The notes beneath the pieces were generated by a model. It worked only from the letters and a program-made list of their open reading frames with translations. It had not been told where the DNA came from and did not search any database. A stretch of DNA of 63,936 nucleotides from a virus (lineage: Duplodnaviria; Caudoviricetes): the IMG/VR virus record IMGVR_UViG_3300042541_000539, positions 1 through 63,936 of that record. One strand, written 5' to 3'. Position numbers and translations under genes: made by a program. Shown here in pieces: positions 1 to 63,936 of the stretch (its first letter is position 1; each line of letters starts with the position of its first letter).

Positions 1-184
1 GTTTTAATGTTAAACTATTTACTTTTTCAATTGTTTCTTTTACAACCATATCTACATAACCTGTAGTCATCAATGGCATTTTACCGTCGGCTAGTGTTGC
101 TTCAATACCGTTTTTCATACTAGCAGCCACTTCTTTTAATCCTTCAAGAATTAAATACGCTTCAAATCCGTTAAATTTTTTCAT
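1..184 (-). CDS. small early protein spanning the window join (continues at 63936-63923; 65 aa in total)
   Basis: ATG at 184, MKKFNGFEAYLILEGLKE...; open to base 1 and closes as LKQKQK* if the ends are joined. Confidence 0.75.
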   Translation of the reverse strand, partial: MKKFNGFEAYLILEGLKEVAASMKNGIEATLADGKMPLMTTGYVDMVVKETIEKVNSLTLK

Positions 185-185
185 A

Positions 186-434
186 TTAGTATCTTTCTTT
201 AATTTCTGTTAATGACAGGTTATTATGGTTCCACAATCTAGTTTTGCTAAATACGCGCGCCTTCGCACCATAGGATGATTTCATCTTGGTCTTTACTTGT
301 TTATAGTCATCACTATTAAATTTGGCGCATTCGCCATGAGCAACGATTAATGACATCCTATTGGCGCGGTTACGAGCTTTCTTTTCTTCGAGGTATTGAC
401 ATGCCTCTTTCATGTTGTTCGCTATTACTATCAT
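186..434 (-). CDS. hypothetical early protein
   Basis: 82-aa ORF tightly packed in the minus-strand run. Confidence 0.7.
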   Translation of the reverse strand: MIVIANNMKEACQYLEEKKARNRANRMSLIVAHGECAKFNSDDYKQVKTKMKSSYGAKARVFSKTRLWNHNNLSLTEIKERY

Positions 435-435
435 A

Positions 436-615
436 CTACGGTTTGATTATATAAGTTAGACCCTTAAAATTGAACCACTGCGCGATACCGGTTTGATCTT
501 TATCGCTGTTGAATATAAATCCAAAGCTTTGCGGTAGATCGCCGACCGTGTAAGGTGTGTATAGCACGCCGTTGACTTTAATTAGATTGTTCTTTAAGAA
601 TTTAATTTTTTTCAT
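436..615 (-). CDS. hypothetical early protein (start revised to MKKIKF)
   Basis: The track's upstream MIIYM extension lies in the promoter sequence. Confidence 0.7.
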   Translation of the reverse strand: MKKIKFLKNNLIKVNGVLYTPYTVGDLPQSFGFIFNSDKDQTGIAQWFNFKGLTYIIKP

Positions 616-637
616 AGTAGTTGTTTTTAGTTTCATA

Positions 638-672
638 TATATTATCAATTCGCTATCGTGTTTAGATTGTAA
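638..672 (-). promoter_or_regulatory. early promoter motif TTACA-N8-ACGA-N8-TGATAATATA
   Basis: One of 11 fixed-spacing copies upstream of minus-strand genes. Confidence 0.8.
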
Positions 673-680
673 ACACTTTG

Positions 681-754
681 TAGTCAGGACAGGATTCGAA
701 CCTGCATTGATGGCGTCGTATTGCTTCCACCTGTTACCATTACATTACCTGACC
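681..754 (-). ncRNA. tRNA-like RNA with aberrant anticodon arm
   Basis: Acceptor GGTCAGG/CCTGACT, D-loop AATGGTA, T-arm GCAGG-TTCGAAT-CCTGT; the anticodon arm is GGTGG/CCATC with a 13-nt loop. Confidence 0.7.
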
Positions 755-760
755 CCTTAT

Positions 761-988
761 TTAATCTTTAATCTTTACATCCTTCATAAACGTTTCCATA
801 GCCATGTCAGTAACTATTTTAGCTTGAGCACGGTATTCAGTGGTATCAACCATTTCTTTACGCCACGCTAATGCTTCATTAAGTCTAGTGGTATGGTATG
901 TTTGTTCGTCTATAGTACACTTATAATATGGTGTATCAGGGAAACAAGGGTTACAATACTCTACTATTGGGAAATCATAGTACCTCAT
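761..988 (-). CDS. hypothetical early protein
   Basis: 75-aa ORF coupled by ATGA overlap to the upstream gene. Confidence 0.7.
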   Translation of the reverse strand: MRYYDFPIVEYCNPCFPDTPYYKCTIDEQTYHTTRLNEALAWRKEMVDTTEYRAQAKIVTDMAMETFMKDVKIKD

Positions 989-1167
989 ATTGTTGTGTCG
1001 TTATTTACTACATTAAAATCTACATCAAAGAAATCATCGCTATCTAATACTAACTCAGCATTGTTATAGTCATACTTCGCAAATTTAATTGCATCCTCAG
1101 CATTCATTGCTTCAACGGTTACTATTCTAATAAGTGTTTCACACACTTCTACTTTAAACTCTTTCAT
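985..1167 (-). CDS. small acidic protein (DpnD/PcfM-like pattern)
   Basis: FKVEVCETLIRIVTVEA...AELVLDSDDF pattern. Confidence 0.55.
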   Translation of the reverse strand: MKEFKVEVCETLIRIVTVEAMNAEDAIKFAKYDYNNAELVLDSDDFFDVDFNVVNNDTTI

Positions 1168-1185
1168 AATTTACTTTATTAGTTA

Positions 1186-1296
1186 TTAATTTTCATCTTC
1201 GTCGTCGTCAAAATCCGCATGCTCTAAACACTGAGCACATATGCCTGTATCTTCTAACCATTCGCTAGCACCGCAGCAATTACTTTCTAAACTCAT
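1186..1296 (-). CDS. 36-aa Cys-rich putative Zn-binding peptide (not in the ORF track)
   Basis: MSLESNCCGASEWLEDTGICAQCLEHADFDDDEDEN; fills the gap between neighbours. Confidence 0.7.
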   Translation of the reverse strand: MSLESNCCGASEWLEDTGICAQCLEHADFDDDEDEN

Positions 1297-1299
1297 ACT

Positions 1300-1509
1300 T
1301 TACTTTGTTTTATATTGATTATATACTTCATCTACACTTTCGGTAACCCAATAAGTTATAGCCATCGCTCCTCTACAGAATACTTCGGTGCACTCTGTTT
1401 TAACGCCTTGTGTGCTTGTTACTACAGCGCTTTTAACGCTAATAATACTTTCAACGCCTATTAATATAGGTTTACCAGTGTTCAATGTTAATTTTAATAA
1501 CTTTTCCAT
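1300..1509 (-). CDS. hypothetical early protein (FlbD-like pattern)
   Basis: LKLT...GKPILI...WVTESVDEV resembles small FlbD-like beta proteins. Confidence 0.55.
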   Translation of the reverse strand: MEKLLKLTLNTGKPILIGVESIISVKSAVVTSTQGVKTECTEVFCRGAMAITYWVTESVDEVYNQYKTK

Positions 1510-1521
1510 ATACGCTATTTA

Positions 1522-1755
1522 TTAAGTTAATACTATTCTAAACTTTACACCTTGCACATAGAATTCGCCGTATAAAAATCCGTTAGTTGCACTAGTCAAA
1601 GTAATACCGAATTTAGACAACATATCTACAGTATCTCTATTCATATAGCCTTGCAACGATATATCGGTTTGACACACCGAAACATTGTAGAATACATTAA
1701 TATCTAAACCAAACTCACTCACACCTAATAAGGCACTAATTCTATTTTCTATCAT
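1522..1755 (-). CDS. hypothetical early protein
   Basis: 77-aa ORF in the operon. Confidence 0.7.
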   Translation of the reverse strand: MIENRISALLGVSEFGLDINVFYNVSVCQTDISLQGYMNRDTVDMLSKFGITLTSATNGFLYGEFYVQGVKFRIVLT

Positions 1756-1781
1756 TTTACTATTGTTTTAATTGTTATTTG

Positions 1782-1880
1782 TTATCTACTTAAGGCGAAT
1801 GCAGCGTTTTTAGCTCCGATTAAGAACTCTTTTCTCACTCTAAAAAATACCACTCTGAATGCATCGTTAAATCTTCTCAT
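1782..1880 (-). CDS. 32-aa basic peptide
   Basis: MRRFNDAFRVVFFRVRKEFLIGAKNAAFALSR, directly downstream of the promoter at 1913-1947. Confidence 0.55.
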   Translation of the reverse strand: MRRFNDAFRVVFFRVRKEFLIGAKNAAFALSR

Positions 1881-1912
1881 AATTAATTGTATTAGTTTGT
1901 TATTGTTACATT

Positions 1913-1947
1913 TATATTATCATTAGGTAATCGTATTATTGTTGTAA
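1913..1947 (-). promoter_or_regulatory. early promoter motif
   Basis: + strand tatattatca-N8-tcgt-N8-tgtaa. Confidence 0.8.
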
Positions 1948-1987
1948 AGAGATTGCTCTTTGTTTGTATCGAAAATATAGTGAATGG

Positions 1988-2299
1988 TTATAACCCACTC
2001 TGTGGTCTCATAAAGCCAGTTTTTCTTTCATCTTTACGATTTTTATAGTCAAAATGTGCCCAAATCGCTTGATTTACTCGATCTAACTGGGAATTGCCTG
2101 ATAAACAGTGCTTAACGGAGTTATAGAAGTCGGTTAAGTCATGGTCAATGTAGTCAAAGTCCCGTTTGAATAGGTCTAATTCGTCGCCTTGCATGAAATT
2201 TAGACCAACTATCTCATTATCTTCTTTAATAATTAGTATGTAGCGATCGTCGATATCACTCCACACTATTTCTTCACTTTGTACTATTTTATAACTCAT
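1988..2299 (-). CDS. hypothetical early protein (start revised to MSYKIV)
   Basis: The upstream MIIYM extension lies inside the promoter. Confidence 0.7.
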   Translation of the reverse strand: MSYKIVQSEEIVWSDIDDRYILIIKEDNEIVGLNFMQGDELDLFKRDFDYIDHDLTDFYNSVKHCLSGNSQLDRVNQAIWAHFDYKNRKDERKTGFMRPQSGL

Positions 2300-2321
2300 A
2301 TTAGTTGTTTTTAGATTCATA

Positions 2322-2357
2322 TATATTATCATTTTAGTATCGTATTCGTTTTGTAAG
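2322..2357 (-). promoter_or_regulatory. early promoter motif
   Basis: tatattatca-N8-tcgt-N8-tgtaag. Confidence 0.8.
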
Positions 2358-2387
2358 GGTGATGTATAGCATTTTTGAGATAAAAGA

Positions 2388-2431
2388 GTGACATTAGCTA
2401 ATTAAGTAAATAAGTAGTAGGCTAACGTCGC
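2388..2431. repeat. spaced inverted repeat, copy 1 (GTGACATTAGC-N22-GCTAACGTCGC)
   Basis: Related copies at 2523, 4448 and 58410. Confidence 0.85.
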
Positions 2432-2522
2432 ACTATTTGGAGGTGATGTAGGGCGGAGTCTACTCTTCCGACTTTATTGCAGGGTCAGGCCAGTGTATAG
2501 CAAAAAGAAAAGAACATAAAGT

Positions 2523-2565
2523 GTGACACTAGCCTATTAAACTAGAAATAGTAGGCTAATGTCGC
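2523..2565. repeat. spaced inverted repeat, copy 2 (GTGACACTAGC-N21-GCTAATGTCGC)
   Basis: Arms extend to about 16 bp (2521-2536 and 2552-2567). Confidence 0.85.
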
Positions 2566-2578
2566 ACTATTGGATAGA

Positions 2579-2803
2579 CTAATTCAACCGAACTTCGATT
2601 AATCCTTTGATTTCATCGATGTACATGCCATAGTCAGATCCGTCTTGTGTATAGCACGTTAATGATGTGCTTGCAGGATTAGTTAGTAATTCCATTTTGT
2701 TCACGTGTACAGGTCCTAAACGCTTGTGGTAGATCATACGACCGTTACTTAGTTGTTTGTACAATTCTGCTGCATTCGTTGCAGTGTTTTTAATTAGATT
2801 CAT
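2579..2803 (-). CDS. hypothetical early protein
   Basis: 74-aa ORF. Confidence 0.7.
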   Translation of the reverse strand: MNLIKNTATNAAELYKQLSNGRMIYHKRLGPVHVNKMELLTNPASTSLTCYTQDGSDYGMYIDEIKGLIEVRLN

Positions 2804-2813
2804 AGTGTTTATT

Positions 2814-3044
2814 TTATTTGTTATCGTTATATATTAATTGTTGTAATTCACCGGTTAGTTTGACAGTACCTACTGTTTTGCCGAAGTCTTTGACTGTGAT
2901 TGAATCATCAGTTACCGTAATTTGATATTCGGTTGGATCTACTTGGACTGATCGCTGGCCTAAACTATAGCAACCTAAGCCTACTAATGTTACAGCACCG
3001 GTGATCATAATACTTAATGCTACTGCGGTTAAATTTTCTTTCAT
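2814..3044 (-). CDS. small membrane-anchored early protein
   Basis: N-terminal hydrophobic helix LTAVALSIMITGAVTLVGLGC. Confidence 0.7.
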   Translation of the reverse strand: MKENLTAVALSIMITGAVTLVGLGCYSLGQRSVQVDPTEYQITVTDDSITVKDFGKTVGTVKLTGELQQLIYNDNK

Positions 3045-3061
3045 ATTGTTTGTTTTACATT

Positions 3062-3097
3062 TATATTATCATTTGATCGTCGTATTCGTTTTGTAAG
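3062..3097 (-). promoter_or_regulatory. early promoter motif
   Basis: tatattatca-N8-tcgt-N8-tgtaag. Confidence 0.8.
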
Positions 3098-3147
3098 CGT
3101 ATAGCAACGCTAACAATGATTACAGCGTGTTGAGGTTAACCTAAAGC

Positions 3148-3519
3148 CTACTTTTCAGTAGACTCTAGATTTTCAACCTGAGCCAAATGTCTTACGTTAC
3201 TTGGCATATCAGTTGATTGTGACCAGTACTCTCTTTTAATCCAACATGGCATTATAGATAACTTTGGTAACATTACTTTCAAGACTTCATCATGATTGTA
3301 AGTAATTCGTTGATTCTTATTGTTCACGAATGTTATAACTTGATTACGACCTAACCAAGATTTTCTTACTACAAAGTTCGCTCGTTCGATCTTTGGATAG
3401 ATTGCGGCCAAGTCTTCTGGACTTAGTTTAGCGATTGCTTCGGCAATTAATTCTTTAGAAGATTTTACTACTTCTACAACTTCTACTTCTACTACTTTAA
3501 TTTCATTTACTTTTTTCAT
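3148..3519 (-). CDS. hypothetical early protein preceded by tandem promoters
   Basis: 123-aa ORF. Confidence 0.8.
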   Translation of the reverse strand: MKKVNEIKVVEVEVVEVVKSSKELIAEAIAKLSPEDLAAIYPKIERANFVVRKSWLGRNQVITFVNNKNQRITYNHDEVLKVMLPKLSIMPCWIKREYWSQSTDMPSNVRHLAQVENLESTEK

Positions 3520-3557
3520 CTTTATATTATTTAATTAGTTTGTTACTTACTTACATT

Positions 3558-3593
3558 TATATTATCATTTGTACTTCGTATTCTTATTGTAAG
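3558..3593 (-). promoter_or_regulatory. early promoter motif
   Basis: tatattatca-N8-tcgt-N8-tgtaag; overlaps the 32-bp direct repeat 3539-3570/3626-3657. Confidence 0.8.
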
Positions 3594-3644
3594 AACTTTT
3601 ATTTTAATTTGAATTTGTAATTTACTTTGTTACTTACTTACATT

Positions 3645-3680
3645 TATATTATCATTTTCCATTCGTGTCGGTCTTGTAAG
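3645..3680 (-). promoter_or_regulatory. early promoter motif
   Basis: tatattatca-N8-tcgt-N8-tgtaag, followed directly by tgctatacgc. Confidence 0.8.
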
Positions 3681-3769
3681 TGCTATACGCGTTGCTGCTC
3701 GCAAGCTCGCATGCTCCGCCCTGTCAATTCCGTCTAGCAGAGTAATAGTAATCCCGATAAGATGATCAA

Positions 3770-3964
3770 CTACCCCTTAGGGCAGTCAATGTCGATCATG
3801 TTCCAGTAGCCGTGTCCTTGTCTAGTCTTAGACCAGTCACACACCATTGCAATCGAATCATTATTCTCGATGCATTCGTTAGTCCAGTCAGATCCATACT
3901 GTAACCTTGTCTCCTCGATAAGGTCTAGTCTTATCTCCTTTGGTAAATCATTTATTCTTGTCAT
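3770..3964 (-). CDS. hypothetical early protein (first gene of the minus arm)
   Basis: 64 aa; WSKTRQGHGYW resembles a W-x-x-T-x-[EQ]-G-x-x-[YF]-W motif of Bacteroidota phage proteins. Confidence 0.7.
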   Translation of the reverse strand: MTRINDLPKEIRLDLIEETRLQYGSDWTNECIENNDSIAMVCDWSKTRQGHGYWNMIDIDCPKG

Positions 3965-3987
3965 CTTTGGTATATTTTAGATTCATA

Positions 3988-4023
3988 TATATTATCATTA
4001 CTCAGTCGTATTGGTACTGTAAG
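3988..4023 (-). promoter_or_regulatory. early promoter motif
   Basis: tatattatca-N8-tcgt-N8-tgtaag, followed by two tgctatacgc copies. Confidence 0.8.
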
Positions 4024-4549
4024 TGCTATACGCGTATGCTATACGCTTCGCGTTGCTACGCTGCGCTCCGCATTATGTCATGATCATATGCATACACCGC
4101 ACATGCCGTGTCATACCATCATACGAATGCCAAACGATTAGACGTACACATCAGCACAGCACGACCACAGCAGGCAGACCACACACACACCGACCTACAC
4201 CGAAAAGGTAAATCCTTTTTTCATGATCCCATATCCCTTGGGGGACCCGGTCAAACCAAACTCGTTTCCGTTGGGGCGCTACGGTTTCAAAATGTATGTG
4301 GAACCCGTTACTTCTTTATTTGTAATGAACTTTTTTTCACGCACTCCGTTGCTTCTATATTTGTAACAAAAATTTTTCACAACATTTTTTTTAGCGTTCC
4401 GTTATAATAAACATACAACAGTTCATTATAATTTATACACGAGAAAGGTGACATTAGGTAGTTATATATAATAGTAGTAGGCTAACGTCGCGCTGTAAAA
4501 ACCTTTAACTATGCGTAATAATAACCTCTATATATAAATACCTATTATT
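4024..4549. other. divergent non-coding control region (candidate terminus, pac site or origin)
   Basis: Lies between divergent arms; CA-skewed tract, cccttgggggaccc and inverted-repeat copy 3. Confidence 0.5.
4448..4491. repeat. spaced inverted repeat, copy 3 (GTGACATTAGG-N22-GCTAACGTCGC)
   Basis: Just upstream of the first late gene. Confidence 0.85.
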
Positions 4550-4840
4550 ATGAGAATGTCAAATACAAAACCATTAAGAAATACGATGCGTAAATCTCCT
4601 ATGAAGCAAGTAGCTGTTGGCGATACGGGAGTTACGTTAGCCCCTAAAGCTAAGCCTGCGCCTAAGACAGAGACATACGGCGGGTCTAAAGTACCTACTG
4701 TTGAAGTTAAAAAGAAAGCTGGAGAGAGGGTTCCTGCTAAAACCAGCTACACTAAAGCGGAAGCTTTGGTTAAAGCTAAAGCCGGTAAAAAGGGACAATC
4801 ATTCGCTAATAAGTCAACTAAGCCTAAAGCAAAAGTATAG
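4550..4840 (+). CDS. small Lys-rich protein with SPMKQ motif
   Basis: Basic, low-complexity; first gene of the + arm. Confidence 0.7.
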   Translation: MRMSNTKPLRNTMRKSPMKQVAVGDTGVTLAPKAKPAPKTETYGGSKVPTVEVKKKAGERVPAKTSYTKAEALVKAKAGKKGQSFANKSTKPKAKV

Positions 4841-4843
4841 TTC

Positions 4844-5104
4844 ATGGCAACTCAAAGGTTTATGGGCCGCGGCCAACTAATAGATCGGTTAACTGCGCAA
4901 GTAGGCAACAGGGATCTGGCTATTGGTATATTAAAGAAGCAAGGGCAATTAAACGCGGATGGTACATTAACTGAAAGCGGTAAGAAGAGGAATAATATGA
5001 CTGCGGAAGAAAGAGCTAAGAGTAGAGCGTCTAAAGAGACGGGTAAGTCTACTGATAGCTTTACATACAATCCTGCTACAAATAGAACTAAACTAAAAAG
5101 ATAA
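4844..5104 (+). CDS. small basic hypothetical protein
   Basis: 86-aa ORF, tightly packed. Confidence 0.75.
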   Translation: MATQRFMGRGQLIDRLTAQVGNRDLAIGILKKQGQLNADGTLTESGKKRNNMTAEERAKSRASKETGKSTDSFTYNPATNRTKLKR

Positions 5105-5106
5105 CT

Positions 5107-5364
5107 ATGCTTTCACCTTTACTAAAACAACGGTTAACACCTAAGGCTGCTAAAGCAAAAGCGGAGCGAGATTTGGCTTACGCTAAGACGGATGATAGGC
5201 GGATTAAAAAAGCGCACTCACAAAGGATGCATCGTAAAAGCCCTGGCAGTAACGGTAAAGATTATGATCATAAAGATGGTAAGTTTAAAAGCGTTAAGGG
5301 TAACAGGGGTAATGACGGTGAAGGCACAAAGAAAGAGGGTGGTAAAAAATATAAAATAAAATAA
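5107..5364 (+). CDS. small basic protein, possibly a degenerate HNH-like fold
   Basis: GKDYDHKDG...GNRG resembles a phage HNH core; starts MLSPLLKQ. Confidence 0.6.
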   Translation: MLSPLLKQRLTPKAAKAKAERDLAYAKTDDRRIKKAHSQRMHRKSPGSNGKDYDHKDGKFKSVKGNRGNDGEGTKKEGGKKYKIK

Positions 5365-5365
5365 T

Positions 5366-5842
5366 ATGGGATTCAAATTAGCTTCTCAATCACCAATAAA
5401 ACAAGAGATCAAACCAGGTAAGACAAAAGTTAAAACTAATCTGTTTGAAACAGACAAACGTGCGTATGTAGATTCTACATTAACAGCTAATAAAAAATTA
5501 GACTTTGTAAAAAGATTATACAAGCCTAAAAAAGATATAGCTACTCCAGAAGGAAAAGGCAAACCTGGGGATAGAAGCACACACCTAATGTCATACGATC
5601 CTAAAAGTAAAAGAGTATATCCCGAGGTTGTTAATGAAAACAACAAGCTAACTTATAAGGAGGGTGATGCGGCGTACAATTATGCTGATAAAACTAAAGA
5701 ATATATCACATTCCCTACTGCAGAAAAGGCGGCCTGGTTCTCTTCAAATTATAAGCAAGGCACAGGAGTGCTGGATAATACCAAAAGAGCTTTAGCTGAA
5801 AAGAAACCTGCTCCTAATAAGAAAAATAAAAGCAAAAAATAA
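5366..5842 (+). CDS. basic hypothetical protein with MGFKL...SPIKQ leader
   Basis: 158-aa ORF. Confidence 0.75.
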   Translation: MGFKLASQSPIKQEIKPGKTKVKTNLFETDKRAYVDSTLTANKKLDFVKRLYKPKKDIATPEGKGKPGDRSTHLMSYDPKSKRVYPEVVNENNKLTYKEGDAAYNYADKTKEYITFPTAEKAAWFSSNYKQGTGVLDNTKRALAEKKPAPNKKNKSKK

Positions 5843-5843
5843 T

Positions 5844-6158
5844 ATGGCACATAAATGTTCGTGTGGTACAAACGATAAATCCCCGCTTAAAAAAACTGCA
5901 GCTTGGACCCGCAAAGAAGGCAAAGACCCTAAAGGCGGATTAAATGCTAAAGGAGTTGCTTCTTATAGAAAGGCGAATCCGGGCAGTAAACTACAAACGG
6001 CAGTAACTAAAAAACCATCGGAATTAAAAGCAGGTAGCAAAGACGCTAATAGACGTAAATCTTTTTGTGCTAGAATGTCTGGTATGCCAGGTCCTGCAAA
6101 GAAACCAAATGGTGAACCAACAAGAAAAACTCTTGCTCTTCGTAAATGGAATTGTTAA
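5844..6158 (+). CDS. conserved small basic phage protein (DUF6321-like)
   Basis: AWTRKEGKDPKGGLNAKG...RRKSFCARM...LRKWNC, a widespread phage family; family name from memory. Confidence 0.7.
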   Translation: MAHKCSCGTNDKSPLKKTAAWTRKEGKDPKGGLNAKGVASYRKANPGSKLQTAVTKKPSELKAGSKDANRRKSFCARMSGMPGPAKKPNGEPTRKTLALRKWNC

Positions 6159-6173
6159 AAACAAATAATTAAT

Positions 6174-6866
6174 ATGGCAGCAATAAGAAGTTACCCGTTA
6201 GCAGCTCCGTTAATAACGGACACGGTACTAGGGGTACAGTATGTAGAGAATCAAGAACCGGCAACAAAGCAATATAGAATAAGTGAGATTGTAGCATTGG
6301 CAGAAGCAGGTATTGCACCAATTCCGTTTGAACTACCATATAAAGCTTATACTGCTTTAATAACACAAATTGGAGGGAGTGTACCTAATACATGGGGCTC
6401 AGCGTCTGGACCGCTAACGGTAGGTATTACTTATCGAATAGGATCAAATGCTAGTGACTCAACCGATTTTACTAACATAGGTGCTCCAGACAATGTGGTA
6501 GGCACATATTTTGTAGCAACCGGAACTACGCCAACTAGTTGGGGCATTGATGATGCCGGTGAATTAAGTTTTGACGAGGGCGCTCCCACTGTAATAGTAT
6601 TAGAAAACACGCTAGGAGATCTATGGTTCGAATATATAGTGAGTGGCGCGTATGCCGTTAAATCGCTGGATTTATTTACGGACAATATGACAACTATAAG
6701 CATTGACGCATTTGGAGGAAATGGGAACTTAGAGTATTCAATAACTAATAGGACAGAGATTACCACCGACAATATTAGACTAATAACAGCCCGCACTGGA
6801 GAACCCGGCGATGATGTGCTGACAAAAAATAGATTAGAAATAAAGGTATACAAAACCCAAATATAA
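6174..6866 (+). CDS. virion fibre/appendage protein
   Basis: G/T/S-rich beta sequence; N-terminus resembles that of the next gene. Confidence 0.6.
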   Translation: MAAIRSYPLAAPLITDTVLGVQYVENQEPATKQYRISEIVALAEAGIAPIPFELPYKAYTALITQIGGSVPNTWGSASGPLTVGITYRIGSNASDSTDFTNIGAPDNVVGTYFVATGTTPTSWGIDDAGELSFDEGAPTVIVLENTLGDLWFEYIVSGAYAVKSLDLFTDNMTTISIDAFGGNGNLEYSITNRTEITTDNIRLITARTGEPGDDVLTKNRLEIKVYKTQI

Positions 6867-6872
6867 AATAAT

Positions 6873-9419
6873 ATGGCAATATCAAATGCATATCCCACGG
6901 GCATACCTGTAGCAGATGCTGATTTATTTGTAGGCACAAAAGCCTATACAAATAGAACAGTAAACTACACAGCTCAAGGAATAGCTGATTATCTGAATAT
7001 AAATGCCAAGGTATCTATAGGGGGACAAATGTCTTTTAGGTTTAGTATAACGCCTGACATATCAAAAACAATATCTTTTGAGGGCGGGCTAGGTAACAAT
7101 ACGCCGTTTGCGGATATTACAAGATTAGTTACTTCGGGATCAGATGCATCAGGCAGTGATATAACAATATTCCTAAATTACTTAATAGATACTCAAATAT
7201 TATTAGCAGAACAGAATCAACCAAATAACTTTGGACATTATAAGATTACCGGCTATAGCCAAATAGGTATAACGGATTTTTATAATTTAGATTTAGAATA
7301 CATTGGAGGTAATGGTAATATAGTTGATGATATATATTATGATTTAGTTTCGTTTAATTTATCCGGAGGAGTTGGATCAACCCCAACCCTACAAGAAGTA
7401 ACAGACGTAGGGAATACCGCTACTAACACGATAGAACATAATAATGGAAGTAACTTAAAATTAACATTAAGTAATGATGGAACTATTGCTTTATTAAGTT
7501 TTTATGATTCAACATATTTTCCAAGTGCTGCGCAAGGAGTATATACAGGTTATGGTTTTGAGCTTGGAGATGAATTTGGACAACCTGCCGGTATTTCAGC
7601 TTCAGCACAGTATGATTCGGGGTTTATTGGGTTTAAATTTAGTAGAGGATTATCACAAGCAGTTGTATCATTACAACCAAACTATGGAGATTTTATTGGA
7701 GACTCTATTGGTCTGTATTTTCCAAAAGGCTATCCTATCCTAGGGAATCCGGTTATACCAATATCCGTTAATGGTAATTTTGCAGATGATTACGGAGAAA
7801 TAACTATTTCAGCAGGGGCAACTGATTTAGCATACACCCCAAGCCCAACAAATGGTATTGTAACAAGTTCAACAGGAACAGACGCGACTTTGCCTTTAGC
7901 GGATGTAACTAATGCAGGATTATTACAACCTGCTGACTTTACGCAACTATCAACTTTAGCGACTGATTTAGCCTCAAAAGAACCAACTATAACAGCCGGT
8001 ACTACTTCTCAATATTGGAGAGGAGATAAAACTTGGCAAACATTACCTAGTAATTCGTCAGGAGGGAGCAGTGTCGCTTACTATTTAAACGGGGGTACAG
8101 CAGCAAGTGTTGCTACTTATTTCCAAATGAGCAAGACTGCAGTATTAGGTACAGGAGTTGATTTTTTAAAGGCTGGTAATGGTCTAATATCACAATGGCT
8201 TACAGATGTAGCAGACCCGAATAGATTAGAAATACCAGCGGGTAATTGGAACTTTGAAATGTATATGAGTGCATCTTCCGCGGGAGGTACACCTGCTTTT
8301 TATGTTGAACTATTAAAGTACGACGGAGCTACTTTTACAACTATCGCTAATAATTCAGCAGTTCCTGAAGCAATTACAAATGGTACAACTATTGATTTAT
8401 ATGTAACTGCATTGTCTATACCACAAACAACTTTATTAGTAACGGATAGATTAGCTATTAGAGTTTATATTGTAAATAGCACGGGGGGAAGAACTATTAC
8501 AATGCACACTCAAGATTCCCATCTTTGTGAGATTATTACAAATTTTGCTGGAGGAATTTCTGCATTAAACGGATTGGTTGCAAATACTCAAAATTTTGCA
8601 GTAGGAACAAGCGGTACTGATTTTGCAATTTCAAGTGTTAGTGATACGCATACGTTTAATATACCAACTGCTAGTGCTTCAAATAGAGGTTTATTGTCTT
8701 CTGCAAATTGGAGTACTTTTAATAATAAATCTAATGATATTTTATTTCAAGACATTACTATTAATATGCCTACAAACGGTTCTGTTAACGTAAATAATGT
8801 TGTTGGAACTGCTTTAACTATTGGTGGAACTCCTGGTATAAGAACAATTACAGATACTAATGTTTTTACAAGAACAACAAGGGTAGCGATAGAAACTACT
8901 ATTGTTCCTGCTAATGTTTTTACTTTTAGACAAGTTGTTGGTTATTTTAGTATAAATACTGGCTTTAAGGCATCATTTAAATTTGGAGGTTCAACTGGTG
9001 CAACAAATACAAATGTGAGATATTCTATTGGAGTTTTTGTAGCAAATTTTATTGTAACAAATGTAGATCCTACTACATTTATAAACTGCATGGCATTCGC
9101 TAGAATAGATGGAAATAATAACTGGCAATTTATTCACAATGATAATACTGGACCTGCTACTGCAATAGATTTAGGTGCTTCTTTTCCAGCAAATGTAGTA
9201 TCAACAGATATGTATTATGCTACAATAGAAACGATAAGCGGAAATATAAAATATACATTGACTAGATTAAATACGGGTGATACAGTTACAGGAACGGTAA
9301 GTAGCAATATAGTAGCTGCATCAACTTTGCTAGGATTGAGCGGAGGATGTAGTAATAATGCTAATGCTGCAATATGTGCTTTAGATTTTGGGGGAATGCA
9401 ACTAATTAAATTTACGTAA
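6873..9419 (+). CDS. tail fibre / receptor-binding protein
   Basis: 848 aa with fibre motifs TPTLQEVTDVGN, GTTSQYWRGDKTW and PTASASNRGLLSSANW, and a beta-rich tip. Confidence 0.75.
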   Translation: MAISNAYPTGIPVADADLFVGTKAYTNRTVNYTAQGIADYLNINAKVSIGGQMSFRFSITPDISKTISFEGGLGNNTPFADITRLVTSGSDASGSDITIFLNYLIDTQILLAEQNQPNNFGHYKITGYSQIGITDFYNLDLEYIGGNGNIVDDIYYDLVSFNLSGGVGSTPTLQEVTDVGNTATNTIEHNNGSNLKLTLSNDGTIALLSFYDSTYFPSAAQGVYTGYGFELGDEFGQPAGISASAQYDSGFIGFKFSRGLSQAVVSLQPNYGDFIGDSIGLYFPKGYPILGNPVIPISVNGNFADDYGEITISAGATDLAYTPSPTNGIVTSSTGTDATLPLADVTNAGLLQPADFTQLSTLATDLASKEPTITAGTTSQYWRGDKTWQTLPSNSSGGSSVAYYLNGGTAASVATYFQMSKTAVLGTGVDFLKAGNGLISQWLTDVADPNRLEIPAGNWNFEMYMSASSAGGTPAFYVELLKYDGATFTTIANNSAVPEAITNGTTIDLYVTALSIPQTTLLVTDRLAIRVYIVNSTGGRTITMHTQDSHLCEIITNFAGGISALNGLVANTQNFAVGTSGTDFAISSVSDTHTFNIPTASASNRGLLSSANWSTFNNKSNDILFQDITINMPTNGSVNVNNVVGTALTIGGTPGIRTITDTNVFTRTTRVAIETTIVPANVFTFRQVVGYFSINTGFKASFKFGGSTGATNTNVRYSIGVFVANFIVTNVDPTTFINCMAFARIDGNNNWQFIHNDNTGPATAIDLGASFPANVVSTDMYYATIETISGNIKYTLTRLNTGDTVTGTVSSNIVAASTLLGLSGGCSNNANAAICALDFGGMQLIKFT

Positions 9420-9420
9420 T

Positions 9421-9597
9421 ATGAATTATTATATAACATCGGAGCTAATAACGTTTAATGATCGCAACGAAGTTGTTATTATGGCAGATGGCGAGTCTAC
9501 GTTTGAATTGTACAAGGCTTATTTAATGGCTAACGGTACGGTTCACAATAGAGAATTTTTTACAGAAGAAGAAATACTAATTTATAATCAATCATGA
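9421..9597 (+). CDS. 58-aa protein, possible fibre assembly chaperone (not in the ORF track)
   Basis: MNYYITSELITFNDRNEVVIMADGESTFELYKAYLMANG...; starts 1 nt after the fibre stop. Confidence 0.65.
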   Translation: MNYYITSELITFNDRNEVVIMADGESTFELYKAYLMANGTVHNREFFTEEEILIYNQS

Positions 9598-9959
9598 AAA
9601 AGAACTTTGAATTAATAGGGGATATTGCACATGTATTTATAGGCCTTACTTTGGCTTATTTAGTTTTGAATTTAACGGATATTCAGAGCATCAAAAACGG
9701 AGCGTGGCTTTTAGGAATAGTAGGGGGCGGATTAATAGGGGTTTTTGCTGGAGCATGCTGGGAGTTAGTAGAAGGTAAAATTTTTAAAATAAAAGAAAAT
9801 TCTAAAGACGTAATCAGAACCGCTATAGGAGCAGTTGCTGGAGGAGTATTGGCAAGCTGCATAAAAGACATTACTTTCGTAACAACATATTGTAAAATAG
9901 TTAGCATCGTATTTGCGCTAATTTATGTGTATATATTAATTAAAAACAAAAACAAATAA
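9594..9959 (+). CDS. multi-TM membrane protein, holin candidate
   Basis: Three to four hydrophobic segments, near the endolysin. Confidence 0.55.
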   Translation: MKKNFELIGDIAHVFIGLTLAYLVLNLTDIQSIKNGAWLLGIVGGGLIGVFAGACWELVEGKIFKIKENSKDVIRTAIGAVAGGVLASCIKDITFVTTYCKIVSIVFALIYVYILIKNKNK

Positions 9960-9960
9960 A

Positions 9961-10707
9961 ATGAGCAATTACAAATTTTCAGTAATTAACAATGGAACCT
10001 ACACTCCTCTAGTTAATAAAACGGTATTTCAGTCAGGAGCGCAAATAGATATAGATGCTATCTCAAACGCTATTACTTTACCATTTCCTTTTTCAATGTA
10101 TGATAGCACTGAAAATACTATCTTCATTAGTAACAATGGATTTGTTGGATTTGGGGTTGCTCCAAGCACTTCTTCTAAAACAGTATTCAATGCTATCTCA
10201 TCAAGCAATATAGCTTGTGAAGAATTGATTAGTTTTAGTAATCAGATTACGTCGTGGAAAGGCAGAGGTTCATTTTCAGAAATTAGTTACGGCAAAAGCG
10301 AAGCAGGAGATTTTATTATTGAATTTATAGATGTTTCTATTCAAACTGCACCTGGAGTTAGAATGACTTTTCAAATAGTTTTAAAAGCTGATGGAGTTAC
10401 TGTTCAAATTATATTTGGACCAAACTGCACGGGGCAAGACCAAGTTAGTAATATATCGGTTAGAGCTTTTGAAGTAGGCCTAAGAGGATTACAAACAGCG
10501 AGATTAAACGCAACACCTTTTACAGAAGTATATGACAATATTTCATTGTCAACCGGTGATTGGAATAAAGCTAGTAATATAAAACCGGGGCTACGCCCTA
10601 GCGCAAGTATGTCAGTGAGAACTGGCGTTAATATGCCGGATGTTGTTATTGCAAATATTGTTAGAGTACCAAAAAGCGGCTTAACTTACCAGTGGTCAAT
10701 TAATTAA
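9961..10707 (+). CDS. beta-rich structural/adhesin-like protein
   Basis: ITLPFPFSMY...IFISNNGFVGFG resembles Bacteroidota extracellular modules. Confidence 0.55.
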   Translation: MSNYKFSVINNGTYTPLVNKTVFQSGAQIDIDAISNAITLPFPFSMYDSTENTIFISNNGFVGFGVAPSTSSKTVFNAISSSNIACEELISFSNQITSWKGRGSFSEISYGKSEAGDFIIEFIDVSIQTAPGVRMTFQIVLKADGVTVQIIFGPNCTGQDQVSNISVRAFEVGLRGLQTARLNATPFTEVYDNISLSTGDWNKASNIKPGLRPSASMSVRTGVNMPDVVIANIVRVPKSGLTYQWSIN

Positions 10708-10725
10708 AGAATAGTTAGGTAGTAT

Positions 10726-11214
10726 ATGGAATTTTTAGTCAACAACTGGTTAACGTTAATGGGGTTTTTATCAGCTCCTATTATGTATTTTTTGGGGGGT
10801 AGGCAAGAAAAAAATCAACAATTAAAAAAAGGTGATGTAGAGATTGAAATAGTGGAGGTCGACTATGCCGTTAAAGTGCGCGAGCTATATGAAAGCTTGT
10901 TAGAGCGAGCAAATGCAGACAACACCGCTTTAAAACTGGATCGAGAGGTTTTAATAGCTGAATTTAAAAGTGAAAGAGAATATTTCAGAGCGCAAATAGA
11001 CGAGCTAAGACAACAAGCAATTATTATACAAGGGCAATCTTCTGCGTTGCAAACGCAATTCAACGACATTCAATTAGCGTATGCAAAGGAGGTTGAACAA
11101 TCACAAAACTGGGAAAAATTGCATAGAGAACTGTTGGCAAAATATAACAGCTTGGAAGCTCTTTACGAAAAGTTAAAAGAGGATTTTGATAAACATAAAA
11201 AAGCAAGTAAGTAA
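10726..11214 (+). CDS. N-terminal TM plus coiled-coil lysis-cassette protein
   Basis: Hydrophobic N-terminus, heptad pattern, abuts the endolysin. Confidence 0.6.
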   Translation: MEFLVNNWLTLMGFLSAPIMYFLGGRQEKNQQLKKGDVEIEIVEVDYAVKVRELYESLLERANADNTALKLDREVLIAEFKSEREYFRAQIDELRQQAIIIQGQSSALQTQFNDIQLAYAKEVEQSQNWEKLHRELLAKYNSLEALYEKLKEDFDKHKKASK

Positions 11215-11684
11215 TGAAACTAAACGACGAGGGGTATTTAATAATCGCTAACTTTGAGGGTTTAAGATTAACCCCTTATTTGTGTAGCGCTGGCGTGCCG
11301 ACAATTGGATATGGATCAACATTTTATCCAAGTGGTATAAAAGTGACAATGCGAGACAAAGCAATTACAAAAGAAACAGCTTTATGGATGTTAAAAACAA
11401 CAGCTGATATGTTTGCAAAAGACGTGGATAAATTAGTTACTTCTACGGTTAATCAAAACCAGTTTAATGCATTGGTATCATTTGCTTTTAACTTAGGTAG
11501 TGATATTGACGCTGATAACATACCAGAAGGACTAGGCGATAGTAATTTGTTAAAGAAAGTTAATGCAAATCCTAATGAGCCAACAATAGCCCAAGAGTTT
11601 ATGAAATGGGTTAACGCAGGAGGAAGACGCAATAAAGGCCTTATAAAAAGAAGAACTGAAGAAGTTAAAATATATTTCAAATGA
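11214..11684 (+). CDS. endolysin, GH24 lysozyme
   Basis: FEGLRLTPYLCSAGVPTIGYG (E-x8-C-x5-T), QNQFNALVSFAFNLG, GLIKRR. Confidence 0.92.
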   Translation: MKLNDEGYLIIANFEGLRLTPYLCSAGVPTIGYGSTFYPSGIKVTMRDKAITKETALWMLKTTADMFAKDVDKLVTSTVNQNQFNALVSFAFNLGSDIDADNIPEGLGDSNLLKKVNANPNEPTIAQEFMKWVNAGGRRNKGLIKRRTEEVKIYFK

Positions 11685-12175
11685 AACAACTAATTATATT
11701 TTTATCGGTTTTATTAGTATCTTGTGGTTCAAGAAACGTAAATAAAGAAGTTGTAAAAACAGATAGTATCTCAAGCACGGTTTCTGTTGTAAAAACAGAT
11801 AGTATTTCTAAGGACAGTACCTCTATTAAATTTGATGTCGAAACAGAGGAGATAGTAATCGAAGCTGTAGATACTACAAAGCCAATTGAAATAACTAATA
11901 GCAAAGGCAAAGTAACAAAGTACAAAAACGCGCGTTTAAGCAAGAAAAAAAAGAAAGACAATACTATTGTTGTAAACGAGAAAACAGTTGCTAAAATAGT
12001 AGTCGATTCAGTTAGTAATGAGATAGAAGTAAACAAAATAGAAAGCACAAAGATAGTTTATAAGGAACAGTTTAGCTGGGGTAAGTTTATGTTAGATTTG
12101 TGGTGGCTTTGGCTAATACTTTTAGTAGTAGGATATGTATTTTATCGTTATGTAAAAAGAACAACTTTATTATGA
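11681..12175 (+). CDS. unimolecular spanin candidate
   Basis: Lipobox LLVSC, beta-rich middle and C-terminal TM helix, right after the endolysin. Confidence 0.7.
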   Translation: MKQLIIFLSVLLVSCGSRNVNKEVVKTDSISSTVSVVKTDSISKDSTSIKFDVETEEIVIEAVDTTKPIEITNSKGKVTKYKNARLSKKKKKDNTIVVNEKTVAKIVVDSVSNEIEVNKIESTKIVYKEQFSWGKFMLDLWWLWLILLVVGYVFYRYVKRTTLL

Positions 12176-12366
12176 AAATAGCGCACGTTAACGGAACTAC
12201 TAAAACAAACTTTATTGAGGTTAGACAGTATACTAACAGGATTGTGAATATATCTAAAGAAACTAAACCTACAAATTCAGAGTTCTGTAATGGGGTTTGG
12301 AAGGTTAAAGCAATAAACATTATTCCTGATGAATATAAATCTGATTATGAATTTGTAAAAAAATAA
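12172..12366 (+). CDS. hypothetical protein (start revised to MKIAHV)
   Basis: ATGA overlap with the spanin stop. Confidence 0.6.
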   Translation: MKIAHVNGTTKTNFIEVRQYTNRIVNISKETKPTNSEFCNGVWKVKAINIIPDEYKSDYEFVKK

Positions 12367-12412
12367 AAGAATAGGTGATATATAGGTTATATTAATTTAA
12401 TCAAATAAAATT

Positions 12413-13957
12413 ATGTCAGACGCTATAGTCAAAAATTTAAGTTTTGGCAAAGATGCCAGTGATAAGGTATTTGCCGGAATAGAAAAGTTAGCAAAAGCAG
12501 TAAGCTCTACATTAGGAGCGGGTGGTAAATGCGTACTTTTAGAAGATTCATTTGGAAGACCAGTTATTACAAAAGATGGTGTTACAGTGGCAGATTCCAT
12601 TACGCTATTAGACCCTGTTGAAAACATGGGAGCTACATTACTTAAAGAAGCAGCTAGGAAAACTGTTAGAGAAGCTGGAGACGGAACAACAACAGCAACA
12701 GTATTGGCTCATGCTATTTTACAGAAAGCTTATTCAATTCCTAATACAAATGCTCGTCAAGTAAAAGACGGTATAAACAAGGCGGTTGAAAAAGTTATTG
12801 AGTATCTTGAAAAGAACTCTATAAAAGTAGATGATACTATGCTAGATCAAATTGCTACTATATCAACGAATAATGATCCTGAATTAGGTAAGTTAGTTGG
12901 CGATGCTTTTAGATCGGTAAGTAATACAGGGGTTGTAATGATGGAAACATCTGTTGATTCAGAGTGTAGTTTACAGATCGTTGAAGGAGTGCAATGTGAT
13001 ATGGGCTTAAAGAATTCACATTTCATTACAAACCATAAAAACAAAACAGCGGAGTTAGATAACCCGTTAGTGTTATTAGTTGAATCTCCAATAGATAATA
13101 TAAGGCAATTACAATCAATATTAGAGCATGTTATAAAGACTAATAAATCATTGCTTATAATTGGTGACATGGATCAAACGCCATTAGCTACATTAGCAAT
13201 GAATAAGTCAAAAGGCAATATAAAAGTAAATGTTATTGATGCGCCCGTGTACGGCGTAAATAGAAAAGAAATATTTGATGACTTAGCTTTGTTGACCGGA
13301 GCTACATTAATAAATGAAGATCTCGGCGATGATTTAGATTTAATACAAATCGATATGTTAGGTACTTGTGTAAAGAGTATTACAAATCACGAAGAGACAA
13401 TATTACATATAGGCGAAACGCCTGAAGAAGTATTAGAAATTATAAAATATATTAAGGAATCTTTATTAGAAAATCCCCCTGCGTCAAGAGTAATAAAACT
13501 AGAAAAACGGCTTGCAAGATTAACTGCAAAAATAGCCTTAGTTAAAGTAGGGGCGAATTCTGAAATAGAACTTAAAGAAAAAGCGGATAGAATAGAGGAT
13601 GCTATATGCGCTACTAAAGCCGCGATCAAGGAAGGTATTGTAGCCGGCGGCGGAATTGCTTTGTTAAATGCTTCTCATAATATAGATACATTTTCTATTG
13701 GAGAAGAAATATTAATAGAAGCCATACGAGCACCGTTTAATACAATACTAGACAACGCTGATATTGCCGAAGTTTCTATAGATGTTATTTCAAAGGTAGG
13801 TTATGGGTTAGATGTTATAACAGGCAAAACTGTTAATATGATTGAAGCCGGTATAATCGATCCTCTATTGGTTACTAAAAGCGCGTTAATAAACGCTGCC
13901 TCTGTAGCAACCACTATATTGTCAACGGATTGTGTAATTAACAATCTAAGAGCATAA
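12413..13957 (+). CDS. groEL: phage chaperonin GroEL
   Basis: ITKDGVTVA, GDGTTTATVLA, GIVAGGG, GIIDP; no GGM tail. Confidence 0.97.
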   Translation: MSDAIVKNLSFGKDASDKVFAGIEKLAKAVSSTLGAGGKCVLLEDSFGRPVITKDGVTVADSITLLDPVENMGATLLKEAARKTVREAGDGTTTATVLAHAILQKAYSIPNTNARQVKDGINKAVEKVIEYLEKNSIKVDDTMLDQIATISTNNDPELGKLVGDAFRSVSNTGVVMMETSVDSECSLQIVEGVQCDMGLKNSHFITNHKNKTAELDNPLVLLVESPIDNIRQLQSILEHVIKTNKSLLIIGDMDQTPLATLAMNKSKGNIKVNVIDAPVYGVNRKEIFDDLALLTGATLINEDLGDDLDLIQIDMLGTCVKSITNHEETILHIGETPEEVLEIIKYIKESLLENPPASRVIKLEKRLARLTAKIALVKVGANSEIELKEKADRIEDAICATKAAIKEGIVAGGGIALLNASHNIDTFSIGEEILIEAIRAPFNTILDNADIAEVSIDVISKVGYGLDVITGKTVNMIEAGIIDPLLVTKSALINAASVATTILSTDCVINNLRA

Positions 13958-14217
13958 TGGAAGCAGTTGGTAAGTGTTTGATTATACAAAAGAAAGAAGA
14001 AGGTATTACCAAAACAAAAGGAGGCGTGATGCTTGCTGCAAACCAAAGAGAGGACATTAGATATATTGAAGCTAATGTTATTTCTGTAGGTGAAGAAGTT
14101 GTTGGTATTAAAGAGAATGATAACATATTTTATGACAGGAATGCTGGACATAAAATAGAGATAGATAAAGAAACCTATTTCGTAATAAGATTAGGCGATG
14201 TAGTTGTTAGGCTATGA
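13957..14217 (+). CDS. groES: co-chaperonin GroES
   Basis: TKTKGGVML mobile loop, VISVG; adjacent to groEL. Confidence 0.9.
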   Translation: MEAVGKCLIIQKKEEGITKTKGGVMLAANQREDIRYIEANVISVGEEVVGIKENDNIFYDRNAGHKIEIDKETYFVIRLGDVVVRL

Positions 14218-14675
14218 TTAGGCTAGACGCAACGGATGTTAAAGCATTAGGATTGCTAAAGCACTATAGGATAATACGTAGATGGGCATGCAGGAACAAT
14301 AATTTAACCGATGCCGATTTAGAACTACTTATCTATTTTGATTGTATGGATTTCTTTACTAAGCAAGACTATAAGATTGGCACGTATGCTTATAGTTGGG
14401 ATTGTGGCAGATGGAATAGATTATTAAAAGAAGGTTGGATTGTTGTTTGGAGAAATAGAAATCATACAACGCAAAAATACAACATATATAAAGTTTCGTT
14501 TAAGTGCAAGCAGTTAATAAACAAGATGTATCGTATAATGTTAGGCAAAGAAGATTTACCAACTAGTCATAGAAACGTTATAATGAATGGCAAAACTTAT
14601 ATGAATACCGTAATGGCAACTGCTATAGAGAATGTAAATAAAGATAAAACAAGAAATAATGGCGAATCAACTTAG
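14214..14675 (+). CDS. winged-helix (MarR-like) protein
   Basis: LTDADLELLIY...RLLKEGWIVV...YKVSFK. Confidence 0.55.
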   Translation: MIRLDATDVKALGLLKHYRIIRRWACRNNNLTDADLELLIYFDCMDFFTKQDYKIGTYAYSWDCGRWNRLLKEGWIVVWRNRNHTTQKYNIYKVSFKCKQLINKMYRIMLGKEDLPTSHRNVIMNGKTYMNTVMATAIENVNKDKTRNNGEST

Positions 14676-14907
14676 TCCAACACCAATAAATCCTAAAGGG
14701 TTTACAAACACAAATAACATACAAGGAATGTATGGAGAGAGTGTTCCAAATACATTTACAAGAAACGTTGCGCAGTCAACTGATGGAGTACGAAAAATTG
14801 CTAGTCCTGATTTAGGTATGCAAAACCAATTAGTTTCAGATCCTACGGCACCGCCAATGGGAGTACAAACACCAGTAGCGCCTATTTACGATATAAACAA
14901 TCAATAA
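14659..14907 (+). CDS. hypothetical protein
   Basis: 82-aa ORF, P/N/Q-rich. Confidence 0.65.
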   Translation: MANQLSPTPINPKGFTNTNNIQGMYGESVPNTFTRNVAQSTDGVRKIASPDLGMQNQLVSDPTAPPMGVQTPVAPIYDINNQ

Positions 14908-14909
14908 TT

Positions 14910-15128
14910 ATGAACTTAAACACTAGAAAACACCCAATGAGTGTTCACGACAAAGAAGCTAAGATGTCAGGAGTAGGAGCCAACGCATTATGGAATGGTC
15001 CATTTGACACAACAGCATTACCTAAAGGTAGAGGATCAAGTTCTGGCAAAGACGGCATTATATTAAATAACGCCAAACCAGTATGTGATCCAAGAGCAAT
15101 AACGCAAAGAACCAAAAACAATTACTAA
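14910..15128 (+). CDS. hypothetical protein
   Basis: 72 aa, GANALWNGPFDTTALPKGRGSSSG. Confidence 0.7.
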   Translation: MNLNTRKHPMSVHDKEAKMSGVGANALWNGPFDTTALPKGRGSSSGKDGIILNNAKPVCDPRAITQRTKNNY

Positions 15129-15129
15129 T

Positions 15130-15243
15130 ATGAAAAAGAAAGTTATGCCTGATTACGGAGGAAAAGAAAAATATCCTTCTAAAACCGCTAAAGTAAAACC
15201 AGGAACAAAAAAAATGCCTCCTGCTAAAATGAAAAAATGTTAA
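15130..15243 (+). CDS. 37-aa Lys-rich peptide (not in the ORF track)
   Basis: MKKKVMPDYGGKEKYPSKTAKVKPGTKKMPPAKMKKC. Confidence 0.6.
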   Translation: MKKKVMPDYGGKEKYPSKTAKVKPGTKKMPPAKMKKC

Positions 15244-15272
15244 AACAAACTAAAAACCAAAACTAAAAAAAA

Positions 15273-15557
15273 ATGTTTAAATTTATCTCAATTGCTACTA
15301 CAGTTAGTGGCGCTCAACCAATCCTTTTTAATGTAGCCAATATTGCAGGAGTTTCTTTTCTTACTGCAACTACGTTTGTTATTTACACGGATTCATTAAA
15401 GCACACATTTACAACAAGCGCAGCCGGAGCGTCGGCTACTGTTGCTGCGGTTAACGCTGCTATTTTTGCTCAAGGGCCACTTTTATCTCCTGTGGCAATT
15501 CCTGCGGGAGTTACTATTTCTGCATTGCCAGTTGTAGTTCCAGTTGTTGCAGCATAA
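15273..15557 (+). CDS. small Ala/Thr/Val-rich structural protein (capsid decoration candidate)
   Basis: Amino-acid composition; followed by a terminator. Confidence 0.6.
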   Translation: MFKFISIATTVSGAQPILFNVANIAGVSFLTATTFVIYTDSLKHTFTTSAAGASATVAAVNAAIFAQGPLLSPVAIPAGVTISALPVVVPVVAA

Positions 15558-15571
15558 TTATTTATTTTAAT

Positions 15572-15600
15572 TCCCCTATAGAGTAATTTATAGGGGATTT
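15572..15600 (+). terminator. intrinsic terminator
   Basis: tcccctata...tatagggga followed by T/A tract. Confidence 0.7.
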
Positions 15601-15620
15601 AATAATTTAAAGTTTACAAT

Positions 15621-15935
15621 ATGGCATTTAAAATGGCAGGCCCTCCTTATAACGTGGACAACACCCCTATCTATAGTACAGATATGGACGACAATGTTTT
15701 AGGTATGGCCCAGTCAAATGGAACTATACTTGTTAACAAAAATATTTCTCCTTTAGAACTAAAAAAGAATAAAACTATATCACACGAGAAGGTTCACATT
15801 GAGCAAATGAAACGTGGAGATCTAGATTATACTGACTCAGATGTTTTTTGGAAAGGTAAGAAATATCCCCGAGCAACAATGAAAGAGGGAGCAAAGAATC
15901 TTCCTTGGGAAAAAGAAGCGTATAAAAAACAATAA
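15621..15935 (+). CDS. small zincin-type metallopeptidase
   Basis: ISHEKVH (HExxH) plus LPWEKEAY; MAFKM leader. Confidence 0.7.
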   Translation: MAFKMAGPPYNVDNTPIYSTDMDDNVLGMAQSNGTILVNKNISPLELKKNKTISHEKVHIEQMKRGDLDYTDSDVFWKGKKYPRATMKEGAKNLPWEKEAYKKQ

Positions 15936-15978
15936 ATATATGTAATAATATTAATATATAACTTTAATTTAATATATT

Positions 15979-16338
15979 ATGAAAAAAGTAATCTGTATTA
16001 TTGTATTTTTGTCGTTTAATTTTTATGCTCAAGCTCAAAAGCTTACTAAGGATTTTTTAGTTGGAACATGGACCTCCGACACCTCTCAAATAGATTTTTC
16101 TATTATAAACAAGAATGAACTTAATATTGTGTCATTTTCTTATTTAACTGGCAATTATTTTAAAATATTAGGTTATCAGTTTAATAAAAATAATTTCTAT
16201 TTAAACACATTACATGAACCTAATAATTGGGAAGCTTTAGGTAAATTTATAATTGTAGACCAAGATACAATGGTTGTTGATTATGTTAGCGATGCTCCCG
16301 GAAAAGTAATTTATAAAAGACTAATAAATAAAAAATAA
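15979..16338 (+). CDS. exported protein with signal peptide
   Basis: MKKVICIIVFLSFNFYAQA|QK; LVGTW lipocalin-like start; very AT-rich. Confidence 0.7.
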   Translation: MKKVICIIVFLSFNFYAQAQKLTKDFLVGTWTSDTSQIDFSIINKNELNIVSFSYLTGNYFKILGYQFNKNNFYLNTLHEPNNWEALGKFIIVDQDTMVVDYVSDAPGKVIYKRLINKK

Positions 16339-16343
16339 ACAAA

Positions 16344-16826
16344 ATGAACACCCCCTTTAAAATGAAACCAGGCAGAGGTAATATGCCAAAAACAGGTAAT
16401 GGATTGCCAAGTCCTTTAAGACAAGAAAGCCTTGAGCTTACTAAAAAATACACAACAGGTAGAAAGAAATACGAGGAGCAAAGAAATAAAGGCAATGTAG
16501 ATTCATCTTTAAATGTTGACGCTACAACTGGATTTGCTAAGGCTAAACCTTATGAAAAAAAGTTTGTTACAAATCCAACAACAAAAGGAGCTAGTATTAT
16601 AGGGGGTAATAATAAAACCGTTGCTACTGCCACGTCTTACGGTGGAGGTAAAGAAGTTAAAACTTTGCGCGCAAAATTTGTTAAAGACAGTACCAATACT
16701 ATGAGCGATAGAAATCGTAAAGCCGAATTTTACAACGCTAATAGCGGAGGAACAAACCCTAATAACTTAAACGAGCGTCAAACGCGCTCTTTAGTAGGTA
16801 TAGGTAAAGTAAAAAGAACTAGATAA
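16344..16826 (+). CDS. basic protein with FKMK...SPLRQ leader
   Basis: 160-aa ORF. Confidence 0.75.
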   Translation: MNTPFKMKPGRGNMPKTGNGLPSPLRQESLELTKKYTTGRKKYEEQRNKGNVDSSLNVDATTGFAKAKPYEKKFVTNPTTKGASIIGGNNKTVATATSYGGGKEVKTLRAKFVKDSTNTMSDRNRKAEFYNANSGGTNPNNLNERQTRSLVGIGKVKRTR

Positions 16827-16839
16827 ATAAAAATATATT

Positions 16840-17106
16840 ATGGGACAATTTGGAAACCAACCAGACTTCGCGACAAAATCAACAACGTTAAGTGCCTTTC
16901 CAGCAACAGCAACTATACCTTCAGCGGTATATATTGGAGCATTTACAAGTGCTCTTAGCGCTGCTTCTATTACGGTTAGATTAGTTGGGGATAGCGCGGA
17001 TACTACTTTTTCAGGGCTTTCTCAAGGTACATTTATGCCTATAATTGTAACAAGCGTAACTAGTGCTGTGAATATACCGGCTGCTAGTATAATATTATAT
17101 AATTAG
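16840..17106 (+). CDS. small structural protein (capsid spike-base-like)
   Basis: AVYIG...ITVRLVG...TFSGLSQGTFMPIIVTSV pattern. Confidence 0.55.
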   Translation: MGQFGNQPDFATKSTTLSAFPATATIPSAVYIGAFTSALSAASITVRLVGDSADTTFSGLSQGTFMPIIVTSVTSAVNIPAASIILYN

Positions 17107-17125
17107 ATAAATTAAATTAAATCAA

Positions 17126-17392
17126 ATGGAAAATACAAACAAAATTACAGAAGAACAATTACAAACTATAATTAGGCATCAAAAAGAAATGAATGGCCTA
17201 TTAGTTAACATAGGATTACTTGAATCTCAAAAGCACGGATTGTTACATCAGATTGCTGAAGTAAATAAAGAGCTTGAGGGATTTAAACTTGAATTGCAAA
17301 ATCAATATGGTGAAGTGAACATTAATGTCGAAGACGGAACTTATACCGCTATCGAGAAAAATGATCCTGCTAAATTAGAAGTTGTACAATAA
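17126..17392 (+). CDS. coiled-coil hypothetical protein
   Basis: Heptads ending YGEVNINVEDG. Confidence 0.75.
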   Translation: MENTNKITEEQLQTIIRHQKEMNGLLVNIGLLESQKHGLLHQIAEVNKELEGFKLELQNQYGEVNINVEDGTYTAIEKNDPAKLEVVQ

Positions 17393-17619
17393 TGGATTCT
17401 GTAATTAGAAAGATAAGCATTGGCTCCGACTATAAGAACGAGGCAATGCATTATTCTATTGGGCAATCGGTATACGGGGGGCATGATATTTATGCTATAA
17501 TTCTTAATAATCATGATAATTCCTACTCTGTTTATATAAAAAAAGGAGAAGAAGTAATGCCATGGAAGAAGTTTAATTCTAACATGGCAATATCCGTAGA
17601 ATATGATCTAGAATATTAA
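17392..17619 (+). CDS. conserved hypothetical protein
   Basis: IRKISIGSDYKNEAMHY; translationally coupled. Confidence 0.75.
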   Translation: MDSVIRKISIGSDYKNEAMHYSIGQSVYGGHDIYAIILNNHDNSYSVYIKKGEEVMPWKKFNSNMAISVEYDLEY

Positions 17620-18227
17620 TGGGAAGTGTATTTGATTTTATAGTCAAACCAGTTGGAGATAGATATAATAATAAAGTAAAGGTTGGTGATAAAGAATTAA
17701 TAATAAACACCAAGATTGAAAGTTTTAAAGCTGTAAATAACTTTGCTGAAGTAGTTAATGTACCATTAGCTTATTCAACTGATATAAAAGTTGGAGATAT
17801 AGTTGTAATTCACCATAATGTTTTTAGAGTGTTTTATGATATAAGAGGAGTCAAAAAGAATAGTAGATCTTATTTTAAAGATGATTTATATTTTTGCGCT
17901 CTTGATCAAATTTATTTGTATAAAAATACAGGTAAATGGCAAACATTTGGTGACAGATGTTTTGTTAAGCCTATTGAGAATAAAGACTATTTAAAGATCG
18001 ATAAAGAGCAAAGACTTATTGGTATATTAAAATACGGAAATGACTCTTTAAAAGCGCTCAAAATAGACGAGGGAGACCTTGTTGGATATACTCCTTATGG
18101 GGAATATGATTTTGTCATTGATGGGCAAAGATTATATTGTATGAAATCTAATGATATTGTAATTAAATATGAATATAAAGGAAACGAAACAAGCTATAAT
18201 CCAATCTGGGCACAAAGCAGTTCTTGA
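17619..18227 (+). CDS. tandem GroES-like domain protein
   Basis: Two repeats: FIVKP...IKVGDIV and GDRCFVKP...EGDLV...DGQRLYCMKSNDI. Confidence 0.6.
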   Translation: MGSVFDFIVKPVGDRYNNKVKVGDKELIINTKIESFKAVNNFAEVVNVPLAYSTDIKVGDIVVIHHNVFRVFYDIRGVKKNSRSYFKDDLYFCALDQIYLYKNTGKWQTFGDRCFVKPIENKDYLKIDKEQRLIGILKYGNDSLKALKIDEGDLVGYTPYGEYDFVIDGQRLYCMKSNDIVIKYEYKGNETSYNPIWAQSSS

Positions 18228-18444
18228 ATTAATTAAGGTAGCTGAAGAAGCTATTTTAGATAACGGAGATGATGATTTAAGTGCAGACAAATTAAAGAAT
18301 GCCGCAGCAACTAAAAAGCTTGCAATCTTTGACGCCTTTGAAATACTTAATAGAATAGAGCTTGAAGAAAAAATGCTTGAAGACGAAGAAAAAGGACCAA
18401 CCCAAGTAACATTTAAAGGTTTTGCAGAAGGGAGATCCAAATAA
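18169..18444 (+). CDS. terminase small subunit (putative)
   Basis: Helical 91-aa protein directly upstream of TerL. Confidence 0.6.
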   Translation: MNIKETKQAIIQSGHKAVLELIKVAEEAILDNGDDDLSADKLKNAAATKKLAIFDAFEILNRIELEEKMLEDEEKGPTQVTFKGFAEGRSK

Positions 18445-20666
18445 TGTACGAGCAAGCACTATATAGAATATTACCTGACCACGTAAAATCGAATGTTATA
18501 AAGAAAACAAATCGATACAATAACTGGAAATATGGGTATAATAAAGACCATGATATGGTTGTTATTAGTAAGACTGGAAAGATTGGTGAAATATATGAAA
18601 TCCAGAATTTAAAGATAGCATTACCATTAATAGAGAATACATACAAAAGAAAAGATAAGAAGGAGGAACAATACTGGCAGCAGTTAGAAGTCCCGAAAGA
18701 ACTTGAAAAAATAAAAAACGTATTTGACTGGAATAAATATCCAGACACATTCAAAGAACGATGGTATGATTATATTGATGCCGAATTCAAGTACAGGGAC
18801 GAAGGTTTCTCTTTTTATAATAATGGAATACCAACATATATAACTGGTTCACACTATATGTACTTGCAATGGAGCAAGATTGATATAGGGGCACCAGATT
18901 TTAGAGAGTCTAATAGATTGTTCTTTTTGTTTTGGGAGGCATGTAAAGCAGATAGCAGATGTTACGGTATGTGCTATTTAAAGAATAGACGTTCCGGGTT
19001 CTCATTTATGTCGTCGGCTGAATTAGTTAACTTAGCGACTATGTCAAGTGATTCAAGATTTGGAATACTATCTAAATCAGGAGCTGATGCTAAAACAATG
19101 TTTACAGATAAGGTTGTACCAATATCACTAAACTATCCTTTCTTCTTTAAACCCATACAAGATGGTATGGATAGACCAAAGACAGAACTTGCATATAGAG
19201 TTCCTGCTTCTAAGTTTACAAGAAGAAAATTAGATAACAGTGAAATGTCTGAAGAAATTACAGGGCTTGACACAACTATAGATTGGAAAAATACTGGAGA
19301 CAATAGTTATGATGGTGAAAAATTAAAGCTATTAGCACATGATGAATCCGCTAAATGGTTAAAACCAGATAATATATTAAATAACTGGCGAGTTACTAAA
19401 ACTTGTTTAAGATTAGGTAGTAGAATTATTGGTAAGTGTATGATGGGGTCTACCTCAAACGCACTAGATAAAGGAGGATCTAATTATAAAAAACTTTATT
19501 ATGACTCTGATGTCTCAAAAAGAAACCGCAATGGACAGACTAGTTCAGGATTATATAGTTTGTTCATACCTATGGAATGGTCGTACGAGGGATTCATTGA
19601 TACTTATGGAATACCTGTATTCGATACTCCAAAAACAACAATCAAAGGGGTTGACGGAAACGAAATAGAATATGGGGTAATTGAACATTGGCAAAACGAA
19701 GTAGACGGTTTGAAGTCAGACTCTGACGGACTAAACGAATACTATAGACAATTTCCAAGAACAGAACAACACGCATTTAGAGATGAAACAAAACAATCAT
19801 TGTTTAATCTTACAAAGATATACGAGCAAATTGATTATAACGACGATCTAAGAAATACTAATATATTAACTAGAGGTAATTTTCAATGGGAAGGTGGAAT
19901 ACAAGATAGTAAAGTAATATTCTATCCAAATAAAGATGGTAGATTCTTGGTATCATGGATACCGCCATATAATTTGCAGAACAGTGTTATTCAAAAGAAC
20001 GGGATGAAATATCCTGGCAATGAACACATTGGAGCTTTTGGTTGTGACCCATATGATATTTCAGGTACAACAGATGGTAAAGGATCGAAAGGAGCATTAC
20101 ACGGATTGACTAAGTTTTCAATGGACGACGCTCCCTCAAACGCTTTCTTTTTAGAATATATATCTAGACCTCAGACTGCTGAGATATTTTTTGAAGATGT
20201 GCTTATGGCTTGTATATTTTACGGTATGCCTATATTAGCAGAGAATAATAAACCAAGACTATTATATTATTTTAAAAGAAGAGGGTATAGAGGTTACTCT
20301 ATGAATAGACCCGATAAGGTATTTAATAAATTATCCGTCACAGAGAGAGAAATTGGGGGTATGCCTAACTCAAGTGAAGATATTAAACAAGCACACGCGG
20401 CGGCCATAGAAAGCTATATAGAGGACCACGTTGGATGGAATGAAGAAGGATGTGGTATAATGTATTTTCAAAACACTTTGGAAGACTGGGCAAGGTTTAA
20501 TATAAATGATAGAACAAAGCATGATGCTTCAATTAGTTCTGGCTTAGCTATAATGGCTTGTAATAAAAACAAATACATGCCAACTTATAGAAAAGAAGTT
20601 ATACCAACTTCATTAGGTCTAAAAAGATATGATAATAAAGGCACGACCTCAAAAATTATTAAATAA
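18444..20666 (+). CDS. terL: terminase large subunit
   Basis: Walker A KNRRSGFS, Walker B LLAHDE, nuclease GCDPYD. Confidence 0.93.
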   Translation: MYEQALYRILPDHVKSNVIKKTNRYNNWKYGYNKDHDMVVISKTGKIGEIYEIQNLKIALPLIENTYKRKDKKEEQYWQQLEVPKELEKIKNVFDWNKYPDTFKERWYDYIDAEFKYRDEGFSFYNNGIPTYITGSHYMYLQWSKIDIGAPDFRESNRLFFLFWEACKADSRCYGMCYLKNRRSGFSFMSSAELVNLATMSSDSRFGILSKSGADAKTMFTDKVVPISLNYPFFFKPIQDGMDRPKTELAYRVPASKFTRRKLDNSEMSEEITGLDTTIDWKNTGDNSYDGEKLKLLAHDESAKWLKPDNILNNWRVTKTCLRLGSRIIGKCMMGSTSNALDKGGSNYKKLYYDSDVSKRNRNGQTSSGLYSLFIPMEWSYEGFIDTYGIPVFDTPKTTIKGVDGNEIEYGVIEHWQNEVDGLKSDSDGLNEYYRQFPRTEQHAFRDETKQSLFNLTKIYEQIDYNDDLRNTNILTRGNFQWEGGIQDSKVIFYPNKDGRFLVSWIPPYNLQNSVIQKNGMKYPGNEHIGAFGCDPYDISGTTDGKGSKGALHGLTKFSMDDAPSNAFFLEYISRPQTAEIFFEDVLMACIFYGMPILAENNKPRLLYYFKRRGYRGYSMNRPDKVFNKLSVTEREIGGMPNSSEDIKQAHAAAIESYIEDHVGWNEEGCGIMYFQNTLEDWARFNINDRTKHDASISSGLAIMACNKNKYMPTYRKEVIPTSLGLKRYDNKGTTSKIIK

Positions 20667-23072
20667 ATGAATATATACACAAATACAAATAGCGCTTTCC
20701 CTAGTCAAGTTGTTGATGATGCAACCAAAGCTTCCGAAGAATACGGATTGCAGGTTTCTAGAGCTATAGAGCAAGAGTGGTTTAATCAAGGCAGAACAAG
20801 CGGCAATAGGTATTTAACACATTGGAATAATTTTAATAGACTTAGGTTATACGCTAGGGGTGAACAACCTATACAAAAGTATAAGGATGAATTGTCAATC
20901 AACGGTGATTTATCTTATTTAAACTTAGACTGGACACCTGTGCCTATATTATCAAAATTTGTAGATATAGTTGCTAATGGCATTTCTCAAAAGACATATG
21001 ACGTAAAAGCTACTGCTCAAGATCCAGAGTCACTTAAGAAAAGAACTGACTATGCTTCTTCTTTACAATACGATATGGTTAACCAACCATTAATAAATAG
21101 CGTATTAGAAAAAACCGGTACAAACATATCTAAGTCAAATGTACCACCATCTGAATTGCCACAATCGCAAGAAGAGTTAGAGTTACACATGCAGCTATCC
21201 TACAAACAATCTATTGAAATTGCAGAGGAGGAAGCTATTAATACAGTATTAAAAGGTAATAAATATGACCTTACCAGAAAAAGACTTAACTACGATTTAA
21301 CTACAATTGGTATTGCCGCTGTAAAAACATCGTTTAATGTATCAGAAGGCATCGTAGTAGATTACGTTGATCCATCTTATATGATTTATTCATATACAGA
21401 AGATCCTCATTTTAATGACATATATTATGTAGGTGAAGTTAAAGCCGTTACTATATCAGAATTAAAGAAACAATTTCCTAATATTTCAGAAGAAGAATTA
21501 TTAAGAATTCAAAATATGCCCGGCAACAGACAGTATATTCAAGGCTGGGGAAATTATGATGAGAACACTGTTCAAGTATTATACTTTGAGTATAAAACAT
21601 ATATGAACCAGGTTTTTAAAATAAAACAAGGCGAAAACGGATTAGAGAAAGTTATTCAAAAAACTGATGCTTTTAATCCTCCAGCAAATGAAAATTTTGA
21701 AAAAGTATTTAGAACTATAGAGGTATTATATACTGGAGCAAAAATTATAGGTACAAATGAAATGTTGCAATGGGAGTTATCAAAAAATATGTCTCGCCCA
21801 TATGCTGATACTACTAGGGTTAAAATGAATTACAATATTGTAGCTCCTAGAATGTACAAAGGGAAAATAGATTCTATTGTATCTAAATGTATTTCATTTG
21901 CGGATATGATTCAATTAACACACCTTAAGTTGCAACAAGTATTATCAAGAGTTGTACCTGATGGGGTTTATTTAGATGTTGATGGATTAATGGAAGTTGA
22001 TTTAGGTAACGGAACTAACTATAATCCAGCAGAGGCATTAAACATGTACTTTCAAACCGGTAGTATTGTTGGTAGATCTTTAACGCAAGAAGGAGATATA
22101 AATAGAGGGAAGGTTCCGATCCAAGAACTTACTACATCAAGTGGTCAAGGTAAGATACAAAGTTTAATACAAACGTATCAGTATTACCTGCAAATGATTA
22201 GAGATGTTACGGGGCTTAATGAAGCTGTTGACGGAAGTAAACCAGATTCAAACGCTTTGGTTGGTTTACAGAAGATAGCGGCTAACGCATCTAACGTAGC
22301 TACACGGCATATAAAGGACGCTAGTTTAAGCTTAACAGTTAGCACTTGCGAAAACATATCGCTTAGAATACCTGATTGCTTAAACAATCCATTAACAAAT
22401 AACTCACTAAAGAATAGTATATCAACTTATAATGTACAAACATTAAAGGAGATTGAAAATTTAAACCTATACGATTTTGGTATTTATTTAGAGGTTGAAC
22501 CAGACGAAGAAGAAAAACAACAACTAGAACAAAACATACAAGTATCATTACAAAATGGTAGCGTAGATTTAGAAGATGTTATTGACATCCGTCAAATTAA
22601 AAATATCAAATTAGCTAATCAGTTATTGAAGCTTAAAAGAAAGAAAAAGCAACAAGATGTACAACAACAACAATTAGCAAATATACAAGCACAAGCAGAT
22701 GCTAATTCCCAGAACGCAGAGAAAGCAGCGATGTTTGAGGTTCAAAAACAACAGGCTTTAGCGCAAACTCAAATACAAATAGAGCAAGCTAAATCTCAAT
22801 TTGAAATGCAAAGATTGCAAGCAGAAGGCGAGATTAAAAAGCAACTACTTGCAGAAGAGTTTAATTACAATATGCAATTAGCTCAATTAAAGGTTCAGGC
22901 TGAAACAAATAAGTTTAGTCAGCTAGAAGACAGGAAAGACGAAAGAACTAAGATACAAGCGTCCCAGCAATCAGAATTAATAGATCAGCGTAAGAATGAT
23001 TCTTTACCAAAAGACTTTCAAGCAAACGCCTCTAACTTAATGGACGATCTAGGTGGTATGCTATCAATGTAA
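20667..23072 (+). CDS. portal protein
   Basis: 801 aa after TerL with a long Q-rich C-terminal coiled coil. Confidence 0.85.
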   Translation: MNIYTNTNSAFPSQVVDDATKASEEYGLQVSRAIEQEWFNQGRTSGNRYLTHWNNFNRLRLYARGEQPIQKYKDELSINGDLSYLNLDWTPVPILSKFVDIVANGISQKTYDVKATAQDPESLKKRTDYASSLQYDMVNQPLINSVLEKTGTNISKSNVPPSELPQSQEELELHMQLSYKQSIEIAEEEAINTVLKGNKYDLTRKRLNYDLTTIGIAAVKTSFNVSEGIVVDYVDPSYMIYSYTEDPHFNDIYYVGEVKAVTISELKKQFPNISEEELLRIQNMPGNRQYIQGWGNYDENTVQVLYFEYKTYMNQVFKIKQGENGLEKVIQKTDAFNPPANENFEKVFRTIEVLYTGAKIIGTNEMLQWELSKNMSRPYADTTRVKMNYNIVAPRMYKGKIDSIVSKCISFADMIQLTHLKLQQVLSRVVPDGVYLDVDGLMEVDLGNGTNYNPAEALNMYFQTGSIVGRSLTQEGDINRGKVPIQELTTSSGQGKIQSLIQTYQYYLQMIRDVTGLNEAVDGSKPDSNALVGLQKIAANASNVATRHIKDASLSLTVSTCENISLRIPDCLNNPLTNNSLKNSISTYNVQTLKEIENLNLYDFGIYLEVEPDEEEKQQLEQNIQVSLQNGSVDLEDVIDIRQIKNIKLANQLLKLKRKKKQQDVQQQQLANIQAQADANSQNAEKAAMFEVQKQQALAQTQIQIEQAKSQFEMQRLQAEGEIKKQLLAEEFNYNMQLAQLKVQAETNKFSQLEDRKDERTKIQASQQSELIDQRKNDSLPKDFQANASNLMDDLGGMLSM

Positions 23073-23105
23073 CCAAAATATTAACCAATTTTATATTATC
23101 ATATT

Positions 23106-24275
23106 ATGTCACAAGAAGTAAAACAGGAAGGGGAATTTAAAATGAAGAAACCTTCTGTAAAAAAATTAAACAAACCAACTGAAGTCACAAAGGTTGATTT
23201 GGATAAACCAAAAGAAGAGCCAATCAAAGTAGTAATTTCTAAAGAAGGAGAAGATGCCATTCAAGAACAAGCAACAGATGAAAGCGTGTTACGCAGCAAA
23301 CAGTCCGAAGTGGGATTGCAAGAAGTGGAAACAGGAAACGAAGGGACCGCTGAAAATGTTATTGAAGAAATCTTTGAACAAGAAATAAAAAAAGAAGCCG
23401 GCGAAGCTAAAGAAGAGCTTGCGGAGGCTTTAATAAAACACGAACAAGGTAAACAATTACCAGAAAATATTGAAAAGCTTGTTGCTTTTATGGAAGAGAC
23501 AGGCGGAACAGTTGAAGATTATGTTCGATTAAATGCCGATTATTCTAGCATAAGCAATGTAGCATTACTAAAAGAATATTACAAAAGCACAAAAAGTCAT
23601 TTAGATGCCGAAGAAATTGAATTTTTATTAGAGGACAAGTTTTTCTTTGATGAAGATATTGATGATGAAAGAGAAATCAAATTAAAGAAACTAGCTTTCA
23701 AAGAAGAAATCTCAAAAGCAAAGAAATTTTTAGAAGATACAAAACAAAAATATTATGCAGACATTAAGTCAAGACCTAGTGTAAATGCAGATCAACAAAA
23801 GGCTGTTGACTTTTTCAACAGATATAATACCGAGCAAAACAAAGTAGCTCAACAACACGAGACGTTTAAAAAACAAACATCTAAATTTTTCAACGACGAA
23901 TTCAAAGGTTTTGAATTCAATTTACCTGAAAAGAAGTTTAGATATAATGTTCAAAATCCGTCTCAAGTTGCAGAAAATCAAGCAGATATACAAACCTTTA
24001 TCGGAAAGTTTCTAGATAAAGAAGGTAATGTAACAGACACTGCGGGTTATCACAAGGCTTTGTACTCAGCTATAAACGCCGATAAAATTGCTTCACATTT
24101 TTATGAGCAAGGAAAAGCGGATGCTGTAAAACAAGTTGTTGCTAGTTCAAAAAACCCGAGTACAGATGCTCCTCGACAATCAGGAGAACCATTTATAAAT
24201 GGACTTAGGGTTAAATCTATTAGCAGCCAGGATTCCTCAAAACTGAGTATCCAAACAAGAAAATTTAACAATTAA
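23106..24275 (+). CDS. scaffolding protein (putative)
   Basis: Acidic helical protein between portal and capsid. Confidence 0.7.
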   Translation: MSQEVKQEGEFKMKKPSVKKLNKPTEVTKVDLDKPKEEPIKVVISKEGEDAIQEQATDESVLRSKQSEVGLQEVETGNEGTAENVIEEIFEQEIKKEAGEAKEELAEALIKHEQGKQLPENIEKLVAFMEETGGTVEDYVRLNADYSSISNVALLKEYYKSTKSHLDAEEIEFLLEDKFFFDEDIDDEREIKLKKLAFKEEISKAKKFLEDTKQKYYADIKSRPSVNADQQKAVDFFNRYNTEQNKVAQQHETFKKQTSKFFNDEFKGFEFNLPEKKFRYNVQNPSQVAENQADIQTFIGKFLDKEGNVTDTAGYHKALYSAINADKIASHFYEQGKADAVKQVVASSKNPSTDAPRQSGEPFINGLRVKSISSQDSSKLSIQTRKFNN

Positions 24276-24288
24276 AAATTAAAAAACT

Positions 24289-25737
24289 ATGGCAAACGTT
24301 TCGCCTACATTCGGTTCAATTAAACCGTCTCAAAAACAACAAGCGCTTGATACAAATTATTTAAACTTCACCAATGGTGATGATAATAACTTTGCGCAAC
24401 AATACTTACCTGAAATCTACGAAGCAGAAGTAGAACGTTATGGTAATAGAACTTTATCTGGCTTCTTACGTATGGTAGGAGCTGAGATGCCTATGTCTTC
24501 TGATCAAATCGTTTGGTCTGAGCAAAATAGATTACACATTGCATATAATAATGTATCTTGTACTGGAGCAAATGAATTACAATTTGCCACAGGCGGTACT
24601 GGCTCTGCTTTTGTTAATAATGTTATTTCAGTCGGGCAAACATTAGTTGTAATGAGTCCTTCTACTGGTAAAGAACTTAAAGTATATGTTACTGCCTCTA
24701 CTGCAAATCCTACTACTGGAACTGGTGGAGCGACTAATCCGGCTGTACTTACTGTTCAACCTTATACTCAAGCAACTTTGACTGGAACGATTAGCTTTGC
24801 TAGCGCGACTGATCTTAAGATATTTGTTTATGGGTCTGAATTCAAAAAAGGAACTAAAGACGACACAATTAATTCTGTAACGCCTTCTTTCACTCAGTAT
24901 AGTAACTCTCCAATTATCATTAGAGAGAAATATGCAATCTCTGGATCTGACACAGCACAGATTGGATGGGTTGAAGTTGCTACTGAGGAAGGAGCAAGCG
25001 GATTCTTATGGTATTTGAAAGCTGAATCTGAAACAAGATTGCGTTTTGAAGACTACTTAGAAATGGTAGTGATTGAAGGCGAGTTAGCAACTAACTCTAC
25101 GTTAACTGCGGCTAAAATTAAAGGTACTCAAGGCTTATTCTCTGCTGTTAAAGAAAGAGGTAATGTTGTAAATAACTTTGCTGCATCTAGCGGGCTAAAT
25201 GATTTTGATTCTATCTTGAAAAATTTAGATACTCAAGGAGCTATTGAAGAAAATATGTTGTTCTTGAACAGAGCTACGTCTCTTGACTTTGACGATATGT
25301 TAGCATCTTTATCTGCTGGTTCTGCTGGCGGTGTTGCTTACGGATTATTTGAAAATTCTGAACAAATGGCATTGAACTTAGGTTTCTCTGGATTTAGAAG
25401 AGGATCTTACGATTTCTACAAAACTGACTGGAAATACTTAAATGATGCATCTACTCGTGGAGGTATGGCTACTTCATCTATTGATGGATTACTTGTTCCT
25501 GCTGGAACTTCTACAGTTTACGATCAACAATTAGGTACTAACATCCGTAGACCATTCTTACACGTTCGCTACAGAGCTAATCAAGCTGATGATAGAAGAA
25601 TGAAACACTGGATCACTGGATCTGTTGGTGGAGCTTATACTTCTGATCTTGATGCAATGGAGATACACTTCTTATCTGAAAGATGTTTAGTTACGCAAGC
25701 GGCGAATAACTTCGTATTGTTCACAGCTTCAGTATAA
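24289..25737 (+). CDS. major capsid protein
   Basis: 482 aa; gene position, biased codons and a strong downstream hairpin. Confidence 0.85.
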   Translation: MANVSPTFGSIKPSQKQQALDTNYLNFTNGDDNNFAQQYLPEIYEAEVERYGNRTLSGFLRMVGAEMPMSSDQIVWSEQNRLHIAYNNVSCTGANELQFATGGTGSAFVNNVISVGQTLVVMSPSTGKELKVYVTASTANPTTGTGGATNPAVLTVQPYTQATLTGTISFASATDLKIFVYGSEFKKGTKDDTINSVTPSFTQYSNSPIIIREKYAISGSDTAQIGWVEVATEEGASGFLWYLKAESETRLRFEDYLEMVVIEGELATNSTLTAAKIKGTQGLFSAVKERGNVVNNFAASSGLNDFDSILKNLDTQGAIEENMLFLNRATSLDFDDMLASLSAGSAGGVAYGLFENSEQMALNLGFSGFRRGSYDFYKTDWKYLNDASTRGGMATSSIDGLLVPAGTSTVYDQQLGTNIRRPFLHVRYRANQADDRRMKHWITGSVGGAYTSDLDAMEIHFLSERCLVTQAANNFVLFTASV

Positions 25738-25749
25738 CAAACTTGGTGA

Positions 25750-25780
25750 TATTACCCCTGCTGAAATTGCGGGGGTAATA
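25750..25780 (+). terminator. hairpin after the capsid gene
   Basis: tattacccctgc-tgaaatt-gcgggggtaata. Confidence 0.7.
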
Positions 25781-25817
25781 ATTACCCAATTAAAAATTTA
25801 TTAAATTATATTATATC

Positions 25818-26675
25818 ATGCAAACAAAACAAACCGCGAAAGCAAAACCAGAATTAGTAAACACTGAAGTATACGTTGAAGTAGAAAAAGTAAAAGTAGT
25901 AGAATCTATTAAAGAAGACACTCAAAAGAAATTAAAAGACACTTGGGAAATTAAGGATAGAACATACGTTATATTAGATGGAGATTCCCCTTTGACTTAC
26001 ACTTTACAAGCTAGGCATACATTAAGATACCCATTGATTTGGTTTGATAAAAAAACCGGTAATCAAGAGGAACTAAGATACGCTACAAATCAGAATTCTC
26101 CTTTGGTTTCAGAACAAAAAGGACAAGCAACATTAGGACACATTATATTTGAAAATGGTATTCTAAATGTTCCAAAAGAAAAACAAAATTTGCAAAAATT
26201 ATTATCAATGTTCCATCCAGCTTTAAATAAAAGATATATGGAATTTGATCCAGTAGCGGAGGCTTCAGATGATTTGGAAGACATGGACATCCAATTAGAC
26301 GCAATGAATGCGGCAAGAGAAATGGATATTGATCAAGCGGAGGCAATATTAAGAGTTGATATTGGATCTAAAGTTTCTAAAATGACCTCTAAAGAAATTA
26401 AAAGAGACTTAATGTTATTTGCTAAAAACAATCCATCATTATTCTTGGAATTAGCCAATGACGAAAATGTGCATCTTAGAAATATAGCTATCAGAGGAAC
26501 CGAGGAAGGCATTATAAAGCTTACGCATGACAACAGAACATTCCTATGGGGTGAGAATGATAGAAAATTAATGACTGTACCATTTGATGAAAATCCATAC
26601 TCAGCAATGGCAGCATTTTTCAAAACGGATGAAGGTATGGGAATACTCGGGTCCATAGAGAAAAAATTAAAATAA
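25818..26675 (+). CDS. conserved morphogenesis-region protein
   Basis: 285 aa between capsid and tail genes. Confidence 0.75.
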   Translation: MQTKQTAKAKPELVNTEVYVEVEKVKVVESIKEDTQKKLKDTWEIKDRTYVILDGDSPLTYTLQARHTLRYPLIWFDKKTGNQEELRYATNQNSPLVSEQKGQATLGHIIFENGILNVPKEKQNLQKLLSMFHPALNKRYMEFDPVAEASDDLEDMDIQLDAMNAAREMDIDQAEAILRVDIGSKVSKMTSKEIKRDLMLFAKNNPSLFLELANDENVHLRNIAIRGTEEGIIKLTHDNRTFLWGENDRKLMTVPFDENPYSAMAAFFKTDEGMGILGSIEKKLK

Positions 26676-26693
26676 CATGTAATATTAGTATAT

Positions 26694-26718
26694 AGGCGGT
26701 AGCTTCGGTTATCGCCTT
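26694..26718 (+). terminator. UUCG-capped hairpin
   Basis: aggcggtagc-ttcg-gttatcgcct. Confidence 0.6.
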
Positions 26719-26740
26719 AATACTATAATAAATATACAAT

Positions 26741-27475
26741 ATGGCGGTAAATGTTAATACAGTTTATAGAACTGTTCTATTAATAATAAATAAAGAACAA
26801 CGTGGTTACTTAACTCCAGATGAGTTTAACAAGACAGCCACTCAGGTTCAATTAGATATATTTAATGAATATTTTGAAGATTTAAACCAGCAATTACGCG
26901 TCCCCGATAATGATAGCGAGTACAGTGCTCGTATAAAAAACTTAGAAGAAAAGATAGCAATATTCCAGGATAGTGATATTTGCACTTATAGTAGTATTAC
27001 GAAGAAATTTACTCCAACAATTACGGCCCCTAATGAACTTTATAAATTAGGCACAGTAATATACAATGATGAAAAAGAAGTGCAATACGTTCAACCAAAT
27101 GAATTATTGGAATTCAATTTGTCGCCAATTACAAAACCATCAAAGTATTGGCCTGTTTATACATATAAGAATTTTCAAATATCTATTTACCCAACTACAA
27201 TAATAAGTGGTATTTCATGTACTTACTTAAGAAAACCTTTAGACCCAATATGGAACTTTACCATAAGTGGCACTAATTACCAATATGTATATGATCCTAA
27301 TCCATATGACCCTAATACAAATACAGGATCTAGAGACTTTGATTTACATATATCAGAACAAACAAACCTAATAACTAGAATATTACTTTATTCAGGTATA
27401 GTTATAAGAGACCCACAGATAGTTCAGATTGCAGCACAACAAGCACAAGCGGAAACAGCTAATTCAAAAAATTAA
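26741..27475 (+). CDS. tail ring / head-tail adaptor protein
   Basis: NKEQRGYLTPDEFN...YLRKP, crAss-like ring protein pattern. Confidence 0.7.
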   Translation: MAVNVNTVYRTVLLIINKEQRGYLTPDEFNKTATQVQLDIFNEYFEDLNQQLRVPDNDSEYSARIKNLEEKIAIFQDSDICTYSSITKKFTPTITAPNELYKLGTVIYNDEKEVQYVQPNELLEFNLSPITKPSKYWPVYTYKNFQISIYPTTIISGISCTYLRKPLDPIWNFTISGTNYQYVYDPNPYDPNTNTGSRDFDLHISEQTNLITRILLYSGIVIRDPQIVQIAAQQAQAETANSKN

Positions 27476-27481
27476 TAGAAC

Positions 27482-28690
27482 ATGCCTATACCTAATAACG
27501 GTTTAATAACTGAAACAAATAGACAATACTACGAAGGAGCTCAAGGCTTTATAGGAGATGGTTCAGAAAACACATTCACCACTACGTTTAATACAGACTT
27601 AGTATTCGGCGATTGGGACCCATTAGAAGTAAACTATGCATTAAACAATTTTAAACTATATCTTAGCCCAACCGGTGCCCCTGGCACTTTTGAGGAATAC
27701 ATAAACGAATATACAGTACAGAACAATACTATAATATTTACAGTAAACCCTGAAGCGGGAGATTACATTGTAGTTCAATTAAAAACATTGTCAGGCGGTA
27801 ATTATGGAGACGGCGACGCTTACGGTATTACTGTTGAAGAAAACTATGGTAGTTATTCATATATATCCTTAAATGATATAATAAATAATTTTATGGTTGC
27901 ATATGTTGGAACCGGTAAATTAATTGGATCTGTAAAAAGAACTGATGTAATATTCCATGCTAAACGTGGAATGCAAGAATTTAGTTACGATACATTAAAA
28001 AGTATAAAATCACAAGAGCTAACTATACCTCATGGATTGAGCGTTGCGATGCCACAAGACTACGTTAACTATATTAAGATGTCCTGGATCGATCATGGAG
28101 GTGTTAAACGAGTTATTTATCCGGCTAGTACATTAACTATTAATCCATATGAAAGTCCAATACAGGACTCCATAGGGCTTCCTATTCAAGATAACTTTAA
28201 CGAGAATATAGAAGGCGAGTCACAAACTGAGGCTAGATGGAATTCTAATATATGGGTAGGTACTGCAGATGATGATAATATATTAAATCAATCCGGCGGC
28301 GATTGGGTAAGAAATATGTTTTTTGGCCAACGTTACGGATTAGATCCGCAATATTCAAATAGAAATGGTTACTTCACTATAAATGATAGAGAAGGTAAAA
28401 TTTCTTTTAGCAGCAACTTAGTGGATAAACTAATAGTATTAGAATATATATCTGATGGATTAGCTTATGATTTGGACTCTAGAGTTCCTAAGATGGCTGA
28501 AGATGCATTATATGCTTATATTTTACACGCAGTTGTATCCCACAGAGTTGGTTCTCAAGAATATTTGGTTAGAAGATTACAACAAGACAAAACAGCCAAG
28601 CTAAGAAATGCTAAAATACGTCTTTCAAATATTAAACTGGAAGAAATAACTCAAGTATTAAGAGGCAAATCTAAATGGCTTAAACATTAA
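27482..28690 (+). CDS. tail ring protein with N-terminal Ig-like insert
   Basis: MPQDYVNYIK...LEYISDG; GDGSENTFT module. Confidence 0.65.
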   Translation: MPIPNNGLITETNRQYYEGAQGFIGDGSENTFTTTFNTDLVFGDWDPLEVNYALNNFKLYLSPTGAPGTFEEYINEYTVQNNTIIFTVNPEAGDYIVVQLKTLSGGNYGDGDAYGITVEENYGSYSYISLNDIINNFMVAYVGTGKLIGSVKRTDVIFHAKRGMQEFSYDTLKSIKSQELTIPHGLSVAMPQDYVNYIKMSWIDHGGVKRVIYPASTLTINPYESPIQDSIGLPIQDNFNENIEGESQTEARWNSNIWVGTADDDNILNQSGGDWVRNMFFGQRYGLDPQYSNRNGYFTINDREGKISFSSNLVDKLIVLEYISDGLAYDLDSRVPKMAEDALYAYILHAVVSHRVGSQEYLVRRLQQDKTAKLRNAKIRLSNIKLEEITQVLRGKSKWLKH

Positions 28691-28693
28691 AAA

Positions 28694-31600
28694 ATGGCAG
28701 AATCAAAAAATACTTTTTTTAAAGCAAAAATGAACAAAGATCTTGATGTTCGCTTGTTAGAGTCAAGTGAATATCGAGATGCTTTAAATATATCTGTTGG
28801 TAAATCAGAAGACGGCAGTGTAGGTTCATTACAAAATATACTTGGTAATGAATTGCTAACGCAAGCAACATCAAATGGAACTGCTCCATTTGAATCAAAT
28901 ACCAATTTAGTATGTATTGGTTTCTTTGTAGACAATGACAACTCTAGAATATTTCAATTTTTAACAGAATATACTGATCCATCACCTTCATTAATAAATC
29001 TGCCTACAGCTGATAAAGAAATGAAGATTACTGTATATAGTGCAGGAGGAGGTTCAGCAACATATACAACGTTAGTTAGTGGTAGCTTTTTAAATTTATC
29101 TACAACAAACTTAATAACAGGTGTAAACCTAGTAGAGAATCTATTATTCTGGACAGACAATAGAAACCAACCAAGAAAAATAAATGTTGCTAGTGCTTTA
29201 AATAGTCCTGCTACATCATCAAATCCTTACTACACAAATGTTGATCAAATATCCGTGGCAAAGTATGCTCCGTTTAGATCACCAACATTATATGAGGAAA
29301 TTAATATAACAACAGAAGGTATTGCGAGCGAGGATTTTTTAGGACAAACAAAAATAGAAGTGCCTGCCCCTAATACTTTAGCGCTGGGAGATCAATTAGT
29401 AAACGAAGATTTAGCCCCGCCTATAACAGCTGGAGATTTTGCTTGTATTACAAAGAAAGGCACTACTGTAGCGGGGGCGCAACCAATTTATATAGCGGGT
29501 AATCATACAATACCTGCCAATACCCCATTGAAATTCTATAGAACCACTATGACAACTTCCGCAAATGAAGACGACATAAATGGTAACGATACATTTTTAA
29601 CAGACAAATTTGTTAGATTCAGTTATAGATTTAAGTTTGACGATAACGAGTATTCATTGATGGCTCCGTTTACGCAGCCAATATTTATACCGTTACAAAA
29701 AGGATATTTCATTAGCGGTGATGAGGACGCGGCGTATGCTTCAACTGTTTTAGAGTGGATGCAAAATAAAGCTAATGGCGTTCGTTTACAAATGGAATTA
29801 CCGGACATAGGTAGTAACATACAGGATTTATATAAAATAATCTCTATGGACATTTTGTATAAAGAATCGGATTCTCTTGCTATTAAAGTGGTACAAACTA
29901 TACCTATAGCTAATATACAACAAGATTCACCAAGCACCAATATATATACATATACATACAACTCACAAAAGCCTAAAAAGACTTTACAAGAGGCCGAGAC
30001 AATAAGGGTATATGATAAGGTGCCTATAAGAGCTTTAGCACAAGAGAGTTCTGGCAATAGAATTATATACGGAAACTTTATTAATCAAAGTACACCTCCT
30101 GCAAATCTTGATTACAATGTCCAAGTAATTGAAAAGAATACACCTAGAACTTCTTGGTATGAATATCCAAATCACACATTAAAACAGAATAGATCTTATC
30201 AGGTTGGGGTTGTTTTAGCTGATAAATTTGGAAGGCAATCATCTGTAATATTATCTAACGGCACACCATTTGCTCCAATTGAGGGCTTAATATTTGGGGC
30301 ATCGTCTGTGTTTTTGCCGTATAAAGGGGAATTTTGGGCTATAAAAGTTAAAGAATGGTTAGGCGAGGTCTTAGCTATAACATTTAATTCTACGGTTACA
30401 TCGGTAAGAAATGAAACTACCGGAACGCCGGGGTTATATGCTACAGTATCAGGAGCATTAAGCAATAGTTCTGATGGGTTTGAAGTTATAGTTCCTACGT
30501 CAATTGTTGGTAATGTCTATGATTTCACGTTGAAAGCTCCCGACTTACTAGTAGATCCTCCTATTGTCCCGCAAAGAAACCACCCAGCTATTGGAAACTT
30601 TTTAAAAGGTAAGTATACTGATTACGTTGAAGTTATTGATGTTACTTTTCCGGAAGACAATAGGGTTGTAGTTACTACAGATAAACCAATAAGCGATTTA
30701 TATGCTTATAACGATGTAAACGACCCAGATATAAAATATTCCTATTCCATAAACGAATTAGGATGGTACTCTTATAAGATTGTAGTGAAACAAACTGATC
30801 AAGATTACTACAATGTTTATGTTCCTGGAATGCTTGCGGGTTATCCAGTATGGCAAACACTAAAATCTACTATAGGAGGGGTGCCTCCTCCAGAATATTC
30901 TGTGTTTCCAGAAAACGAAGAGGAATCTACGTGCCACTTTGCTTTACTTAATGACAATATAAATAAGGTCCCTCGTGATTTATCAGAGGTAGGCCCTAAT
31001 CAAAGACAATATAGAAGTAGCGTTAAGTTATGGGGTAGGGTGGAAAATGTATTATTGAACCCAAGCACTGAAGCTGCCCCAGATCCATTACCTGAAACAA
31101 CAAATAGACAATATTATCCAGGAAAAACACCAGATACTGTTAGTACAATAGCACCGTCAAATGAGTTAAATTTTTTAATAAATAGTATTGATATAAACCC
31201 TAAAGGATCTGCGGCTTTTAATATTTATCAATTAAATACAAGTCCATTAATAGCTAGAGTTTCAACAATCAATCAAGTAGGGGTTATAGGTAATTACTCG
31301 ACCATAGCGTCTTCGCCAAATGCTTTCAGATCTATGAGTCCGTTTTTAGGGGTTTACGAAACAGACCCAGTAAAATCAACACTTGACATATTTTATGAAA
31401 CCTCAACGGCGGATTACATATCAAACTTAAATTGGGATATAAATGTTGGATCAAATGGAGTAGTTGGTTTTTCACCAATAACTTTTATATATAATGAGAA
31501 TCAACCTCTTGGAGCAGACACTTTCGATTTAGAGACAGGAGCGTCAGACTCAAGTTGGGTTACAGATGAATTCTGGTTTATAGACGCAAGTGGCACAATA

Positions 31601-33052
31601 GTTGAAGATATTGATTCTGTTAATTTTCAAGTTAGAAATAATAACCCCGATATTTCAGCTTCAGATGTAACTAATCACTTTGAATTAGTAGAAAGTCTAA
31701 TAACTCCGGGTATATGGAGAATAAAGATAATAGACAATACAACTTATTTTGGATTAAATTTAGACATAGAAGGTTCATTTCAATTTAGATTTATAGTAAC
31801 AAATACAGTAGGATTAGATACATATGTTATGGAACTAAACGCTCAATCTCCTGCTTTCAAAATATCTAATTCAGCGCCAATAATAACCAGGCCAGGAATA
31901 AGCGAAACTTATTTTGTACCGCTAAATCAACCCGCAACCGATGGAACTCCGTCAACAATAATAATTGACTCTGTAGGCGCTAATGGATGCAGCAACACTA
32001 GTCCAGCATATAACGGCAATGACTTGTTCTGGAGTCTTACCCCTCCTGAGGGAGAAGCGATTCCTAGTTTCATAATGCCTCCAGGAATAAGTCAATCAAT
32101 CGGAGATATTAAATTGTATGATAATACGCCAACAGAGGGTCTTTCAGTATGGAATATTAATTTAAAAGATTCTAGCGACTTTGAGGGCTTATCTATTCCT
32201 CCCGCTAATATAGCAGAGCCTCAATTGGGTAGTAGAGACACTACTCGTTCCGTAAGCTTTGATGTAGAAAATCGTTCAGTATGGTGCGCAGATTGTACAC
32301 TGAATTGGAATTATAGCGCTCCTAATTATAAGCTTTTTGTAACCGCTCTTAAATTTAACGTGGCAAGAATCCTAAGAGAAAATGAAAAGATAGCGGAGAG
32401 CAATACAACCTTAAGAATAAACGGGTATAAGCAAACTGGACAAACAGAATTTCAGTCTACTAGCAACGCTGTGGCTTATCTTAACCCTAGTGATGTTGAA
32501 ATAGGAGTTTTTGGCCCGCCTACAGGTATATCGGCTATTAATGGTATCGCTAGTGTTACTGCAAGCCCCTTCCCTGTTACGTCTCTTAGGATAATTGGCT
32601 CTATAAGCGTAGTAAACACCACAGATCCAGGCTTAAATAGATCTATACCCAGTCAAGAATATATATTAGAATTAACAGACACCGGGGGTGCTAACGATGA
32701 ATCTAAATGCCAGACTTGTCGATATTTCCCTAACGGGATAAGCACTCCAGTGCCGGAACCTCGTTATATAAGTAATGAAGAAAAAGATTGGATGATAGAA
32801 AACACTTCCACTGTAAACGTTTGGTGGAGAGGGGTTAGTGCGGATAATGATGAAATAATAGGGGGTATGATTGGCCCAGACTTATTTGTTTCAAGTGCAG
32901 GAAATATTCCTGTTAGTGATCCTTCGTTCCCAAAAGTTAGAGAAGGAACATTAAGAGCCACAGGGCAAAACTGGGACGGAGAGCCTATAATTGGGGAAGG
33001 TATTCTTTCAACAATTACATATTATGATCCCGACCCACCTCTTGAACCTTAG
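28694..33052 (+). CDS. tail muzzle/stabilisation protein, N-terminal part with acidic C-terminal extension
   Basis: MNKDLDVRL...YRDALN, LFWTDNRNQPRKIN, GNRIIYGNF, YQVGVVLADKFGR. Confidence 0.75.
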   Translation: MAESKNTFFKAKMNKDLDVRLLESSEYRDALNISVGKSEDGSVGSLQNILGNELLTQATSNGTAPFESNTNLVCIGFFVDNDNSRIFQFLTEYTDPSPSLINLPTADKEMKITVYSAGGGSATYTTLVSGSFLNLSTTNLITGVNLVENLLFWTDNRNQPRKINVASALNSPATSSNPYYTNVDQISVAKYAPFRSPTLYEEINITTEGIASEDFLGQTKIEVPAPNTLALGDQLVNEDLAPPITAGDFACITKKGTTVAGAQPIYIAGNHTIPANTPLKFYRTTMTTSANEDDINGNDTFLTDKFVRFSYRFKFDDNEYSLMAPFTQPIFIPLQKGYFISGDEDAAYASTVLEWMQNKANGVRLQMELPDIGSNIQDLYKIISMDILYKESDSLAIKVVQTIPIANIQQDSPSTNIYTYTYNSQKPKKTLQEAETIRVYDKVPIRALAQESSGNRIIYGNFINQSTPPANLDYNVQVIEKNTPRTSWYEYPNHTLKQNRSYQVGVVLADKFGRQSSVILSNGTPFAPIEGLIFGASSVFLPYKGEFWAIKVKEWLGEVLAITFNSTVTSVRNETTGTPGLYATVSGALSNSSDGFEVIVPTSIVGNVYDFTLKAPDLLVDPPIVPQRNHPAIGNFLKGKYTDYVEVIDVTFPEDNRVVVTTDKPISDLYAYNDVNDPDIKYSYSINELGWYSYKIVVKQTDQDYYNVYVPGMLAGYPVWQTLKSTIGGVPPPEYSVFPENEEESTCHFALLNDNINKVPRDLSEVGPNQRQYRSSVKLWGRVENVLLNPSTEAAPDPLPETTNRQYYPGKTPDTVSTIAPSNELNFLINSIDINPKGSAAFNIYQLNTSPLIARVSTINQVGVIGNYSTIASSPNAFRSMSPFLGVYETDPVKSTLDIFYETSTADYISNLNWDINVGSNGVVGFSPITFIYNENQPLGADTFDLETGASDSSWVTDEFWFIDASGTIVEDIDSVNFQVRNNNPDISASDVTNHFELVESLITPGIWRIKIIDNTTYFGLNLDIEGSFQFRFIVTNTVGLDTYVMELNAQSPAFKISNSAPIITRPGISETYFVPLNQPATDGTPSTIIIDSVGANGCSNTSPAYNGNDLFWSLTPPEGEAIPSFIMPPGISQSIGDIKLYDNTPTEGLSVWNINLKDSSDFEGLSIPPANIAEPQLGSRDTTRSVSFDVENRSVWCADCTLNWNYSAPNYKLFVTALKFNVARILRENEKIAESNTTLRINGYKQTGQTEFQSTSNAVAYLNPSDVEIGVFGPPTGISAINGIASVTASPFPVTSLRIIGSISVVNTTDPGLNRSIPSQEYILELTDTGGANDESKCQTCRYFPNGISTPVPEPRYISNEEKDWMIENTSTVNVWWRGVSADNDEIIGGMIGPDLFVSSAGNIPVSDPSFPKVREGTLRATGQNWDGEPIIGEGILSTITYYDPDPPLEP

Positions 33053-33106
33053 ACTACGCTTTAGCGTAACTAATGTAATACTAATAAAAAACAAGTAATT
33101 ATAATT

Positions 33107-34804
33107 ATGGCAGCAACTATAGAAGTAAAGTATTTTAATTCATATTGGCTAAAAAAAATAGGATCGGTACAATCGGCTACGGAATATATTACTAAAGGAG
33201 CAGTTGCGGCAGGGCCTGTAACAAATCCAAGCGCTGGTGATACCTGGAAATTTACATTTTTAGCAGGTGAAAACTTCTTTACATATTATAAAGAACCTAC
33301 CGATGAATACCCCACTCCTATAGACTTAATAGGCCCCGGTCAAAAGTTTTCTTATACATATCCAGTCGTGGGAGGTGACTTATATGAATATATTATTATA
33401 GGTTATGAAACAGTGGTTGTAGACGAAGAATATAGGATATATTTAAACAAGGATATATACTCTGTTGACTTTAACATTGATCCACTAGGAGACCCGCCGT
33501 TATTCACATCTCTTACTTTTGGCAGGATTATAGATTTTAATTATGTACCAGGAGATGCTCAATATATAAATGGAAATCAAGATTGGTTTATAGAAGAATC
33601 TAGGATACGTGGAGGATATAATAATGTATCAACTGATTTAGGTGTTCGTGCTTTTGTAGTAGATGATAATCCTAATAGACAACGAAGACAAAACGCTCTT
33701 ATTTATTCAGGCATATTCAATTCAAGAACAGGTATAAATGATACAAATCAATTCTCTGTTGGAGAAGATATAACCAAAAGCGTGGATCCTTCTCAAGGTT
33801 CAATACAAAAATTATATGCTGAGGACACAAACCTTATTATATTCCAAGAGAATAAAGTTAGTAGAGCATTGATAGATAAAAGCGCCGTATATTCAGCAGA
33901 GGGTGAAGCGTTGACAACATCTGGTATGCAAGTTATAGGACAAATACAATCGTATGCAGGTAATTATGGCATCGGAACAAATCCTGAAAGCTTTGCAACA
34001 TTTGGTTATAGAAAATACTTTGTAGATAGGCCACAGAATGCTGTATTAAGACTATCACAAGATGGTATTACAGAAATATCAAATACAGGAATGCTGGATT
34101 ACTTTAGAGATAATTTAGGAGCAATTGGAGACAATGGAAAAGTTCTTGGTTCTTGGGACATGCATAATAAACAATACGTTGTTTCTATGCAGCCCGCATT
34201 AACTCTTAATGCATCACGTCCATCGGATCCTGGATTTGTAAATACTTTTGAAACATTAGTATTTGACGAGGATAGTCTTGGATGGACAAGTAGATTTTCT
34301 TTTAGGCCTGACAATGGTTTTAGTTTGCTAGGTAATTATTATACAGCGGCTAATGGTAATTTGTGGAAACATTATTCTTTCAATGTGCCTAGGTGTAATT
34401 TTTACGGTTCACGATATACTTCTACAGTTACATTGGTATTTAATGGCGAACCATCATTAGCAAAGACGTTTCAAACAATAAACTACGAAGGATCAGCAGG
34501 ATGGGAGTTATCAGAAATATATACCGACACAAGTGTTGGAGCACGTATAACACAATCCGTAGTGCCTTTAGGATTAACAGCGTTGCAGGATCAATTGTTT
34601 TCAAACAACTTTAAAGTTAAAGAGAATAAATATTTTGGTAATATACTTAATATAACACCCGTTTCAGATGGAACAATAGTATACGGACAATCAATGTCTG
34701 GTATTAATGGGTTTTATGCTACTGGTACTTTTGTAAGTACATCAGGTAGTCCTAGGCTTTTATTTGCGGCTTCGTCTACATTTACAATATCTTTAAACAA
34801 TTAA
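33107..34804 (+). CDS. tail muzzle/stabilisation protein, C-terminal part
   Basis: GSIQKL, LIIFQENKV, YGIGTNPESF, VLRLSQDGITEIS beta-propeller motifs. Confidence 0.75.
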   Translation: MAATIEVKYFNSYWLKKIGSVQSATEYITKGAVAAGPVTNPSAGDTWKFTFLAGENFFTYYKEPTDEYPTPIDLIGPGQKFSYTYPVVGGDLYEYIIIGYETVVVDEEYRIYLNKDIYSVDFNIDPLGDPPLFTSLTFGRIIDFNYVPGDAQYINGNQDWFIEESRIRGGYNNVSTDLGVRAFVVDDNPNRQRRQNALIYSGIFNSRTGINDTNQFSVGEDITKSVDPSQGSIQKLYAEDTNLIIFQENKVSRALIDKSAVYSAEGEALTTSGMQVIGQIQSYAGNYGIGTNPESFATFGYRKYFVDRPQNAVLRLSQDGITEISNTGMLDYFRDNLGAIGDNGKVLGSWDMHNKQYVVSMQPALTLNASRPSDPGFVNTFETLVFDEDSLGWTSRFSFRPDNGFSLLGNYYTAANGNLWKHYSFNVPRCNFYGSRYTSTVTLVFNGEPSLAKTFQTINYEGSAGWELSEIYTDTSVGARITQSVVPLGLTALQDQLFSNNFKVKENKYFGNILNITPVSDGTIVYGQSMSGINGFYATGTFVSTSGSPRLLFAASSTFTISLNN

Positions 34805-34809
34805 ATTAT

Positions 34810-35217
34810 ATGGAATTAAAATCAAGATCTTTACTAGAATCAGATTGGGAAACATTACAAGAATGGTGGGCTAAATGGAATTGGCCCGCAGTAACAAAAG
34901 AAATGTTACCATTAAACGGGCTAGGCGGATTAATGATTTATAAAGAAGATACACCAATTGTTGCAGGTTTTTTATATTTAACAAATTCAAGTATCGCTTG
35001 GATGGAATGGATTGTTTCAAACAAAGATTATAAAGAAGACGATAGAAAAGAAGCATTAGAACTTTTAATATTAGAGCTAGAAAAAGTTGCGTTAAGTGTT
35101 GGTAAGAATATAATATTTAGTGTAGGTAAGAATAAAAGTTTAATAAACATACATAAAGATTTAGGATATACGGTGGATGAAAATGCATCGTATGAAATTT
35201 CAAAAAAATTAATATAA
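34810..35217 (+). CDS. GNAT-fold acetyltransferase
   Basis: PIVAGFLY...EWIVS...HKDLGY; typical position before podovirus ejection genes. Confidence 0.65.
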   Translation: MELKSRSLLESDWETLQEWWAKWNWPAVTKEMLPLNGLGGLMIYKEDTPIVAGFLYLTNSSIAWMEWIVSNKDYKEDDRKEALELLILELEKVALSVGKNIIFSVGKNKSLINIHKDLGYTVDENASYEISKKLI

Positions 35218-35218
35218 T

Positions 35219-35989
35219 ATGGCAGTAGTAACAGCAGCGGCAATAGGTGTCGGTACAAGTTTAATAGGCGGAGCCGTAGGGGCTCACCAGGCGAGTCAAG
35301 CAGCAAAAGGAGCACGTAATGATGCAGCGCGATCAAAGGCTGAAATGGATGCTATTAAAGCAGCTAGGCAGCCTATAACTAATCCATACGCAACTACAAC
35401 TAATCTTAGTGGGCTTGCTAAGGATTTATCTGGTTCAATAACTAACCCATATGCTAATCTTGGTGTTGCTACACAGGCGGCAGAGATGCAAGCAGAGGAA
35501 GCGGATATGGCTCTAGCAAATACATTGGATACATTGAGAGCTACCGGGGCAAGTGCTGGCGGGGCAACGGCATTAGCTCAAGCGGCTTTGCAAAGTAAAA
35601 AAGGTATTTCAGCAAGCATTGAACAACAAGAAGCGGCTAATGAAAAACTGCGTGCTCAAGGGGAAATGGAACGCACTCAAATGAAAATGGCAGAGCAACA
35701 AAGATTACAGTCAATAAAAATAAGCGAAGGGCAAAGAGTTCAAGGAGCTGAAGCTGCTGGTAAACAATTTATGTTTGGGGCACAAGAAGATAGAACCAAT
35801 GCAGACTTAGGTGCTGCTGCTGGACAATACGCTCAAGCGCAACAAAATATAGCTTCAGCAAATGCCGCACAAGCAACAGCGTGGGGGGGAGCGATTCAAG
35901 GGGTTACATCAGCAGTAGGCGATTTGGGTAAAACATTTGGCAAAACAGAAATAAAAGTAAATCCCGACGGAACCCCCTTTAAAAATTAA
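35219..35989 (+). CDS. ejection / DNA pilot protein
   Basis: Ala/Gln/Gly-rich helical protein with hydrophobic N-terminus. Confidence 0.7.
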   Translation: MAVVTAAAIGVGTSLIGGAVGAHQASQAAKGARNDAARSKAEMDAIKAARQPITNPYATTTNLSGLAKDLSGSITNPYANLGVATQAAEMQAEEADMALANTLDTLRATGASAGGATALAQAALQSKKGISASIEQQEAANEKLRAQGEMERTQMKMAEQQRLQSIKISEGQRVQGAEAAGKQFMFGAQEDRTNADLGAAAGQYAQAQQNIASANAAQATAWGGAIQGVTSAVGDLGKTFGKTEIKVNPDGTPFKN

Positions 35990-35992
35990 TAT

Positions 35993-37588
35993 ATGAGCGC
36001 ATACGATAATCCAACTATAATAAAAGATGATTCAGCAATGATCTGGGCTCAAGCCCTTGGCAGTGCTGGACAAACATTTACGGAAAGCTTTAGAACAGCC
36101 ACAAAAGAAAGAGAAGCAAAAGAAAGGGAAGCTAGATTAGAAGCAGAAAAAAAAGCTAGAGAAGAGAAAGAGCAAACAATAAATAATCAAATATACAGCA
36201 GTGAGGAAAGATATAAGTATCAAGCTCGTATGGGTAAAATTGATGATGGCTTAGCAAAGGCCGGAGTAGGAGCTGATGGAGCGGATCTAGTTAATGGATT
36301 TATTATTAATACTAGTGAGATAAACGGCCAAAACAATGTAGATATTAAAACAAAAGTTTTAAGTAAAGAAGAACTAGACAAGAAAAATGCTTATGCTTCA
36401 CAAGTAGCTAAAGGAGAAGAAAATTTAGTTAGAGTGGCTGGTGGTTTATATTCACAAGCTCAAGCCGTTAAGATCGGAGATATTAATGACACCAATATAG
36501 GCAGTATTAAATTTAAAGGTGATAATATATTAGATCAAACTTTAAACAGGGTTACAACCTACGCATTGGCATATCCAGACAATAATAAAACTACAAAAGA
36601 ATTAGATTACGATGCTAATGGCGATCCCTCAAAAATCACATTGAATGTTACCACAAAAGTAGGCGATTACAATACCCTTATAAAAACATTTACAGATACA
36701 AATCCAGGAGTTAGTAAGGATGAAGTAAATGCAAAAATTAACGAAGGCATTAGCAAGGGGTTTATTATAAAAGGGAGCAATGACCAATACTCTATTAATT
36801 TTAAGAAGGATATTAATTCTGATTATGATGGGGAATTATATACTAAAATACCAGAGATAGAATACGGCAAGGTTCCGGTTACAATGGGCATTTATAGCAA
36901 AGAAGGTAACAACGATATATCTCCTGTATATATGCAGCCTACTGAATTTGCGGACTCAGAGGGTAATGCTAGTTTATCTGCATCAGAGGGTACTGTAAAA
37001 TATCAAAGAACCCCTATTGATATGGAAGCCATGAAGGCATCGCTAAAACCTGGGTTACAAGCAAAAGCGGAAGGACTGATAGCTTCTTCGTTTCAGGATC
37101 CGGACACTGCTGATGGTATATTAGCAAAATTAGGATTTGGCACTAATTATCAATCAAAAGAATTTGCTAAATACGATCTTGCCACAAAGGTAAATCTTTT
37201 AGCTGGAAAAATGGAAGAAAATGAAATTGCTAATATAATTCAGAAGTCTCAACTTGTACAAATGGATGGTAAATATTACAAGACAGATCCTGAATCCATT
37301 AAAATATTTAATAAGCCTTCTAGCAAAAGTAGCGGTACTGGGGGATTAACAGCTAACCAACAAGCTAAAGCAGCTCAATTAGCGGCAAAAGAAGCAAAAG
37401 AAAGAGCTAAACTAAGTGACACACGTAGTACTAGACCCGTTGAAGCAGGTAATGGTAAAACAAGAATTGTATGGAGTGGTAAGGGTTGGGTGAAACAAGA
37501 TAAAGCGTCTGGTGGTTGGGTTGAAGATATTGATTCTCCTTCAATACGTTCTAAAACGGAAGCTGGTAAAGCATACTTAGGATTATAA
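35993..37588 (+). CDS. internal virion / ejection protein
   Basis: 531 aa between the pilot and giant genes. Confidence 0.6.
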   Translation: MSAYDNPTIIKDDSAMIWAQALGSAGQTFTESFRTATKEREAKEREARLEAEKKAREEKEQTINNQIYSSEERYKYQARMGKIDDGLAKAGVGADGADLVNGFIINTSEINGQNNVDIKTKVLSKEELDKKNAYASQVAKGEENLVRVAGGLYSQAQAVKIGDINDTNIGSIKFKGDNILDQTLNRVTTYALAYPDNNKTTKELDYDANGDPSKITLNVTTKVGDYNTLIKTFTDTNPGVSKDEVNAKINEGISKGFIIKGSNDQYSINFKKDINSDYDGELYTKIPEIEYGKVPVTMGIYSKEGNNDISPVYMQPTEFADSEGNASLSASEGTVKYQRTPIDMEAMKASLKPGLQAKAEGLIASSFQDPDTADGILAKLGFGTNYQSKEFAKYDLATKVNLLAGKMEENEIANIIQKSQLVQMDGKYYKTDPESIKIFNKPSSKSSGTGGLTANQQAKAAQLAAKEAKERAKLSDTRSTRPVEAGNGKTRIVWSGKGWVKQDKASGGWVEDIDSPSIRSKTEAGKAYLGL

Positions 37589-37610
37589 TATAATTAGTAA
37601 ATAAACGTAC

Positions 37611-40600
37611 ATGCTAGAATACGAATTAAACGGTAAAATATATACAGAACAGGACTTAATTAATGCAGCCGGAGGTAAAGACAAACTTCCGGCTTACATT
37701 AAAAGCAAAGGATATAAAGTAGCTAATAAGAAAACTACTGATTTTTCAGAGATTAATAAGGCTAAAAATAAAAAAATTGCTATAATACCTGGTGTTAATG
37801 ATTTTGGAGCAGAAATCGATAACAAATTAAAGCCTTTTAATTTTAAGGAGGTAAGCCAAGGCAAAGAATATAAAGCAATTGATGTTGCAAAAGATAAAGT
37901 AAAAAAAGAAAAGCAACAACCTGTTACTAGATTGCGAAATGAAGTATTAGATCTTGATGGCAAAAAAGCAAAAGAAGAAGATTCAGGATTTGTAAATTAT
38001 CTTAAGGAAAGTTTTGATTCTACTGTCTCTACAATTACGCAATCTTTTTATAAAGCACCTGAATTTGCTTACGATATAGCTGCTTCCATTACAAATCCTA
38101 TTGCTAAAGCAATTGGCAAAGCAACAGGCACAGAAGTCAAAGAGGCTTCCTCCGAACGCATAATGGAAACTTTTGGCATTAAAAATATCCCTGCCGAAAT
38201 TTTACAAAAAAGAATAAATGAATCAAATAAAGTAATAAAAGAATATAGTGATAAAAACGGAGCAGATCCGTTAACAGCAATAGAAAACGGTAATTACTTA
38301 GGGGCTGCAAAATTAGTTGCTGGTGGAACAGTGCAATCAGCGCCGTGGATGGCGGCAGCTATATTAAGTGGAGGTAGTTCTACAGCCATGACTGCTATTG
38401 CGGCTTCAACAGCGGTATCAAAGGCTGAACAATTAAAAATAGAAAATCCAGAAATGGATGTGCAAGATAGAACAACAAATGCTATTGTGTCTGGAGCTTT
38501 GGAAGGATACCTAGGCCAATTATTTACTGGAGCGTCGGGAGCAGTTGTAAAAAGAATAATTGCGGATAAAGGAGCAAAAGCTGGATCTAAAATTATTTCT
38601 AATGGATTAATGGGGACCCTTGAAAAAGCAATTGAAAAAAGCCCTATGATTGGTGTTATAGGCGAAATGGCTGAAGAAGGAGGGGTTGAATTAGGTAATC
38701 AGCTAAACGACATGAATTCTGGTCTTAGAAAGGAATTAGATTACAGACAAATAACAAATGCAGGTATTATAGCTACAGGAATGGCCGGGACAAATACAGT
38801 CCCTGTATACGCTGCTAAAGGCTATATGAAAGCCGTAGAATATAATGAAGTAAAAAAAGTAAACAAAGAAATAAATTCACTTACAATCCAATTGTCTAAT
38901 CCTTATATAAAGGATTCAGATAAAAAAATAATTTCCGCACGAGTTAATAGACTTGTTACGGAAAATAAAGCAATTGTCGGTAGTAGTTTAGAAAAAATTA
39001 GCGCTTTACCAGAAAGTGTAAAAACAGAACTTAATGTTTTAAATTCTGGATTAGATGATTTAAAAAGTAAATATTTAGAATTAAGTGACGACACTGATTT
39101 ACCTATTGATATTAAAAAAGCCATGGGGAGCGAATTAATTTTGCAGGCTAAAGAAATACAAGATAGAAAAACAAGTATCATTGAAGGCAATTACATATAC
39201 GAAGATTTTAAAAAATTACCAGAAGCCGAACAGGACAGGATTAAATTATTAGCTAATGAAACATTAGTAGCAAATTCTGAATTAACAGATGATCCTAAAA
39301 CAAAGTTTAATGAGGATGAGATAAAAAGAGAGGCTGTTAATATCTACAATACTGAATTAAGAACTAAAGACCTTAATGCAGATATAGAACGCACTAAACA
39401 GGCTGTACAGGCTATAGGTTTAGGCGAAGATATTGATATGCCTGAATTAAATACCGCAAATGACGTTATTGATTATTTATCTAGCAATACAAAATTAGAT
39501 GAAAACACTATAGAGGATATAGCTGATTCTTATGGGGCTTTTATACCGTTAGATAATGGCAAAGAAGCATTGATAATAAATAAAGAAGCAGCTGGTATGG
39601 ACCAAGTTGTTACAACAGGACAGCATGAATTCTTACATAAACTTATATACAAAGCGGTTAAAGACAATGTATCATTGCAGAAGCAAATGGGGTCTCAATT
39701 ATATAACCATATTGAAAGTTATATTGGGACGGAAGCTTTTAATAATACGGAATTTAAAAATAGATACGATACCTATAAAAAAGATTTTGAAAATACAAAA
39801 GCAGAATTAGACAATAAAGTATTAAAAGCAAAAGACTTTTTTGAAAAAGGCAATATATCACAGGAAAGATATGCTCAAGCTATCGCAGAAGCCGATGAGG
39901 CTACGTCAAAAGCGGAAGGCAAATATTTAGAAGAAACATTACCATTATTATCTGAGTCTTTATCTAAGGGAGATATAAAATACGAAGAAACATTTTTTAC
40001 AAAGATAGGGGATATACTGCGTAAAGCCTTTCAAAAATACGGATTAAGTAAAGTAAAATTTGATACAGGTAAAGACGTGTTTAATTTTGTTAGAGACTAT
40101 AATAAGAGCTTTGAGAAAGGACAATTTACAAAAGCATTTAAAGCATTAGCAAAAGAAGGAACGTATAAAGGGTCTATTGCTAAAGGCAACGCTCCGGTTA
40201 GAACTACTACTAAAACTACTGTAAAGAAAAGTCAGCCATTGTCACAAGTTGAAACTTTAAAGAAACAACTTAAAGATATTCAAGATAATGAATTTGATTA
40301 TGATCCTGATGATTTTGATCAGCAAATTGACAATTTAAAAAACAAAATTAAAAAAGCAATTGAAAAAGAAAAAACAGCGCCTGTAGTTGAAATTAAAAAG
40401 GAAGTTTCAGAAGAAGACGCAGACAAAGAAATAATAAAAAATGAAAGATCATCATTATCTTCTGACAAAGTACAAAAAATATATGATGATAAAGGTGTAA
40501 ATGGTGCTCAGGATATTATAGATTTATTTAAACCTATCACAAAAAAATTAGTAAATAGGAGAATGGATGCTCCTGGTTTTGATAGAGAATTATTAACCGA

Positions 40601-43600
40601 TGAGATTGAAACAGGCTCCGGCGGTATTTTAGATTTAATAACTAAATATAAACCCGATAGTGGAATACCTTTAGCTGCATTTATTAATAAATATTTGCCT
40701 GTTAGAGCCATAGCGGCTTCAAGGAGAGTATTGGATAAAGCTTTTAGTAAAGATGTAACAGAAGAGAAAGGTCTAATGGCTGAAGAAACTGTCTCAGAAG
40801 TAAAAGAAAAACCAAAATATAAAAACGCATTAGAAGCAAATGTTTTTGAGCCAGGAGCGCTAGAAGCGGCCCAAAACAAGATCTTAACTGTTGTAAGAAC
40901 ATTGAAATCTAAAATAGACGAGCCTATAAGTTTAAATCGTACTGTTACACCTATAATAGCTGAGATTAGAGACGAGATTGGTAGGCAATTAGATATTGAT
41001 CTTAAAACCATTATGGGAGGCAAGAAAGATGATCAATTAAAAAAATGGTTGGTAAAGAATAAGCGTTATGTATTGGAAAACATGACTACAACTTGGCTGA
41101 TGGGGAAAGATGGCCAAGGCGGTATTCCACAGGCTGTTCAAAAACAAGTTGATGGGAGATGGATTAACTACCCTGACTGGGTAGGTAAAAAAATAGATAG
41201 AGAAACTACATCAACAGATTTAGCGGGAAGAACATCAGGAGCTGAACTTGTTAGGAGGTTGCCTGGCGTAGCTAACAATGTTTCTGAAGCTGATTATCTT
41301 TCTCAAATATTAGAGCCAAGTGGTAACCCTATTAGGGGCAGAAAAGAATCTTTAGCAAAAGCAATTGCGGAAGAATCCGCGTTTGATATTATTAATAAAG
41401 ATTTTGAGGATAAAGGACCAATATTTGAAGCATTTAAAACAAATCAGGAAAGATTAGGGGCTTATTTAAACGATAGTGTTGTTAACGAATTTGCAAAGCA
41501 AGCAGAAAGAGGTAATATTAAATTTTCAGCAAAATTAATTAAAGGATTTGAGATTTCTCAAGATAAACTAGGTAAAGACATATTCAATGCTGAAACTATA
41601 GAAGATGAGATTGGAGCTATTAATAATTGGATTGCAAGTGACGGTAGATCATTAAGAACTTTAGCTTGGACAATAGGTAAAGGATTAAAAAAATTCACTA
41701 CAAACAAAGGATTGTTTGAGAACATAATATTACCAATAATTAAAACTTATTCCAAATTTGAAGGTATAGTAGGGGAAGATTCTTATAGATTAGAAGACAC
41801 TAAAAAAGGCCAATCCATATATTTTGGTGAAGAAAAAGTTCCTTTATGGGCAGACACAACACTTATTAAAGCAGATTGGTCAAATTTTACAAATAAAATT
41901 GATACAGAATCAATTAAAGCAACGAATGATTTAATTGATGTTGTTAAATATTTTAAAGACAATAAACAAACTAAAGAAGATTTTGAGTCTTATCTAGCGT
42001 TCTTAAGATGGGATCAAAGAGGTTTGATTAGAAAAGTATCAAAGTCGGGGGTTGGCGTATTAGAGTTGAATAAAAAGCAAGAGGCAAGGCTCGAGCACAA
42101 TCCTCCGGTTCAAAGCATTGTTGAAAAAGTTACAGATTTATTTGACGGTAAAATTACAGAAAATGAATTTAGAGAATTTGTAGACAAAGCCAGAGTGAAT
42201 CTTGTGCCTAAAGCCGTAGAAGATATGTTACCCGAATATGAAGAAGGCAAAAACAGAATGCATGATTCAAAAGCGGTTTTATATTTACAAGACTTAATAG
42301 ATAAAGGATATAAAGTTACAGGTTTAGAAAAAGAATATGGCTCGAAAGCTAAATTTAATTCATTAGTAAAATTAGCAAAATCAGGAGTAACATCTAAAGA
42401 AAATATTCAGAACGGCAAGAATATAAACGCTGTTAATTCTTCTTTAACCGTTAAGTATTCTAAAACACCAAAAGGTATATCTGTTTTTGATTTTGATGAT
42501 ACGGTTGGGTTGACTAAAAGTAACGTGCTATACACAATGCCTGATGGAACCAACGGTAAATTAAATGCTGAAGAATTTGCTAAAGAAGGTGGTAAACTAA
42601 GCGCCGAAGGAGCTGTGTTTGATTTCTCTGAATTTAGCAAAGTAGTTAATGGCAAACCTGGGCCAATGGTTGAGAAAATGAAAAAGATGATTGGCAAGTT
42701 TGGTCCTGAAAATTTCTTTATATTAACAGCTCGCCCGGCAAACTCTGCAGGTCCAATCCATGAGTTCTTATCCTCAATAGGTATTGATATACCATTAGAG
42801 AACATAACAGGATTAGGTAATAGTGCAGCTCAAGCTAAAGCAGACTGGATAGTTGATAAAGCAGCCAATGGGTATAATGATTTTTACTTTGCTGATGACG
42901 CCCCGCAGAATGTTAAAGCGGTACAAGATGCATTAGACGTATTAGACGTTAAATCAAAAATACAGCAAGCTAGAATCAAGTTTAGTAAAACTATGTCTGA
43001 CGACTTCAATAAAATCATTGAAGAGAATACTGGCATGGAAGATTACAAAGTGTTTTCTGATATAACTGCTAAAAGAAGAGGAGCTAACAAAAACAAATTT
43101 GATTTTTATGTGCCGCCATCTGCTGCAGACTTTGAATTATTGCTTTACAAATTTATGGGTAAAGGCCCGAAAGGCGAGGAACAAAAACAATTCTTTGAGG
43201 AAGCATTGATAATACCTTATATAAACGGTGTTGATTTAATGGATGCTGCAAGACAGTCTATAAAAAGAAACTACAAAGAATTATTAAAAGCATTCCCCGA
43301 CGTTAAGAAAGAACTTGAAAAGCTAACGCCAAACAAAGACTTTACATATGATCAGGCTATGCGTGTTGCAATATGGAATCAGTTTGACACAGAAATACCT
43401 GGTTTATCTCAAAGAGATATAACGTATTTATCTGATCTAGTCAACAATGATCCGGAACTTGCTGCTTTTAAAGACGGATTAATAGTAATGGGTAGACAAG
43501 AAAAAGGTTGGTTACCACCAGATGATTTCTGGGATGCTACAACTATTATTTCAGACCTATATAATATCACAGAAGGCTCTGGTAGAAAAAAATTCTTAGG

Positions 43601-45227
43601 GGAGTTTATTGAAAATACCGAAAACATATTTGGTAAATTTGATAACGGCAGATTAGTTGGACCTAATATGAATAAAGTTGAAGCTGTTTACGGAACAAAC
43701 GTTAGAGAAGCATTGGAAGATTCTATATATAGAATGATCAATGGTAAAAACAGAAGCTACGGAGGTGATAAAGAAACAGCTGCGTGGAGTAGTTGGGTAA
43801 ATGGATCTACAGGAGCAATCATGTTCTTGAACACTCGTTCTGCTGCATTACAAATGTTAGGAGCTGTTAACTTCCTGAACTGGAGAGATAATAATCCATT
43901 CAATGCTGGTAAAGCGTTTTTGAACCAACCACAATACTGGAAAGATTTTGCTCGTATATGGAATTCTGACAAACTAAAAGAAAGACGTGGTGGATTAAGG
44001 GAGGATGTTGCTTCTGCCGAGATTGCAAATGCAGCGGCTAGTAGTAAAAACAAAGCTGTTGCAGTGACCTCGTATTTATTAAAAATAGGTTATACACCAA
44101 CACAACTTGCGGATAGTTTTGCTATTGCAATGGGGGGAGCGCCGTTCTATAGAAATAGAATTAATACTTATTTGAAAGAAGGACTTACAGAAGACGAGGC
44201 GGAATCAAAAGCGTGGGAAGAATTCTCAAAGGTGTCAGATGAAACACAACAATCAGGTGATCCAAAGGATATATCAAAACAACAATCGAGCGGCGCTGGT
44301 AGACTTTTATTAGTATTCCAAAACTTTACAATGCAGCAATCCCGAATCGTTAAAAAAGCCGCCTTGGATCTTAAGAATAGAAGAGGCGATGATAAAACTA
44401 ATATATCTAAAATAGTTTATTATCTAGCAGTGCAAAACATAATGTTCTCCACGTTACAACAAGGTTTGTTTGCTGTTTTATTTGATGATGACGAAGAAGA
44501 AGAGAAAAAAGATAAAAAGAAAAAAACAAGACAAGAAGCCGCTATTGATGTTGGAAATGGAGTATTCGACAGTATACTTAGAGGCACTGGATTTGTTGGT
44601 GGTGTAATAGCTACATTAAAGAATACAGTTATTAAATACCTAGAAGAAAAAGAAAAGAAACAAAAAGCTGAATATGCTAAGGTTGTTCTTGAGGCAGCAA
44701 ATATGTCTCCTCCAATTGGATCTAAATTAAGAAAAATATATAGTTCATTACAACAAACTAAATATGATAAAGACTTAATAGAAGCAAGAGGTTGGGGAGT
44801 AATGCAAGACGGCAGAGTTCACTTAGGCCCTATGTATTCTGTATCCGGAAAACTTGTTGAGGTTGGTGCTAATTTTCCTATGGATAGATTAGTAAATAAG
44901 GTAGAGAATCTTTCGCAAGCATTTAATGCAGAAAATACTGCAGTACAAAGATTAGCTACAGGACTTGGTTATTCGCCTTGGACAGTTGGAATTGAAGGCC
45001 CTAAAGGAGACTTGCTTATAAAAGCCGGCGCTAAAGAAAAGCGTAAAGAAGAAGGGGTGCTTAAAGCAATAAAAACTAGAAAAGAGAATAAAGAAAAACT
45101 GGAAGATAGTATCAAAGGCTTGTCAACCTATGAGCGAAGAGAATACAAAAGAAAAAAGCTTATAGAGAAAAGAGAGAAAAGAAAGAAAAGAATATTAATG
45201 GAAAGACAATTAAACGAGAACAGATAG
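37611..45227 (+). CDS. giant polyvalent virion protein (HExxH peptidase, sigma-region-2-like, HAD phosphatase domains)
   Basis: 2538 aa; QHEFLH, GILDLITKYKPDSGIPLAAFI, VFDFDDT...ILTAR...FADD. Confidence 0.75.
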   Translation: MLEYELNGKIYTEQDLINAAGGKDKLPAYIKSKGYKVANKKTTDFSEINKAKNKKIAIIPGVNDFGAEIDNKLKPFNFKEVSQGKEYKAIDVAKDKVKKEKQQPVTRLRNEVLDLDGKKAKEEDSGFVNYLKESFDSTVSTITQSFYKAPEFAYDIAASITNPIAKAIGKATGTEVKEASSERIMETFGIKNIPAEILQKRINESNKVIKEYSDKNGADPLTAIENGNYLGAAKLVAGGTVQSAPWMAAAILSGGSSTAMTAIAASTAVSKAEQLKIENPEMDVQDRTTNAIVSGALEGYLGQLFTGASGAVVKRIIADKGAKAGSKIISNGLMGTLEKAIEKSPMIGVIGEMAEEGGVELGNQLNDMNSGLRKELDYRQITNAGIIATGMAGTNTVPVYAAKGYMKAVEYNEVKKVNKEINSLTIQLSNPYIKDSDKKIISARVNRLVTENKAIVGSSLEKISALPESVKTELNVLNSGLDDLKSKYLELSDDTDLPIDIKKAMGSELILQAKEIQDRKTSIIEGNYIYEDFKKLPEAEQDRIKLLANETLVANSELTDDPKTKFNEDEIKREAVNIYNTELRTKDLNADIERTKQAVQAIGLGEDIDMPELNTANDVIDYLSSNTKLDENTIEDIADSYGAFIPLDNGKEALIINKEAAGMDQVVTTGQHEFLHKLIYKAVKDNVSLQKQMGSQLYNHIESYIGTEAFNNTEFKNRYDTYKKDFENTKAELDNKVLKAKDFFEKGNISQERYAQAIAEADEATSKAEGKYLEETLPLLSESLSKGDIKYEETFFTKIGDILRKAFQKYGLSKVKFDTGKDVFNFVRDYNKSFEKGQFTKAFKALAKEGTYKGSIAKGNAPVRTTTKTTVKKSQPLSQVETLKKQLKDIQDNEFDYDPDDFDQQIDNLKNKIKKAIEKEKTAPVVEIKKEVSEEDADKEIIKNERSSLSSDKVQKIYDDKGVNGAQDIIDLFKPITKKLVNRRMDAPGFDRELLTDEIETGSGGILDLITKYKPDSGIPLAAFINKYLPVRAIAASRRVLDKAFSKDVTEEKGLMAEETVSEVKEKPKYKNALEANVFEPGALEAAQNKILTVVRTLKSKIDEPISLNRTVTPIIAEIRDEIGRQLDIDLKTIMGGKKDDQLKKWLVKNKRYVLENMTTTWLMGKDGQGGIPQAVQKQVDGRWINYPDWVGKKIDRETTSTDLAGRTSGAELVRRLPGVANNVSEADYLSQILEPSGNPIRGRKESLAKAIAEESAFDIINKDFEDKGPIFEAFKTNQERLGAYLNDSVVNEFAKQAERGNIKFSAKLIKGFEISQDKLGKDIFNAETIEDEIGAINNWIASDGRSLRTLAWTIGKGLKKFTTNKGLFENIILPIIKTYSKFEGIVGEDSYRLEDTKKGQSIYFGEEKVPLWADTTLIKADWSNFTNKIDTESIKATNDLIDVVKYFKDNKQTKEDFESYLAFLRWDQRGLIRKVSKSGVGVLELNKKQEARLEHNPPVQSIVEKVTDLFDGKITENEFREFVDKARVNLVPKAVEDMLPEYEEGKNRMHDSKAVLYLQDLIDKGYKVTGLEKEYGSKAKFNSLVKLAKSGVTSKENIQNGKNINAVNSSLTVKYSKTPKGISVFDFDDTVGLTKSNVLYTMPDGTNGKLNAEEFAKEGGKLSAEGAVFDFSEFSKVVNGKPGPMVEKMKKMIGKFGPENFFILTARPANSAGPIHEFLSSIGIDIPLENITGLGNSAAQAKADWIVDKAANGYNDFYFADDAPQNVKAVQDALDVLDVKSKIQQARIKFSKTMSDDFNKIIEENTGMEDYKVFSDITAKRRGANKNKFDFYVPPSAADFELLLYKFMGKGPKGEEQKQFFEEALIIPYINGVDLMDAARQSIKRNYKELLKAFPDVKKELEKLTPNKDFTYDQAMRVAIWNQFDTEIPGLSQRDITYLSDLVNNDPELAAFKDGLIVMGRQEKGWLPPDDFWDATTIISDLYNITEGSGRKKFLGEFIENTENIFGKFDNGRLVGPNMNKVEAVYGTNVREALEDSIYRMINGKNRSYGGDKETAAWSSWVNGSTGAIMFLNTRSAALQMLGAVNFLNWRDNNPFNAGKAFLNQPQYWKDFARIWNSDKLKERRGGLREDVASAEIANAAASSKNKAVAVTSYLLKIGYTPTQLADSFAIAMGGAPFYRNRINTYLKEGLTEDEAESKAWEEFSKVSDETQQSGDPKDISKQQSSGAGRLLLVFQNFTMQQSRIVKKAALDLKNRRGDDKTNISKIVYYLAVQNIMFSTLQQGLFAVLFDDDEEEEKKDKKKKTRQEAAIDVGNGVFDSILRGTGFVGGVIATLKNTVIKYLEEKEKKQKAEYAKVVLEAANMSPPIGSKLRKIYSSLQQTKYDKDLIEARGWGVMQDGRVHLGPMYSVSGKLVEVGANFPMDRLVNKVENLSQAFNAENTAVQRLATGLGYSPWTVGIEGPKGDLLIKAGAKEKRKEEGVLKAIKTRKENKEKLEDSIKGLSTYERREYKRKKLIEKREKRKKRILMERQLNENR

Positions 45228-45261
45228 TAATAGGCAACATACCTATAGTTCCGTAAAAAGG

Positions 45262-45293
45262 AAGGGGACCACATTAGTGAATCCCCTTTTTTT
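45262..45293. terminator. probable bidirectional terminator at the arm convergence
   Basis: aagggga...tcccctt followed by a T run, between convergent genes. Confidence 0.75.
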
Positions 45294-45325
45294 ATTATAG
45301 TAAATTAAACTCTAAATAATCACCA

Positions 45326-45532
45326 CTAAGGTTCAGGAACCGAGGTTTCTTCTTTTTCAACTTGCTTTGTCATAGCTTTAATCGCGTCTTCGTAACCAGG
45401 CATTAACTTGATTACTTCTAATGTGCCTGCAGCGAGTGTGGTTAAATGTTGTTGTTCACTCATTACTTGTTGTAAAAGCCTAATTAAGGCGTCTACTTTG
45501 TTTTTCATTTCAACTAAGGTTTGTTCTTTCAT
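45326..45532 (-). CDS. hypothetical protein
   Basis: 68-aa helical ORF. Confidence 0.7.
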   Translation of the reverse strand: MKEQTLVEMKNKVDALIRLLQQVMSEQQHLTTLAAGTLEVIKLMPGYEDAIKAMTKQVEKEETSVPEP

Positions 45533-46092
45533 TTTTTTATTTTATAAAACATTACAAATACTATTCTACTGTCTGTGAATTCGTTAGGATACTTACTATG
45601 GAAGTAATTACATGGGTAAGATATTAATCTATTCTTTTTATGGCCTATAATAGATTTTAAGTCCCATAGATCAAGATCATTAGCATCCTCGTTTAATAAT
45701 CTATTTTGTTCTTCAACACTAATATTCTCTAATTTATGCCCGTGCTTTTTATGTTCCCAGAAAGCAGTTCCGTTTAAACCGTCTTGCTTACACTCCGAAA
45801 CAAATAATACGCACGCTCTATCTGGTTGTTGTCCTTCTATTATTGAATCATTATGTATTCTCCAATCTTGATCTTGGCCTTGTTTAGCTTCACGCATAAA
45901 ACCTAATATAGGTTCTATTCTATTGCCTTCCAGATCTTCAATCTCAAACTTTATAATATGCATGATTGGCGAAGGAAGTCTTTTAACCCAGAAGGATTTT
46001 CCAGGAGTTTTTACTTCCTGGAATTCTTCCTTATTGGTATTTAATAATTCAATTAAATTTGTGTCTAAAAAATCGTCTTTTATATATATCAT
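45529..46092 (-). CDS. 2OG-Fe(II) oxygenase-fold protein
   Basis: HxD (IHND), GTAFW, NRLISY..YFHS and distal R. Confidence 0.8.
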   Translation of the reverse strand: MIYIKDDFLDTNLIELLNTNKEEFQEVKTPGKSFWVKRLPSPIMHIIKFEIEDLEGNRIEPILGFMREAKQGQDQDWRIHNDSIIEGQQPDRACVLFVSECKQDGLNGTAFWEHKKHGHKLENISVEEQNRLLNEDANDLDLWDLKSIIGHKKNRLISYPCNYFHSKYPNEFTDSRIVFVMFYKIKK

Positions 46093-46117
46093 ACGAATAC
46101 GCTCATGCTTTTCTTAG

Positions 46118-46474
46118 TTATAACGAGCATTGCTTTTTTTTTAATTTAAACTTTATCATTTTTTTATTATTTGTATAAAAATACAATTCATCTGCTATTG
46201 TTAAGAATAAAGTATAATAATGTATATTATCCGAGCAGGTATATATGTGGCCAGTAAGCATCTTCTTTTTATCGAGGATCATGTTCTTAGCGCGTACCTT
46301 TAATTTCTGTTCAAATAAATATACACTATCATTCTTTATTTCAAAACAACCATCTTTACTTACAATATTAAATTTGCCAAAGTAATCTCTTAAATAAATT
46401 TCATTATAATAATATTCTTGTGAGATTAATTTAGTAGCAAATAATAAAAATAATATTAAAAATTTTTGTTTCAT
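46118..46474 (-). CDS. exported protein with signal peptide
   Basis: MKQKFLILFLLFATKLIS|QE; very AT-rich. Confidence 0.6.
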   Translation of the reverse strand: MKQKFLILFLLFATKLISQEYYYNEIYLRDYFGKFNIVSKDGCFEIKNDSVYLFEQKLKVRAKNMILDKKKMLTGHIYTCSDNIHYYTLFLTIADELYFYTNNKKMIKFKLKKKQCSL

Positions 46475-46479
46475 ATTGA

Positions 46480-48342
46480 TTAAGTTATTTCGCAGTTACC
46501 TCCGCCGCAAGCAGCAGAATCACCGAAGTTTGTATTGTCTTGTATTTCAATTACTTTAGACAAATCAACGTCTTTTAAGGTTAGCATCATTTCTTCGTAT
46601 ACTTCTTTAGTACAATCCTCAAATGGCGTTTGTTTATAAGTTCCACCGTGATAAGGTAATACAGACAAACCGTTGTAGTATTCTTTGTTTGCCCACATCC
46701 ACTCACCAACAATTTTCCACTCATCATCTCTAACGGAAACTGTACAAGAAACATTATGTGTATTGTTTCCTTTATCATGACCTGTCTTAACCCAATCCTT
46801 AGAAATCAATTTAACACGTTCCAACAAATCTAATGTAGACTCATGTCGTGTTATAGCTCCATTAGGAGCCTTCTGAGGCACAGAAACGACTGCTTGTAAT
46901 GTTGGATTAAAATATTCATCTTCGATCAGTTCTGGATGATGTATGGCTAAATAAGAATAGATTGCTTCATTCTTGCCCAATCGCATTCTACGGATGTAAT
47001 AGTCGTTATGCCAAGCATGAATCCCACTGCTAGTGCCGAGCACCAAAGAAGTAGTTCCAGCAGGTTTAACAGCAGTAGTACGAGCAGCCCTGTTAATATT
47101 AAGGGCAGCAGAAATAACATTATTAGTTTCTTTAACAACTTGAGCGGCTTCTTCATAGTTTAATTTTAAGTTAGATTTAGAGGCGATACCCGTCATTGAT
47201 ACGCCAAGCAATGCGTCTTTTTCTGTATTCTTTCTCCATATATCACGAAGATAATGAAAGTCTGAATACGACGCCTGTAATGTTCCTAAGAACGCCGCGG
47301 CTGATGCTCTCGCGTTGAATTCTTCTTGACTTTCGATGTCCGCCATATTAATCTCTGTAAGATTACAAAACTGATATGGTCTTAATGCGATCTCACAACA
47401 AGGATTAGTTCCCCAGTCCTTATCATTAGTTAAGTATATACCAGGTTCTCCTGATCCAGATGCTTCAATACGCTCCCATACTTTATCAAATGTTTTCTTA
47501 TCAATCTTATGACGCAGCAAAACAACTGAGTTATTTGATCTACCTCTTTGCGGATTGTTTTCCCACCAATTACCAGCCTTGCAATTCAACATTGCATCGG
47601 AATCAAGATCAAACAAACTAATCATTGCAGCACGTCTAATGCCTCCAGCTAAAACAGCATCAGCAATGTGACACTGAATATCGTGGCACTCAATATCCGT
47701 GAGCTTTGATCTATCTGCTTTTTCTCTAAGAATAGCTTCAATCTTAACTAAGGTTAATCTTAATGGTTCAGGCCCTGGTGCTTTACCTCCTGCGGTTACT
47801 AACAATGCCCCCTTATGTCTGATGTCAGAAAAGTCAAACTCTATATGAGATGTCAATGCTCCCGTATATGATTTGAATAATACCTTAACTGCATCAGCCC
47901 AACCGATAATACTATCCTGAACTACATATCTTTTCTTACGATCGTAATTTGGCTTTCTAATTTCCGGGAGCTTTTCAATTTGGTGATTCTGTACCGAATA
48001 GCCGACTCCGGTACCGCCAAGCAATAGAAACATAGTCTCAGAAAAACTATGAATACTATCGATAGGTAAAAAAGCACAGTTGTAAACGCGAGCATTATTA
48101 AGCTCGATAGCTTTACCACCAAATTGCAAACTACGCATTGATGGTAAAACTTTTTTAGTAAACACGAAATCCTTATAAATTTGCTCAATTGGTTCTTTCA
48201 TTTTCGGGAACTTAGCAATATGCATTTCCATATTTCTAGTAACTAATTCATCCCAGGTTTCTCTTCTTTCTTTATTCGGCAGGTATTTTGCATACTTAGT
48301 GTAGATAGTTATAGAACTGAGAATGTCTTTGTCTAAATCCAT
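46480..48342 (-). CDS. nrdJ: class II (adenosylcobalamin) ribonucleotide reductase
   Basis: YNCAF, GIRRAA, TNPCCEI, VKPAGT, C-terminal CGGGNC; no small-subunit gene. Confidence 0.9.
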   Translation of the reverse strand: MDLDKDILSSITIYTKYAKYLPNKERRETWDELVTRNMEMHIAKFPKMKEPIEQIYKDFVFTKKVLPSMRSLQFGGKAIELNNARVYNCAFLPIDSIHSFSETMFLLLGGTGVGYSVQNHQIEKLPEIRKPNYDRKKRYVVQDSIIGWADAVKVLFKSYTGALTSHIEFDFSDIRHKGALLVTAGGKAPGPEPLRLTLVKIEAILREKADRSKLTDIECHDIQCHIADAVLAGGIRRAAMISLFDLDSDAMLNCKAGNWWENNPQRGRSNNSVVLLRHKIDKKTFDKVWERIEASGSGEPGIYLTNDKDWGTNPCCEIALRPYQFCNLTEINMADIESQEEFNARASAAAFLGTLQASYSDFHYLRDIWRKNTEKDALLGVSMTGIASKSNLKLNYEEAAQVVKETNNVISAALNINRAARTTAVKPAGTTSLVLGTSSGIHAWHNDYYIRRMRLGKNEAIYSYLAIHHPELIEDEYFNPTLQAVVSVPQKAPNGAITRHESTLDLLERVKLISKDWVKTGHDKGNNTHNVSCTVSVRDDEWKIVGEWMWANKEYYNGLSVLPYHGGTYKQTPFEDCTKEVYEEMMLTLKDVDLSKVIEIQDNTNFGDSAACGGGNCEIT

Positions 48343-48361
48343 TGTTTTGTTTTTATATTGT

Positions 48362-48550
48362 TTATACGCTTACTACTAATTTCCAAACCGCTCCTTTATC
48401 AGATGATGGCGGGAATGTTTCTCTTTTTGAAAGAGGAATGTATTGATCACCACTTCTATAAATTCCGCTAACAACAGCTTTCTTCCCTGTGGTTCCAATA
48501 ACATTTTCGCTAGTATATTCTAACAATAATAATAAAATCTTTTTAATCAT
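48362..48550 (-). CDS. YjzC-like small protein
   Basis: TGKKAVVSGIY...ETFPP...WKLV. Confidence 0.6.
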   Translation of the reverse strand: MIKKILLLLLEYTSENVIGTTGKKAVVSGIYRSGDQYIPLSKRETFPPSSDKGAVWKLVVSV

Positions 48551-48572
48551 AGTTTTTGTTTTAAGTTTAAAT

Positions 48573-48764
48573 TTATTTGTCTATCTCTAATGCAATGTCA
48601 ATAAACGGTAAGTAAAGCACATGTGTTGAATAAGTTGGTTCCTCATAAGTTCTCATACCAAACAATATACCCGGGTAAAATCCTATAGATACACTCCAAT
48701 ACTTTTCGTCTTGAAATTCTGGTTCTTCTGGAATGTTAACTGGTGGTAATTTCTTTTTTGTCAT
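48573..48764 (-). CDS. hypothetical protein
   Basis: GFYPGILFGMRTY...HVLYLPFID. Confidence 0.7.
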   Translation of the reverse strand: MTKKKLPPVNIPEEPEFQDEKYWSVSIGFYPGILFGMRTYEEPTYSTHVLYLPFIDIALEIDK

Positions 48765-48824
48765 TTGTTTCTGTTTTTTAGGATTAATTCAATTGTTAAG
48801 TCACAATCACGCTGACTCTGCGGT

Positions 48825-49289
48825 TTATAGTTTATTGTATTTAAGTTTTTCAAGATGTTTTTTTATTATCTCAACTGCTTTATCGCAATCCGTGTGTGAC
48901 TGTGGTTTCAACAGTAGCCTACCTGGGTCGTTTTTACGTATCCAATCTTTAAATAACTTATATCTAAGAGGGAAGCTCTCATTAGCTCTTCCTTTTGTTT
49001 CGCATGTCCACCCATCGCCTTCAAAATCAGGAGTGTACTTAATACCTAATACTTTTTTATTCCCTCTATCCACAAAATCGCCTTTACCATTAGATTGCCG
49101 CTCAATAGAACTGCTGTTAAATTGGAATGTATCTAATAACTGGTACGTTCTACCTTCATATCTAAAATCTATTTTAGCATTCTTTAAAGCAATATACATA
49201 TACTTTTCTAGCCCAGAGGCGAAAGCAATAGAATCATATACTATTTTTTTAGCTACAACCGGGCCTTTCTTACGGGACATCTTTTTCAA
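48825..49289 (-). CDS. T7 endonuclease I-like resolvase
   Basis: FASGLE...YTPDF...ETKG. Confidence 0.8.
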   Translation of the reverse strand: MKKMSRKKGPVVAKKIVYDSIAFASGLEKYMYIALKNAKIDFRYEGRTYQLLDTFQFNSSSIERQSNGKGDFVDRGNKKVLGIKYTPDFEGDGWTCETKGRANESFPLRYKLFKDWIRKNDPGRLLLKPQSHTDCDKAVEIIKKHLEKLKYNKL

Positions 49290-49744
49290 CTGTTTGAAAT
49301 ATTCATTCTATCTATATCAACTGTGCCTGTATTTGCTTTCCAAGTACCTGATCCGTTTGTTTTCCAATTAAAAAAATCATCCGCAAGAGTGCTATTCATA
49401 TCGTCTATTTTAAAGGCATAATGATTGCCACGCCCAATATTAGTCTTCATTGGCTTATCTTTTTTTTTAGTAGGCACTTCAAAAGCATCTATAACATCAA
49501 TATCATTTATTTCGTTTAGCAATGCTTTTTCTTCACGCAACGTAGATATTTCTTCTTTTAAACGTTGAAGATACAATGTAGCATCCATAAGCTCCTCTTG
49601 TAAATGATTAAGCCATGTAAATACATCAGAGTTATCATTGCGTAATGTTTTGCCATACTTAGCAAAGCCAACATCAGAACGATCTACAAATTTGTTTACT
49701 ACAGATTGGACAACAGGGTCTCTAAATTCAATTTCTTGTTTCAT
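49286..49744 (-). CDS. all-alpha NTP-pyrophosphatase-like protein
   Basis: VGFAKYGKTL...WLNHLQEELMDATLY; start revised to MKQEIEF. Confidence 0.6.
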   Translation of the reverse strand: MKQEIEFRDPVVQSVVNKFVDRSDVGFAKYGKTLRNDNSDVFTWLNHLQEELMDATLYLQRLKEEISTLREEKALLNEINDIDVIDAFEVPTKKKDKPMKTNIGRGNHYAFKIDDMNSTLADDFFNWKTNGSGTWKANTGTVDIDRMNISNS

Positions 49745-49745
49745 A

Positions 49746-50555
49746 TTATAGTGTTTGTTTTTGAAATGTTCCGTTAACCATTTGGCCATGTCTAGACTTA
49801 ATTACATCATAAGCTGATGTAACGCAGTCTTCAATTTTTAATCCTTCTAATGCGGCTAGATTAGTTAATACAACAACCATATCGCCAATAGCATCAATAA
49901 ACTCTGCTTTGTCATTTTTAAGAATGGCTCTTGCTAATTCGCCAGACTCTTCTAATAACTTTATGTATTGTGTTTTAGTATCGCCAGATTTATATATACC
50001 GCGCTCGTCTGCCCATTTTCTAATTAGATCATATGTGTTAGGATTTTCAGCAACAACAGATTCTGGTTGATTATAATAATCAGTAGCCATTGATCTTTTA
50101 CCTAAAGACTTTGTAAACTCATCCATTGCTTTATTATACACATAAGATCTACTTGGGTTGAACATGGAAGTATTAGCATTTTTAACTACCCACTCAACTA
50201 GATCGTCAGTTAGAACATATGTCCCAAAACTAGTTTGAATTTTAATTCCTTTATTGTCCATTAGATTACCTTTAAGTTTATTTACAGGACAAGGAAAGGT
50301 TGTTGTTTGATCTGTTACATTTAATACCATTTGATTTATTTGTTTTTGAGTTAAATTTTTATAAGATTGTCTATCTTGTTTGTAACCGTAGATAGATTGA
50401 AGTTCTAATTCACGTGATGACGCATAGTCTATATCGTCCGTAGTTTCTAAAACTTCATATTCGTTTTCTTTATAGCCTTGCTCACGAGTAACCCTATTAA
50501 TAAGATTACGCGTAACTCCTATCTTTTTACCAAAAATGTGATATATAAAATACAT
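49746..50555 (-). CDS. GIY-YIG-like domain fused to a MazG-like pyrophosphatase
   Basis: N-terminal YFIYHI..KIGVT..R; C-terminal KLLEESGEL...DAIGD. Confidence 0.75.
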   Translation of the reverse strand: MYFIYHIFGKKIGVTRNLINRVTREQGYKENEYEVLETTDDIDYASSRELELQSIYGYKQDRQSYKNLTQKQINQMVLNVTDQTTTFPCPVNKLKGNLMDNKGIKIQTSFGTYVLTDDLVEWVVKNANTSMFNPSRSYVYNKAMDEFTKSLGKRSMATDYYNQPESVVAENPNTYDLIRKWADERGIYKSGDTKTQYIKLLEESGELARAILKNDKAEFIDAIGDMVVVLTNLAALEGLKIEDCVTSAYDVIKSRHGQMVNGTFQKQTL

Positions 50556-50563
50556 AATTTAGA

Positions 50564-51331
50564 TTAAATGGCCACTTTTGCTGAAATTACTGGGCCGTGT
50601 TTATAATTTATCAAGGTTAATGCTCCGTTTTCGTAAATGTAGTCTGGAGACTGAAAAGTTTCTTGATCGAGATATTTATGTATAGCATCGCGTTGATTGG
50701 CGTAAATGTGTGCATCAATTATCTGCACGTCTATTCTGTTTGCTTTTAAATCAACCTTGCTTGATACGTATAATAATATTTTAGAGAACAACGCCATGTC
50801 ATAAGGTATACCTAAAAACATATCACCTGATCTTTGTAGCACAAACATATTAAGTTTGTTGTTATCCACAAAGAATTGAAAGTACAAATAACATGGAGGC
50901 AATCGCATTTGATCTAACTGAATAGGATTCCATAAACTTATAATGTGTCTACGGCTGTCTGGATCATCAATTAATTGTTTAATAACTATTTGCATCTGAT
51001 CTATATTTTGATCATTAAAATTGCGCATTTGATGCCCATACACAGGCCCAAGATCACCATTCTCATCTGCCCAAGCATCCCATATCCTTACGCCTGCTTC
51101 TTGGAATCTTTTAATGTTTGTTTCGCCATTTATAAACCATTCAAACTCTGTATCAAAAGTCTTTTGAAACATTTTTCTACCTGTTATTAATGGAAAGCCA
51201 TCATTAAGATTTACACTTAGACTAGCATTGAATATTGAGTTACAGCCAACACCTGTTCTATCCGCTCTTTGTGTATCGGAATTCAGGCACTTGTTAAGTA
51301 ATTCTTTGTATTGTGCTTCGTACTTTGTCAT
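50564..51331 (-). CDS. thymidylate synthase homologue with Asn177-to-Asp (candidate dCMP methylase/hydroxymethylase)
   Basis: DRTGVG, LGPVYG, SRR, LPPCY, QRSGDMFLGIPYD, AHIY. Confidence 0.85.
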   Translation of the reverse strand: MTKYEAQYKELLNKCLNSDTQRADRTGVGCNSIFNASLSVNLNDGFPLITGRKMFQKTFDTEFEWFINGETNIKRFQEAGVRIWDAWADENGDLGPVYGHQMRNFNDQNIDQMQIVIKQLIDDPDSRRHIISLWNPIQLDQMRLPPCYLYFQFFVDNNKLNMFVLQRSGDMFLGIPYDMALFSKILLYVSSKVDLKANRIDVQIIDAHIYANQRDAIHKYLDQETFQSPDYIYENGALTLINYKHGPVISAKVAI

Positions 51332-51332
51332 A

Positions 51333-51668
51333 TTAAAATAGTTTTAAATTATCGGCGCTATTTGTTGTTTGCTGCCGAAGTAATGGTTCTTTTTTTACAA
51401 CGGTTATTTTCTCTTCTTTTAATTCTTTATTGTATTTATCATAATAGTATGTATAAAATTTATATATTTGTTTCCATATGTCTGTTTTCTTATAAGATTC
51501 AGGGCTTATATTTTCTTTACCATTTATAACGATGCATATAAACCATTCAATTGAACTTAAAGCTTTTGGCGATATGTATATATTATTTCTAACACACCAT
51601 AAATAAGCTAACTGTTCTTTAGCAGAATAAATATAATTACCCATATCTATTGGGGGCTGCCTTGCCAT
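51333..51668 (-). CDS. hypothetical protein
   Basis: 111-aa ORF, tightly packed. Confidence 0.7.
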   Translation of the reverse strand: MARQPPIDMGNYIYSAKEQLAYLWCVRNNIYISPKALSSIEWFICIVINGKENISPESYKKTDIWKQIYKFYTYYYDKYNKELKEEKITVVKKEPLLRQQTTNSADNLKLF

Positions 51669-51779
51669 TTATTCCCACGGCATTTTATCGTTATTGCTGA
51701 CTGCTGGAAAGTGTGGAATAAAACAGCCTGAAGCCGGCTCCCATACAAAATGGCATTCAGCGCCATTCTCTCCAAGGTT
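51669..51779 (-). pseudogene. orphaned diverged copy of the primase-helicase 3' end
   Basis: NLGENGAECHFVWEPASGCFIPHFPAVSNNDKMPWE versus QLGENGAEAHFNWDPKSGCFIPHYPAVNSDDKLPWE. Confidence 0.9.
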
Positions 51780-52132
51780 TATGTCATAGATAAACCCTCC
51801 ATAGCTAATACTGATTGGAACATTGCTTCCATATATTTTATTTCTTTTCTTGATTCGCATGTGTAAAGTATTTTAATGTCCTCTATTTCTTTTCCAGTTC
51901 TTTTATGATAATTAAATCTTGATTCAGGTTCATTGGTAATCCCTATGTAATGGTGTGAAGGTATATAATATAATAAATAATAATCCAATCTTTTTAATTT
52001 AAACCTTCTTGCGGAATCAATTTTACAGCATGCTTTACATGTAAATCTATGCCCTTCCTTTTCTTTTGCAGCTTTATTGAATTCAATTAAATTTTTTGTA
52101 ATATTGCAAATTTTGCATTTTCTATTTATCAT
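51779..52132 (-). CDS. Zn-finger plus GIY-YIG-like endonuclease
   Basis: CKIC...CKAC; YLLYY...YIGIT...RFNYH...E. Confidence 0.75.
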   Translation of the reverse strand: MINRKCKICNITKNLIEFNKAAKEKEGHRFTCKACCKIDSARRFKLKRLDYYLLYYIPSHHYIGITNEPESRFNYHKRTGKEIEDIKILYTCESRKEIKYMEAMFQSVLAMEGLSMT

Positions 52133-52134
52133 AA

Positions 52135-52566
52135 TTATAAATGTCTATGAATAGCTTGTCTACTTACATTAAGTACATTTGCTATAAAAGTTATTGATTC
52201 TTCTGGTAATAATTCTTGTATCATCTTAATTTTATCTTTAGTCTTTAATCTTTTATTGTTACTTATTTGCATAACTTGTTTTGTAGATTCTAAAGATTCT
52301 TTCATTTTATTAAGATACAAATTAGAAGACTTTATTTTTCTGTCAGCTAATTCCCTACTCCACTTGTAGAGCCATTCATTGAGCCAGCTATAAGGCTTCT
52401 TCCAGTTATCAAATCCTTCAATGCAATGCAGTTCCCATTTGTTCCCGTGTATTTTGTGTAACCACCAGTATTCAAATCCATCAAAAGTAATCTTATGATT
52501 TTCTGGAATACATAATGATTCAAGATCTTTGTCAGACCAACTCGTTATGTTCATATCTATTTCCAT
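52135..52566 (-). CDS. protein with C-terminal HTH
   Basis: SITFIANVLNVSRQAIHRHL. Confidence 0.7.
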   Translation of the reverse strand: MEIDMNITSWSDKDLESLCIPENHKITFDGFEYWWLHKIHGNKWELHCIEGFDNWKKPYSWLNEWLYKWSRELADRKIKSSNLYLNKMKESLESTKQVMQISNNKRLKTKDKIKMIQELLPEESITFIANVLNVSRQAIHRHL

Positions 52567-52689
52567 TTTGTTATATTTATATTATTACACCTTTACACAG
52601 AAACTTACGGTTACTGTAAGCTTTTATTTTATTAACACCTAATTGCCAGTTATTTATAATTTAAAATAATTTTATTATATACATATTAA

Positions 52690-54399
52690 TTATTCCCACG
52701 GTAACTTGTCGTCGCTATTGACTGCTGGATAATGTGGGATAAAACAGCCTGATTTAGGATCCCAATTAAAATGCGCTTCCGCTCCGTTTTCACCAAGCTG
52801 TTGAAACTTACACTTTAATACTTTAACTTTAACAGTTTTGTTTTCATAGTCTCTGTGTACTAATAAACCATGATAAGATGCATCATACCATTCGCCACCG
52901 CCTTTAATATTATACATTGTAGGTTCTTCAATCTTACCGCTACTGTCTTTATACATTTTAGTAGGGTGCGCAACAACCATTACGAGCACATCGTATTTTT
53001 TAGCAAAGATTTCTATTTGACTTAAGTATTCTAATGTATAAACATTAACATCACCGGATGCATCGTTAGATCTTACCTTGTTAAATGGATCAATAACTAA
53101 GCATTTAATTCCTTTACGTTTAACTAGCTCTGCGCCTTTACGTAGTACAGATTCTAATGTATAACGTTCCATGTCGATAAAGAAATAGTTATCATTAACA
53201 TGATCGGCAACTTGATTCCACTTTTCAGTTTTAATATCTTCAACGCCGGGCATACCTTGCCATGTTTTACGCATTAACTTGTGAGCATGCAAATATGTTG
53301 GGTGATTTTCAGGTGATGCATACGCTGTTTTCCAGCCATACTTTTCATTGTATCCAATAACCATTTGATCTACAAAATCAGATTTACCAGAAGATGGTAT
53401 ACCGGTAACAGTAATGAATTGACCAGTGTACGTAGAAAAAATATCATCAAAATTAGACAAGCCAATTTGGAAACCGGGTTTGAAACCATTTCTAACAAAG
53501 TCTGTAACTTCATCTTCAATGTCCCTAAACGTAGTAACGTTTTCAAGCGGCACGGGTTTTGATCTTGATATTCTTTGAGATAATGCTTCTTTACCATACT
53601 TAATTAAATATTCGTTTGCATCTTTGCAATCATCAAAGGTTGCAATGTAACATGTTTCTGATCCTAATCTTCTAACTAACTCAGTTTGCAATGCTTGACC
53701 TGCTGCATCTGAATCAACAGCAATAATGATCTTTGTTTTGTCATCAAAGTAATCAATACAGTTATCTAGATATTCTAAATTGTTTGTGCCTAACGTGGCT
53801 CCATTTGGTACTGAGATTGCGTTTGTGATACCGGCTTCATGCAATGCAAGCACATCCATTTCTCCCTCAACAATAACGCAATATTCAAAACCAACAATAC
53901 TATTAATATTATAAAATACTTTTTCAGCTCCTTTGAATAATTTAAAGTGTTTGTGTCCATCTCTGTATTTTACGTTTATAAGTTGATCGCCAATGAAATA
54001 ATTAAAGTGTATTGCGTTTTCTGTTTTTCCAGTCTGAGGCATAAACTCAGGACCTTCTGTAACTTGTAAGTCTGTTAATGTTTGTTCTGATATTCCTCTA
54101 TTGTTAAACCATTCAACAACTTTTGAAGTTGCAGGAACTAATGTTGATGTTGGTCTTGTATATATTTTTTCACTTGCTCCTTTGCGTTGGTACGTATGCA
54201 ACTGAAATGTCTTGTTACAGTTATGGCATGTACCTATACCGCGATCCCAATCATAAGATGCACACTTTGCTTTTTCATTCTTAGGTTTTCTATCAGGAGA
54301 ACAGATTGGGCATATGCCACTAGTCTTGCCTTCATCTAATTTGTGAATATTAAATGTATCTATTAAGAAACCATTAATTTCGCTTGTTTGTACGGTCAT
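52690..54399 (-). CDS. T7 gp4/Twinkle-like primase-helicase
   Basis: CPIC...CHNC, TOPRIM IVEGEMD and DSD, Walker A GIPSSGKS, VIDP, VAHP. Confidence 0.93.
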   Translation of the reverse strand: MTVQTSEINGFLIDTFNIHKLDEGKTSGICPICSPDRKPKNEKAKCASYDWDRGIGTCHNCNKTFQLHTYQRKGASEKIYTRPTSTLVPATSKVVEWFNNRGISEQTLTDLQVTEGPEFMPQTGKTENAIHFNYFIGDQLINVKYRDGHKHFKLFKGAEKVFYNINSIVGFEYCVIVEGEMDVLALHEAGITNAISVPNGATLGTNNLEYLDNCIDYFDDKTKIIIAVDSDAAGQALQTELVRRLGSETCYIATFDDCKDANEYLIKYGKEALSQRISRSKPVPLENVTTFRDIEDEVTDFVRNGFKPGFQIGLSNFDDIFSTYTGQFITVTGIPSSGKSDFVDQMVIGYNEKYGWKTAYASPENHPTYLHAHKLMRKTWQGMPGVEDIKTEKWNQVADHVNDNYFFIDMERYTLESVLRKGAELVKRKGIKCLVIDPFNKVRSNDASGDVNVYTLEYLSQIEIFAKKYDVLVMVVAHPTKMYKDSSGKIEEPTMYNIKGGGEWYDASYHGLLVHRDYENKTVKVKVLKCKFQQLGENGAEAHFNWDPKSGCFIPHYPAVNSDDKLPWE

Positions 54400-54415
54400 A
54401 TATTATTTAATTTAA

Positions 54416-54766
54416 TTAGTTTCTAAACATAGTCATTGGCAATCCTTCCATCGCTAAAACAGATTGAAATAATATCTCATGATATGCTGCCTCTTTTTTA
54501 TTAGCAGAACAATATAATAATCTATAATTATCTACATTTTTACCGTTATTTTTATGAATACTTATACGTTTTTCTAAATAATCCGTAATTCCGCAATAAT
54601 TTTCATTTGGTAAATAATAAACATAATAATAACCTGTTTTCATTCTACTATTACGGCAAGTATTGCACATTGCTCTATGAAATTGATTACCTTTTTTATC
54701 TCTATTTTTAGCATAATTTTTTAAAGGTTTTAATTCTTTGCATATACTGCAATTTTTTGTTTCCAT
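54416..54766 (-). CDS. Zn-finger plus GIY-YIG-like endonuclease (paralogue of 51779-52132)
   Basis: CSIC...CNTC; YVYY...YCGIT...R; shared FQSVLAMEGL. Confidence 0.75.
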   Translation of the reverse strand: METKNCSICKELKPLKNYAKNRDKKGNQFHRAMCNTCRNSRMKTGYYYVYYLPNENYCGITDYLEKRISIHKNNGKNVDNYRLLYCSANKKEAAYHEILFQSVLAMEGLPMTMFRN

Positions 54767-54786
54767 AATAATTTGATTGTTACATA

Positions 54787-54822
54787 TATATTATCAATAT
54801 ACAATCGTGTTTTGATTGTAAG
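54787..54822 (-). promoter_or_regulatory. early promoter motif
   Basis: tatattatca-N8-tcgt-N8-tgtaag. Confidence 0.8.
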
Positions 54823-54845
54823 ATCATTACTAATTCTAGATAGAA

Positions 54846-54866
54846 AGACCCCAATAAATGGGGTCT
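54846..54866 (-). terminator. terminator hairpin
   Basis: agacccca-N5-tggggtct followed by TTCT on the minus strand. Confidence 0.7.
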
Positions 54867-54876
54867 AACTAACTAA

Positions 54877-55088
54877 GGTGTTATAAGGCAGTTGGGACCG
54901 AAGGCTTGCAACCACACTATATTAAAGCCGATTCTTATTTGTAACTTCTCGAGTAGTGCCGGCTAACGACCTATATTCTATGGCAATGTTTACGTCTAGC
55001 CAGTGTTGACGGGGCTTCACAAATAGTACTTAGCTTGTACGACATATAATCTATTATTAGAATAGTTACAAGCACCCTTTATAATACT
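54877..55088 (-). ncRNA. candidate structured ncRNA (RNA-A)
   Basis: Intergenic; terminal pairing GCTTGTAAC/GTTGCAAGC, internal stems, downstream terminator. Confidence 0.55.
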
Positions 55089-55139
55089 GTCCAAACTAAA
55101 TCCTGCTTTCGTTGTCTAGACTTTGTTCTGTATTATATT

Positions 55140-55460
55140 TTAGAACGGGAGATCATCGATCGGAGCCGGTGCCCGTTGTGCAGGAGCTTGTGCTTGTTGA
55201 CCTGAATCAGTTCGGGGTGCAACATCAACATTAGCGCCGTTCGTCCATACCACTTTAACATTTCCAAGGTATACTTTTGCTGCTTTTCCATCTCTCTCTT
55301 CTTTAGATTGTTCAACCATCACTGGTCCTTGATTTCCAAACTGATCCACTTCATCATTGATTGTAACGGTGATGGGCAGGTATTTTCCCTTCTTTCCGTC
55401 AATGATTTTGTGCTTTGGAATCTCATTCAAATTAATACTCATTTTTAAAATACTTGCCAT
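55140..55460 (-). CDS. single-stranded DNA-binding protein (putative)
   Basis: GKKGKYL...YLGN with a DDLPF tail; next to exonuclease and ERF. Confidence 0.75.
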   Translation of the reverse strand: MASILKMSINLNEIPKHKIIDGKKGKYLPITVTINDEVDQFGNQGPVMVEQSKEERDGKAAKVYLGNVKVVWTNGANVDVAPRTDSGQQAQAPAQRAPAPIDDLPF

Positions 55461-55477
55461 AATTCTCGTTTTTTGTT

Positions 55478-56212
55478 TTAGTTAAGGGTTTTAGTAATTA
55501 GAAATTGTTGAGGATCAAAATCCTCTGTTTTATAAAATAAATCGTATGCTTCAACTGCTCGCATAACTTTGTCTTCGCCTGTTTGTAAAAATTTATCTGA
55601 ACAATCAAATATACCTATCTGATGCGTTCCTTTATCTATTGCCATAAAAATCATATCATATCCAAACAACTTCTTATAAATATATGCTTGACTATCATAA
55701 TTGTATTTCTTAGCTGAATAAGCAAAGTCCGCAATGTTAGATGTTGTTTTAAGATCTACAATCAATCCTTCGTCGTGGTTTAATATATCTGCTTTGCCTT
55801 TCCACATTGTACCAAATAATTCTACAATGCCAGGAACTTCATAGTCTACATTAAAACCGCGGATAAGATCTTTGCATATATTATTGGCGAGCATCGTATC
55901 TTTCATTAGTTCAATTCGGTCAGCTTCGTGTTGCAGCAGACATATTTCACCTCCAGATGCTTCTTTATATATATTAGTATTTCTAGTGGATGCTTTAATA
56001 ATTTTGTACTTGTGTAGTTTATCAGGTTCAAGAATGGCGGTGTGGAAATAACCGCCAATTACAAAATTAGGATTAGGATCTTGAGGAGCATTCATTAATG
56101 CTGGATTAGTAAGCAACGCAGATATATTTGAGTTACTTAAAAAGTTTTTACCAAACTCGCCATAATAATGCTCATCATTTTTTAACTTCTCTATTATTTC
56201 TTCTTTAGTCAT
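55478..56212 (-). CDS. PD-(D/E)XK exonuclease (RecE/ExoVIII-like)
   Basis: LSNS, FHTAILEP, KGKAD, IVDLKTT, YDSQAYIY. Confidence 0.85.
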   Translation of the reverse strand: MTKEEIIEKLKNDEHYYGEFGKNFLSNSNISALLTNPALMNAPQDPNPNFVIGGYFHTAILEPDKLHKYKIIKASTRNTNIYKEASGGEICLLQHEADRIELMKDTMLANNICKDLIRGFNVDYEVPGIVELFGTMWKGKADILNHDEGLIVDLKTTSNIADFAYSAKKYNYDSQAYIYKKLFGYDMIFMAIDKGTHQIGIFDCSDKFLQTGEDKVMRAVEAYDLFYKTEDFDPQQFLITKTLN

Positions 56213-56213
56213 A

Positions 56214-56774
56214 TTAGAGTTTAGCTAGTATTACTTCAGCTTCTGGAGATAATTCGTACTTAGCTTTAATTGTATCAAGTTTACCACCGTTTACTACAAA
56301 TTGCATTGCTTTATCAAAGGCTGCGTCGTTTGGCGTTAATTGAGCTTTAGCAACAGGTTCTGCTTTACCATGATCCGCATCTTGAGTATCATCGATTAAG
56401 AATAGATTACCTAATGCATACTTTTTACCATAACTTGATGCTGATCCAAACTTCTGTGGCATTTGCATACCTTTTTGATCAAGGTCAACGCCGACGATTG
56501 CAGTAGCGTGTATAGCACCAGACGCATCCGATATTGTAGCAATACTACGCATTATAGGGAATAATTGATTTGATTCAATTAGTTCTTCTGTAACAACTAC
56601 TGATACATTATATTTTGTTAAGTAAGGCTTAACAGCTTCTAGTAGATCTTCTGCCGATCTAAAATTGTACTTACCAAAACTATTAAATCTACTTTTCTTA
56701 GCCTTCATTTCTACTTGAATAAGAGCTAACTTTTCATTTAACGTTGGTTCTTTAATTACTTCTTTTTTTTCCAT
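56214..56774 (-). CDS. ERF-family single-strand annealing protein
   Basis: FGKYNFRSAED...GSASSYGKKYAL. Confidence 0.88.
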   Translation of the reverse strand: MEKKEVIKEPTLNEKLALIQVEMKAKKSRFNSFGKYNFRSAEDLLEAVKPYLTKYNVSVVVTEELIESNQLFPIMRSIATISDASGAIHATAIVGVDLDQKGMQMPQKFGSASSYGKKYALGNLFLIDDTQDADHGKAEPVAKAQLTPNDAAFDKAMQFVVNGGKLDTIKAKYELSPEAEVILAKL

Positions 56775-56867
56775 ATAATTTGATTTAATTGTTTAGTTTA
56801 TATATTAATATAATTACGTGTTTTGTCAACTATTTAGTTCCTTTTAGTTGACATTTTTTATTTTAAC

Positions 56868-57650
56868 CTATAGGTAATCAAAGACTTGAGAGGGGTCTAC
56901 ACTATTGATTAATGTTTGTATTGCTTGCTTTTTTATCTCTGAAATTCTAACATAAGAGCTTGCTCCTTCAAGACCTAGATAGTCTGCTATTTCATTTGCG
57001 GAATGTTTGCCACAATCTAATCCGTAACTTAATCGTAACACATCGGATTCTGTAACTGTTAAATATTTCTGAAACAAACTTAATAAATAAGCATTCATAA
57101 TATCTATATTGTACTCTTTAGATTTATCTTCAAAAATATTGCTCTCAAAATAAGTTGTTCCATCAAAGAAGTTAGTATCGGAACTATCAAAATCTACATC
57201 TAAACTTTGAAATACGCTATTAAAGAACATTTCTACCATTTTAGTATTATCAGGATCTTTACGCATCTCAGTTAACTTATACTCTGGAATACGTATACTA
57301 CCCCTGTTAATGTCTATTGCTCGTCTAATAGCGCCTTTAATTCTTTTAGATAGGAATGATTTTAATGTTGATTCTTGATTATCACTGTCTTTAATTGTAT
57401 CCCATTCTATTTTATCAATTGCTTGAACAAGACCTATTGAGCCATATTGTGTAAGATCTGTAATATCTAGAACCCCACATGCTTGTGTAGTAGTAGAAAA
57501 CTTTCTAGCAATATTCTCGACTAACGGCAGGAATTTAACAATTAGCTTATCTCTAGAATATGAACGAAAGTCATTTGATACACTATCTTTATTTGATTCT
57601 TTAACGTCTTCTTTGTACCTTATGTAATTGGGTAGATTGTAACTTTTCAT
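56868..57650 (-). CDS. sigma-70-family sigma factor
   Basis: LPLVENIARKF, DLTQYGSIGL, RIKGAI, IRIP, region-4 HTH ANEIADYLG. Confidence 0.88.
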   Translation of the reverse strand: MKSYNLPNYIRYKEDVKESNKDSVSNDFRSYSRDKLIVKFLPLVENIARKFSTTTQACGVLDITDLTQYGSIGLVQAIDKIEWDTIKDSDNQESTLKSFLSKRIKGAIRRAIDINRGSIRIPEYKLTEMRKDPDNTKMVEMFFNSVFQSLDVDFDSSDTNFFDGTTYFESNIFEDKSKEYNIDIMNAYLLSLFQKYLTVTESDVLRLSYGLDCGKHSANEIADYLGLEGASSYVRISEIKKQAIQTLINSVDPSQVFDYL

Positions 57651-57796
57651 AAATTTTTGATTATGGTTTTTTTATCTATATATATATCTAATAGTTTTTT
57701 TAGTAAAGTATCTTTTTCAAGTTTATCGTATGAAAAATAATTTATATCAATCCATTCAACAAATTCTTTAATGGCTTTAAGTTCTTTTAGTGTCAT
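57647..57796 (-). CDS. 49-aa hypothetical protein (not in the ORF track)
   Basis: MTLKELKAIKEFVEWID...; ATGA overlaps at both ends. Confidence 0.65.
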   Translation of the reverse strand: MTLKELKAIKEFVEWIDINYFSYDKLEKDTLLKKLLDIYIDKKTIIKNL

Positions 57797-58416
57797 AAAT
57801 TTTGGTTTAGGATTTCTTTTTCTTTTTTTAGTTCATTACTCATGTTGCGATGTATTGTTCTTGTGGTACAATCAAAGTGTTCAGCAAGGGCTTTAATAGT
57901 TATTTTTTTACCAAGATCATTTGTGTATAGCATGGCATCGTAAATATCTGACTCAGTAACTTTCTTAGTTTTACCAATCATCTGCCCTACTATAGATAAC
58001 TTCTCAGTAAGACTTAAACCGCTATTGTCCTTAAATATAATCTTCCTAGATTTATTATGAGGAGGTGATTCAAGATCTTGTAAAGATACATCGTACATCA
58101 TGCTCTGTAGTAATTGCTCACTAACATTGAATGTTACAAAACCATTATCTTTATTACATATATGCCGCACAGTTGTTTCAAACTCATTCTGGTCCATGTT
58201 TTGATTAAGATACCATATAACATACAAATGCCATTTCAATGCTTTATATGTTGGTATTTTAGCCTTGCTTCTAAATAGCTCATAACATTCTGTTGTACCA
58301 TCTTCGTAGAAGTTACCCCATTCAAATTCAGCAGTTGGTTTATCATTAATCGGTGCTCGTCGGTATATCACTCGTCTTTTGTTTAAATATTCTAGGTTAC
58401 GTTCTCTGTATGACAT
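57793..58416 (-). CDS. HTH DNA-binding protein (regulator or replication-initiator candidate)
   Basis: C-terminal TIKALAEHFDCTTRTIHRNM; start codon lies inside inverted-repeat copy 4. Confidence 0.7.
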   Translation of the reverse strand: MSYRERNLEYLNKRRVIYRRAPINDKPTAEFEWGNFYEDGTTECYELFRSKAKIPTYKALKWHLYVIWYLNQNMDQNEFETTVRHICNKDNGFVTFNVSEQLLQSMMYDVSLQDLESPPHNKSRKIIFKDNSGLSLTEKLSIVGQMIGKTKKVTESDIYDAMLYTNDLGKKITIKALAEHFDCTTRTIHRNMSNELKKEKEILNQNL

Positions 58417-58454
58417 TAGCTTGCTATTTTATTATATTAAGGACCTAACGTCAC
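58410..58454. repeat. spaced inverted repeat, copy 4 (ATGACATTAGC-N23-CCTAACGTCAC)
   Basis: Overlaps the ATG of the HTH gene. Confidence 0.8.
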
Positions 58455-58521
58455 ACTTTTAAGGCAACACTCTACTAATTGTTTTTTCCTTCGGATTTTT
58501 TAAACTACGTTATTATATGTT

Positions 58522-58557
58522 TATATTATCACAAGGCTATCGTGTTAATGCTGTAAG
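58522..58557 (-). promoter_or_regulatory. early promoter motif
   Basis: tatattatca-N8-tcgt-N8-tgtaag. Confidence 0.8.
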
Positions 58558-58559
58558 AC

Positions 58560-59303
58560 TTATTTCTTTTTAAATTGTTCAAATAAATTTTTAACTCCTT
58601 TGGAATGTGCTAATAAACTATGTTTAAATATAAACTCTCCAAATGCTATCATATCTTCCTCACTATAACTTCTTTCTTGTTGCCATTTAGCACCATCATT
58701 AAGCCCATTAGCATAGGCGTTTAAATCAATTCTATTGTCAACATCTGCTTTTTTCAATAATACTTCTTCAAGTGTTTCTTTTTTAGGAGTATCATCAACC
58801 ATTCTTTTACCCCAAGTTTCAGGATTACCTATTGGAGAATCATCATTGTCAAATCTTTCAGAGTATTTTTCAAGTCTTTGTTTAGGTTCTTCTTTTGGAA
58901 TGATGATTTTGTATTCAAATCTCCATTCATCACGAAGTCTTGTTTTAAATTTAAAAATTTCAACCTCCTCACAACTTGGATTCTTTACAAACCATTCTAA
59001 GAACTCATCATCAATAGATTGTACACCATCTTTGATTAGGTCCTGGTCTGTTGTTAGGATAACTTTTTGACAACCTTTATGTGGTGTATATTCTGCCTTG
59101 AAAATCATATTACAATCTGGTTTCCAAAAGTAATCTCCTTCTTTAATTTCTTCTGAATTAGTGATGTAGGTGTTTTGGGGGTCAAACCCTTCTTCAAAAC
59201 AACCTTCTAAATCAGTAAATGGGTCAAGTATAAAACGTCCTTTAAATCTACATTTAAATAACCTACTTGGTTTATCTGTTGGTAATACGTGTATGTTTTT
59301 CAT
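58560..59303 (-). CDS. mosaic hypothetical protein
   Basis: YITNSEEIKEGD, ILTTDQDLIKDGVQ and GAKWQQERSYSEED modules typical of Bacteroidota phages. Confidence 0.75.
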   Translation of the reverse strand: MKNIHVLPTDKPSRLFKCRFKGRFILDPFTDLEGCFEEGFDPQNTYITNSEEIKEGDYFWKPDCNMIFKAEYTPHKGCQKVILTTDQDLIKDGVQSIDDEFLEWFVKNPSCEEVEIFKFKTRLRDEWRFEYKIIIPKEEPKQRLEKYSERFDNDDSPIGNPETWGKRMVDDTPKKETLEEVLLKKADVDNRIDLNAYANGLNDGAKWQQERSYSEEDMIAFGEFIFKHSLLAHSKGVKNLFEQFKKK

Positions 59304-59626
59304 AATAGTATAGTTATTTTGCGTGTTTCACAACCCATTTTATGAACACCATCTGTTTGATGGCAATACTTACAATAATCTTCTTGAACGCATTTAGGGT
59401 ATGTGCAATAATCTAGATTGCATATTTCTCCGTCGCGTTTAACTCCTCCTAATTTACACTTAGTAGAATCTTTAGAGTTAGGCCAAAAATGAGAACAGTT
59501 TACTTCATCTTCTTCCGGGGAAAAATCCGCATAAGATTGCATGAACTTACTAGGTGTTGCGGTAAACCTATGACAATATTCTTTCGATGGGCATAGTGCA
59601 TTAGAGCACATAGAAATATCAGGCAT
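59300..59626 (-). CDS. Cys-rich hypothetical protein
   Basis: MPDISMC...CP..EYCHRFTA plus further Cys clusters. Confidence 0.75.
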   Translation of the reverse strand: MPDISMCSNALCPSKEYCHRFTATPSKFMQSYADFSPEEDEVNCSHFWPNSKDSTKCKLGGVKRDGEICNLDYCTYPKCVQEDYCKYCHQTDGVHKMGCETRKITILL

Positions 59627-59834
59627 ATTGGTCTAAGTCTATTAATATGTTACCTTCTGTGTCTAACACTTCATGAAAAATAAATGCCTCTGCAGTACGA
59701 CCGTAGGATCCTTGCAACTTCCATGCAACACCAGTTTTTACCATTTCAGAATACATTTCAATTATTCCTTTGTCGTTTAGTTCGCCGGATTCGTATTCCA
59801 TTATTTGATCTAAAAAATCTTTTGTTTGTTTCAT
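59619..59834 (-). CDS. conserved small phage protein
   Basis: IMEYESGEL...AWKLQGSYGRTA; start revised to MKQTKD. Confidence 0.75.
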   Translation of the reverse strand: MKQTKDFLDQIMEYESGELNDKGIIEMYSEMVKTGVAWKLQGSYGRTAEAFIFHEVLDTEGNILIDLDQYA

Positions 59835-59838
59835 AATT

Positions 59839-60036
59839 TTATTTATTAAATTTTTCGTTGTAATATTCTTCTCCACTTCTATCTAATTCTTCATCCCAAC
59901 CAGAAAAATATGCTTTACTTATCTGTTGCTTTTCCATTTCTTTAGCATTATGAAATACTGCTTCATTATACTCAACATCTTCATTTGATATTGGATTATC
60001 TAATAGGTTTTTATACAACCACTCTACTGCTGTCAT
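59839..60036 (-). CDS. hypothetical protein
   Basis: TAVEWL...AKEMEKQQI pattern. Confidence 0.75.
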   Translation of the reverse strand: MTAVEWLYKNLLDNPISNEDVEYNEAVFHNAKEMEKQQISKAYFSGWDEELDRSGEEYYNEKFNK

Positions 60037-60230
60037 AATTTATTATCTTTTTCTATTAAACTTAATATATAACTGTATACCTCGGCATTGAATTTATCTA
60101 ATTCATTTAATTGTACTTGGCGATCTGGATCAAGTTTCCAATACAAATCGGTGTTTTTAACGTCTAAATTAGCCACAAATAAGCTTGACTCTATTCTTTC
60201 TCTTGCTGCTGTTTTTATTCTGTCTGTCAT
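60033..60230 (-). CDS. hypothetical protein
   Basis: Start revised to MTDRIK (ATGA overlap). Confidence 0.65.
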   Translation of the reverse strand: MTDRIKTAARERIESSLFVANLDVKNTDLYWKLDPDRQVQLNELDKFNAEVYSYILSLIEKDNKL

Positions 60231-60451
60231 AGTTGCTCTATTTCTTGTTTTACTTCTTCCCAATATTCAATAGTCAAATCTGTGTATATTTTAGTATCAA
60301 TTACCACATTATGATTATGATATAATTTACACATATTAATCATCTCATTAACTGCTATTAGAGCGCATTGTCTTGAAAAACTAACGGTGCACATAGGTAT
60401 TAGTCTATAATATAATAACATTAACTCTCTTGCTTTATTGTCCGCGTCCAT
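60227..60451 (-). CDS. hypothetical protein
   Basis: KAREL...QCALIAVNEM...YWEEVKQEIE pattern. Confidence 0.75.
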   Translation of the reverse strand: MDADNKARELMLLYYRLIPMCTVSFSRQCALIAVNEMINMCKLYHNHNVVIDTKIYTDLTIEYWEEVKQEIEQL

Positions 60452-60452
60452 A

Positions 60453-61034
60453 TTAAAAATTGTTTTTTACTGAATTCCATATAATTGCTTGATACTCAAA
60501 ACCTTTTAAGCCTTTAGCTTCTGCTTTGGCTATGGTTAATAATCTAATTTGATCGTATGCACGTCTACCCGGAGAACTTTTAATTGTTTTACCAAAGCAT
60601 GCACGCAAATGCCACACGTCAATTGTAACGTTGCTTTCATCTAAGTGGGCAATGTTTTTTACAAAGTTAAATGTTTTTAAGCTATCATCAGTTATTTTAG
60701 CTTGTTTTTTACCTAATAAGAACGCTTTGCGCTTATTTTTATGGAACGTACAAACTTTAACATCATCAGGCGAACGATTTTCGTGTATAGCACCTAATAC
60801 CGTTACGGTATCTTTGATGTTTTGGGGCCATTTGTTTCGTGGTGACAATGCACTAATAATACTTGCAACAACTTCCGTTGTAGTATTGTATTGCTTAGCT
60901 AGATCCTTACAAATATAATGCGCTTGCTTATACCATGCGATACCATTGTCAATGTCTCGGTCAGTGGCTAACGCAAAGTAATTGTCTAGATTATTGTTTA
61001 CCTCTATTAATTGATCGTCTGTTAATTGTTTCAT
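60453..61034 (-). CDS. HhH-GPD glycosylase-like protein
   Basis: AWY...ALSPRNKW..N...KTFNF...VTIDVW...QAIIW. Confidence 0.55.
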   Translation of the reverse strand: MKQLTDDQLIEVNNNLDNYFALATDRDIDNGIAWYKQAHYICKDLAKQYNTTTEVVASIISALSPRNKWPQNIKDTVTVLGAIHENRSPDDVKVCTFHKNKRKAFLLGKKQAKITDDSLKTFNFVKNIAHLDESNVTIDVWHLRACFGKTIKSSPGRRAYDQIRLLTIAKAEAKGLKGFEYQAIIWNSVKNNF

Positions 61035-61051
61035 AGTTGTTGTTTTACAAT

Positions 61052-61087
61052 TATATTATCATTATTTAATCGTGTTTAGACCGTAAG
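61052..61087 (-). promoter_or_regulatory. early promoter motif
   Basis: tatattatca-N8-tcgt-N8-cgtaag. Confidence 0.8.
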
Positions 61088-61202
61088 CAATTAATTTTTT
61101 ATTGTGCTTATGTAAACGATTACCTTCACATACTGGGCATCCGCCATTATTTCTGCAATACTTGGCTACCACTTTTTTTGCTTTTTTAATTGTTCTACTC
61201 AT
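61062..61202 (-). CDS. 46-aa basic Cys/His peptide (not in the ORF track)
   Basis: MSRTIKKAKKVVAKYCRNNGGCPVCEGNRLHKHNKK... Confidence 0.65.
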   Translation of the reverse strand: MSRTIKKAKKVVAKYCRNNGGCPVCEGNRLHKHNKKLIAYGLNTIK

Positions 61203-61216
61203 AATGTTTAATTTAG

Positions 61217-61282
61217 TAGTCAGGTAAGGACTCGAACCTTATCCGCTTTATCAGTGCGGTGCTTCCATTCAGCTACCTGACT
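61217..61282 (-). tRNA. truncated tRNA-Ile(GAT)-like RNA, 66 nt
   Basis: AGTCAGG/CCTGACT acceptor, loop CTGATAA, T-arm TAAGG-TTCGAGT-CCTTA; 1-nt variable region. Confidence 0.65.
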
Positions 61283-61320
61283 TATAATTAAATTTTTCAA
61301 AGTTACTGACTAATCTTGTA

Positions 61321-61560
61321 TTGCTACTATAGTAACGGACTTTATTAATTTAACTACTTGCTGAGAACTCATTTGTGTTGTGTGGAGATTAAACTTACCC
61401 TACAAGTAGTCTTTAATTTTCCCACCTACCAAACTCTATTCCTTTCTCAAGGGAACAACACATCTACCATTACTGATAGTATCTTTATGTAAACAGACTA
61501 CTATAGCCAAGTCTTTTAACGCAGACCTCATTAAGGCAGGCTTTTTGTTTACAAAGGTAT
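61321..61560 (-). ncRNA. candidate structured ncRNA (RNA-C) with a double pseudoknot
   Basis: TGTGTTG/CAACACA, TGAGAA/TTCTCA, ACTACTTG/CAAGTAGT and GTAAACA/TGTTTAC pairings. Confidence 0.6.
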
Positions 61561-61577
61561 TCAATGTTTAACCTTGT

Positions 61578-61637
61578 TGGAACTAGAGGGGGATTCGAAC
61601 CCCCTTAACCCGTCGGCCGCTTGCCCAGCGCTAGTTC
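61578..61637 (-). ncRNA. mini tRNA-like element (about 60 nt)
   Basis: GAACTAG/CTAGTTC, CGCT/AGCG, GGGGG-TTCGAAT-CCCCC; vestigial anticodon arm. Confidence 0.7.
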
Positions 61638-61640
61638 TTA

Positions 61641-61925
61641 GTTGATCCGCAAGCCGGTTACTACTTTATTTGCGTTTCGATTACAACCAACCATCACTGC
61701 TTGGACAATGTTTACGTAATCCCGAAATAATCAACATGCTGCTGTGTCTTTTAATTCTGCCGCAGCGTGTGCAAGAACCGACCGGGGACGCCCCGATCCC
61801 ATTAACCATTTGCTCCCAGGAATGCCTGCCCGCTTTGTTACCTGCTAGCTTAGGCGCGTTCTTCGTCTCAAATGGGTTTGCCACTTCTCGTTTAGCTTTA
61901 ACGAGCAATCACGCCGTGGCTCGCT
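61641..61925 (-). ncRNA. candidate GC-rich structured ncRNA (RNA-B)
   Basis: Visibly GC-richer than the genome; GCCAC/GTGGC, CCATTTG/CAAATGG, GATCGGGG/CCCCGGTC, GATTAC/GTAATC, GTTGAT/ATCAAC. Confidence 0.6.
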
Positions 61926-61940
61926 GTTTTGTGTATAGCA

Positions 61941-62165
61941 CTACGCTTTCTTGAATCGATAGAAAGCTAAAACGTATTTGTTAAGGAATTTACCTTTAGA
62001 TGGCGCTTCACGTAAACCATTCATTACATGGTTAGGCACGTTAAAGTACTCATACTCTCTGCCGTTCTTAAATAGAACAAACAATTTTTCTACGTTTGGA
62101 TAGTAAGACACTTCTGAAATAGCACTACTGTCAACCTCTAATTTCTCGATTAGATTTACATTCAT
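61941..62165 (-). CDS. KTSC domain protein
   Basis: SSAISEVSY...LFVLFKNGREYEYFNVP...APSKGKFLN. Confidence 0.88.
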   Translation of the reverse strand: MNVNLIEKLEVDSSAISEVSYYPNVEKLFVLFKNGREYEYFNVPNHVMNGLREAPSKGKFLNKYVLAFYRFKKA

Positions 62166-62171
62166 ATATAA

Positions 62172-62609
62172 TTAATTTAATTGGTTACTTACTAATTGTC
62201 TAGCAGCCTGTTTAGCGTACTCTGATTTCTGCGCTTCAGTACCCGCTGTTTGTGGCGAAGGTAAATATATATTACGTTCATTGTTACAATCATAGATACA
62301 CTTTTGATTGTTAATAATGCCGGTATAAATAGCACGTTCAAGATCTTGTAGGTGTACAGATACGTCTAAGTAAACAATATCGTTATTTAGCCAGCCACCT
62401 AAGTATCTTGTTTCGCCCCATAGATTATCCATGTTCTTAAGCATAAAGGCTTTAATGGTTTGATTAGATACTTTATTTACATTGAATTGTTCTTCAAAGC
62501 CTAGTATACTAACCATATAGCCATCGCTAGGGTTTGCTTTGCCAGTATTTAGATTATAACTTACACCGCCTTCTAAAATAATTTCGTCTAATACTTTCTT
62601 TAAGTTCAT
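62172..62609 (-). CDS. conserved phage protein, possible SAM-lyase-like fold
   Basis: GYMVS...LGGW...YLDVS...NNQKCIYD. Confidence 0.55.
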   Translation of the reverse strand: MNLKKVLDEIILEGGVSYNLNTGKANPSDGYMVSILGFEEQFNVNKVSNQTIKAFMLKNMDNLWGETRYLGGWLNNDIVYLDVSVHLQDLERAIYTGIINNQKCIYDCNNERNIYLPSPQTAGTEAQKSEYAKQAARQLVSNQLN

Positions 62610-62629
62610 ATTTATATATTTAAAGTTAA

Positions 62630-62875
62630 TTAATCTAATAATTCCATGTAAGCATTACTGTTTACTTCCGCGAACCAATATCTAGCGCGATCAAAATCTT
62701 TATGGTATTTACCACTATAAGCACAGCCTATAATAAAATCATATATACTTAATTCTATACTATTTAATTCAGCACTTGCTCTAGAGAATGGATTTGTAAC
62801 AATGCCTCCAGCAGGATATATTTCGCCAGTAAACCACTTAGGTACTTCAGTATTACTATTTTTTATTTTAGCCAT
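62630..62875 (-). CDS. conserved hypothetical protein
   Basis: PKWFTG...VTNPFS...AYMELLD. Confidence 0.75.
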   Translation of the reverse strand: MAKIKNSNTEVPKWFTGEIYPAGGIVTNPFSRASAELNSIELSIYDFIIGCAYSGKYHKDFDRARYWFAEVNSNAYMELLD

Positions 62876-62876
62876 A

Positions 62877-63275
62877 TTATTCAGGATTAGCGATTATAAA
62901 TTTACCAAAGTGAGTTTGAAATTGATCAAGTAATATATCGTGAAGTTCTTCAGTTATATTATCTGTAAGCACGTCAATATTTTCAATCTCAATTTTATTT
63001 TCATAACTAATACTGAACTCAGCAGAACCGGTATCGTATACTTCAATATTGCCATTACATATAGATCGTTCAAGATTTAGGTTAACATCAGAAGCAAATG
63101 CTTGAAATTGATCCTCGGTTAAGCCAACGGTAGGTTTTAATTCGCTTGCTTCGTTTAGCACTTGAGTTCGTAATGTTACAAGTAAAGATACTACATCATC
63201 TTTGGTATAGATACTTGGGAATGCATCATTTACTCTAACTACTTCTTGTTCAAATAGGTCATTTATTTTATCCAT
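62877..63275 (-). CDS. acidic hypothetical protein
   Basis: SIYTKDDV...AEFSISYENKIEI. Confidence 0.75.
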   Translation of the reverse strand: MDKINDLFEQEVVRVNDAFPSIYTKDDVVSLLVTLRTQVLNEASELKPTVGLTEDQFQAFASDVNLNLERSICNGNIEVYDTGSAEFSISYENKIEIENIDVLTDNITEELHDILLDQFQTHFGKFIIANPE

Positions 63276-63300
63276 TTTATTAAATTTTATTGGTTACATT

Positions 63301-63336
63301 TATATTATCATTTATGCATCGTATTCAGACTGTAAG
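63301..63336 (-). promoter_or_regulatory. early promoter motif
   Basis: tatattatca-N8-tcgt-N8-tgtaag, overlapping the 3' end of the upstream gene. Confidence 0.8.
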
Positions 63337-63533
63337 ACTCCGTGATCTTCGACGACCTCGACAGCAAAGGTGTATAGCAAATCTTCAAATTCATTGAACC
63401 TATTAATTTGCAAAGATGTTAATTTGGATTCGCGGATTTTAAAGTCAGTCCATAATCTGTCAGAGATTTTGTCAATGCCTTCATATACCGCTAACTTAAT
63501 TAGGTTTAATTCTTTATCGCTTAGTGTTCTCAT
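63312..63533 (-). CDS. hypothetical protein
   Basis: 73-aa ORF. Confidence 0.65.
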   Translation of the reverse strand: MRTLSDKELNLIKLAVYEGIDKISDRLWTDFKIRESKLTSLQINRFNEFEDLLYTFAVEVVEDHGVLQSEYDA

Positions 63534-63681
63534 ATACTTTAATTTCTAAACTATTATTAAATACTCTATCGTAGGCTTTAGCCATCTTATCGTTATCCGC
63601 ATAGTGTACGGTTTTTACTGTGTCACGCATCCATACTTCGAATGCCAATGCTTCCTGAAATGCTAATTGTTCTTTTGTCAT
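63514..63681 (-). CDS. 55-aa hypothetical protein (not in the ORF track)
   Basis: MTKEQLAFQEALAFEVWMRDTVK...; fills the gap. Confidence 0.6.
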   Translation of the reverse strand: MTKEQLAFQEALAFEVWMRDTVKTVHYADNDKMAKAYDRVFNNSLEIKVYENTKR

Positions 63682-63687
63682 AATTAT

Positions 63688-63921
63688 TTATATGATTTCT
63701 ATTAATTCACCGTTTTCTAATATTCTAACCGTTAATGTATTGCTTTCGCATGAAGTCCAACCATGCCCAAAGGTCTTACCAATTGCCACACAATTGTCAC
63801 CATATCTTAGAACTATTTCGCCACATTGCTGGCCGCCCATTACAACAGCAATTTGGCCATCTTTTAATTTACCAATTGTGGTGAAATTTTTACTATTGCT
63901 TTCTATTAATCTTACTCCCAT
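63688..63921 (-). CDS. hypothetical protein
   Basis: 77-aa ORF. Confidence 0.7.
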   Translation of the reverse strand: MGVRLIESNSKNFTTIGKLKDGQIAVVMGGQQCGEIVLRYGDNCVAIGKTFGHGWTSCESNTLTVRILENGELIEII

Positions 63922-63936
63922 GTTACTTTTGTTTTT

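Follow-up and report, generated by a model that had tools for sequence, protein, structure and literature searches.

The question raised by this locus is which protein reads a rigid motif that recurs, in eleven copies, ahead of the genes of an uncultured phage. The window, i.e., the whole stretch of DNA that was analysed (63,936 nt), is nearly a whole genome of ~64 kb from an aquatic podophage with crAss-type virion genes. Bacteroidota are the presumed host group. A divergent junction near 3988 separates a leftward (minus-strand) block from a plus-strand block, and the minus-strand block includes a primase-helicase gene and a 9.4-kb run of nucleotide-metabolism genes downstream of the copy at 54787. 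This block is termed early from its gene content only. The non-structural genes of this Bacteroidota lake phage appear to be driven by eleven predicted promoters of the same format, and the most likely reader of these promoters is a sigma factor from the phage's own genome.

A first-pass annotation of this DNA had claimed eleven copies with exact spacing. By searching the window for TTACR-N8-ACGA-N8-TGATAATATA, 11 exact copies were recovered at the same coordinates (those that open the lines below), every one on the minus strand and with 0 expected. No match was detected in any of 100 dinucleotide-preserving shuffles or for the reversed pattern in the window. When up to 3 mismatches were allowed, the count was still 11; thus, copies are either perfect or absent. 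The TGATAATATA block alone was found 15 times compared to 0.72 expected, and the four additional sites (20945 and 23092 on the minus strand, 28273 and 36520 on the plus strand) were missing the other blocks. The motif and its rigidity are therefore observed features of this genome. Positions within the motif are numbered from the first T of TTACA (position 1).

638..672, minus strand: predicted promoter copy after tRNA 681-754; motif position 37 holds an ATG in the frame of ORF 436-636
1913..1947, minus strand: predicted promoter copy; only a 32-aa ORF downstream
2322..2356, minus strand: predicted promoter copy; ATG at motif position 37 starts ORF 1988-2320 (110 aa)
3062..3096, minus strand: predicted promoter copy before ORF 2814-3044; ATG at motif position 53
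3558..3592, minus strand: predicted promoter copy before ORF 3148-3519; proximal in a tandem pair
3645..3679, minus strand: predicted promoter copy, distal tandem partner located 87 nt upstream of copy 3558; first ORF of at least 40 aa at position 161
3988..4022, minus strand: predicted promoter copy, at the divergent junction where it opens the leftward block; before ORF 3770-3964
54787..54821, minus strand: predicted promoter copy, the last; after a terminator-like hairpin (54846-54866) and before ORF 54416-54766 and the primase-helicase gene
58522..58556, minus strand: predicted promoter copy ~105 nt upstream of the HTH-sigma operon; first ORF at motif position 141
61052..61086, minus strand: predicted promoter copy downstream of tRNA 61217-61282; the DUF7178 gene (60453-61034) follows
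63301..63335, minus strand: predicted promoter copy before ORF 62877-63275

The orientation and pre-gene position were also as annotated, each copy being co-oriented with its downstream genes, with the copy at 1913 preceding just its 32-aa ORF. For eight copies, the first ORF of at least 40 aa began at motif position 37-74. Transcripts from copies 638 and 2322 may be leaderless, since an ATG is located at position 37 of each. On sigma-bearing contigs, copies were almost all on one strand and inside a stretch of ~6-15 kb. Among 329 distinct instances of the motif core, 244 had a downstream ORF; the start codon of these was at position 37-42 in 32 cases, at 49-64 in 114 and almost never nearer than 37, and in some relatives the ATG of the sigma gene itself was 5-7 nt past GATAATATA. 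From the start codons at 37-42 and near 60, we infer that transcripts start ~5-7 nt after GATAAT/TAATAT.

The base frequencies at each position, compiled from 211 distinct motif instances in related contigs, revealed a full motif of ~45 nt, yTTACAr-N4-AAYACGA-N5-aaT-GATAATATA-wATGtAAcaAA, longer than first described. The earlier statement that the spacers vary freely thus held only in part: positions 11-13 were A (81%), A (91%) and T/C (71/28%), and positions 23-25 were biased to A/T. The 3' extension was w-A-T(88%)-G(91%)-t-A(94%)-a-c-a-A in the same 211 instances, and the sequence downstream of the motif was A-rich with the Shine-Dalgarno motif absent. As for the short stem-loop of an N4-type hairpin promoter, self-complementarity was, by eye, restricted to TTACA/TGTAA, 32 nt apart. 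Across the clade, the register from ACG to GATAAT was invariant at 13 nt, the base preceding GATAAT was constant within a genome and varied among sub-clades (T, G, A or C), and distant sub-clades kept the -10-like block with TTACA decayed. Conservation of the motif is thus observed, as is its variation.

The annotation had placed copy 58522 upstream of an operon that contains the phage sigma gene, and this position was confirmed. The operon and the site in front of it are as follows.

56868..57650, minus strand: phage sigma-70-family factor of 260 aa with regions 2, 3.0 and 4; proposed reader of the motif
57793..58416, minus strand: HTH partner of 207 aa with a C-terminal helix-turn-helix of DNA-binding type; conserved
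58411..58456, minus strand: conserved inverted repeat, TGACGTTAG ... TAATATAAT ... CTAATGTCA, flanking a TATAAT-like box

The product of 56868-57650 matched Pfam Sigma70_r2, a PHROG sigma factor family (1.7e-18) and TIGR02937 (47.5 bits, cut-off 42.9). Its profile matched SigA/RpoD and FliA structures (FliA at 3.9e-8), with primary sigmas best. Among relatives, region 2 was detected in 36/38 and region 4 in 24/38, and the region-3.0 motif of the phage sigma was IRIPEHK. Compared to primary sigmas, the positions that read -12 were altered (Q437 to G and T440 to R); a G where sigma-70 has Q437 is typical of group-3 sigmas. The HTH gene was directly upstream of sigma in 79/80 related loci. The inverted repeat sits directly before the HTH-sigma operon, its 3' arm overlaps the HTH start codon, and the repeat may serve this operon as promoter or operator.

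Motif and sigma gene were found together across the clade. The sigma was encoded in 23/24 near-complete motif-bearing contigs (at least 57 kb), and the core AAYACG-N10-GATAATA was present in 40/50 sigma-bearing records (reversed-pattern control, 0), or in 20/23 when records with a completeness of 90% or more are counted. The exact core was missing from 10/50, of which at least one (G038) has a diverged ACAA form. In five sigma-less cultured relatives, neither the core (0/5) nor a match to the sigma profile was detected. This co-occurrence, which is an observation, renders the phage-supplied specificity factor proposed in the annotation the best-supported reader. Terminases were 70-83% identical within the clade and 65% identical to that of the sigma-less outgroup MW202828.1; the co-occurrence is essentially one clade-level event and could therefore reflect shared ancestry with no functional link. 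A search for motif variants that covary with sigma residues gave nothing convincing.

Bacteroidota promoters differ from the textbook type, the primary sigma using TTTG at -33 and TAnnTTTG at -7. The annotation had noted a mismatch to this type, and indeed no copy was found to have TAnnTTTG at the proper place. TAnnTTTG was unenriched in the window (101 vs 96 expected), and TTG/TTTG at 17-21 nt upstream of a TAnnTTTG -7 box occurred at near-chance counts in six genomes, with all 13 window matches to this combined pattern within ORFs or antisense to local genes. Sigma-less relatives, of the same presumed host group, use this promoter type at matching positions: TAnnTTTG was present in 13/25 of their late-strand gaps, compared to 1/68 late gaps and 3/90 early gaps of six sigma-bearing genomes, where the corresponding late positions had TATAAT-like boxes instead. 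The six clade genomes yielded no host promoter of the TAnnTTTG type, whether in front of the HTH-sigma operon or anywhere else, and the TAnnTTTG string was present in 9/62 regions upstream of this operon at variable position. The phage group appears to be devoid of ordinary host-type promoters. The canonical sigma-70 promoter (TTGACA-N16-18-TATAAT) was ruled out, as the gap from TTACAr is 20 nt to GATAAT and 22 nt to TAATAT. A generic sigma-70 scan, confined to 54000-63936, was likewise unenriched (61 vs 47 expected) and hit one of the four copies in this range, through a chance flank.

The reading that we favor, at a probability of roughly 55%, is that host core RNA polymerase with the phage sigma (56868-57650) uses all eleven copies as promoters for the non-structural (early/middle) block. 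GATAAT (27-32) or TAATAT (29-34), with an invariant G27, would be the -10 or extended -10 element contacted by sigma regions 2.4 and 3.0, and transcripts would start at ~position 39-41. AAYACGA (11-17, ~-30 to -24) and TTACA (1-5, ~-40 to -36) would provide upstream contacts for sigma region 4, possibly with the aid of the HTH protein. The sigma is predicted to have the parts needed for promoter reading (regions 2 and 4 and the IRIPEHK region 3.0). We infer the start site, the pairing of blocks with protein regions, and the timing. Against the phage sigma as reader, the distances of 20-22 nt from TTACA and 9-11 nt from ACGA to the -10 are a misfit with sigma-70-family geometry. A conserved element between the usual -35 and -10 and an unusually long distance from upstream block to -10 have analogies in T4 middle promoters, with a MotA box at ~-30 plus a -10 element, and in MerR-type promoters, with their long spacer; the sequences are unrelated, no homologue of MotA, AsiA or MerR has so far turned up, and any likeness in mechanism is a guess. 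The -10 core GATAA starts with G as does the FliA/sigma-28-type -10 element GCCGATAA, but the upstream element and spacing differ and the best profile matches of the phage sigma are to primary sigmas.

A classical cascade is possible, if unlikely. Here host holoenzyme, with the primary or another sigma, would read the rigid early motif, TTACA and AAYACGA may be sites for activators from host or phage, and the phage sigma would then read the plus-strand late TATAAT-like promoters. The sigma and HTH genes are located within the motif-driven block, and late-strand gaps have a distinct TATAAT-like signal. With sigma made from host-read transcripts, the bootstrapping problem would be gone. The order is that described for phiEco32 and Salmonella phage 7-11, where host sigma-70 reads the early class and the phage sigma reads middle/late promoters, the phiEco32 sigma being a middle gene (PMC8948821). 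By this logic, a sigma gene downstream of motif copies argues for a host-read motif and a sigma for the late TATAAT-like promoters. The TGnTAATAT of the main sub-clade also looks like an extended -10, but TG is not kept in other sub-clades (GG, AG, CG), and the motif has little in common with the TAnnTTTG/TTTG type of sigma-less relatives and of phi14:2. Host reading is also at odds with where the exact motif occurs, which is essentially on phage-like contigs: a search of bacterial genomes (596 Gb) gave 18 stretches, of which ~12 seem genuine and are on small MAG contigs. The sub-clade base differences, together with the fixed register, are signs of a phage-encoded reader, and the base preferences point to a fast-evolving one.

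The comparison to phiEco32 and 7-11 is close in several respects. These too are podophages that encode a sigma-70-family protein and have replaced host-type promoters, at conserved genome positions, by a rigid consensus of their own. This consensus lies just ahead of the transcript start, at 6-9 bp from mapped starts in promoters of their kind, and at a few bases from the predicted start in our phage. Their promoters are tAATGTAtA for phiEco32 gp36 and GTAAtg-N16-aCTA for 7-11 gp47 (PMC8948821). By contrast, the motif described here, a predicted promoter, has three blocks over ~45 nt, would drive the block that contains sigma, with no host-type promoter found, and belongs to phages of a different host phylum (Bacteroidota).

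Quite unlikely is a version of phage-sigma reading in which this abundant aquatic clade has no host-readable promoter and the sigma, perhaps with its HTH partner, enters with the DNA, such that a two-protein unit reads the tripartite promoter. Delivery with the virion, which the annotation had suggested, is based on the failure to find a host-type promoter in the six clade genomes; to our knowledge, this would be the first sigma factor brought in by a virion. The inverted repeat before the HTH-sigma operon could be an alternative transcription entry point, in place of a virion-delivered factor.

It is very unlikely that only GATAATATA is the promoter proper and that TTACA and AAYACGA are operators through which a phage regulator, e.g., the HTH protein, switches the early block. 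The coupling of the HTH gene to sigma in 79/80 loci, the DNA-binding C-terminus of its product, upstream blocks beyond the expected reach of sigma region 4, and the loss of TTACA in distant sub-clades that retain the -10-like block are consistent with such operators. However, the HTH protein would more plausibly bind the TGACrTTAGCC-type inverted repeat than TTACA/AAYACGA, and the strict 13-nt register of ACG to GATAAT suggests one rigid complex.

An unrecognised phage RNA polymerase as reader, perhaps carried in by the virion like those of crAss-like phages or N4, is highly improbable. The motif is rigid like phage-polymerase promoters, and the crAss-like virion module (muzzle protein) is followed by a 2538-aa protein. 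For phi14:2, a crAss-like Cellulophaga phage, early genes transcribed by an injected polymerase but with no shared motif are described, as are "extended tripartite" middle promoters (Drobysheva et al., 10.1101/2020.03.07.982082). This phage resembles ours in its related virion module, its marine/aquatic Bacteroidota host and a multi-block promoter upstream of phage genes. Its tripartite middle promoter was rejected as a model, as it has no block in common with the motif, and upstream of its g070 and g075 we found cTTGac-N~19-TAnnTTTG, i.e., the host type. No phage RNA polymerase was recognisable in the window, whether as a T7-type domain in the scanned ORFs or as a giant protein with a conserved DFDxD. 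The 2538-aa protein has no family match and is unlike phi14:2 gp66/gp67; DFDxD/DxDGD in a conserved setting is absent, with a lone DYDPD (residue 898) in a stretch unalignable among relatives. A non-promoter role in replication, recombination, packaging or RNA processing is extremely improbable, for while the promoter assignment is based on sequence, the copies are intergenic, strictly co-oriented with genes at a fixed distance to start codons, limited to one gene block and equipped with a -10-like core.

Phage-encoded sigmas have been described in a small number of phages that infect E. coli, Salmonella and Bacillus, and we know of no described case in phages of Bacteroidota; none appeared among the titles and abstract openings screened. 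If phage-sigma reading is true, a group of phages widespread in lakes and the sea would have swapped host-type promoters for a set of its own genome-wide. The motif would then be a sequence marker for early-gene annotation in these phages, and the sigma/promoter pair would be a compact orthogonal tool for Bacteroidota genetics. A sigma gene behind its own promoters would also be a clean test case for the start-up of transcription. More than 658 stretches related by terminase were found, and the sigma family is very large, with at least 8000 clusters, almost all of them from aquatic samples and on contigs of phage size or below.

Eleven exactly spaced copies of TTACR-N8-ACGA-N8-TGATAATATA had been described in the first-pass annotation, and a pattern search of the window located all eleven on the minus strand at 638, 1913, 2322, 3062, 3558, 3645, 3988, 54787, 58522, 61052 and 63301. 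No match was detected in 100 dinucleotide-preserving shuffles of the window or, with the pattern reversed, in the window itself. Allowing up to 3 mismatches returned the same 11 sites with none added; thus, the motif is without a tail of weaker copies. TGATAATATA alone was found 15 times in the window compared to 0.72 expected. The occurrence of the motif is real and highly non-random. The earlier description of the spacers as freely variable did not hold for several positions outside the required pattern. Among 211 distinct exact instances from related contigs, with motif positions counted from the first T of TTACA, conservation was detected within the spacer (A11, 81%; A12, 91%; T/C13, 71/28%) and on the 3' side (T38, 88%; G39, 91%; A41, 94%; A45, 88%). 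The resulting consensus, yTTACAr-N4-AAYACGA-N5-aaT-GATAATATA-wATGtAAcaAA, runs into A-rich sequence at its 3' end. Full-text search of the phage and promoter literature with GATAATATA gave nothing relevant among the papers listed, as judged by titles and the start of abstracts; PMC11502894 (promoter motif and Crassvirales topic) deals with virophages and giant viruses, and PMC12276001 concerns phiEco32 gp79.

The window (63,936 bases; an IMG/VR virus record) is organized in blocks of opposite strand and carries two tRNA genes detected with Rfam:

About 4.1-45.2 kb, plus strand: chaperonin, terminase, portal, virion proteins and a crAss-type muzzle protein
1-4022 and 45326-63936, minus strand: many small ORFs, ERF, exonuclease-like, primase-helicase, thymidylate synthase, ribonucleotide reductase-like and sigma-70-family proteins
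681-754 and 61217-61282, minus strand: tRNA genes (42 and 47 bits)

ARAGORN called no tRNA genes and missed both; one of the two is immediately upstream of the promoter copy at 638. The divergent gene blocks are separated by about 500 nt of non-coding DNA (4023-4550) rich in GC and CA, with GCTATACGC repeats and CACA runs, which may be an origin or terminal region. Relatives of 61-67 kb were rated 98-100% complete. In one related contig (G001, sigma 95%), the copies that match the two clusters of the window stand in a single run, which indicates that these clusters are one block of about 13 kb divided by the contig ends. An argument for promoters at the genome end, based on the direct terminal repeats of another contig (G028), was dropped, as the block is mid-contig in other repeat-ended records.

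Among relatives that are cultured or complete, the closest are MW202828.1 (terminase 65% identical), Flavobacterium 'elemo' phages, and Cellulophaga and Tenacibaculum podophages; no cultured phage gave a near-identical match to the first 20 kb of the window. Sequencing runs matching positions 1-10000 were DNA only, from lake and freshwater metagenomes, with no RNA run among those listed. Bacterial assemblies contained 18 motif stretches, of which about 12 were judged genuine by reading of the flanks (10 of these labeled Bacteroidota), and the apparently genuine copies were mostly on Bacteroidota MAG contigs. On sequence evidence, the motif is a promoter class particular to aquatic podophages of Bacteroidota that form a large, uncultured clade.

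All 11 copies are co-oriented with their downstream genes. In all DNA analyzed, a downstream ORF was found for 244 of 329 distinct core instances; 32 of these ORFs start at motif position 37-42 and 114 at 49-64, with only two start codons positioned nearer. In some relatives, the ATG of sigma itself is 5-7 nt after GATAATATA. Given these placements, transcripts must start no later than about position 40. We infer a start site 5-9 nt past GATAAT (27-32) or TAATAT (29-34), a separation typical of -10 elements, and the strictly conserved G27 would suit an extended -10 G or a G at -12. In six copies (63301, 54787, 3645, 3558, 3062 and 1913) of the 11, positions 37-42 read ATG-TAA, which places a start codon with a stop codon directly after it at the inferred transcript start. 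In the gap between sigma and ERF (56802-56829, minus strand), a textbook-like TTGACA-N16-TAATAT follows a hairpin; this box contains AAACACGT and looks like a decayed motif copy.

The phage sigma-70-family protein (260 aa; 56868-57650, minus strand) had 224 related stretches in viral contigs, and a wider protein search gave at least 8000 clusters of 254-262-aa homologues. Among the best 120 of these clusters, the longest contigs were about 60-67 kb, and a few homologues carried MAG labels from unrelated bacteria (Fonsibacter and a cyanobacterium), probably by mis-binning. Sigma was encoded in 23 of 24 near-complete motif-bearing contigs. Conversely, among 50 sigma-bearing records, the full motif was detected at no more than 1 mismatch in 27 and the exact core AAYACG-N10-GATAATA in 40, nearly always on one strand; the reversed core gave 0 matches in these 50. 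Other sigma-bearing records had diverged forms in the same register (e.g., ACAA for ACGA in contig G038). Neither the core nor a match to the sigma profile was found in any of five sigma-less cultured relatives. A closer sigma-less contrast was sought through terminase relatives, for which the 80 best loci were mostly short fragments that do not allow absence to be judged. Since MW202828.1 is an outgroup, the association of sigma and motif is a single clade-level event and not repeated independent evidence.

Sigma passes the curated cut-off of the sigma-70 superfamily, carries the region-3.0 motif IRIPEHK, and aligns best with primary sigmas and FliA; region 2 was detected in 36 and region 4 in 24 of 38 sigma relatives. 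Residues that read position -12 are altered (Q437 to G, T440 to R). The base before GATAAT is constant inside a genome and differs among sub-clades, a pattern that a phage-encoded reader would explain more easily than a conserved host protein would. A Ser preceding IRIPEHK goes with the sub-clade that has T before GATAAT, but along the phylogeny, and comparison of region 4.2 with motif variants revealed no clear covariation.

Taken together, the best-supported reader would be the phage's own sigma acting on the host core polymerase, to which we assign a probability of about 0.55. The phage-supplied specificity factor proposed earlier would stand in this form, through the motif-sigma association. 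The main rival, an early promoter read by the host, appears unlikely; it draws on the position of the sigma gene behind motif copies, by which either the motif is host-read or something else begins the cycle. In characterized phage-sigma systems, as described in PMC8948821, early promoters are read by host sigma-70 and later ones by the phage sigma, whereas here the sigma gene itself is behind motif copies. The motif places TTACA 20-22 nt and the conserved ACGA 9-11 nt from the -10 element. To our knowledge this geometry matches no sigma-70-family promoter; T4 MotA boxes and MerR spacers may serve as analogies.

The Bacteroidota promoter consensus is TTTG/TAnnTTTG, and the motif was indeed unlike this type, as previously noted, with the consensus seen in relatives. 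Upstream of P070 and P075 of the crAss-like Cellulophaga phage phi14:2 we found cTTGac-N~19-TAnnTTTG, a form that corresponds to the host polymerase-used 'tripartite' middle promoter of Drobysheva et al. TAnnTTTG was present in 13 of 25 late-strand gaps of the sigma-less elemoA and MW202828.1, and in 1 of 68 late and 3 of 90 early gaps of six sigma-bearing genomes; it was at chance level in the window, and the two-box host pattern was near chance in all six. TATAAT-like boxes replace TAnnTTTG at the matching late positions of sigma-bearing genomes and are conserved, position for position, in five relatives:

23073-23105, 25738-25817, 26676-26740, 15936-15978, 33053-33106 and 4408-4549, plus strand: late gaps with TATAAT-like boxes

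TTATATTATATY is immediately 5' of the ATG of 25818 and of 23106, TACTATAATAAATA precedes 26741, and yGTAATAAT...TATATAA precedes 15979; sigma-less relatives have TATCTTTG at these late positions.

A different start of the cycle may be encoded at the sigma operon. In 79 of 80 loci, the gene immediately upstream of sigma codes for a 207-aa protein that has a helix-turn-helix (HTH) at its C terminus, and the stop and start codons of the two genes often overlap. Within 250 nt upstream of the HTH gene, the core motif was present in only 3 of 62 distinct regions, and all 62 shared an inverted repeat, tgTGACrnTAGs ... TAATATAAT ... AGGCTAATGTCA, of which the 3' arm takes in the start codon. This repeat may serve the operon as its own promoter and operator, in which case the cascade would start here; a role as a control hairpin is equally possible. 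Half-sites of this kind, GYGACRTTAGCCTA, recur as a family that may provide operators for the HTH protein or form structured RNA:

2333-2578, 4469-4491, 4631-4653 and 58411-58456: long GYGACRTTAGCCTA palindromes
2388-2545 and 4469-4653: spans in which half-sites similar to those of the operon repeat recur

Two of the palindromes are inside a 246-nt non-coding stretch (2333-2578), some half-sites are in the divergent control region, and the start codon of the HTH gene is flanked by one pair.

The earlier suggestion that the first round of transcription may need a factor delivered with the virion we regard as improbable. As far as seen, the reader is not a phage RNA polymerase: the window proteins gave no polymerase family match and no DxDxD motif in a conserved setting. 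The large protein of the virion module was unlike phi14:2 gp66 or gp67:

37611-45227, plus strand: 2538-aa protein, conservation among relatives (43-77%) limited to the C-terminal ~1000 residues

Its N-terminal part is highly variable with no family match, and DYDPD at residue 898 was rejected as a polymerase active site, the region being unalignable among relatives. A HAD-like FDFDDT motif is near residue 1622.

A second repeat, TGCTATACAC, was found in 9 exact copies, and in 15 at no more than 1 mismatch compared to 4.4 expected in the window:

557-566, 2493-2502, 2647-2656, 42526-42535, 56508-56517, 57923-57932, 60783-60792, 61931-61940 and 63370-63379: exact copies
2362, 3097, 3681, 4024, 4037 and 50678: near-copies

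It is also over-represented in three related contigs (G004, G035 and G028). Copies at 3097, 3681, 4024 and 2362 adjoin the 5' side of promoter copies; others are within ORFs. The sigma-less outgroup MW202828.1 has a different early signal: eight copies of a perfect palindrome, TCGGTGTCGTTAACGACAC, then ACAAA, directly upstream of early genes (locus 1598-7028).

Follow-up and report, generated by a model that had tools for sequence, protein, structure and literature searches.

We propose that the uncultured lake-water phage represented by the window (the whole 63,936-nucleotide stretch analyzed here, IMG/VR virus record IMGVR_UViG_3300042541_000539) probably has 5-methylcytosine in its DNA, made by a folate-dependent dCMP C5-methyltransferase together with a dCTP-hydrolyzing MazG and completed by host enzymes, as judged from gene content, residues and predicted folds. 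The genes that bear on this proposal are as follows:

51333-51668, minus strand: conserved 111-aa protein whose gene adjoins the ThyA gene on its upstream side, without matches in Pfam or PHROG
50564-51331, minus strand: ThyA-family enzyme of 255 aa (PF00303, phrog_160), predicted dCMP C5-methyltransferase (5-methyl-dCMP synthase)
50888-50893, minus strand: TGT TAT codons for the catalytic Cys147 (E. coli Cys146) and Tyr148 (E. coli His147)
50798-50800, minus strand: GAC codon for Asp178, equivalent to E. coli Asn177 by alignment and codon lookup
49746-50555, minus strand: three-part fusion of 269 aa, comprising a MUG113/T5orf172-like domain, a middle domain and a C-terminal MazG domain
50331-50555, minus strand: N-terminal domain of the fusion, about aa 1 to 75, MUG113/T5orf172-like by matches in homologues
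49749-50045, minus strand: MazG domain of the fusion, aa 171 to 269, by PF03819, PF01503, motifs and fold
49286-49744, minus strand: conserved small protein, 152 aa if read from its likely start, Met16 at 49744 (49789 begins the longest ORF)
46480-48342, minus strand: ribonucleotide reductase of 620 aa, probably class II (phrog_367, E = 5.1e-130; Ribonuc_red_lgC, E = 2.3e-09)

In the proposed route, the product of 50564-51331 would be a ThyA converted from a dUMP to a dCMP enzyme, with 5-methyl-dCMP as its product, while the MazG domain encoded by the next gene would split dCTP into dCMP and pyrophosphate. Hydrolysis of dCTP would clear away the unmodified competitor and at the same time provide the methylase with substrate, the role that gp56 plays for gp42 in T4. 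Deoxynucleotides would come from the phage ribonucleotide reductase. Phosphorylation of 5-methyl-dCMP up to the triphosphate would fall to nucleotide kinases of the host, whose replicative polymerase, together with the phage primase-helicase, would then insert it into phage DNA. In the resulting DNA, 5-methylcytosine would replace some or all of the cytosine and give protection from cytosine-reading nucleases. Xp12, T4 and the MetaGPA metaviromes have already provided examples of this kind of route; what would be new is a member with a pared-down gene set. An earlier note on this DNA had outlined a dCMP enzyme, dCTP depletion and incorporation by the host, and this outline fits both the sequence tests and the published residue code, except that one pyrophosphatase is supported and not two.

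The 255-aa protein is a full-length member of the thymidylate synthase family, matching PF00303 (Thymidylat_synt) over profile positions 2 to 265 of 266 (E = 1.5e-73), phrog_160 (E = 2.8e-79) and, in the PDB, E. coli ThyA (2tsc; E = 3.9e-60), to which it is 40.8% identical over 262 columns. Its gene is the sole member of the family found in the window, with one PF00303 match. In E. coli numbering, which is used below, it keeps R21, E58, W80, Y94, R126, R127, L143, C146, R166, S167, D169, H207 and Y209, and it ends in VAI as E. coli ThyA does. The canonical pair that reads dUMP, Asn177 and His147, is absent. In the HMMER alignment, and again when the protein is aligned with E. coli K-12 ThyA by MAFFT, Asn177 corresponds to the Asp of GIPYD and His147 to the Tyr of PPCY. 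The Asp that had been noticed earlier at codon 50798-50800, and read as specifying dCMP, is confirmed at the exact position, as is the replacement of PCH by PPCY.

Published work gives these positions a meaning. Asp177 is reported to shift ThyA from dUMP to dCMP preference, yielding 5-methyl-dCMP (PMC8670742, eLife 2021), and in the same study positions 177 and 147, with 177 ranked first, were the top two residues separating cytosine-modified from unmodified phage contigs. At position 143, a hydrophobic residue goes with methyl products and Asp or Glu with hydroxymethyl products (PMC13326640, NAR 2026), and Asp169Asn is described there as a mark of 5-hydroxy-dCMP synthases. The window enzyme has the pattern of a 5-methyl-dCMP synthase: Asp177 is present, Asp169 is retained and position 143 is nonacidic (Leu). 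From Leu143, Asp169 and Asp177 together, 5-methyl-dCMP is therefore the predicted product, and not hydroxymethyl- or hydroxy-dCMP; of the two products left side by side in the earlier note, 5-methyl- and 5-hydroxymethyl-dCMP, the first would thus be favored over the second. Five of seven Asp-type metagenomic homologues, as well as the Xp12 enzyme, are reported to yield 5-methyl-dC when expressed in E. coli, the modified dCTP being incorporated by the polymerase of the host cell (bioRxiv 10.1101/2024.12.05.627091). A phage dNMP kinase was coexpressed in published E. coli assays, and a 5-hydroxy-dCMP synthase alone gave trace incorporation only (PMC13326640).

The specificity residues are strictly conserved. 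The PYD motif with Asp177 occurs in all 56 related IMG/VR loci (60 to 98% identity), encoded by GAT in 48 and by GAC in 8, and the signature L-C-Y-D-D at positions 143, 146, 147, 169 and 177 is found in 55 of 55 aligned relatives. The C-terminal tail is likewise kept, as V-A-I or V-A-V in 53 of these 55 and as I-A-V in the other 2. More widely, 72 of 110 representative homologues aligned as His147 plus Asn177, and where Asp177 occurs, position 147 is usually altered too. In a FastTree phylogeny, the window enzyme falls among Tyr147 sequences and that of Xp12 among Pro147 sequences, in a tree whose deep branches are unsupported and in which Xp12 sits on a long branch. We are not aware of an assayed Tyr147-type enzyme. 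Among 4205 matching records, none had a protein at least 60% identical to the ThyA homologue, and a megablast search of the phage collection with 44000-56000 returned no close cultured relative.

The gene that follows was correctly recognized earlier as a MazG fusion directly downstream: it starts 8 nt past the ThyA stop codon and encodes a MazG/PRA-PH domain joined to other domains. Its C-terminal domain matches PF03819 (E = 2.6e-07) and PF01503 (E = 3.9e-06), both of which also match 32 of 32 homologues, and residues E202, E203, E206, D221 and D225 (EExxE ... DAIGD) are invariant. It superposes on the MazG structure 1vmg with Z = 9.5 and an rmsd of 2.3 over 81 residues (VIA-align), so that family profile, EExxE and ExxD/DxxGD metal-binding motifs and four-helix fold all identify it as MazG. 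In fold searches of the fusion protein, the matches listed are confined to residues 160 to 269. Foldseek ranks RS21-C6 and DCTPP1 first (E = 6.4e-03 to 1.5e-02, probability 1.00), tied with generic MazG and PRA-PH structures, and the substrate is therefore not readable from the fold. The fold is equally silent on dCTP specificity because the domain is about 55% identical to the stand-alone MazG of Paenibacillus phages, which are not known for modified DNA. At the other end of the fusion, scans of 32 homologues gave matches to MUG113 in 13 (best E = 2.2e-05) and to T5orf172 in 12 (best E = 9.4e-05), two families that we take to belong to the GIY-YIG clan. The window's own protein has DUF7039 as its one N-terminal Pfam match, below cut-off; Atlas look-alikes of the domain carry T5orf172 and MUG113, and Y5, H6, K11, G13, T15, R21 and E49 are invariant. 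No record matched the fusion protein over at least 80% of its length.

Pairing of the two genes is tight. All 56 loci have the MazG-fusion gene no more than about 600 nt downstream of ThyA, and in a second, wider sample, a gene of this MazG type was near 39 of 42 Asp-type loci (38 directly downstream, 1 upstream) and near 0 of 38 Asn-type loci. In Xp12, too, a PRA-PH/MazG-type fusion gene (E = 6.6e-15) adjoins the Asp-type ThyA. For the T4 dCTPase gp56, the matches are to dUTPase_2 and, at low strength, to PRA-PH, an indication that it is an all-alpha pyrophosphatase of the same kind. An Asp-type ThyA next to one MazG subtype could therefore serve as a simple two-gene marker to predict modified-cytosine phages in metagenomes.

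That no phage polymerase or dNMP kinase was visible in the window had been pointed out before, and the observation now extends to five complete relatives. Neither the window nor these relatives gave a match to DNA polymerase A or B (PF00476, PF00136), dNMP kinase (a search with T4 gp1 was also empty), dCMP-type deaminase (PF00383), ThyX or a C5-methyltransferase. DHFR was not found in the neighborhoods of related loci with the Xp12 protein as query. With no match to a polymerase, kinase or deaminase, host enzymes would have to finish the pathway. Known pathways come with all three, which counts against the proposal. The likely hosts are Flavobacteriia.

Three other explanations deserve consideration. 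An ordinary thymidylate synthase that uses dUMP despite its Asp, next to a MazG acting as a general house-cleaning enzyme, would agree with the 40.8% identity to E. coli ThyA, the full catalytic set, the ThyA tail and the thymidylate synthase label given by both Pfam and PHROG. We regard this explanation as highly unlikely, since the N177D mutant of E. coli ThyA and the N229D mutant of the L. casei enzyme change their preference to dCMP (cited in PMC8670742), the homologue survey ties Asn177 to His147 and Asp177 usually to a changed position 147, the pairing with MazG is specific to the Asp type, and all three nearest cultured-phage enzymes checked carry His147/Asn177. A dCMP enzyme with another C5 product, such as 5-hydroxymethyl- or 5-hydroxy-dCMP, perhaps decorated further, seems very unlikely to us. 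Asp177 is common to T4 gp42 and the 5-hydroxy-dCMP synthases, and the Leu143 rule is a correlation from which the validated methyl-forming Xp12 enzyme departs, since our alignment puts Asn there instead of a hydrophobic residue. The DUF6445-like protein at 45529-46092, with a His-x-Asp...His pattern, would also suit further decoration of the base. Yet Leu143 and Asp169 are ThyA-like, not the Asp/Glu143 or Asn169 that another product would call for, and the DUF6445-like gene occurs in only 12 of the 56 related loci. The ThyA C-terminal tail, which closes the active site for hydride transfer, is kept across relatives. Nor was a glycosyl- or carbamoyltransferase found among the approximately 30 window ORFs scanned, a set that excludes the structural ORFs at 14214-45227. 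As for the DUF6445-like protein as a possible 5-methylcytosine oxygenase, it had no sequence match in the PDB and its look-alikes were all DUF6445.

The third possibility concerns the fate of the nucleotide. MazG could turn dCTP into dCMP, the ThyA homologue could methylate it, and a host deaminase could then convert the 5-methyl-dCMP, or its triphosphate, into thymidine nucleotides for an AT-rich genome (31 to 39% G+C), leaving little or no 5-methylcytosine in DNA. The MazG of cyanophage S-PM2, with its preference for dGTP and dCTP, has been suggested to serve in recycling the nucleotides of a GC-rich host (PMC6850273), and Xp12-type phages are reported to deaminate part of the 5-methyl-dCTP pool to dTTP (bioRxiv 10.1101/2024.12.05.627091). 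In addition, no other thymidylate synthase is encoded. However, no deaminase was detected in the window or in the five complete relatives, whereas known bypass phages have one beside ThyA, and an Asn-type ThyA would be simpler for that job, yet all 56 relatives have Asp. Flavobacteriia, the likely hosts, have AT-rich genomes too, which weakens the GC-recycling argument. We therefore consider such pool conversion quite unlikely. A separate observation counts weakly, if at all, against the 5-methylcytosine reading itself: several C-containing palindromes, along with AATT, are depleted in both the window and a relative (G005), with observed/expected ratios of 0.64 for CATG and 0.69 each for GTAC and GGCC, and GATATC occurring once against 13.8 expected. 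This depletion is unlike what complete protection would predict, although it is a weak test.

Xp12 and its relatives AXL1 and PaMx74 are among the known systems close to the predicted 5-methyl-dCMP synthase. They share Asp177, Tyr176, a retained Asp169 and a replaced His147, and a MazG/PRA-PH-type fusion gene lies beside the ThyA homologue (for AXL1, the gene order is given in PMC9206674). The DNA of Xp12 is fully 5-methylcytosine. The validated Xp12 enzyme is only 23.6% identical to that of the window and has Pro147 in place of Tyr147, two differences that count against the proposed reading. In Xp12 the pyrophosphatase gene is upstream, and a deaminase, DHFR and DNA polymerase I are present that were not found here; outside the MazG motif, no similarity between the two pyrophosphatase fusions was detected (BLASTP E = 0.85). 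T4 offers the same logic, with an Asp177-type ThyA-family enzyme (gp42) acting on dCMP and an all-alpha pyrophosphatase (gp56) that destroys dCTP and supplies dCMP. However, gp42 is 25% identical over 203 columns, lacks the ThyA tail that the window enzyme has, and carries Asp143, which goes with hydroxymethylation and lets water in, where the window enzyme has Leu; T4 also brings its own kinase (the dNMP kinase gp1), polymerase and glucosyltransferases.

The engineered E. coli N177D and L. casei N229D enzymes resemble the window enzyme in combining an intact ThyA scaffold with a single specificity switch, but the latter is natural and conserved and has a second change, His147Tyr. Homologues from the MetaGPA metaviromes share the same differential positions 177 and 147 and the co-occurrence with PRA-PH/MazG (PMC8670742). 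The same group's mining of IMG/VR kept only contigs with a dCMP-type deaminase, as described in bioRxiv 10.1101/2024.12.05.627091, and the window clade, being deaminase free, would fail that filter. The 5-hydroxy-dCMP synthases of RB69 (gp48), DLP3 and RL38JI are ThyA-family enzymes with Asp177 as well, but they have Asp169Asn and Leu143Glu and use flavin, whereas the window enzyme keeps Asp169 and Leu143. MazG dCTP pyrophosphatases (mouse RS21-C6, human DCTPP1 and S-PM2 MazG) have the same fold as the MazG domain of the fusion; DCTPP1 differs in that it removes methylated dCTP, the opposite of what would be needed here (PMC13291643).

If the 5-methylcytosine reading is correct, a widespread lake-water phage group with Flavobacteriia as probable hosts would have 5-methylcytosine DNA and the smallest gene set seen so far for pre-replicative cytosine modification. 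It would show how few phage genes are needed to evade restriction that reads cytosine, and perhaps CRISPR nucleases as well, and it would mean that methylation-sensitive library methods may undersample such viruses. The Tyr147/Asp177 branch would be a further type of dCMP methylase and a possible reagent. We further speculate, as an unlikely extension of this reading, that an Asp-type ThyA followed by MazG forms a portable cassette that, with host kinases and the host replicative polymerase alone, suffices to exchange cytosine for 5-methylcytosine in phages lacking their own polymerase, kinase and deaminase, and that in this freshwater clade the MazG also gained its GIY-YIG-clan (MUG113/T5orf172-like) domain. 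That domain and the small helical protein could then act like T4 endonuclease II, cutting unmodified host cytosine DNA and feeding the pathway.

The small protein encoded at 49286-49744 had been read as a second all-alpha NTP-PPase-like gene (49286-49789), which the data do not support. No Pfam match was obtained at E ≤ 0.01, relaxed scans gave chance-level rows, and 28 family members gave no match either; a PDB search found nothing credible (a profile search gave one row, E = 1.4), and hhalign against the neighboring MazG domain gave a probability of 1.3%. The protein combines a helical-hairpin core of 60 aa with a tail that varies, and its model, a two-helix hairpin, matches generic coiled coils only (best Z = 5.9). 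One acidic EExxD stretch is invariant in the family. A Walker-A-like GFAKYGKT was dismissed as a chance resemblance, its Gly and Lys not being conserved among relatives and the stretch being helical in the model. The gene accompanies the fused form of MazG only, occurring in 19 of 21 fused loci and 0 of 18 loci with unfused MazG.

The ribonucleotide reductase gene lies in the same co-directional string as the ThyA homologue, and its product is the likely source of deoxynucleotides; its RNR-II insertion domain scored 22.5 bits, below the Pfam cut-off. RNA-library contigs overlap parts of the region (e.g., 51180-51459 in X11), an overlap that is not proof of transcription. The public-run data are assembled contigs, which are blind to base modification and whose uncovered parts carry no meaning. 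Upstream of ThyA, the gene for the 111-aa protein recurs in relatives L002 to L047 and L057, with the exception of L029, where it falls off the contig end.

The window, an IMG/VR virus record 63,936 bases long, has a G+C content of 31-39%. Its ThyA homologue lies on the minus strand in a tightly packed string of early genes spanning 45.5-63 kb. The string comprises:

within 45.5-63 kb, minus strand: sigma-like factor, Erf, exonuclease and primase-helicase
between primase-helicase and ThyA homologue, minus strand: 111-aa protein with no function assigned
50564-51331, minus strand: ThyA homologue
49746-50555, minus strand: MazG fusion protein (269 aa), beginning 8 nt past the ThyA stop
49286-49789, minus strand: small protein (third gene), its likely start being Met16 at 49744 because relatives' ORFs begin there
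further members of the string, minus strand: DUF1064 protein, two tiny ORFs and a 620-aa ribonucleotide reductase

The ThyA homologue aligns to PF00303 over the full length (E = 1.5e-73) and shares 40.8% identity with E. coli ThyA, whose numbering is used here. Residues were assigned by HMMER against the PDB and by MAFFT alignment to ThyA of E. coli K-12; the two agree and bear out the Asp described in the earlier note. Residues R21, E58, W80, Y94, R126, R127, L143, C146, R166, S167, D169, H207 and Y209 are unchanged, as is the C-terminal V-A-I, while His147 is replaced by Tyr and Asn177 by Asp. This Asp is encoded by GAC at 50798-50800, exactly where the earlier note had placed it. An IMG/VR scan yielded 56 related loci (60-98% identity), all with the PYD motif. 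The 55 relatives aligned all carry L-C-Y-D-D at positions 143/146/147/169/177, and 53 end in V-A-I or V-A-V (I-A-V in the other two). With Asp in all 56 loci and both codons in use (48 GAT, 8 GAC), Asp177 is a selected feature of a clade and no sequencing accident.

HMMER against 1.84 billion representatives returned 14,852 relatives of the ThyA homologue at E <= 0.001. Among 110 of the best 150, those 200-340 aa long, the canonical combination L-C-H-D-N at the same five positions predominated (72 representatives), followed by L-C-Y-D-D and L-C-H-D-D (11 each) and L-C-P-D-D (7). A FastTree phylogeny with 123 rows placed the query together with its relatives in one group (support 98), surrounded by a grade of other Tyr147/Asp177 sequences whose branching order lacked resolution; the validated Xp12 enzyme grouped with Pro147 sequences, on a long branch and with deep nodes lacking support. 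The three nearest cultured-phage enzymes checked, from Arthrobacter, Microbacterium and Bacteroides phages (~40% identity), are all His147/Asn177.

The principle of cytosine modification by Asp-type ThyA is already in print. PMC8670742 describes position 177 as setting pyrimidine specificity, an Asn-to-Asp change in ThyA leading to dCMP use and 5-methyl-dCMP formation, and names 177 and 147 as the two positions that best part cytosine-modified from unmodified phage contigs. In PMC13326640, methyl products are associated with a bulky hydrophobic residue at 143 and hydroxymethyl products with Asp or Glu there; Asp169Asn is the hallmark of flavin-dependent 5-hydroxy-dCMP synthases. A 2024 preprint (bioRxiv 10.1101/2024.12.05.627091) reports 5-methyl-dC production in E. 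coli by five of seven Asp-type metagenomic enzymes and by that of Xp12. Because Leu143, Asp169 and Asp177 fit this published code, the homologue is predicted to produce 5-methyl-dCMP. The Xp12 enzyme has Asn at column 143 in our own alignment, so the rule for this position is not without exception. The proposal that a dCMP-type ThyA homologue and a pyrophosphatase serve cytosine modification is supported, and can be narrowed to 5-methyl-dCMP.

The MazG-fusion gene lies no more than ~600 nt downstream of ThyA in 56/56 loci, including nine (L048-L056) whose phage backbone is smaller and of another kind, carrying genes for Erf, a helicase, a flap endonuclease and a DnaA-like HTH protein. For a wider sample, Tyr147/Asp177 representatives were aligned and compared with IMG/VR, and the best 80 of the 591 matches were taken; this sample shares some contigs with the 56-locus set, and one of its three search patterns favoured the PYD motif. 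Loci were sorted by residue 177 and 8 kb on each side was searched with an HMM of the clade's MazG domain, which may overlook distant MazG types. This MazG type was found near 39 of 42 Asp-type loci, immediately downstream in 38 (spacing of -39 to +167 nt) and upstream in one, compared to none of 38 Asn-type loci (Fisher's p ~1e-19, the loci being related to one another). One Asn-type locus had an Xp12-like PRA-PH gene, and one Asp-type locus without a match had its fusion gene cut by the contig end. Clustering of the Asp-type enzymes at 50% identity gives six clusters, four with MazG. In more distant Asp-type loci MazG is a stand-alone gene (~105 aa); within this sample, both the fused form and the small helical protein are confined to the query's wider clade, the latter occurring in 19/21 fused-MazG loci versus 0/18 unfused.

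The earlier note had proposed two pyrophosphatase-like genes, of which only the MazG fusion gene is borne out. The C-terminal 100 residues of the fusion protein form a MazG domain with invariant EExxE and DAIGD acidic motifs, and all 32 homologues match PF03819 and PF01503. The AlphaFold model (mean pLDDT 82.6) resembles MazG and PRA-PH structures (1vmg: Z 9.5, rmsd 2.3, 81 residues); the best Foldseek rows are RS21-C6/DCTPP1, but level with generic MazG structures. The N-terminal 75 residues are MUG113/T5orf172-like (MUG113 in 13/32 homologues, T5orf172 in 12/32), in agreement with Atlas look-alikes, with Y5, H6, K11, R21 and E49 invariant; the middle domain has no family assigned. This architecture was found in none of the cultured phages of the collection searched, and the MazG part alone is ~55% identical to the stand-alone MazG of Paenibacillus phages.

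The third gene product is conserved (60-residue core, 12 invariant residues); no sequence tie to pyrophosphatases was found for it, and its helical-hairpin model matches only generic coiled coils. Its gene directly follows the fusion gene in 46/56 loci and lies elsewhere in seven more. One related locus, L016, has two copies (7847-8059 and 8593-9030), of which one is short and the other has diverged (39% identity).

Neither the window nor five complete relatives (six genomes in all) gave a match to DNA_pol_A, DNA_pol_B, dCMP deaminase, T4 gp1-like kinase (a search without positive control), ThyX or C5 DNA methylase, consistent with the earlier remark that no phage polymerase or dNMP kinase is visible, although kinase and polymerase searches could miss divergent forms. 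The primase-helicase is the sole convincing P-loop protein. Xp12 encodes, in its own row of genes, a 257-aa PRA-PH fusion protein (E = 6.6e-15), Asp-type ThyA, dCMP-type deaminase and DHFR, and also polymerase I; T4 encodes gp42, gp56 (dUTPase_2, weak PRA-PH match), gp1 and gp43. By analogy, the window's system would work as these do while encoding just the methylase and the pyrophosphatase. What sets it apart is its place in the Tyr147 branch, a MUG113/T5orf172-MazG fusion accompanied by the small helical protein, and a phage genome in which no kinase, deaminase or polymerase was detected.

For the primase-helicase, the nearest relatives are in Flavobacteriia phages (Cellulophaga phi10:1, 43%), with at least 171 Flavobacterium phage records among the matches listed, and near-identical or related DNA occurs in lake-water or freshwater metagenome runs of several studies. 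We infer a Flavobacteriia host and a lake-water or freshwater habitat.

The five relatives rated 100% complete measure 66.3-67.6 kb, and terminal repeats are present in one. G005, one of the five, is collinear with the window, whose two ends are adjacent there, although CheckV completeness of the window is only 66%. A ~4-kb stretch of G005, its large ORFs (649 and 496 aa) without Pfam match, is missing from the window; the difference lies at window 17103-17126 versus G005 62848-66285 and 1-742 (L064, L061). The window also encodes a Cpn60/GroEL-type chaperonin (514 aa, 12413-13957, plus strand; PF00118, E = 2.1e-55), kept at 85% identity in G005.

Near the locus, a 63-aa ORF (51669-51860, minus strand) duplicates the C-terminal ~34 residues of the primase-helicase (52690-54399). 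Two further ORFs separate them within 51669-52801 (minus strand), one of 143 aa and one GIY-YIG-like (51779-52132); in relatives the 111-aa gene directly follows the primase-helicase, and contigs of two other runs skip 51779-52801 (1021 nt). The arrangement of 51669-52801 suggests that a free-standing homing-endonuclease cassette was inserted where the primase-helicase gene ends (3'), and that this end was duplicated. Two paralogous small ORFs flank the primase-helicase (54416-54766 and 51779-52132, both minus strand); both have a zinc-ribbon-like N-terminus and match GIY-YIG weakly (E = 3e-04 and 2.6e-03), and their presence varies across relatives. Just past the reductase, a 187-aa protein (45529-46092, minus strand; gene in 12/56 related loci) resembles DUF6445, which we take to be a 2-oxoglutarate oxygenase-like family, at 19 bits, below the Pfam cut-off; its Atlas look-alikes carry DUF6445, and it has a His-x-Asp ... 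His pattern. GATATC occurs once in the window (13.8 expected) and three times in G005 (14.9 expected), and both genomes are poor in CATG, GTAC, CTAG and AATT as well; this depletion of palindromes may reflect host restriction pressure.

Follow-up and report, generated by a model that had tools for sequence, protein, structure and literature searches.

What does a phage do with a stretch of about 0.7 kb that holds no genes and consists of four RNA elements, two of them shaped like tRNAs? The window (the whole 63,936-nt stretch of viral DNA that was analysed, IMG/VR record IMGVR_UViG_3300042541_000539) carries such a cassette on its minus strand, in the order RNA-B, mini-tRNA, RNA-C and tRNA-Ile-like element. 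Phage RNA islands are known to encode abundant and conserved RNAs with unexplained roles, among them GOLLD, ROOL and two small stable RNAs of the phage T4 tRNA cluster. Elements of tRNA shape are also known to punctuate longer transcripts, as in mitochondria, in MALAT1/mascRNA and for the same two T4 RNAs, and RNase P and the enzymes that trim tRNA 3′ ends require a T arm with the acceptor stem stacked on it. Comparing the cassette with related viral loci, we find that its RNAs are conserved and structured, that its modules are portable and that the borders of these modules lie at the ends of the tRNA-like elements.

Organization and coding status of the cassette

All four elements proposed by an initial annotation of this DNA were found on the minus strand, with slightly adjusted coordinates (Table 1). 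The cassette sits in a leftward, probably early block of replication genes of an uncultured phage, which we infer probably infects a member of the Bacteroidota. G+C content is about 50% in the RNA-B stretch and 30-35% in the flanks. RNA-B begins immediately after the stop codon (61943-61941) of the gene for a KTSC-domain protein, a homologue of which lies upstream of the unit formed by RNA-B and the mini-tRNA in 8 of 14 other loci, a different gene taking its place in five. On the basis of this synteny, the sole basis for such a link, the KTSC protein may be a partner of the cassette RNAs. The basic ORF at the other end of the cassette returned no match in a Pfam search; 7 of the 14 other loci with a mini-tRNA have a homologue of it downstream of the RNA slot, as does L027, a locus on the same contig as L089.

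Two ORFs lie inside the cassette, one of 75 aa on the minus strand (61681-61908) and one of 94 aa on the plus strand. The 75-aa ORF is interrupted in the closest relative (L086) by length differences of 2, 17 and 33 nt and found no match in Pfam, and a protein-coding reading of the stretch was rejected on these grounds. Together with helices that carry compensatory changes, the same observations uphold the earlier view of the stretch as non-coding structured RNA. Single-sequence folding energies were uninformative (z = -0.02 for RNA-B plus mini-tRNA and -1.10 for RNA-C). No terminator-like sites were found within the cassette, promoter-like sites in it did not exceed the number expected by chance and the next ORF starts only 14 nt downstream, so that discrete RNAs would require cutting from a longer transcript.

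Table 1. Positions of the cassette elements and neighbouring features in the window
Feature	Position	Strand	Description
KTSC-domain gene, 74 aa	61941..62165	-	Directly upstream of the cassette; Pfam PF13619, E = 1.6e-16
RNA-B	61931-61641	-	String of hairpin and pseudoknot modules; four modules, M1-M4
RNA-B M1	61880..61920	-	Nested hairpin, GCCAC/GUGGC around CUCGUU/AACGAG
RNA-B M2	61806..61875	-	CCAUUUG/CAAAUGG closing helix; hairpin loop AA-GCUAGC-A at 61849-61844
RNA-B M3	61738..61798	-	G+C-rich 8-bp hairpin GAUCGGGG/CCCCGGUC and GCUGC/GCAGC hairpin
RNA-B M4	61641..61735	-	Helix Px (GUUGAU/AUCAAC) around Py (GAUUAC/GUAAUC) and inner hairpin; closed domain
Mini-tRNA, anticodon-less, 58 nt (G-1 to C73)	61637-61580	-	Begins 3 nt past M4
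9-nt direct repeat TTAAACATT	61563-61571 (first copy) and 61203..61211 (second copy)	-	Brackets the module of RNA-C and tRNA-like
RNA-C	61573-61283	-	Member of phi14:2-type phage RNA family; blocks A to E intact
21-nt core block AAAUGAGUUCUCAGCAAGUAG	61354..61374	-	Exact match in at least 80 viral contigs
tRNA-Ile(GAU)-like, 66 nt	61282-61217	-	Acceptor AGUCAGG/CCUGACU; occupies the place of RNA-C H7 and 3′ strand
Basic ORF, 46 aa, CxxC pair	61062..61202	-	Starts 14 nt past the second tRNA-like

RNA-B and the mini-tRNA

RNA-B, for which the initial annotation had given 61925-61641, is present with its 5′ border moved to 61931, and its modules were delimited from the sequence and by comparison with 14 other loci. 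The position of M1 is occupied in aligned relatives by another hairpin, closed by ACACGG/CCGUGU or, in L094, by ACACAA/UUGUGU. Only four sequences carry M2; its closing helix becomes CAUCCG/CGGAUG in one relative (L096), its inner hairpin is CCGG/CCGG instead of CAGG/CCUG in another (L098), and the six-base palindrome of its loop is GUUAAC in two of the four and GCUAGC in the other two. A search with a 15-letter degenerate M2 pattern returned 58 viral loci, with true M2 only in the three already known (four with the window) and chance matches in the remainder. M3 is complete, partial or absent, depending on the relative. Changes on both sides of a pair were found for M4 at three pairs of Px and four of Py in an alignment of 13 sequences (A4). 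The seven helices counted in this alignment have 96.3% of their cells paired, and slid partners reach at most 53.5%; mean column identity across M4 and the mini-tRNA is 72% in the 13 sequences. A further M4 helix, Pw (CCG...CGG), was dropped at 74% of cells paired and zero covariation. Exact searches with two stretches of the window's RNA-B matched a single close relative and no others, and blastn of RNA-B against the 80 listed RNA-C family loci gave no match.

Three nucleotides after RNA-B, where a tRNA mimic of about 60 nt had been described, we found the 58-nt mini-tRNA. Its acceptor comprises six Watson-Crick pairs and G-1:C73, with a C7-U66 mismatch; its T arm is GGGGG/CCCCC with the loop UUCGAAU, and its D-like hairpin is short. 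In folds of 13 members the anticodon-arm position holds a 3-bp hairpin with a GACG loop, and there is no true anticodon arm. G-1:C73 is invariant in all 13 sequences, one A-U pair of the acceptor becomes G-C in their alignment, and CCGACGGGUU is also invariant, part of it having been forced by the search pattern. Read in the G-1 register, the 3:70 pair is C-G, and read in an 8-bp register it is A-U, in 13 of 13 sequences, G3:U70 being absent. The helix end of M4 lies only 3 nt from G-1, which would give RNase P a short single-stranded leader and counts against the explanation favoured in the Discussion.

The unit of RNA-B and mini-tRNA occurs in 14 other viral contigs (33-68 kb) and matches no Rfam family. 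For the mini-tRNA, the Rfam scan gave a local tmRNA match in the T arm only, at 15.4 bits against a gathering score of 47, and ARAGORN called no tRNA or tmRNA in the region. A reading of RNA-B plus mini-tRNA as a tmRNA, for which a 5′ acceptor partner, a permuted layout and a tag frame were sought, was rejected; a candidate GCA...UAA tag frame is present in the window and is shifted or lost in relatives.

RNA-C and its family

A 26-member family profile matched the window at 61573-61341 in an nhmmer search (E = 3.6e-41; profile positions 1-193 of 287), and RNA-C extends beyond this match to 61283 through one more helix and hairpin, with helix H6 retained (61356-61347 pairs with 61294-61285). 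RNA-C thus exists as initially annotated, although at a greater length than the 61560-61321 it had been given. Blocks A to E agree almost letter for letter with the family consensus, and helices H3 and H4 and the D hairpin are present. The F block, hairpin H7 and the 3′ strand GGGUGCUAA are missing, leaving the last third of the profile (positions 194-287) unmatched. GGGUGCUAA is the most invariant 3′ strand of the family, nearly unchanged in the 26 aligned members, and the RNA-C of the window, which lacks it, may therefore be inactive. An F-like block is also absent from L023, which is cut by its contig end, and L007 carries a variant F block.

Family members, which occur in at least 80 viral contigs, range from 251 to 501 nt, and RNAalifold on 26 of them shows compensatory changes in 13 of 27 pairs. 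The 21-nt core block matched only two contigs across 185,579 species genomes. No covariance model in Rfam 15 matched the family, including those of GOLLD and ROOL (presumably RF01998 and RF03087) and of throat-1; for GOLLD and ROOL, matches were absent from the window at E up to 10 and from seven full-length members at E up to 5. A throat-1 hit (17.9 bits, E = 0.041) was set aside as chance, the seven full-length members having none. We also rejected blocks A and B as a promoter of the Bacteroidota type, whose motif is TAnnTTTG: both blocks covary as helices and so belong to the RNA, and TTTG is replaced in some members.

Elsewhere, the neighbours of the family are repeatedly tRNAs, tRNA-likes or tmRNA. 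ARAGORN places a tmRNA beside the family RNA in 14 of the 80 listed loci, and Rfam alone adds two more. Of 64 distinct contexts, at least 7 have the 3′ end of a tRNA-like immediately before the family RNA (the share of members with such a neighbour being roughly one quarter at most), and an AGUCAGG-type or tmRNA start follows within 25 nt downstream in 5 of 68. Since most members have no directly adjoining tRNA-like, flanking tRNA-likes are not required to make the RNA.

The tRNA-Ile-like element

The initial annotation had ended the cassette with a truncated, 66-nt tRNA-Ile-like RNA. Its presence is supported by a match to the Rfam tRNA model (RF00005) at 47.5 bits against a gathering score of 29 (window-wide E = 4.9e-07), but the element is compacted, not truncated. 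An Rfam scan had been suggested at the same time; this element is the one it matched, RNA-C and the unit of RNA-B and mini-tRNA being absent from the database. The acceptor (7 bp) and the T arm (5 bp) are both perfect, and the 7-nt anticodon loop is CUGAUAA (GAU). A canonical tRNA was taken to have a variable region of 4-5 nt or a long arm, a D loop of at least 7 nt and a 5-bp anticodon stem; with a 1-nt variable region, a D loop of about 5 nt and an A-A mismatch at 31:39, the element falls outside canonical cloverleaf dimensions, and ARAGORN made no call on it. The same tRNA-Ile-like, its short variable region kept, is found in one RNA-library contig and in L093 (45.9 bits), where it accompanies a remnant hairpin and the rest of RNA-C is gone. 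Its flanks in the window are collinear with L027, and its CUGAUAA loop recurs in 'armless' modules adjoining the family RNA in other phages. Rather than acting as a separate punctuation mark, this second tRNA-like may be integral to RNA-C as one of its domains.

Module borders and RNA libraries

The closest relative (L086) lacks RNA-C and the tRNA-Ile-like altogether; it and one RNA-library contig join 61215 directly to 61579, and other contigs diverge exactly at 61574-61577. A synteny comparison, which had been put forward as a check on the cassette, thus places the module borders at the ends of the tRNA-likes. The slot after the mini-tRNA is empty in five of the 14 other loci and holds another spacer and gene in four. 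The remaining five loci each differ: a full family RNA; an armless module followed by a family RNA; an armless module followed by a tRNA-like; another tRNA-like; and a hairpin followed by the same tRNA-Ile-like. Such patchy presence among close relatives is also compatible with dispensable or decaying DNA.

Parts of all four elements occur in RNA-library contigs from four freshwater or lake studies, which are assembled contigs and may include DNA; the RNA runs carry small shares in 24 of 24 cases (at most 0.14), and gaps in coverage and summed depths were given no weight. These contigs reproduce the module borders at 61574-61579 and 61215 as contig junctions, not as molecule ends.

Discussion

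The explanation that we favour, with confidence somewhat better than even, is that the cassette is a set of co-transcribed, portable and folded non-coding RNA modules whose tRNA-likes define RNA ends and mark the seams at which modules are swapped. Unit 1 consists of RNA-B followed, after 3 nt, by an anticodon-less mini-tRNA, and unit 2 of a copy of the phi14:2-type RNA in which the terminal hairpin has apparently been exchanged for a compact tRNA-Ile-like domain. Each tRNA-like would present an acceptor stem stacked on a T arm to RNase P and 3′ trimming enzymes, so that the tRNA-processing enzymes of the host would cut one long transcript into stable RNAs and the message that follows them, and the same elements would provide the seams for module exchange between phages. 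Co-transcription, cleavage and stability of the RNAs are what we infer; that the released RNAs act on the host tRNA or translation apparatus is our best guess, made because tRNA and tmRNA genes are found in the same phage RNA islands.

Several other explanations deserve consideration. The mini-tRNA could be more than a cutting signal, namely a working decoy of the tRNA-like domain of tmRNA, comparable to the TLD-only tmRNA of mycobacteriophage DS6A, binding host SmpB or a factor that reads the tRNA elbow and dampening ribosome rescue, with RNA-B as its carrier or second part. Besides the missing anticodon arm and the local match of the T arm to the tmRNA model, this is suggested by a CUGG...GAC-GGG pattern that resembles, by eye, the 5′ part of phage tmRNAs in family loci, and by conservation of CCGACGGGUU and the D-like hairpin far beyond the needs of RNase P or Z. 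Passages in PMC4131195 and PMC11915505, citing Mao et al. 2009, describe a TLD-like molecule as a strong inhibitor of tmRNA whether alanine-chargeable or not, perhaps by titrating SmpB. However, the alanine identity pair G3:U70 is missing, the acceptor sequence is unlike the GGGG-type ends of tmRNA, the tmRNA score is just 15.4 bits against 47 and the candidate upstream tag frame is not kept in frame across relatives; we regard the decoy as unlikely. Nor do we think it probable that the tRNA-likes are used as tRNAs or their stand-ins, the 66-nt element as a compact isoleucine tRNA, or as a decoy or spare against an anticodon nuclease of the host, and the mini-tRNA as a molecule charged with histidine through G-1:C73. 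The Rfam score and the canonical 7-nt loop of the 66-nt element agree with such use, as do the recurrence of that loop in armless modules beside the family RNA and the presence of A73, C4-G69 and U12-A23, which we take to be identity elements of E. coli IleRS. For the mini-tRNA, G-1:C73 is invariant, and a genuine phage tRNA-His in L022 has G-1, C73 and an identical trailing CAA. Against this stand the 1-nt variable region, the short D loop, the A-A at 31:39 and the rejection of the 66-nt element by ARAGORN, as well as the lack of an anticodon in the mini-tRNA, whose G-1:C73 is indistinguishable from part of an 8-bp acceptor stem.

The cassette might also be a graveyard of decaying RNA genes, in which broken copies of the family RNA, of tRNA and of tmRNA persist through recency alone. 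The loss of the last third of the family model, the reduction of L093 to a remnant hairpin and a tRNA-like, the absence of unit 2 from the closest relative and the non-canonical form of both tRNA-likes would fit, but blocks A to E remain almost identical to the consensus, compensatory changes keep M4 and the mini-tRNA paired across 13 sequences at 72% mean column identity, and the odd 66-nt tRNA-like with its short variable region is preserved in a second phage and an RNA-library contig; we hold general decay to be quite unlikely. It is extremely improbable that the stretch encodes a small protein, for example the 75-aa ORF, or is only a cis-acting leader of the next gene. The ORFs on the two strands and the start of the next ORF 14 nt past the cassette would allow for it, yet the length differences in L086 are not divisible by three, no Pfam match was found and the modules precede unrelated genes in unrelated phages, which speaks against a leader that serves one given gene. 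A long shot is that the modules are tRNA-shaped adaptors attached to ornate RNAs and together form a kit of effectors, not inert substrates of tRNA-processing enzymes; these would dock on tRNA-binding machinery of the host, such as synthetases, EF-Tu, SmpB or the ribosome, and redirect translation or blunt tRNA-targeting defences. Two designs would be represented: a chargeable, histidine-type, anticodon-less mimic on a self-pairing, pseudoknot-rich RNA with a palindromic loop, and a large RNA with an interchangeable hairpin or tRNA, as in GOLLD.

Portable modules delimited by tRNA-likes, the reading we prefer, can be set beside several known systems. Drobysheva et al. (bioRxiv 10.1101/2020.03.07.982082) report an abundant 'long non-coding RNA' from an intergenic junction of the Cellulophaga crAss-like phage phi14:2, and this unexplained transcript is the only form in which our searches found the RNA-C family in the literature. 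A family member lies in one intergenic gap of phi14:2, with blocks A to E at positions about 2912-3400, and by the location of this gap it is putatively the abundant transcript; the tmRNA of phi14:2 neighbours it. It shares blocks A to E with the RNA-C of the window but stands alone, whereas the latter follows a mini-tRNA and has a tRNA-like in place of the F block, H7 and GGGUGCUAA. The RNA-C family also resembles GOLLD and ROOL, described in PMC12286853 as large, ornate phage or prophage RNAs of unexplained function, often near tRNA islands and with tRNAs sometimes embedded in GOLLD; it is likewise an ornate phage RNA with tRNA neighbours, but a smaller one. The mini-tRNA recalls the TLD-only (CDS-less) tmRNA of mycobacteriophage DS6A, as presented in PMC4131195 and PMC11915505, in being a phage RNA of about 60 nt with a tRNA-like domain and neither anticodon arm nor message; it differs in lacking G3:U70, in its acceptor stem and in having a conserved structured RNA 3 nt upstream. 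As in systems of tRNA punctuation, a tRNA-shaped element within a longer transcript could, by analogy, direct RNase P and 3′ trimming; unlike in those systems, one tRNA-like of the window seems to have taken the place of a hairpin inside the RNA that it adjoins.

Conclusions

The cassette adds to phage biology a previously unnoted family, composed of a structured RNA and an anticodon-less tRNA mimic, together with a natural exchange, within a widespread and uncatalogued RNA, of a hairpin for a tRNA. A further addition is evidence, drawn from the comparison of loci, that the seams of a modular RNA system are elements of tRNA shape. Because cultured phi14:2 makes a putative member of the RNA-C family in large amounts, the function of this family is directly testable.

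Organization and genomic context of the cassette

Examination of the window sequence, comparison with relatives and a profile match for RNA-C confirm the four-part non-coding RNA cassette proposed in the initial annotation, and refine it into two units, each pairing a structured RNA with a tRNA-like element. The virus is uncultured and its record incomplete (CheckV completeness estimate of 66). Genes occupy the minus strand from ~45.5 kb to the right end of the window, encoding ribonucleotide reductase, a primase-helicase, thymidylate synthase, MazG, an ERF recombinase and a possible phage sigma factor with sigma-70 region 2. A plus-strand block contributes a GroEL-like chaperonin and a crAss muzzle C-terminal domain protein. 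Together with a 2538-aa ORF, this last protein hints at kinship with crAss-like phages.

Coordinates of features in the window
Feature	Position	Strand	Remarks
Non-canonical tRNA-like	681-754	minus	Rfam tRNA, 42.3 bits; missed by ARAGORN; anticodon region enlarged
2538-aa ORF and crAss muzzle C-terminal domain protein	37611-45227 and 33107-34804	plus	
260-aa protein	56868-57650	minus	Sigma-70 region 2 (Pfam E = 1.1e-05)
46-aa basic ORF with CxxC pair	61062-61202	minus	Cassette border, after RNA slot; no Pfam match
tRNA-Ile(GAU)-like, 66 nt	61282-61217	minus	Unit 2; sole Rfam match within cassette at gathering thresholds (tRNA, 47.5 bits)
RNA-C	61573-61283	minus	Unit 2
Mini-tRNA	61637-61580	minus	Unit 1
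RNA-B	61931-61641	minus	Unit 1
M1, M2, M3, M4	61920-61880, 61875-61806, 61798-61738, 61735-61641	minus	RNA-B modules
KTSC-domain gene	61941-62165		Cassette border; Pfam E = 1.6e-16

Between the two bordering genes, G+C content is ~50%, versus 30-35% outside. Apart from weak matches, a permissive Rfam scan of 61000-62200 yields nothing more than a local tmRNA match, to the T arm at 61588-61604; ARAGORN makes no call anywhere in the whole window. No terminator-like sites were found inside the cassette, where promoter-like sites are no more frequent than chance.

Structure and conservation of RNA-B and the mini-tRNA

The contig bearing loci L085 and L086, the closest relative, is ~80% identical to the window and collinear with it from the KTSC gene through RNA-B to the mini-tRNA. 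Replaced hairpins alternate with conserved blocks, and a 75-aa ORF is disrupted where lengths differ by 17, 2 and 33 nt, so the RNA-B stretch is best read as a structured RNA and not a gene. Searching with a degenerate mini-tRNA core pattern retrieved 15 viral contigs (33-68 kb); one outlier (L097) was omitted from alignments, and the other 14 carry unit 1. In these relatives RNA-B is a string of modules of variable make-up. It opens directly behind the upstream gene's stop codon, with ...AUACACGG as 5' strand of its first hairpin; this hairpin becomes ACACAA/UUGUGU in locus L094 and differs from M1 of the window. M2 occurs in only four sequences, with covariation in its closing helix and one inner hairpin. 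Its hairpin loop, AA-GCUAGC-A (61844-61849), holds a six-base palindrome (GUUAAC in L096 and L098) that, on the thin evidence of four sequences, recalls a kissing-loop dimer site, in a layout similar to that of the HIV-1 dimerisation loop.

The last domain, M4, is found in 13 of the 15 aligned sequences, window included, and is missing from L088 and L094. A structure named beforehand, acceptor stem included, was counted on the 13-sequence alignment: pairing extends to 96.3% of cells, and to no more than 53.5% once partners are slid by 1-3 columns. Both sides changed in 8 of 31 pairs (three in helix Px, four in Py and one in the acceptor stem), a number reached by 1 of 500 shuffles. Helix Pw of M4 was dropped, being 74% paired in this alignment. 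The mini-tRNA starts 3 or 4 nt past Px, and minimum-energy folding yields one common miniature cloverleaf in 13 of 13 sequences: an acceptor stem, a D-like hairpin with an often insert-enlarged loop beginning GGGC, a 3-4 bp hairpin with a GACG cap at the anticodon-arm position, no variable region, and a T arm with canonical loop. A G precedes and a C follows the stem in all 13, and this end may represent either a histidine-type G-1:C73 or an 8-bp stem. Since a genuine phage tRNA-His (locus L022) combines G-1 and C73 with an identical trailing CAA, the histidine reading is possible, if unproven.

Identification of unit 1 as a tmRNA was rejected: it has no G3:U70, its model match is limited to the T arm, ARAGORN makes no call, and the sole candidate tag frame (GCA...UAA) is open-ended or out of frame in relatives. 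A rival function for the unit would be inhibition of tmRNA. The mini-tRNA is, like the 'TLD-only' tmRNA of mycobacteriophage DS6A, a tRNA-like domain without anticodon, and PMC4131195 and PMC11915505 describe this type of molecule as inhibiting tmRNA, chargeable or not, perhaps through SmpB titration.

The RNA-C family and a tRNA-like in place of its terminal hairpin

A blastn search of phage records aligned 41 nt of RNA-C with Cellulophaga phage phi14:2. The matching stretch lies in a gap whose only annotated features are three tiny reverse-strand ORFs, and the window/phi14:2 alignment contains several common blocks. Exact matches to a 21-nt RNA-C core occur in at least 80 viral contigs (5-306 kb) and in only two MAG contigs (185,579 species, one genome each); the family RNA therefore appears essentially phage-borne. 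Its members (251-501 nt) have in common a 5' hairpin (loop UAAACAUUGA), the helix UGUAAAU/AUUUACA, the hairpin CUAUC/GGUAG, the helix GUGUUG/CAACAC, a hairpin whose loop, CUUGAGAAA, can pair through its UGAGAA with the core UUCUCA, helix H6 (GUAGUUA/UAACUAC), and H7, an irregular terminal hairpin (ACCC.../...GGGU) followed by GCUAA. Of the 27 pairs that RNAalifold predicts from 26 members, 13 show compensatory changes. The family has no Rfam match at gathering score (20 loci) or at E up to 5 (7 full-length members); throat-1 was discarded as an identity, its weak match to the window being absent from these seven. In the literature searched, exclusive of the supplements to Fremin et al. 2023 (PMC10690425), the family is described only as an abundant, unexplained transcript of phi14:2 (Drobysheva et al., bioRxiv 10.1101/2020.03.07.982082).

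The family profile covers 61573-61341 of the window (positions 1-193 of 287, E = 3.6e-41), its final third being unmatched in RNA-C. H6 is kept, with UAGUUAAAUU (61356-61347) pairing with AAUUUAAUUA (61294-61285) around an enclosed hairpin, and two nt past it begins the 66-nt tRNA-like, followed by ACUAAAUUAAACAUU and a start codon. Locus L027 (same contig as L089) presents KTSC, RNA-B, mini-tRNA, family RNA and the same small ORF in this order, with a complete family RNA ending in GGGUGCUAAAAAAAUUAAAUAUU, after which comes AUG. Because its flanks are collinear with those of the window, the tRNA-like can be placed in the exact position of H7. Its origin could be a genuine swap of domains, or else a deletion that fused RNA-C to a following tRNA-like. 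In other phages an AGUCAGG-type tRNA-like lies directly after GGGUGCUAA. The 66-nt element itself is also present in locus L093, at 45.9 bits (Rfam); there it follows a remnant of the H6 hairpin, and blocks A to E are missing. As the window RNA-C is without the most invariant 3' strand of the family, it may no longer work.

Other tRNA-like elements

The tRNA-like at 681-754 shares its GUCAGG/CCUGAC acceptor and its T arm with the 66-nt element. Behind it lies an intergenic motif (...CTAAACACGAT...TTGATAATA...) also seen after the RNA slot in L087, L090, L091, L094 and L098. Phage tRNA-like 'scaffolds' of 66 to 130 nt, most missed by ARAGORN, are widespread (L003, L016, L046, L050, L052, L064, L077, L096 and others), sharing an AGUCAGG/CCUGACU acceptor, a Leu-type D arm and a T arm around very different middles. 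A ~47-nt module (AGCUAAGCUGUGUAAAGC...CUGAUAA...GAAGCU), with an anticodon-arm-like hairpin and no T arm, lies upstream of the family RNA in L004, L021/L035, L023, L024/L065, L045, L055 and L073, and after the mini-tRNA in L089 and L096; most copies have a 7-nt loop identical to that of the window tRNA-Ile-like. Phage tmRNA genes with long tags (e.g. ANAQIEANMNKVFSLL..EEVAVAA) closely follow the family RNA in L004, L046, L055, L064, L068 and others, only ~4 nt away in L055.

Module seams and proposed processing

The segment 61562-61217 is absent from L086, and in the window TTAAACATT (61571-61563 and 61211-61203) brackets the missing piece. Across the 14 loci with unit 1, the slot after the mini-tRNA is empty in five and holds another spacer and gene in four; the remaining contents, one locus each, are a full family RNA, an 'armless' module with CUGAUAA loop followed by family RNA, this same module ahead of a 124-nt AGUCAGG-type tRNA-like, a hairpin followed by the tRNA-Ile-like, and a different tRNA-like. 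Four RNA libraries, freshwater or lake, yielded assembled contigs, which cannot show RNA ends: one of 621 nt joins 61215 to 61579, one is identical over 61438-61574 and divergent beyond, another spans 61577-61639 and diverges at the opposite side, and one has the 66-nt element with two differences. From L086, the slot contents and the contig junctions, the seams are thus placed a few nt after each tRNA-like. A tRNA-like 3' end immediately precedes block A in at least 7 of 64 distinct upstream family contexts, a tRNA-like or tmRNA starts within 25 nt downstream in 5 of 68, and ARAGORN detects a tmRNA in 14 of 80 family loci, with two more by Rfam; most family members have no adjacent tRNA-like.

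These seams and neighbours, with no internal terminator, fit the proposal that the transcript would be cut at its tRNA-like elements. That earlier interpretation is partly supported: structured RNA is borne out, the seams lie at the tRNA-likes, and cutting is what we infer from them. KTSC homologues lie upstream of unit 1 in 8 of 14 other loci, a homologue of a 145-aa gene replaces them in five, and the fetched L088 stretch begins inside the RNA, leaving its upstream gene outside; many phages carry the family RNA without KTSC within the fetched stretches. These data speak neither for nor against the suggested partnership with the KTSC protein. Homologues of the 46-aa ORF follow the RNA slot in 7 of 14 other mini-tRNA loci and in L027. 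As far as we could find, both the RNA-B and mini-tRNA family and the exchange of a hairpin for a tRNA-like in a widespread, uncatalogued RNA are new with respect to print and Rfam.
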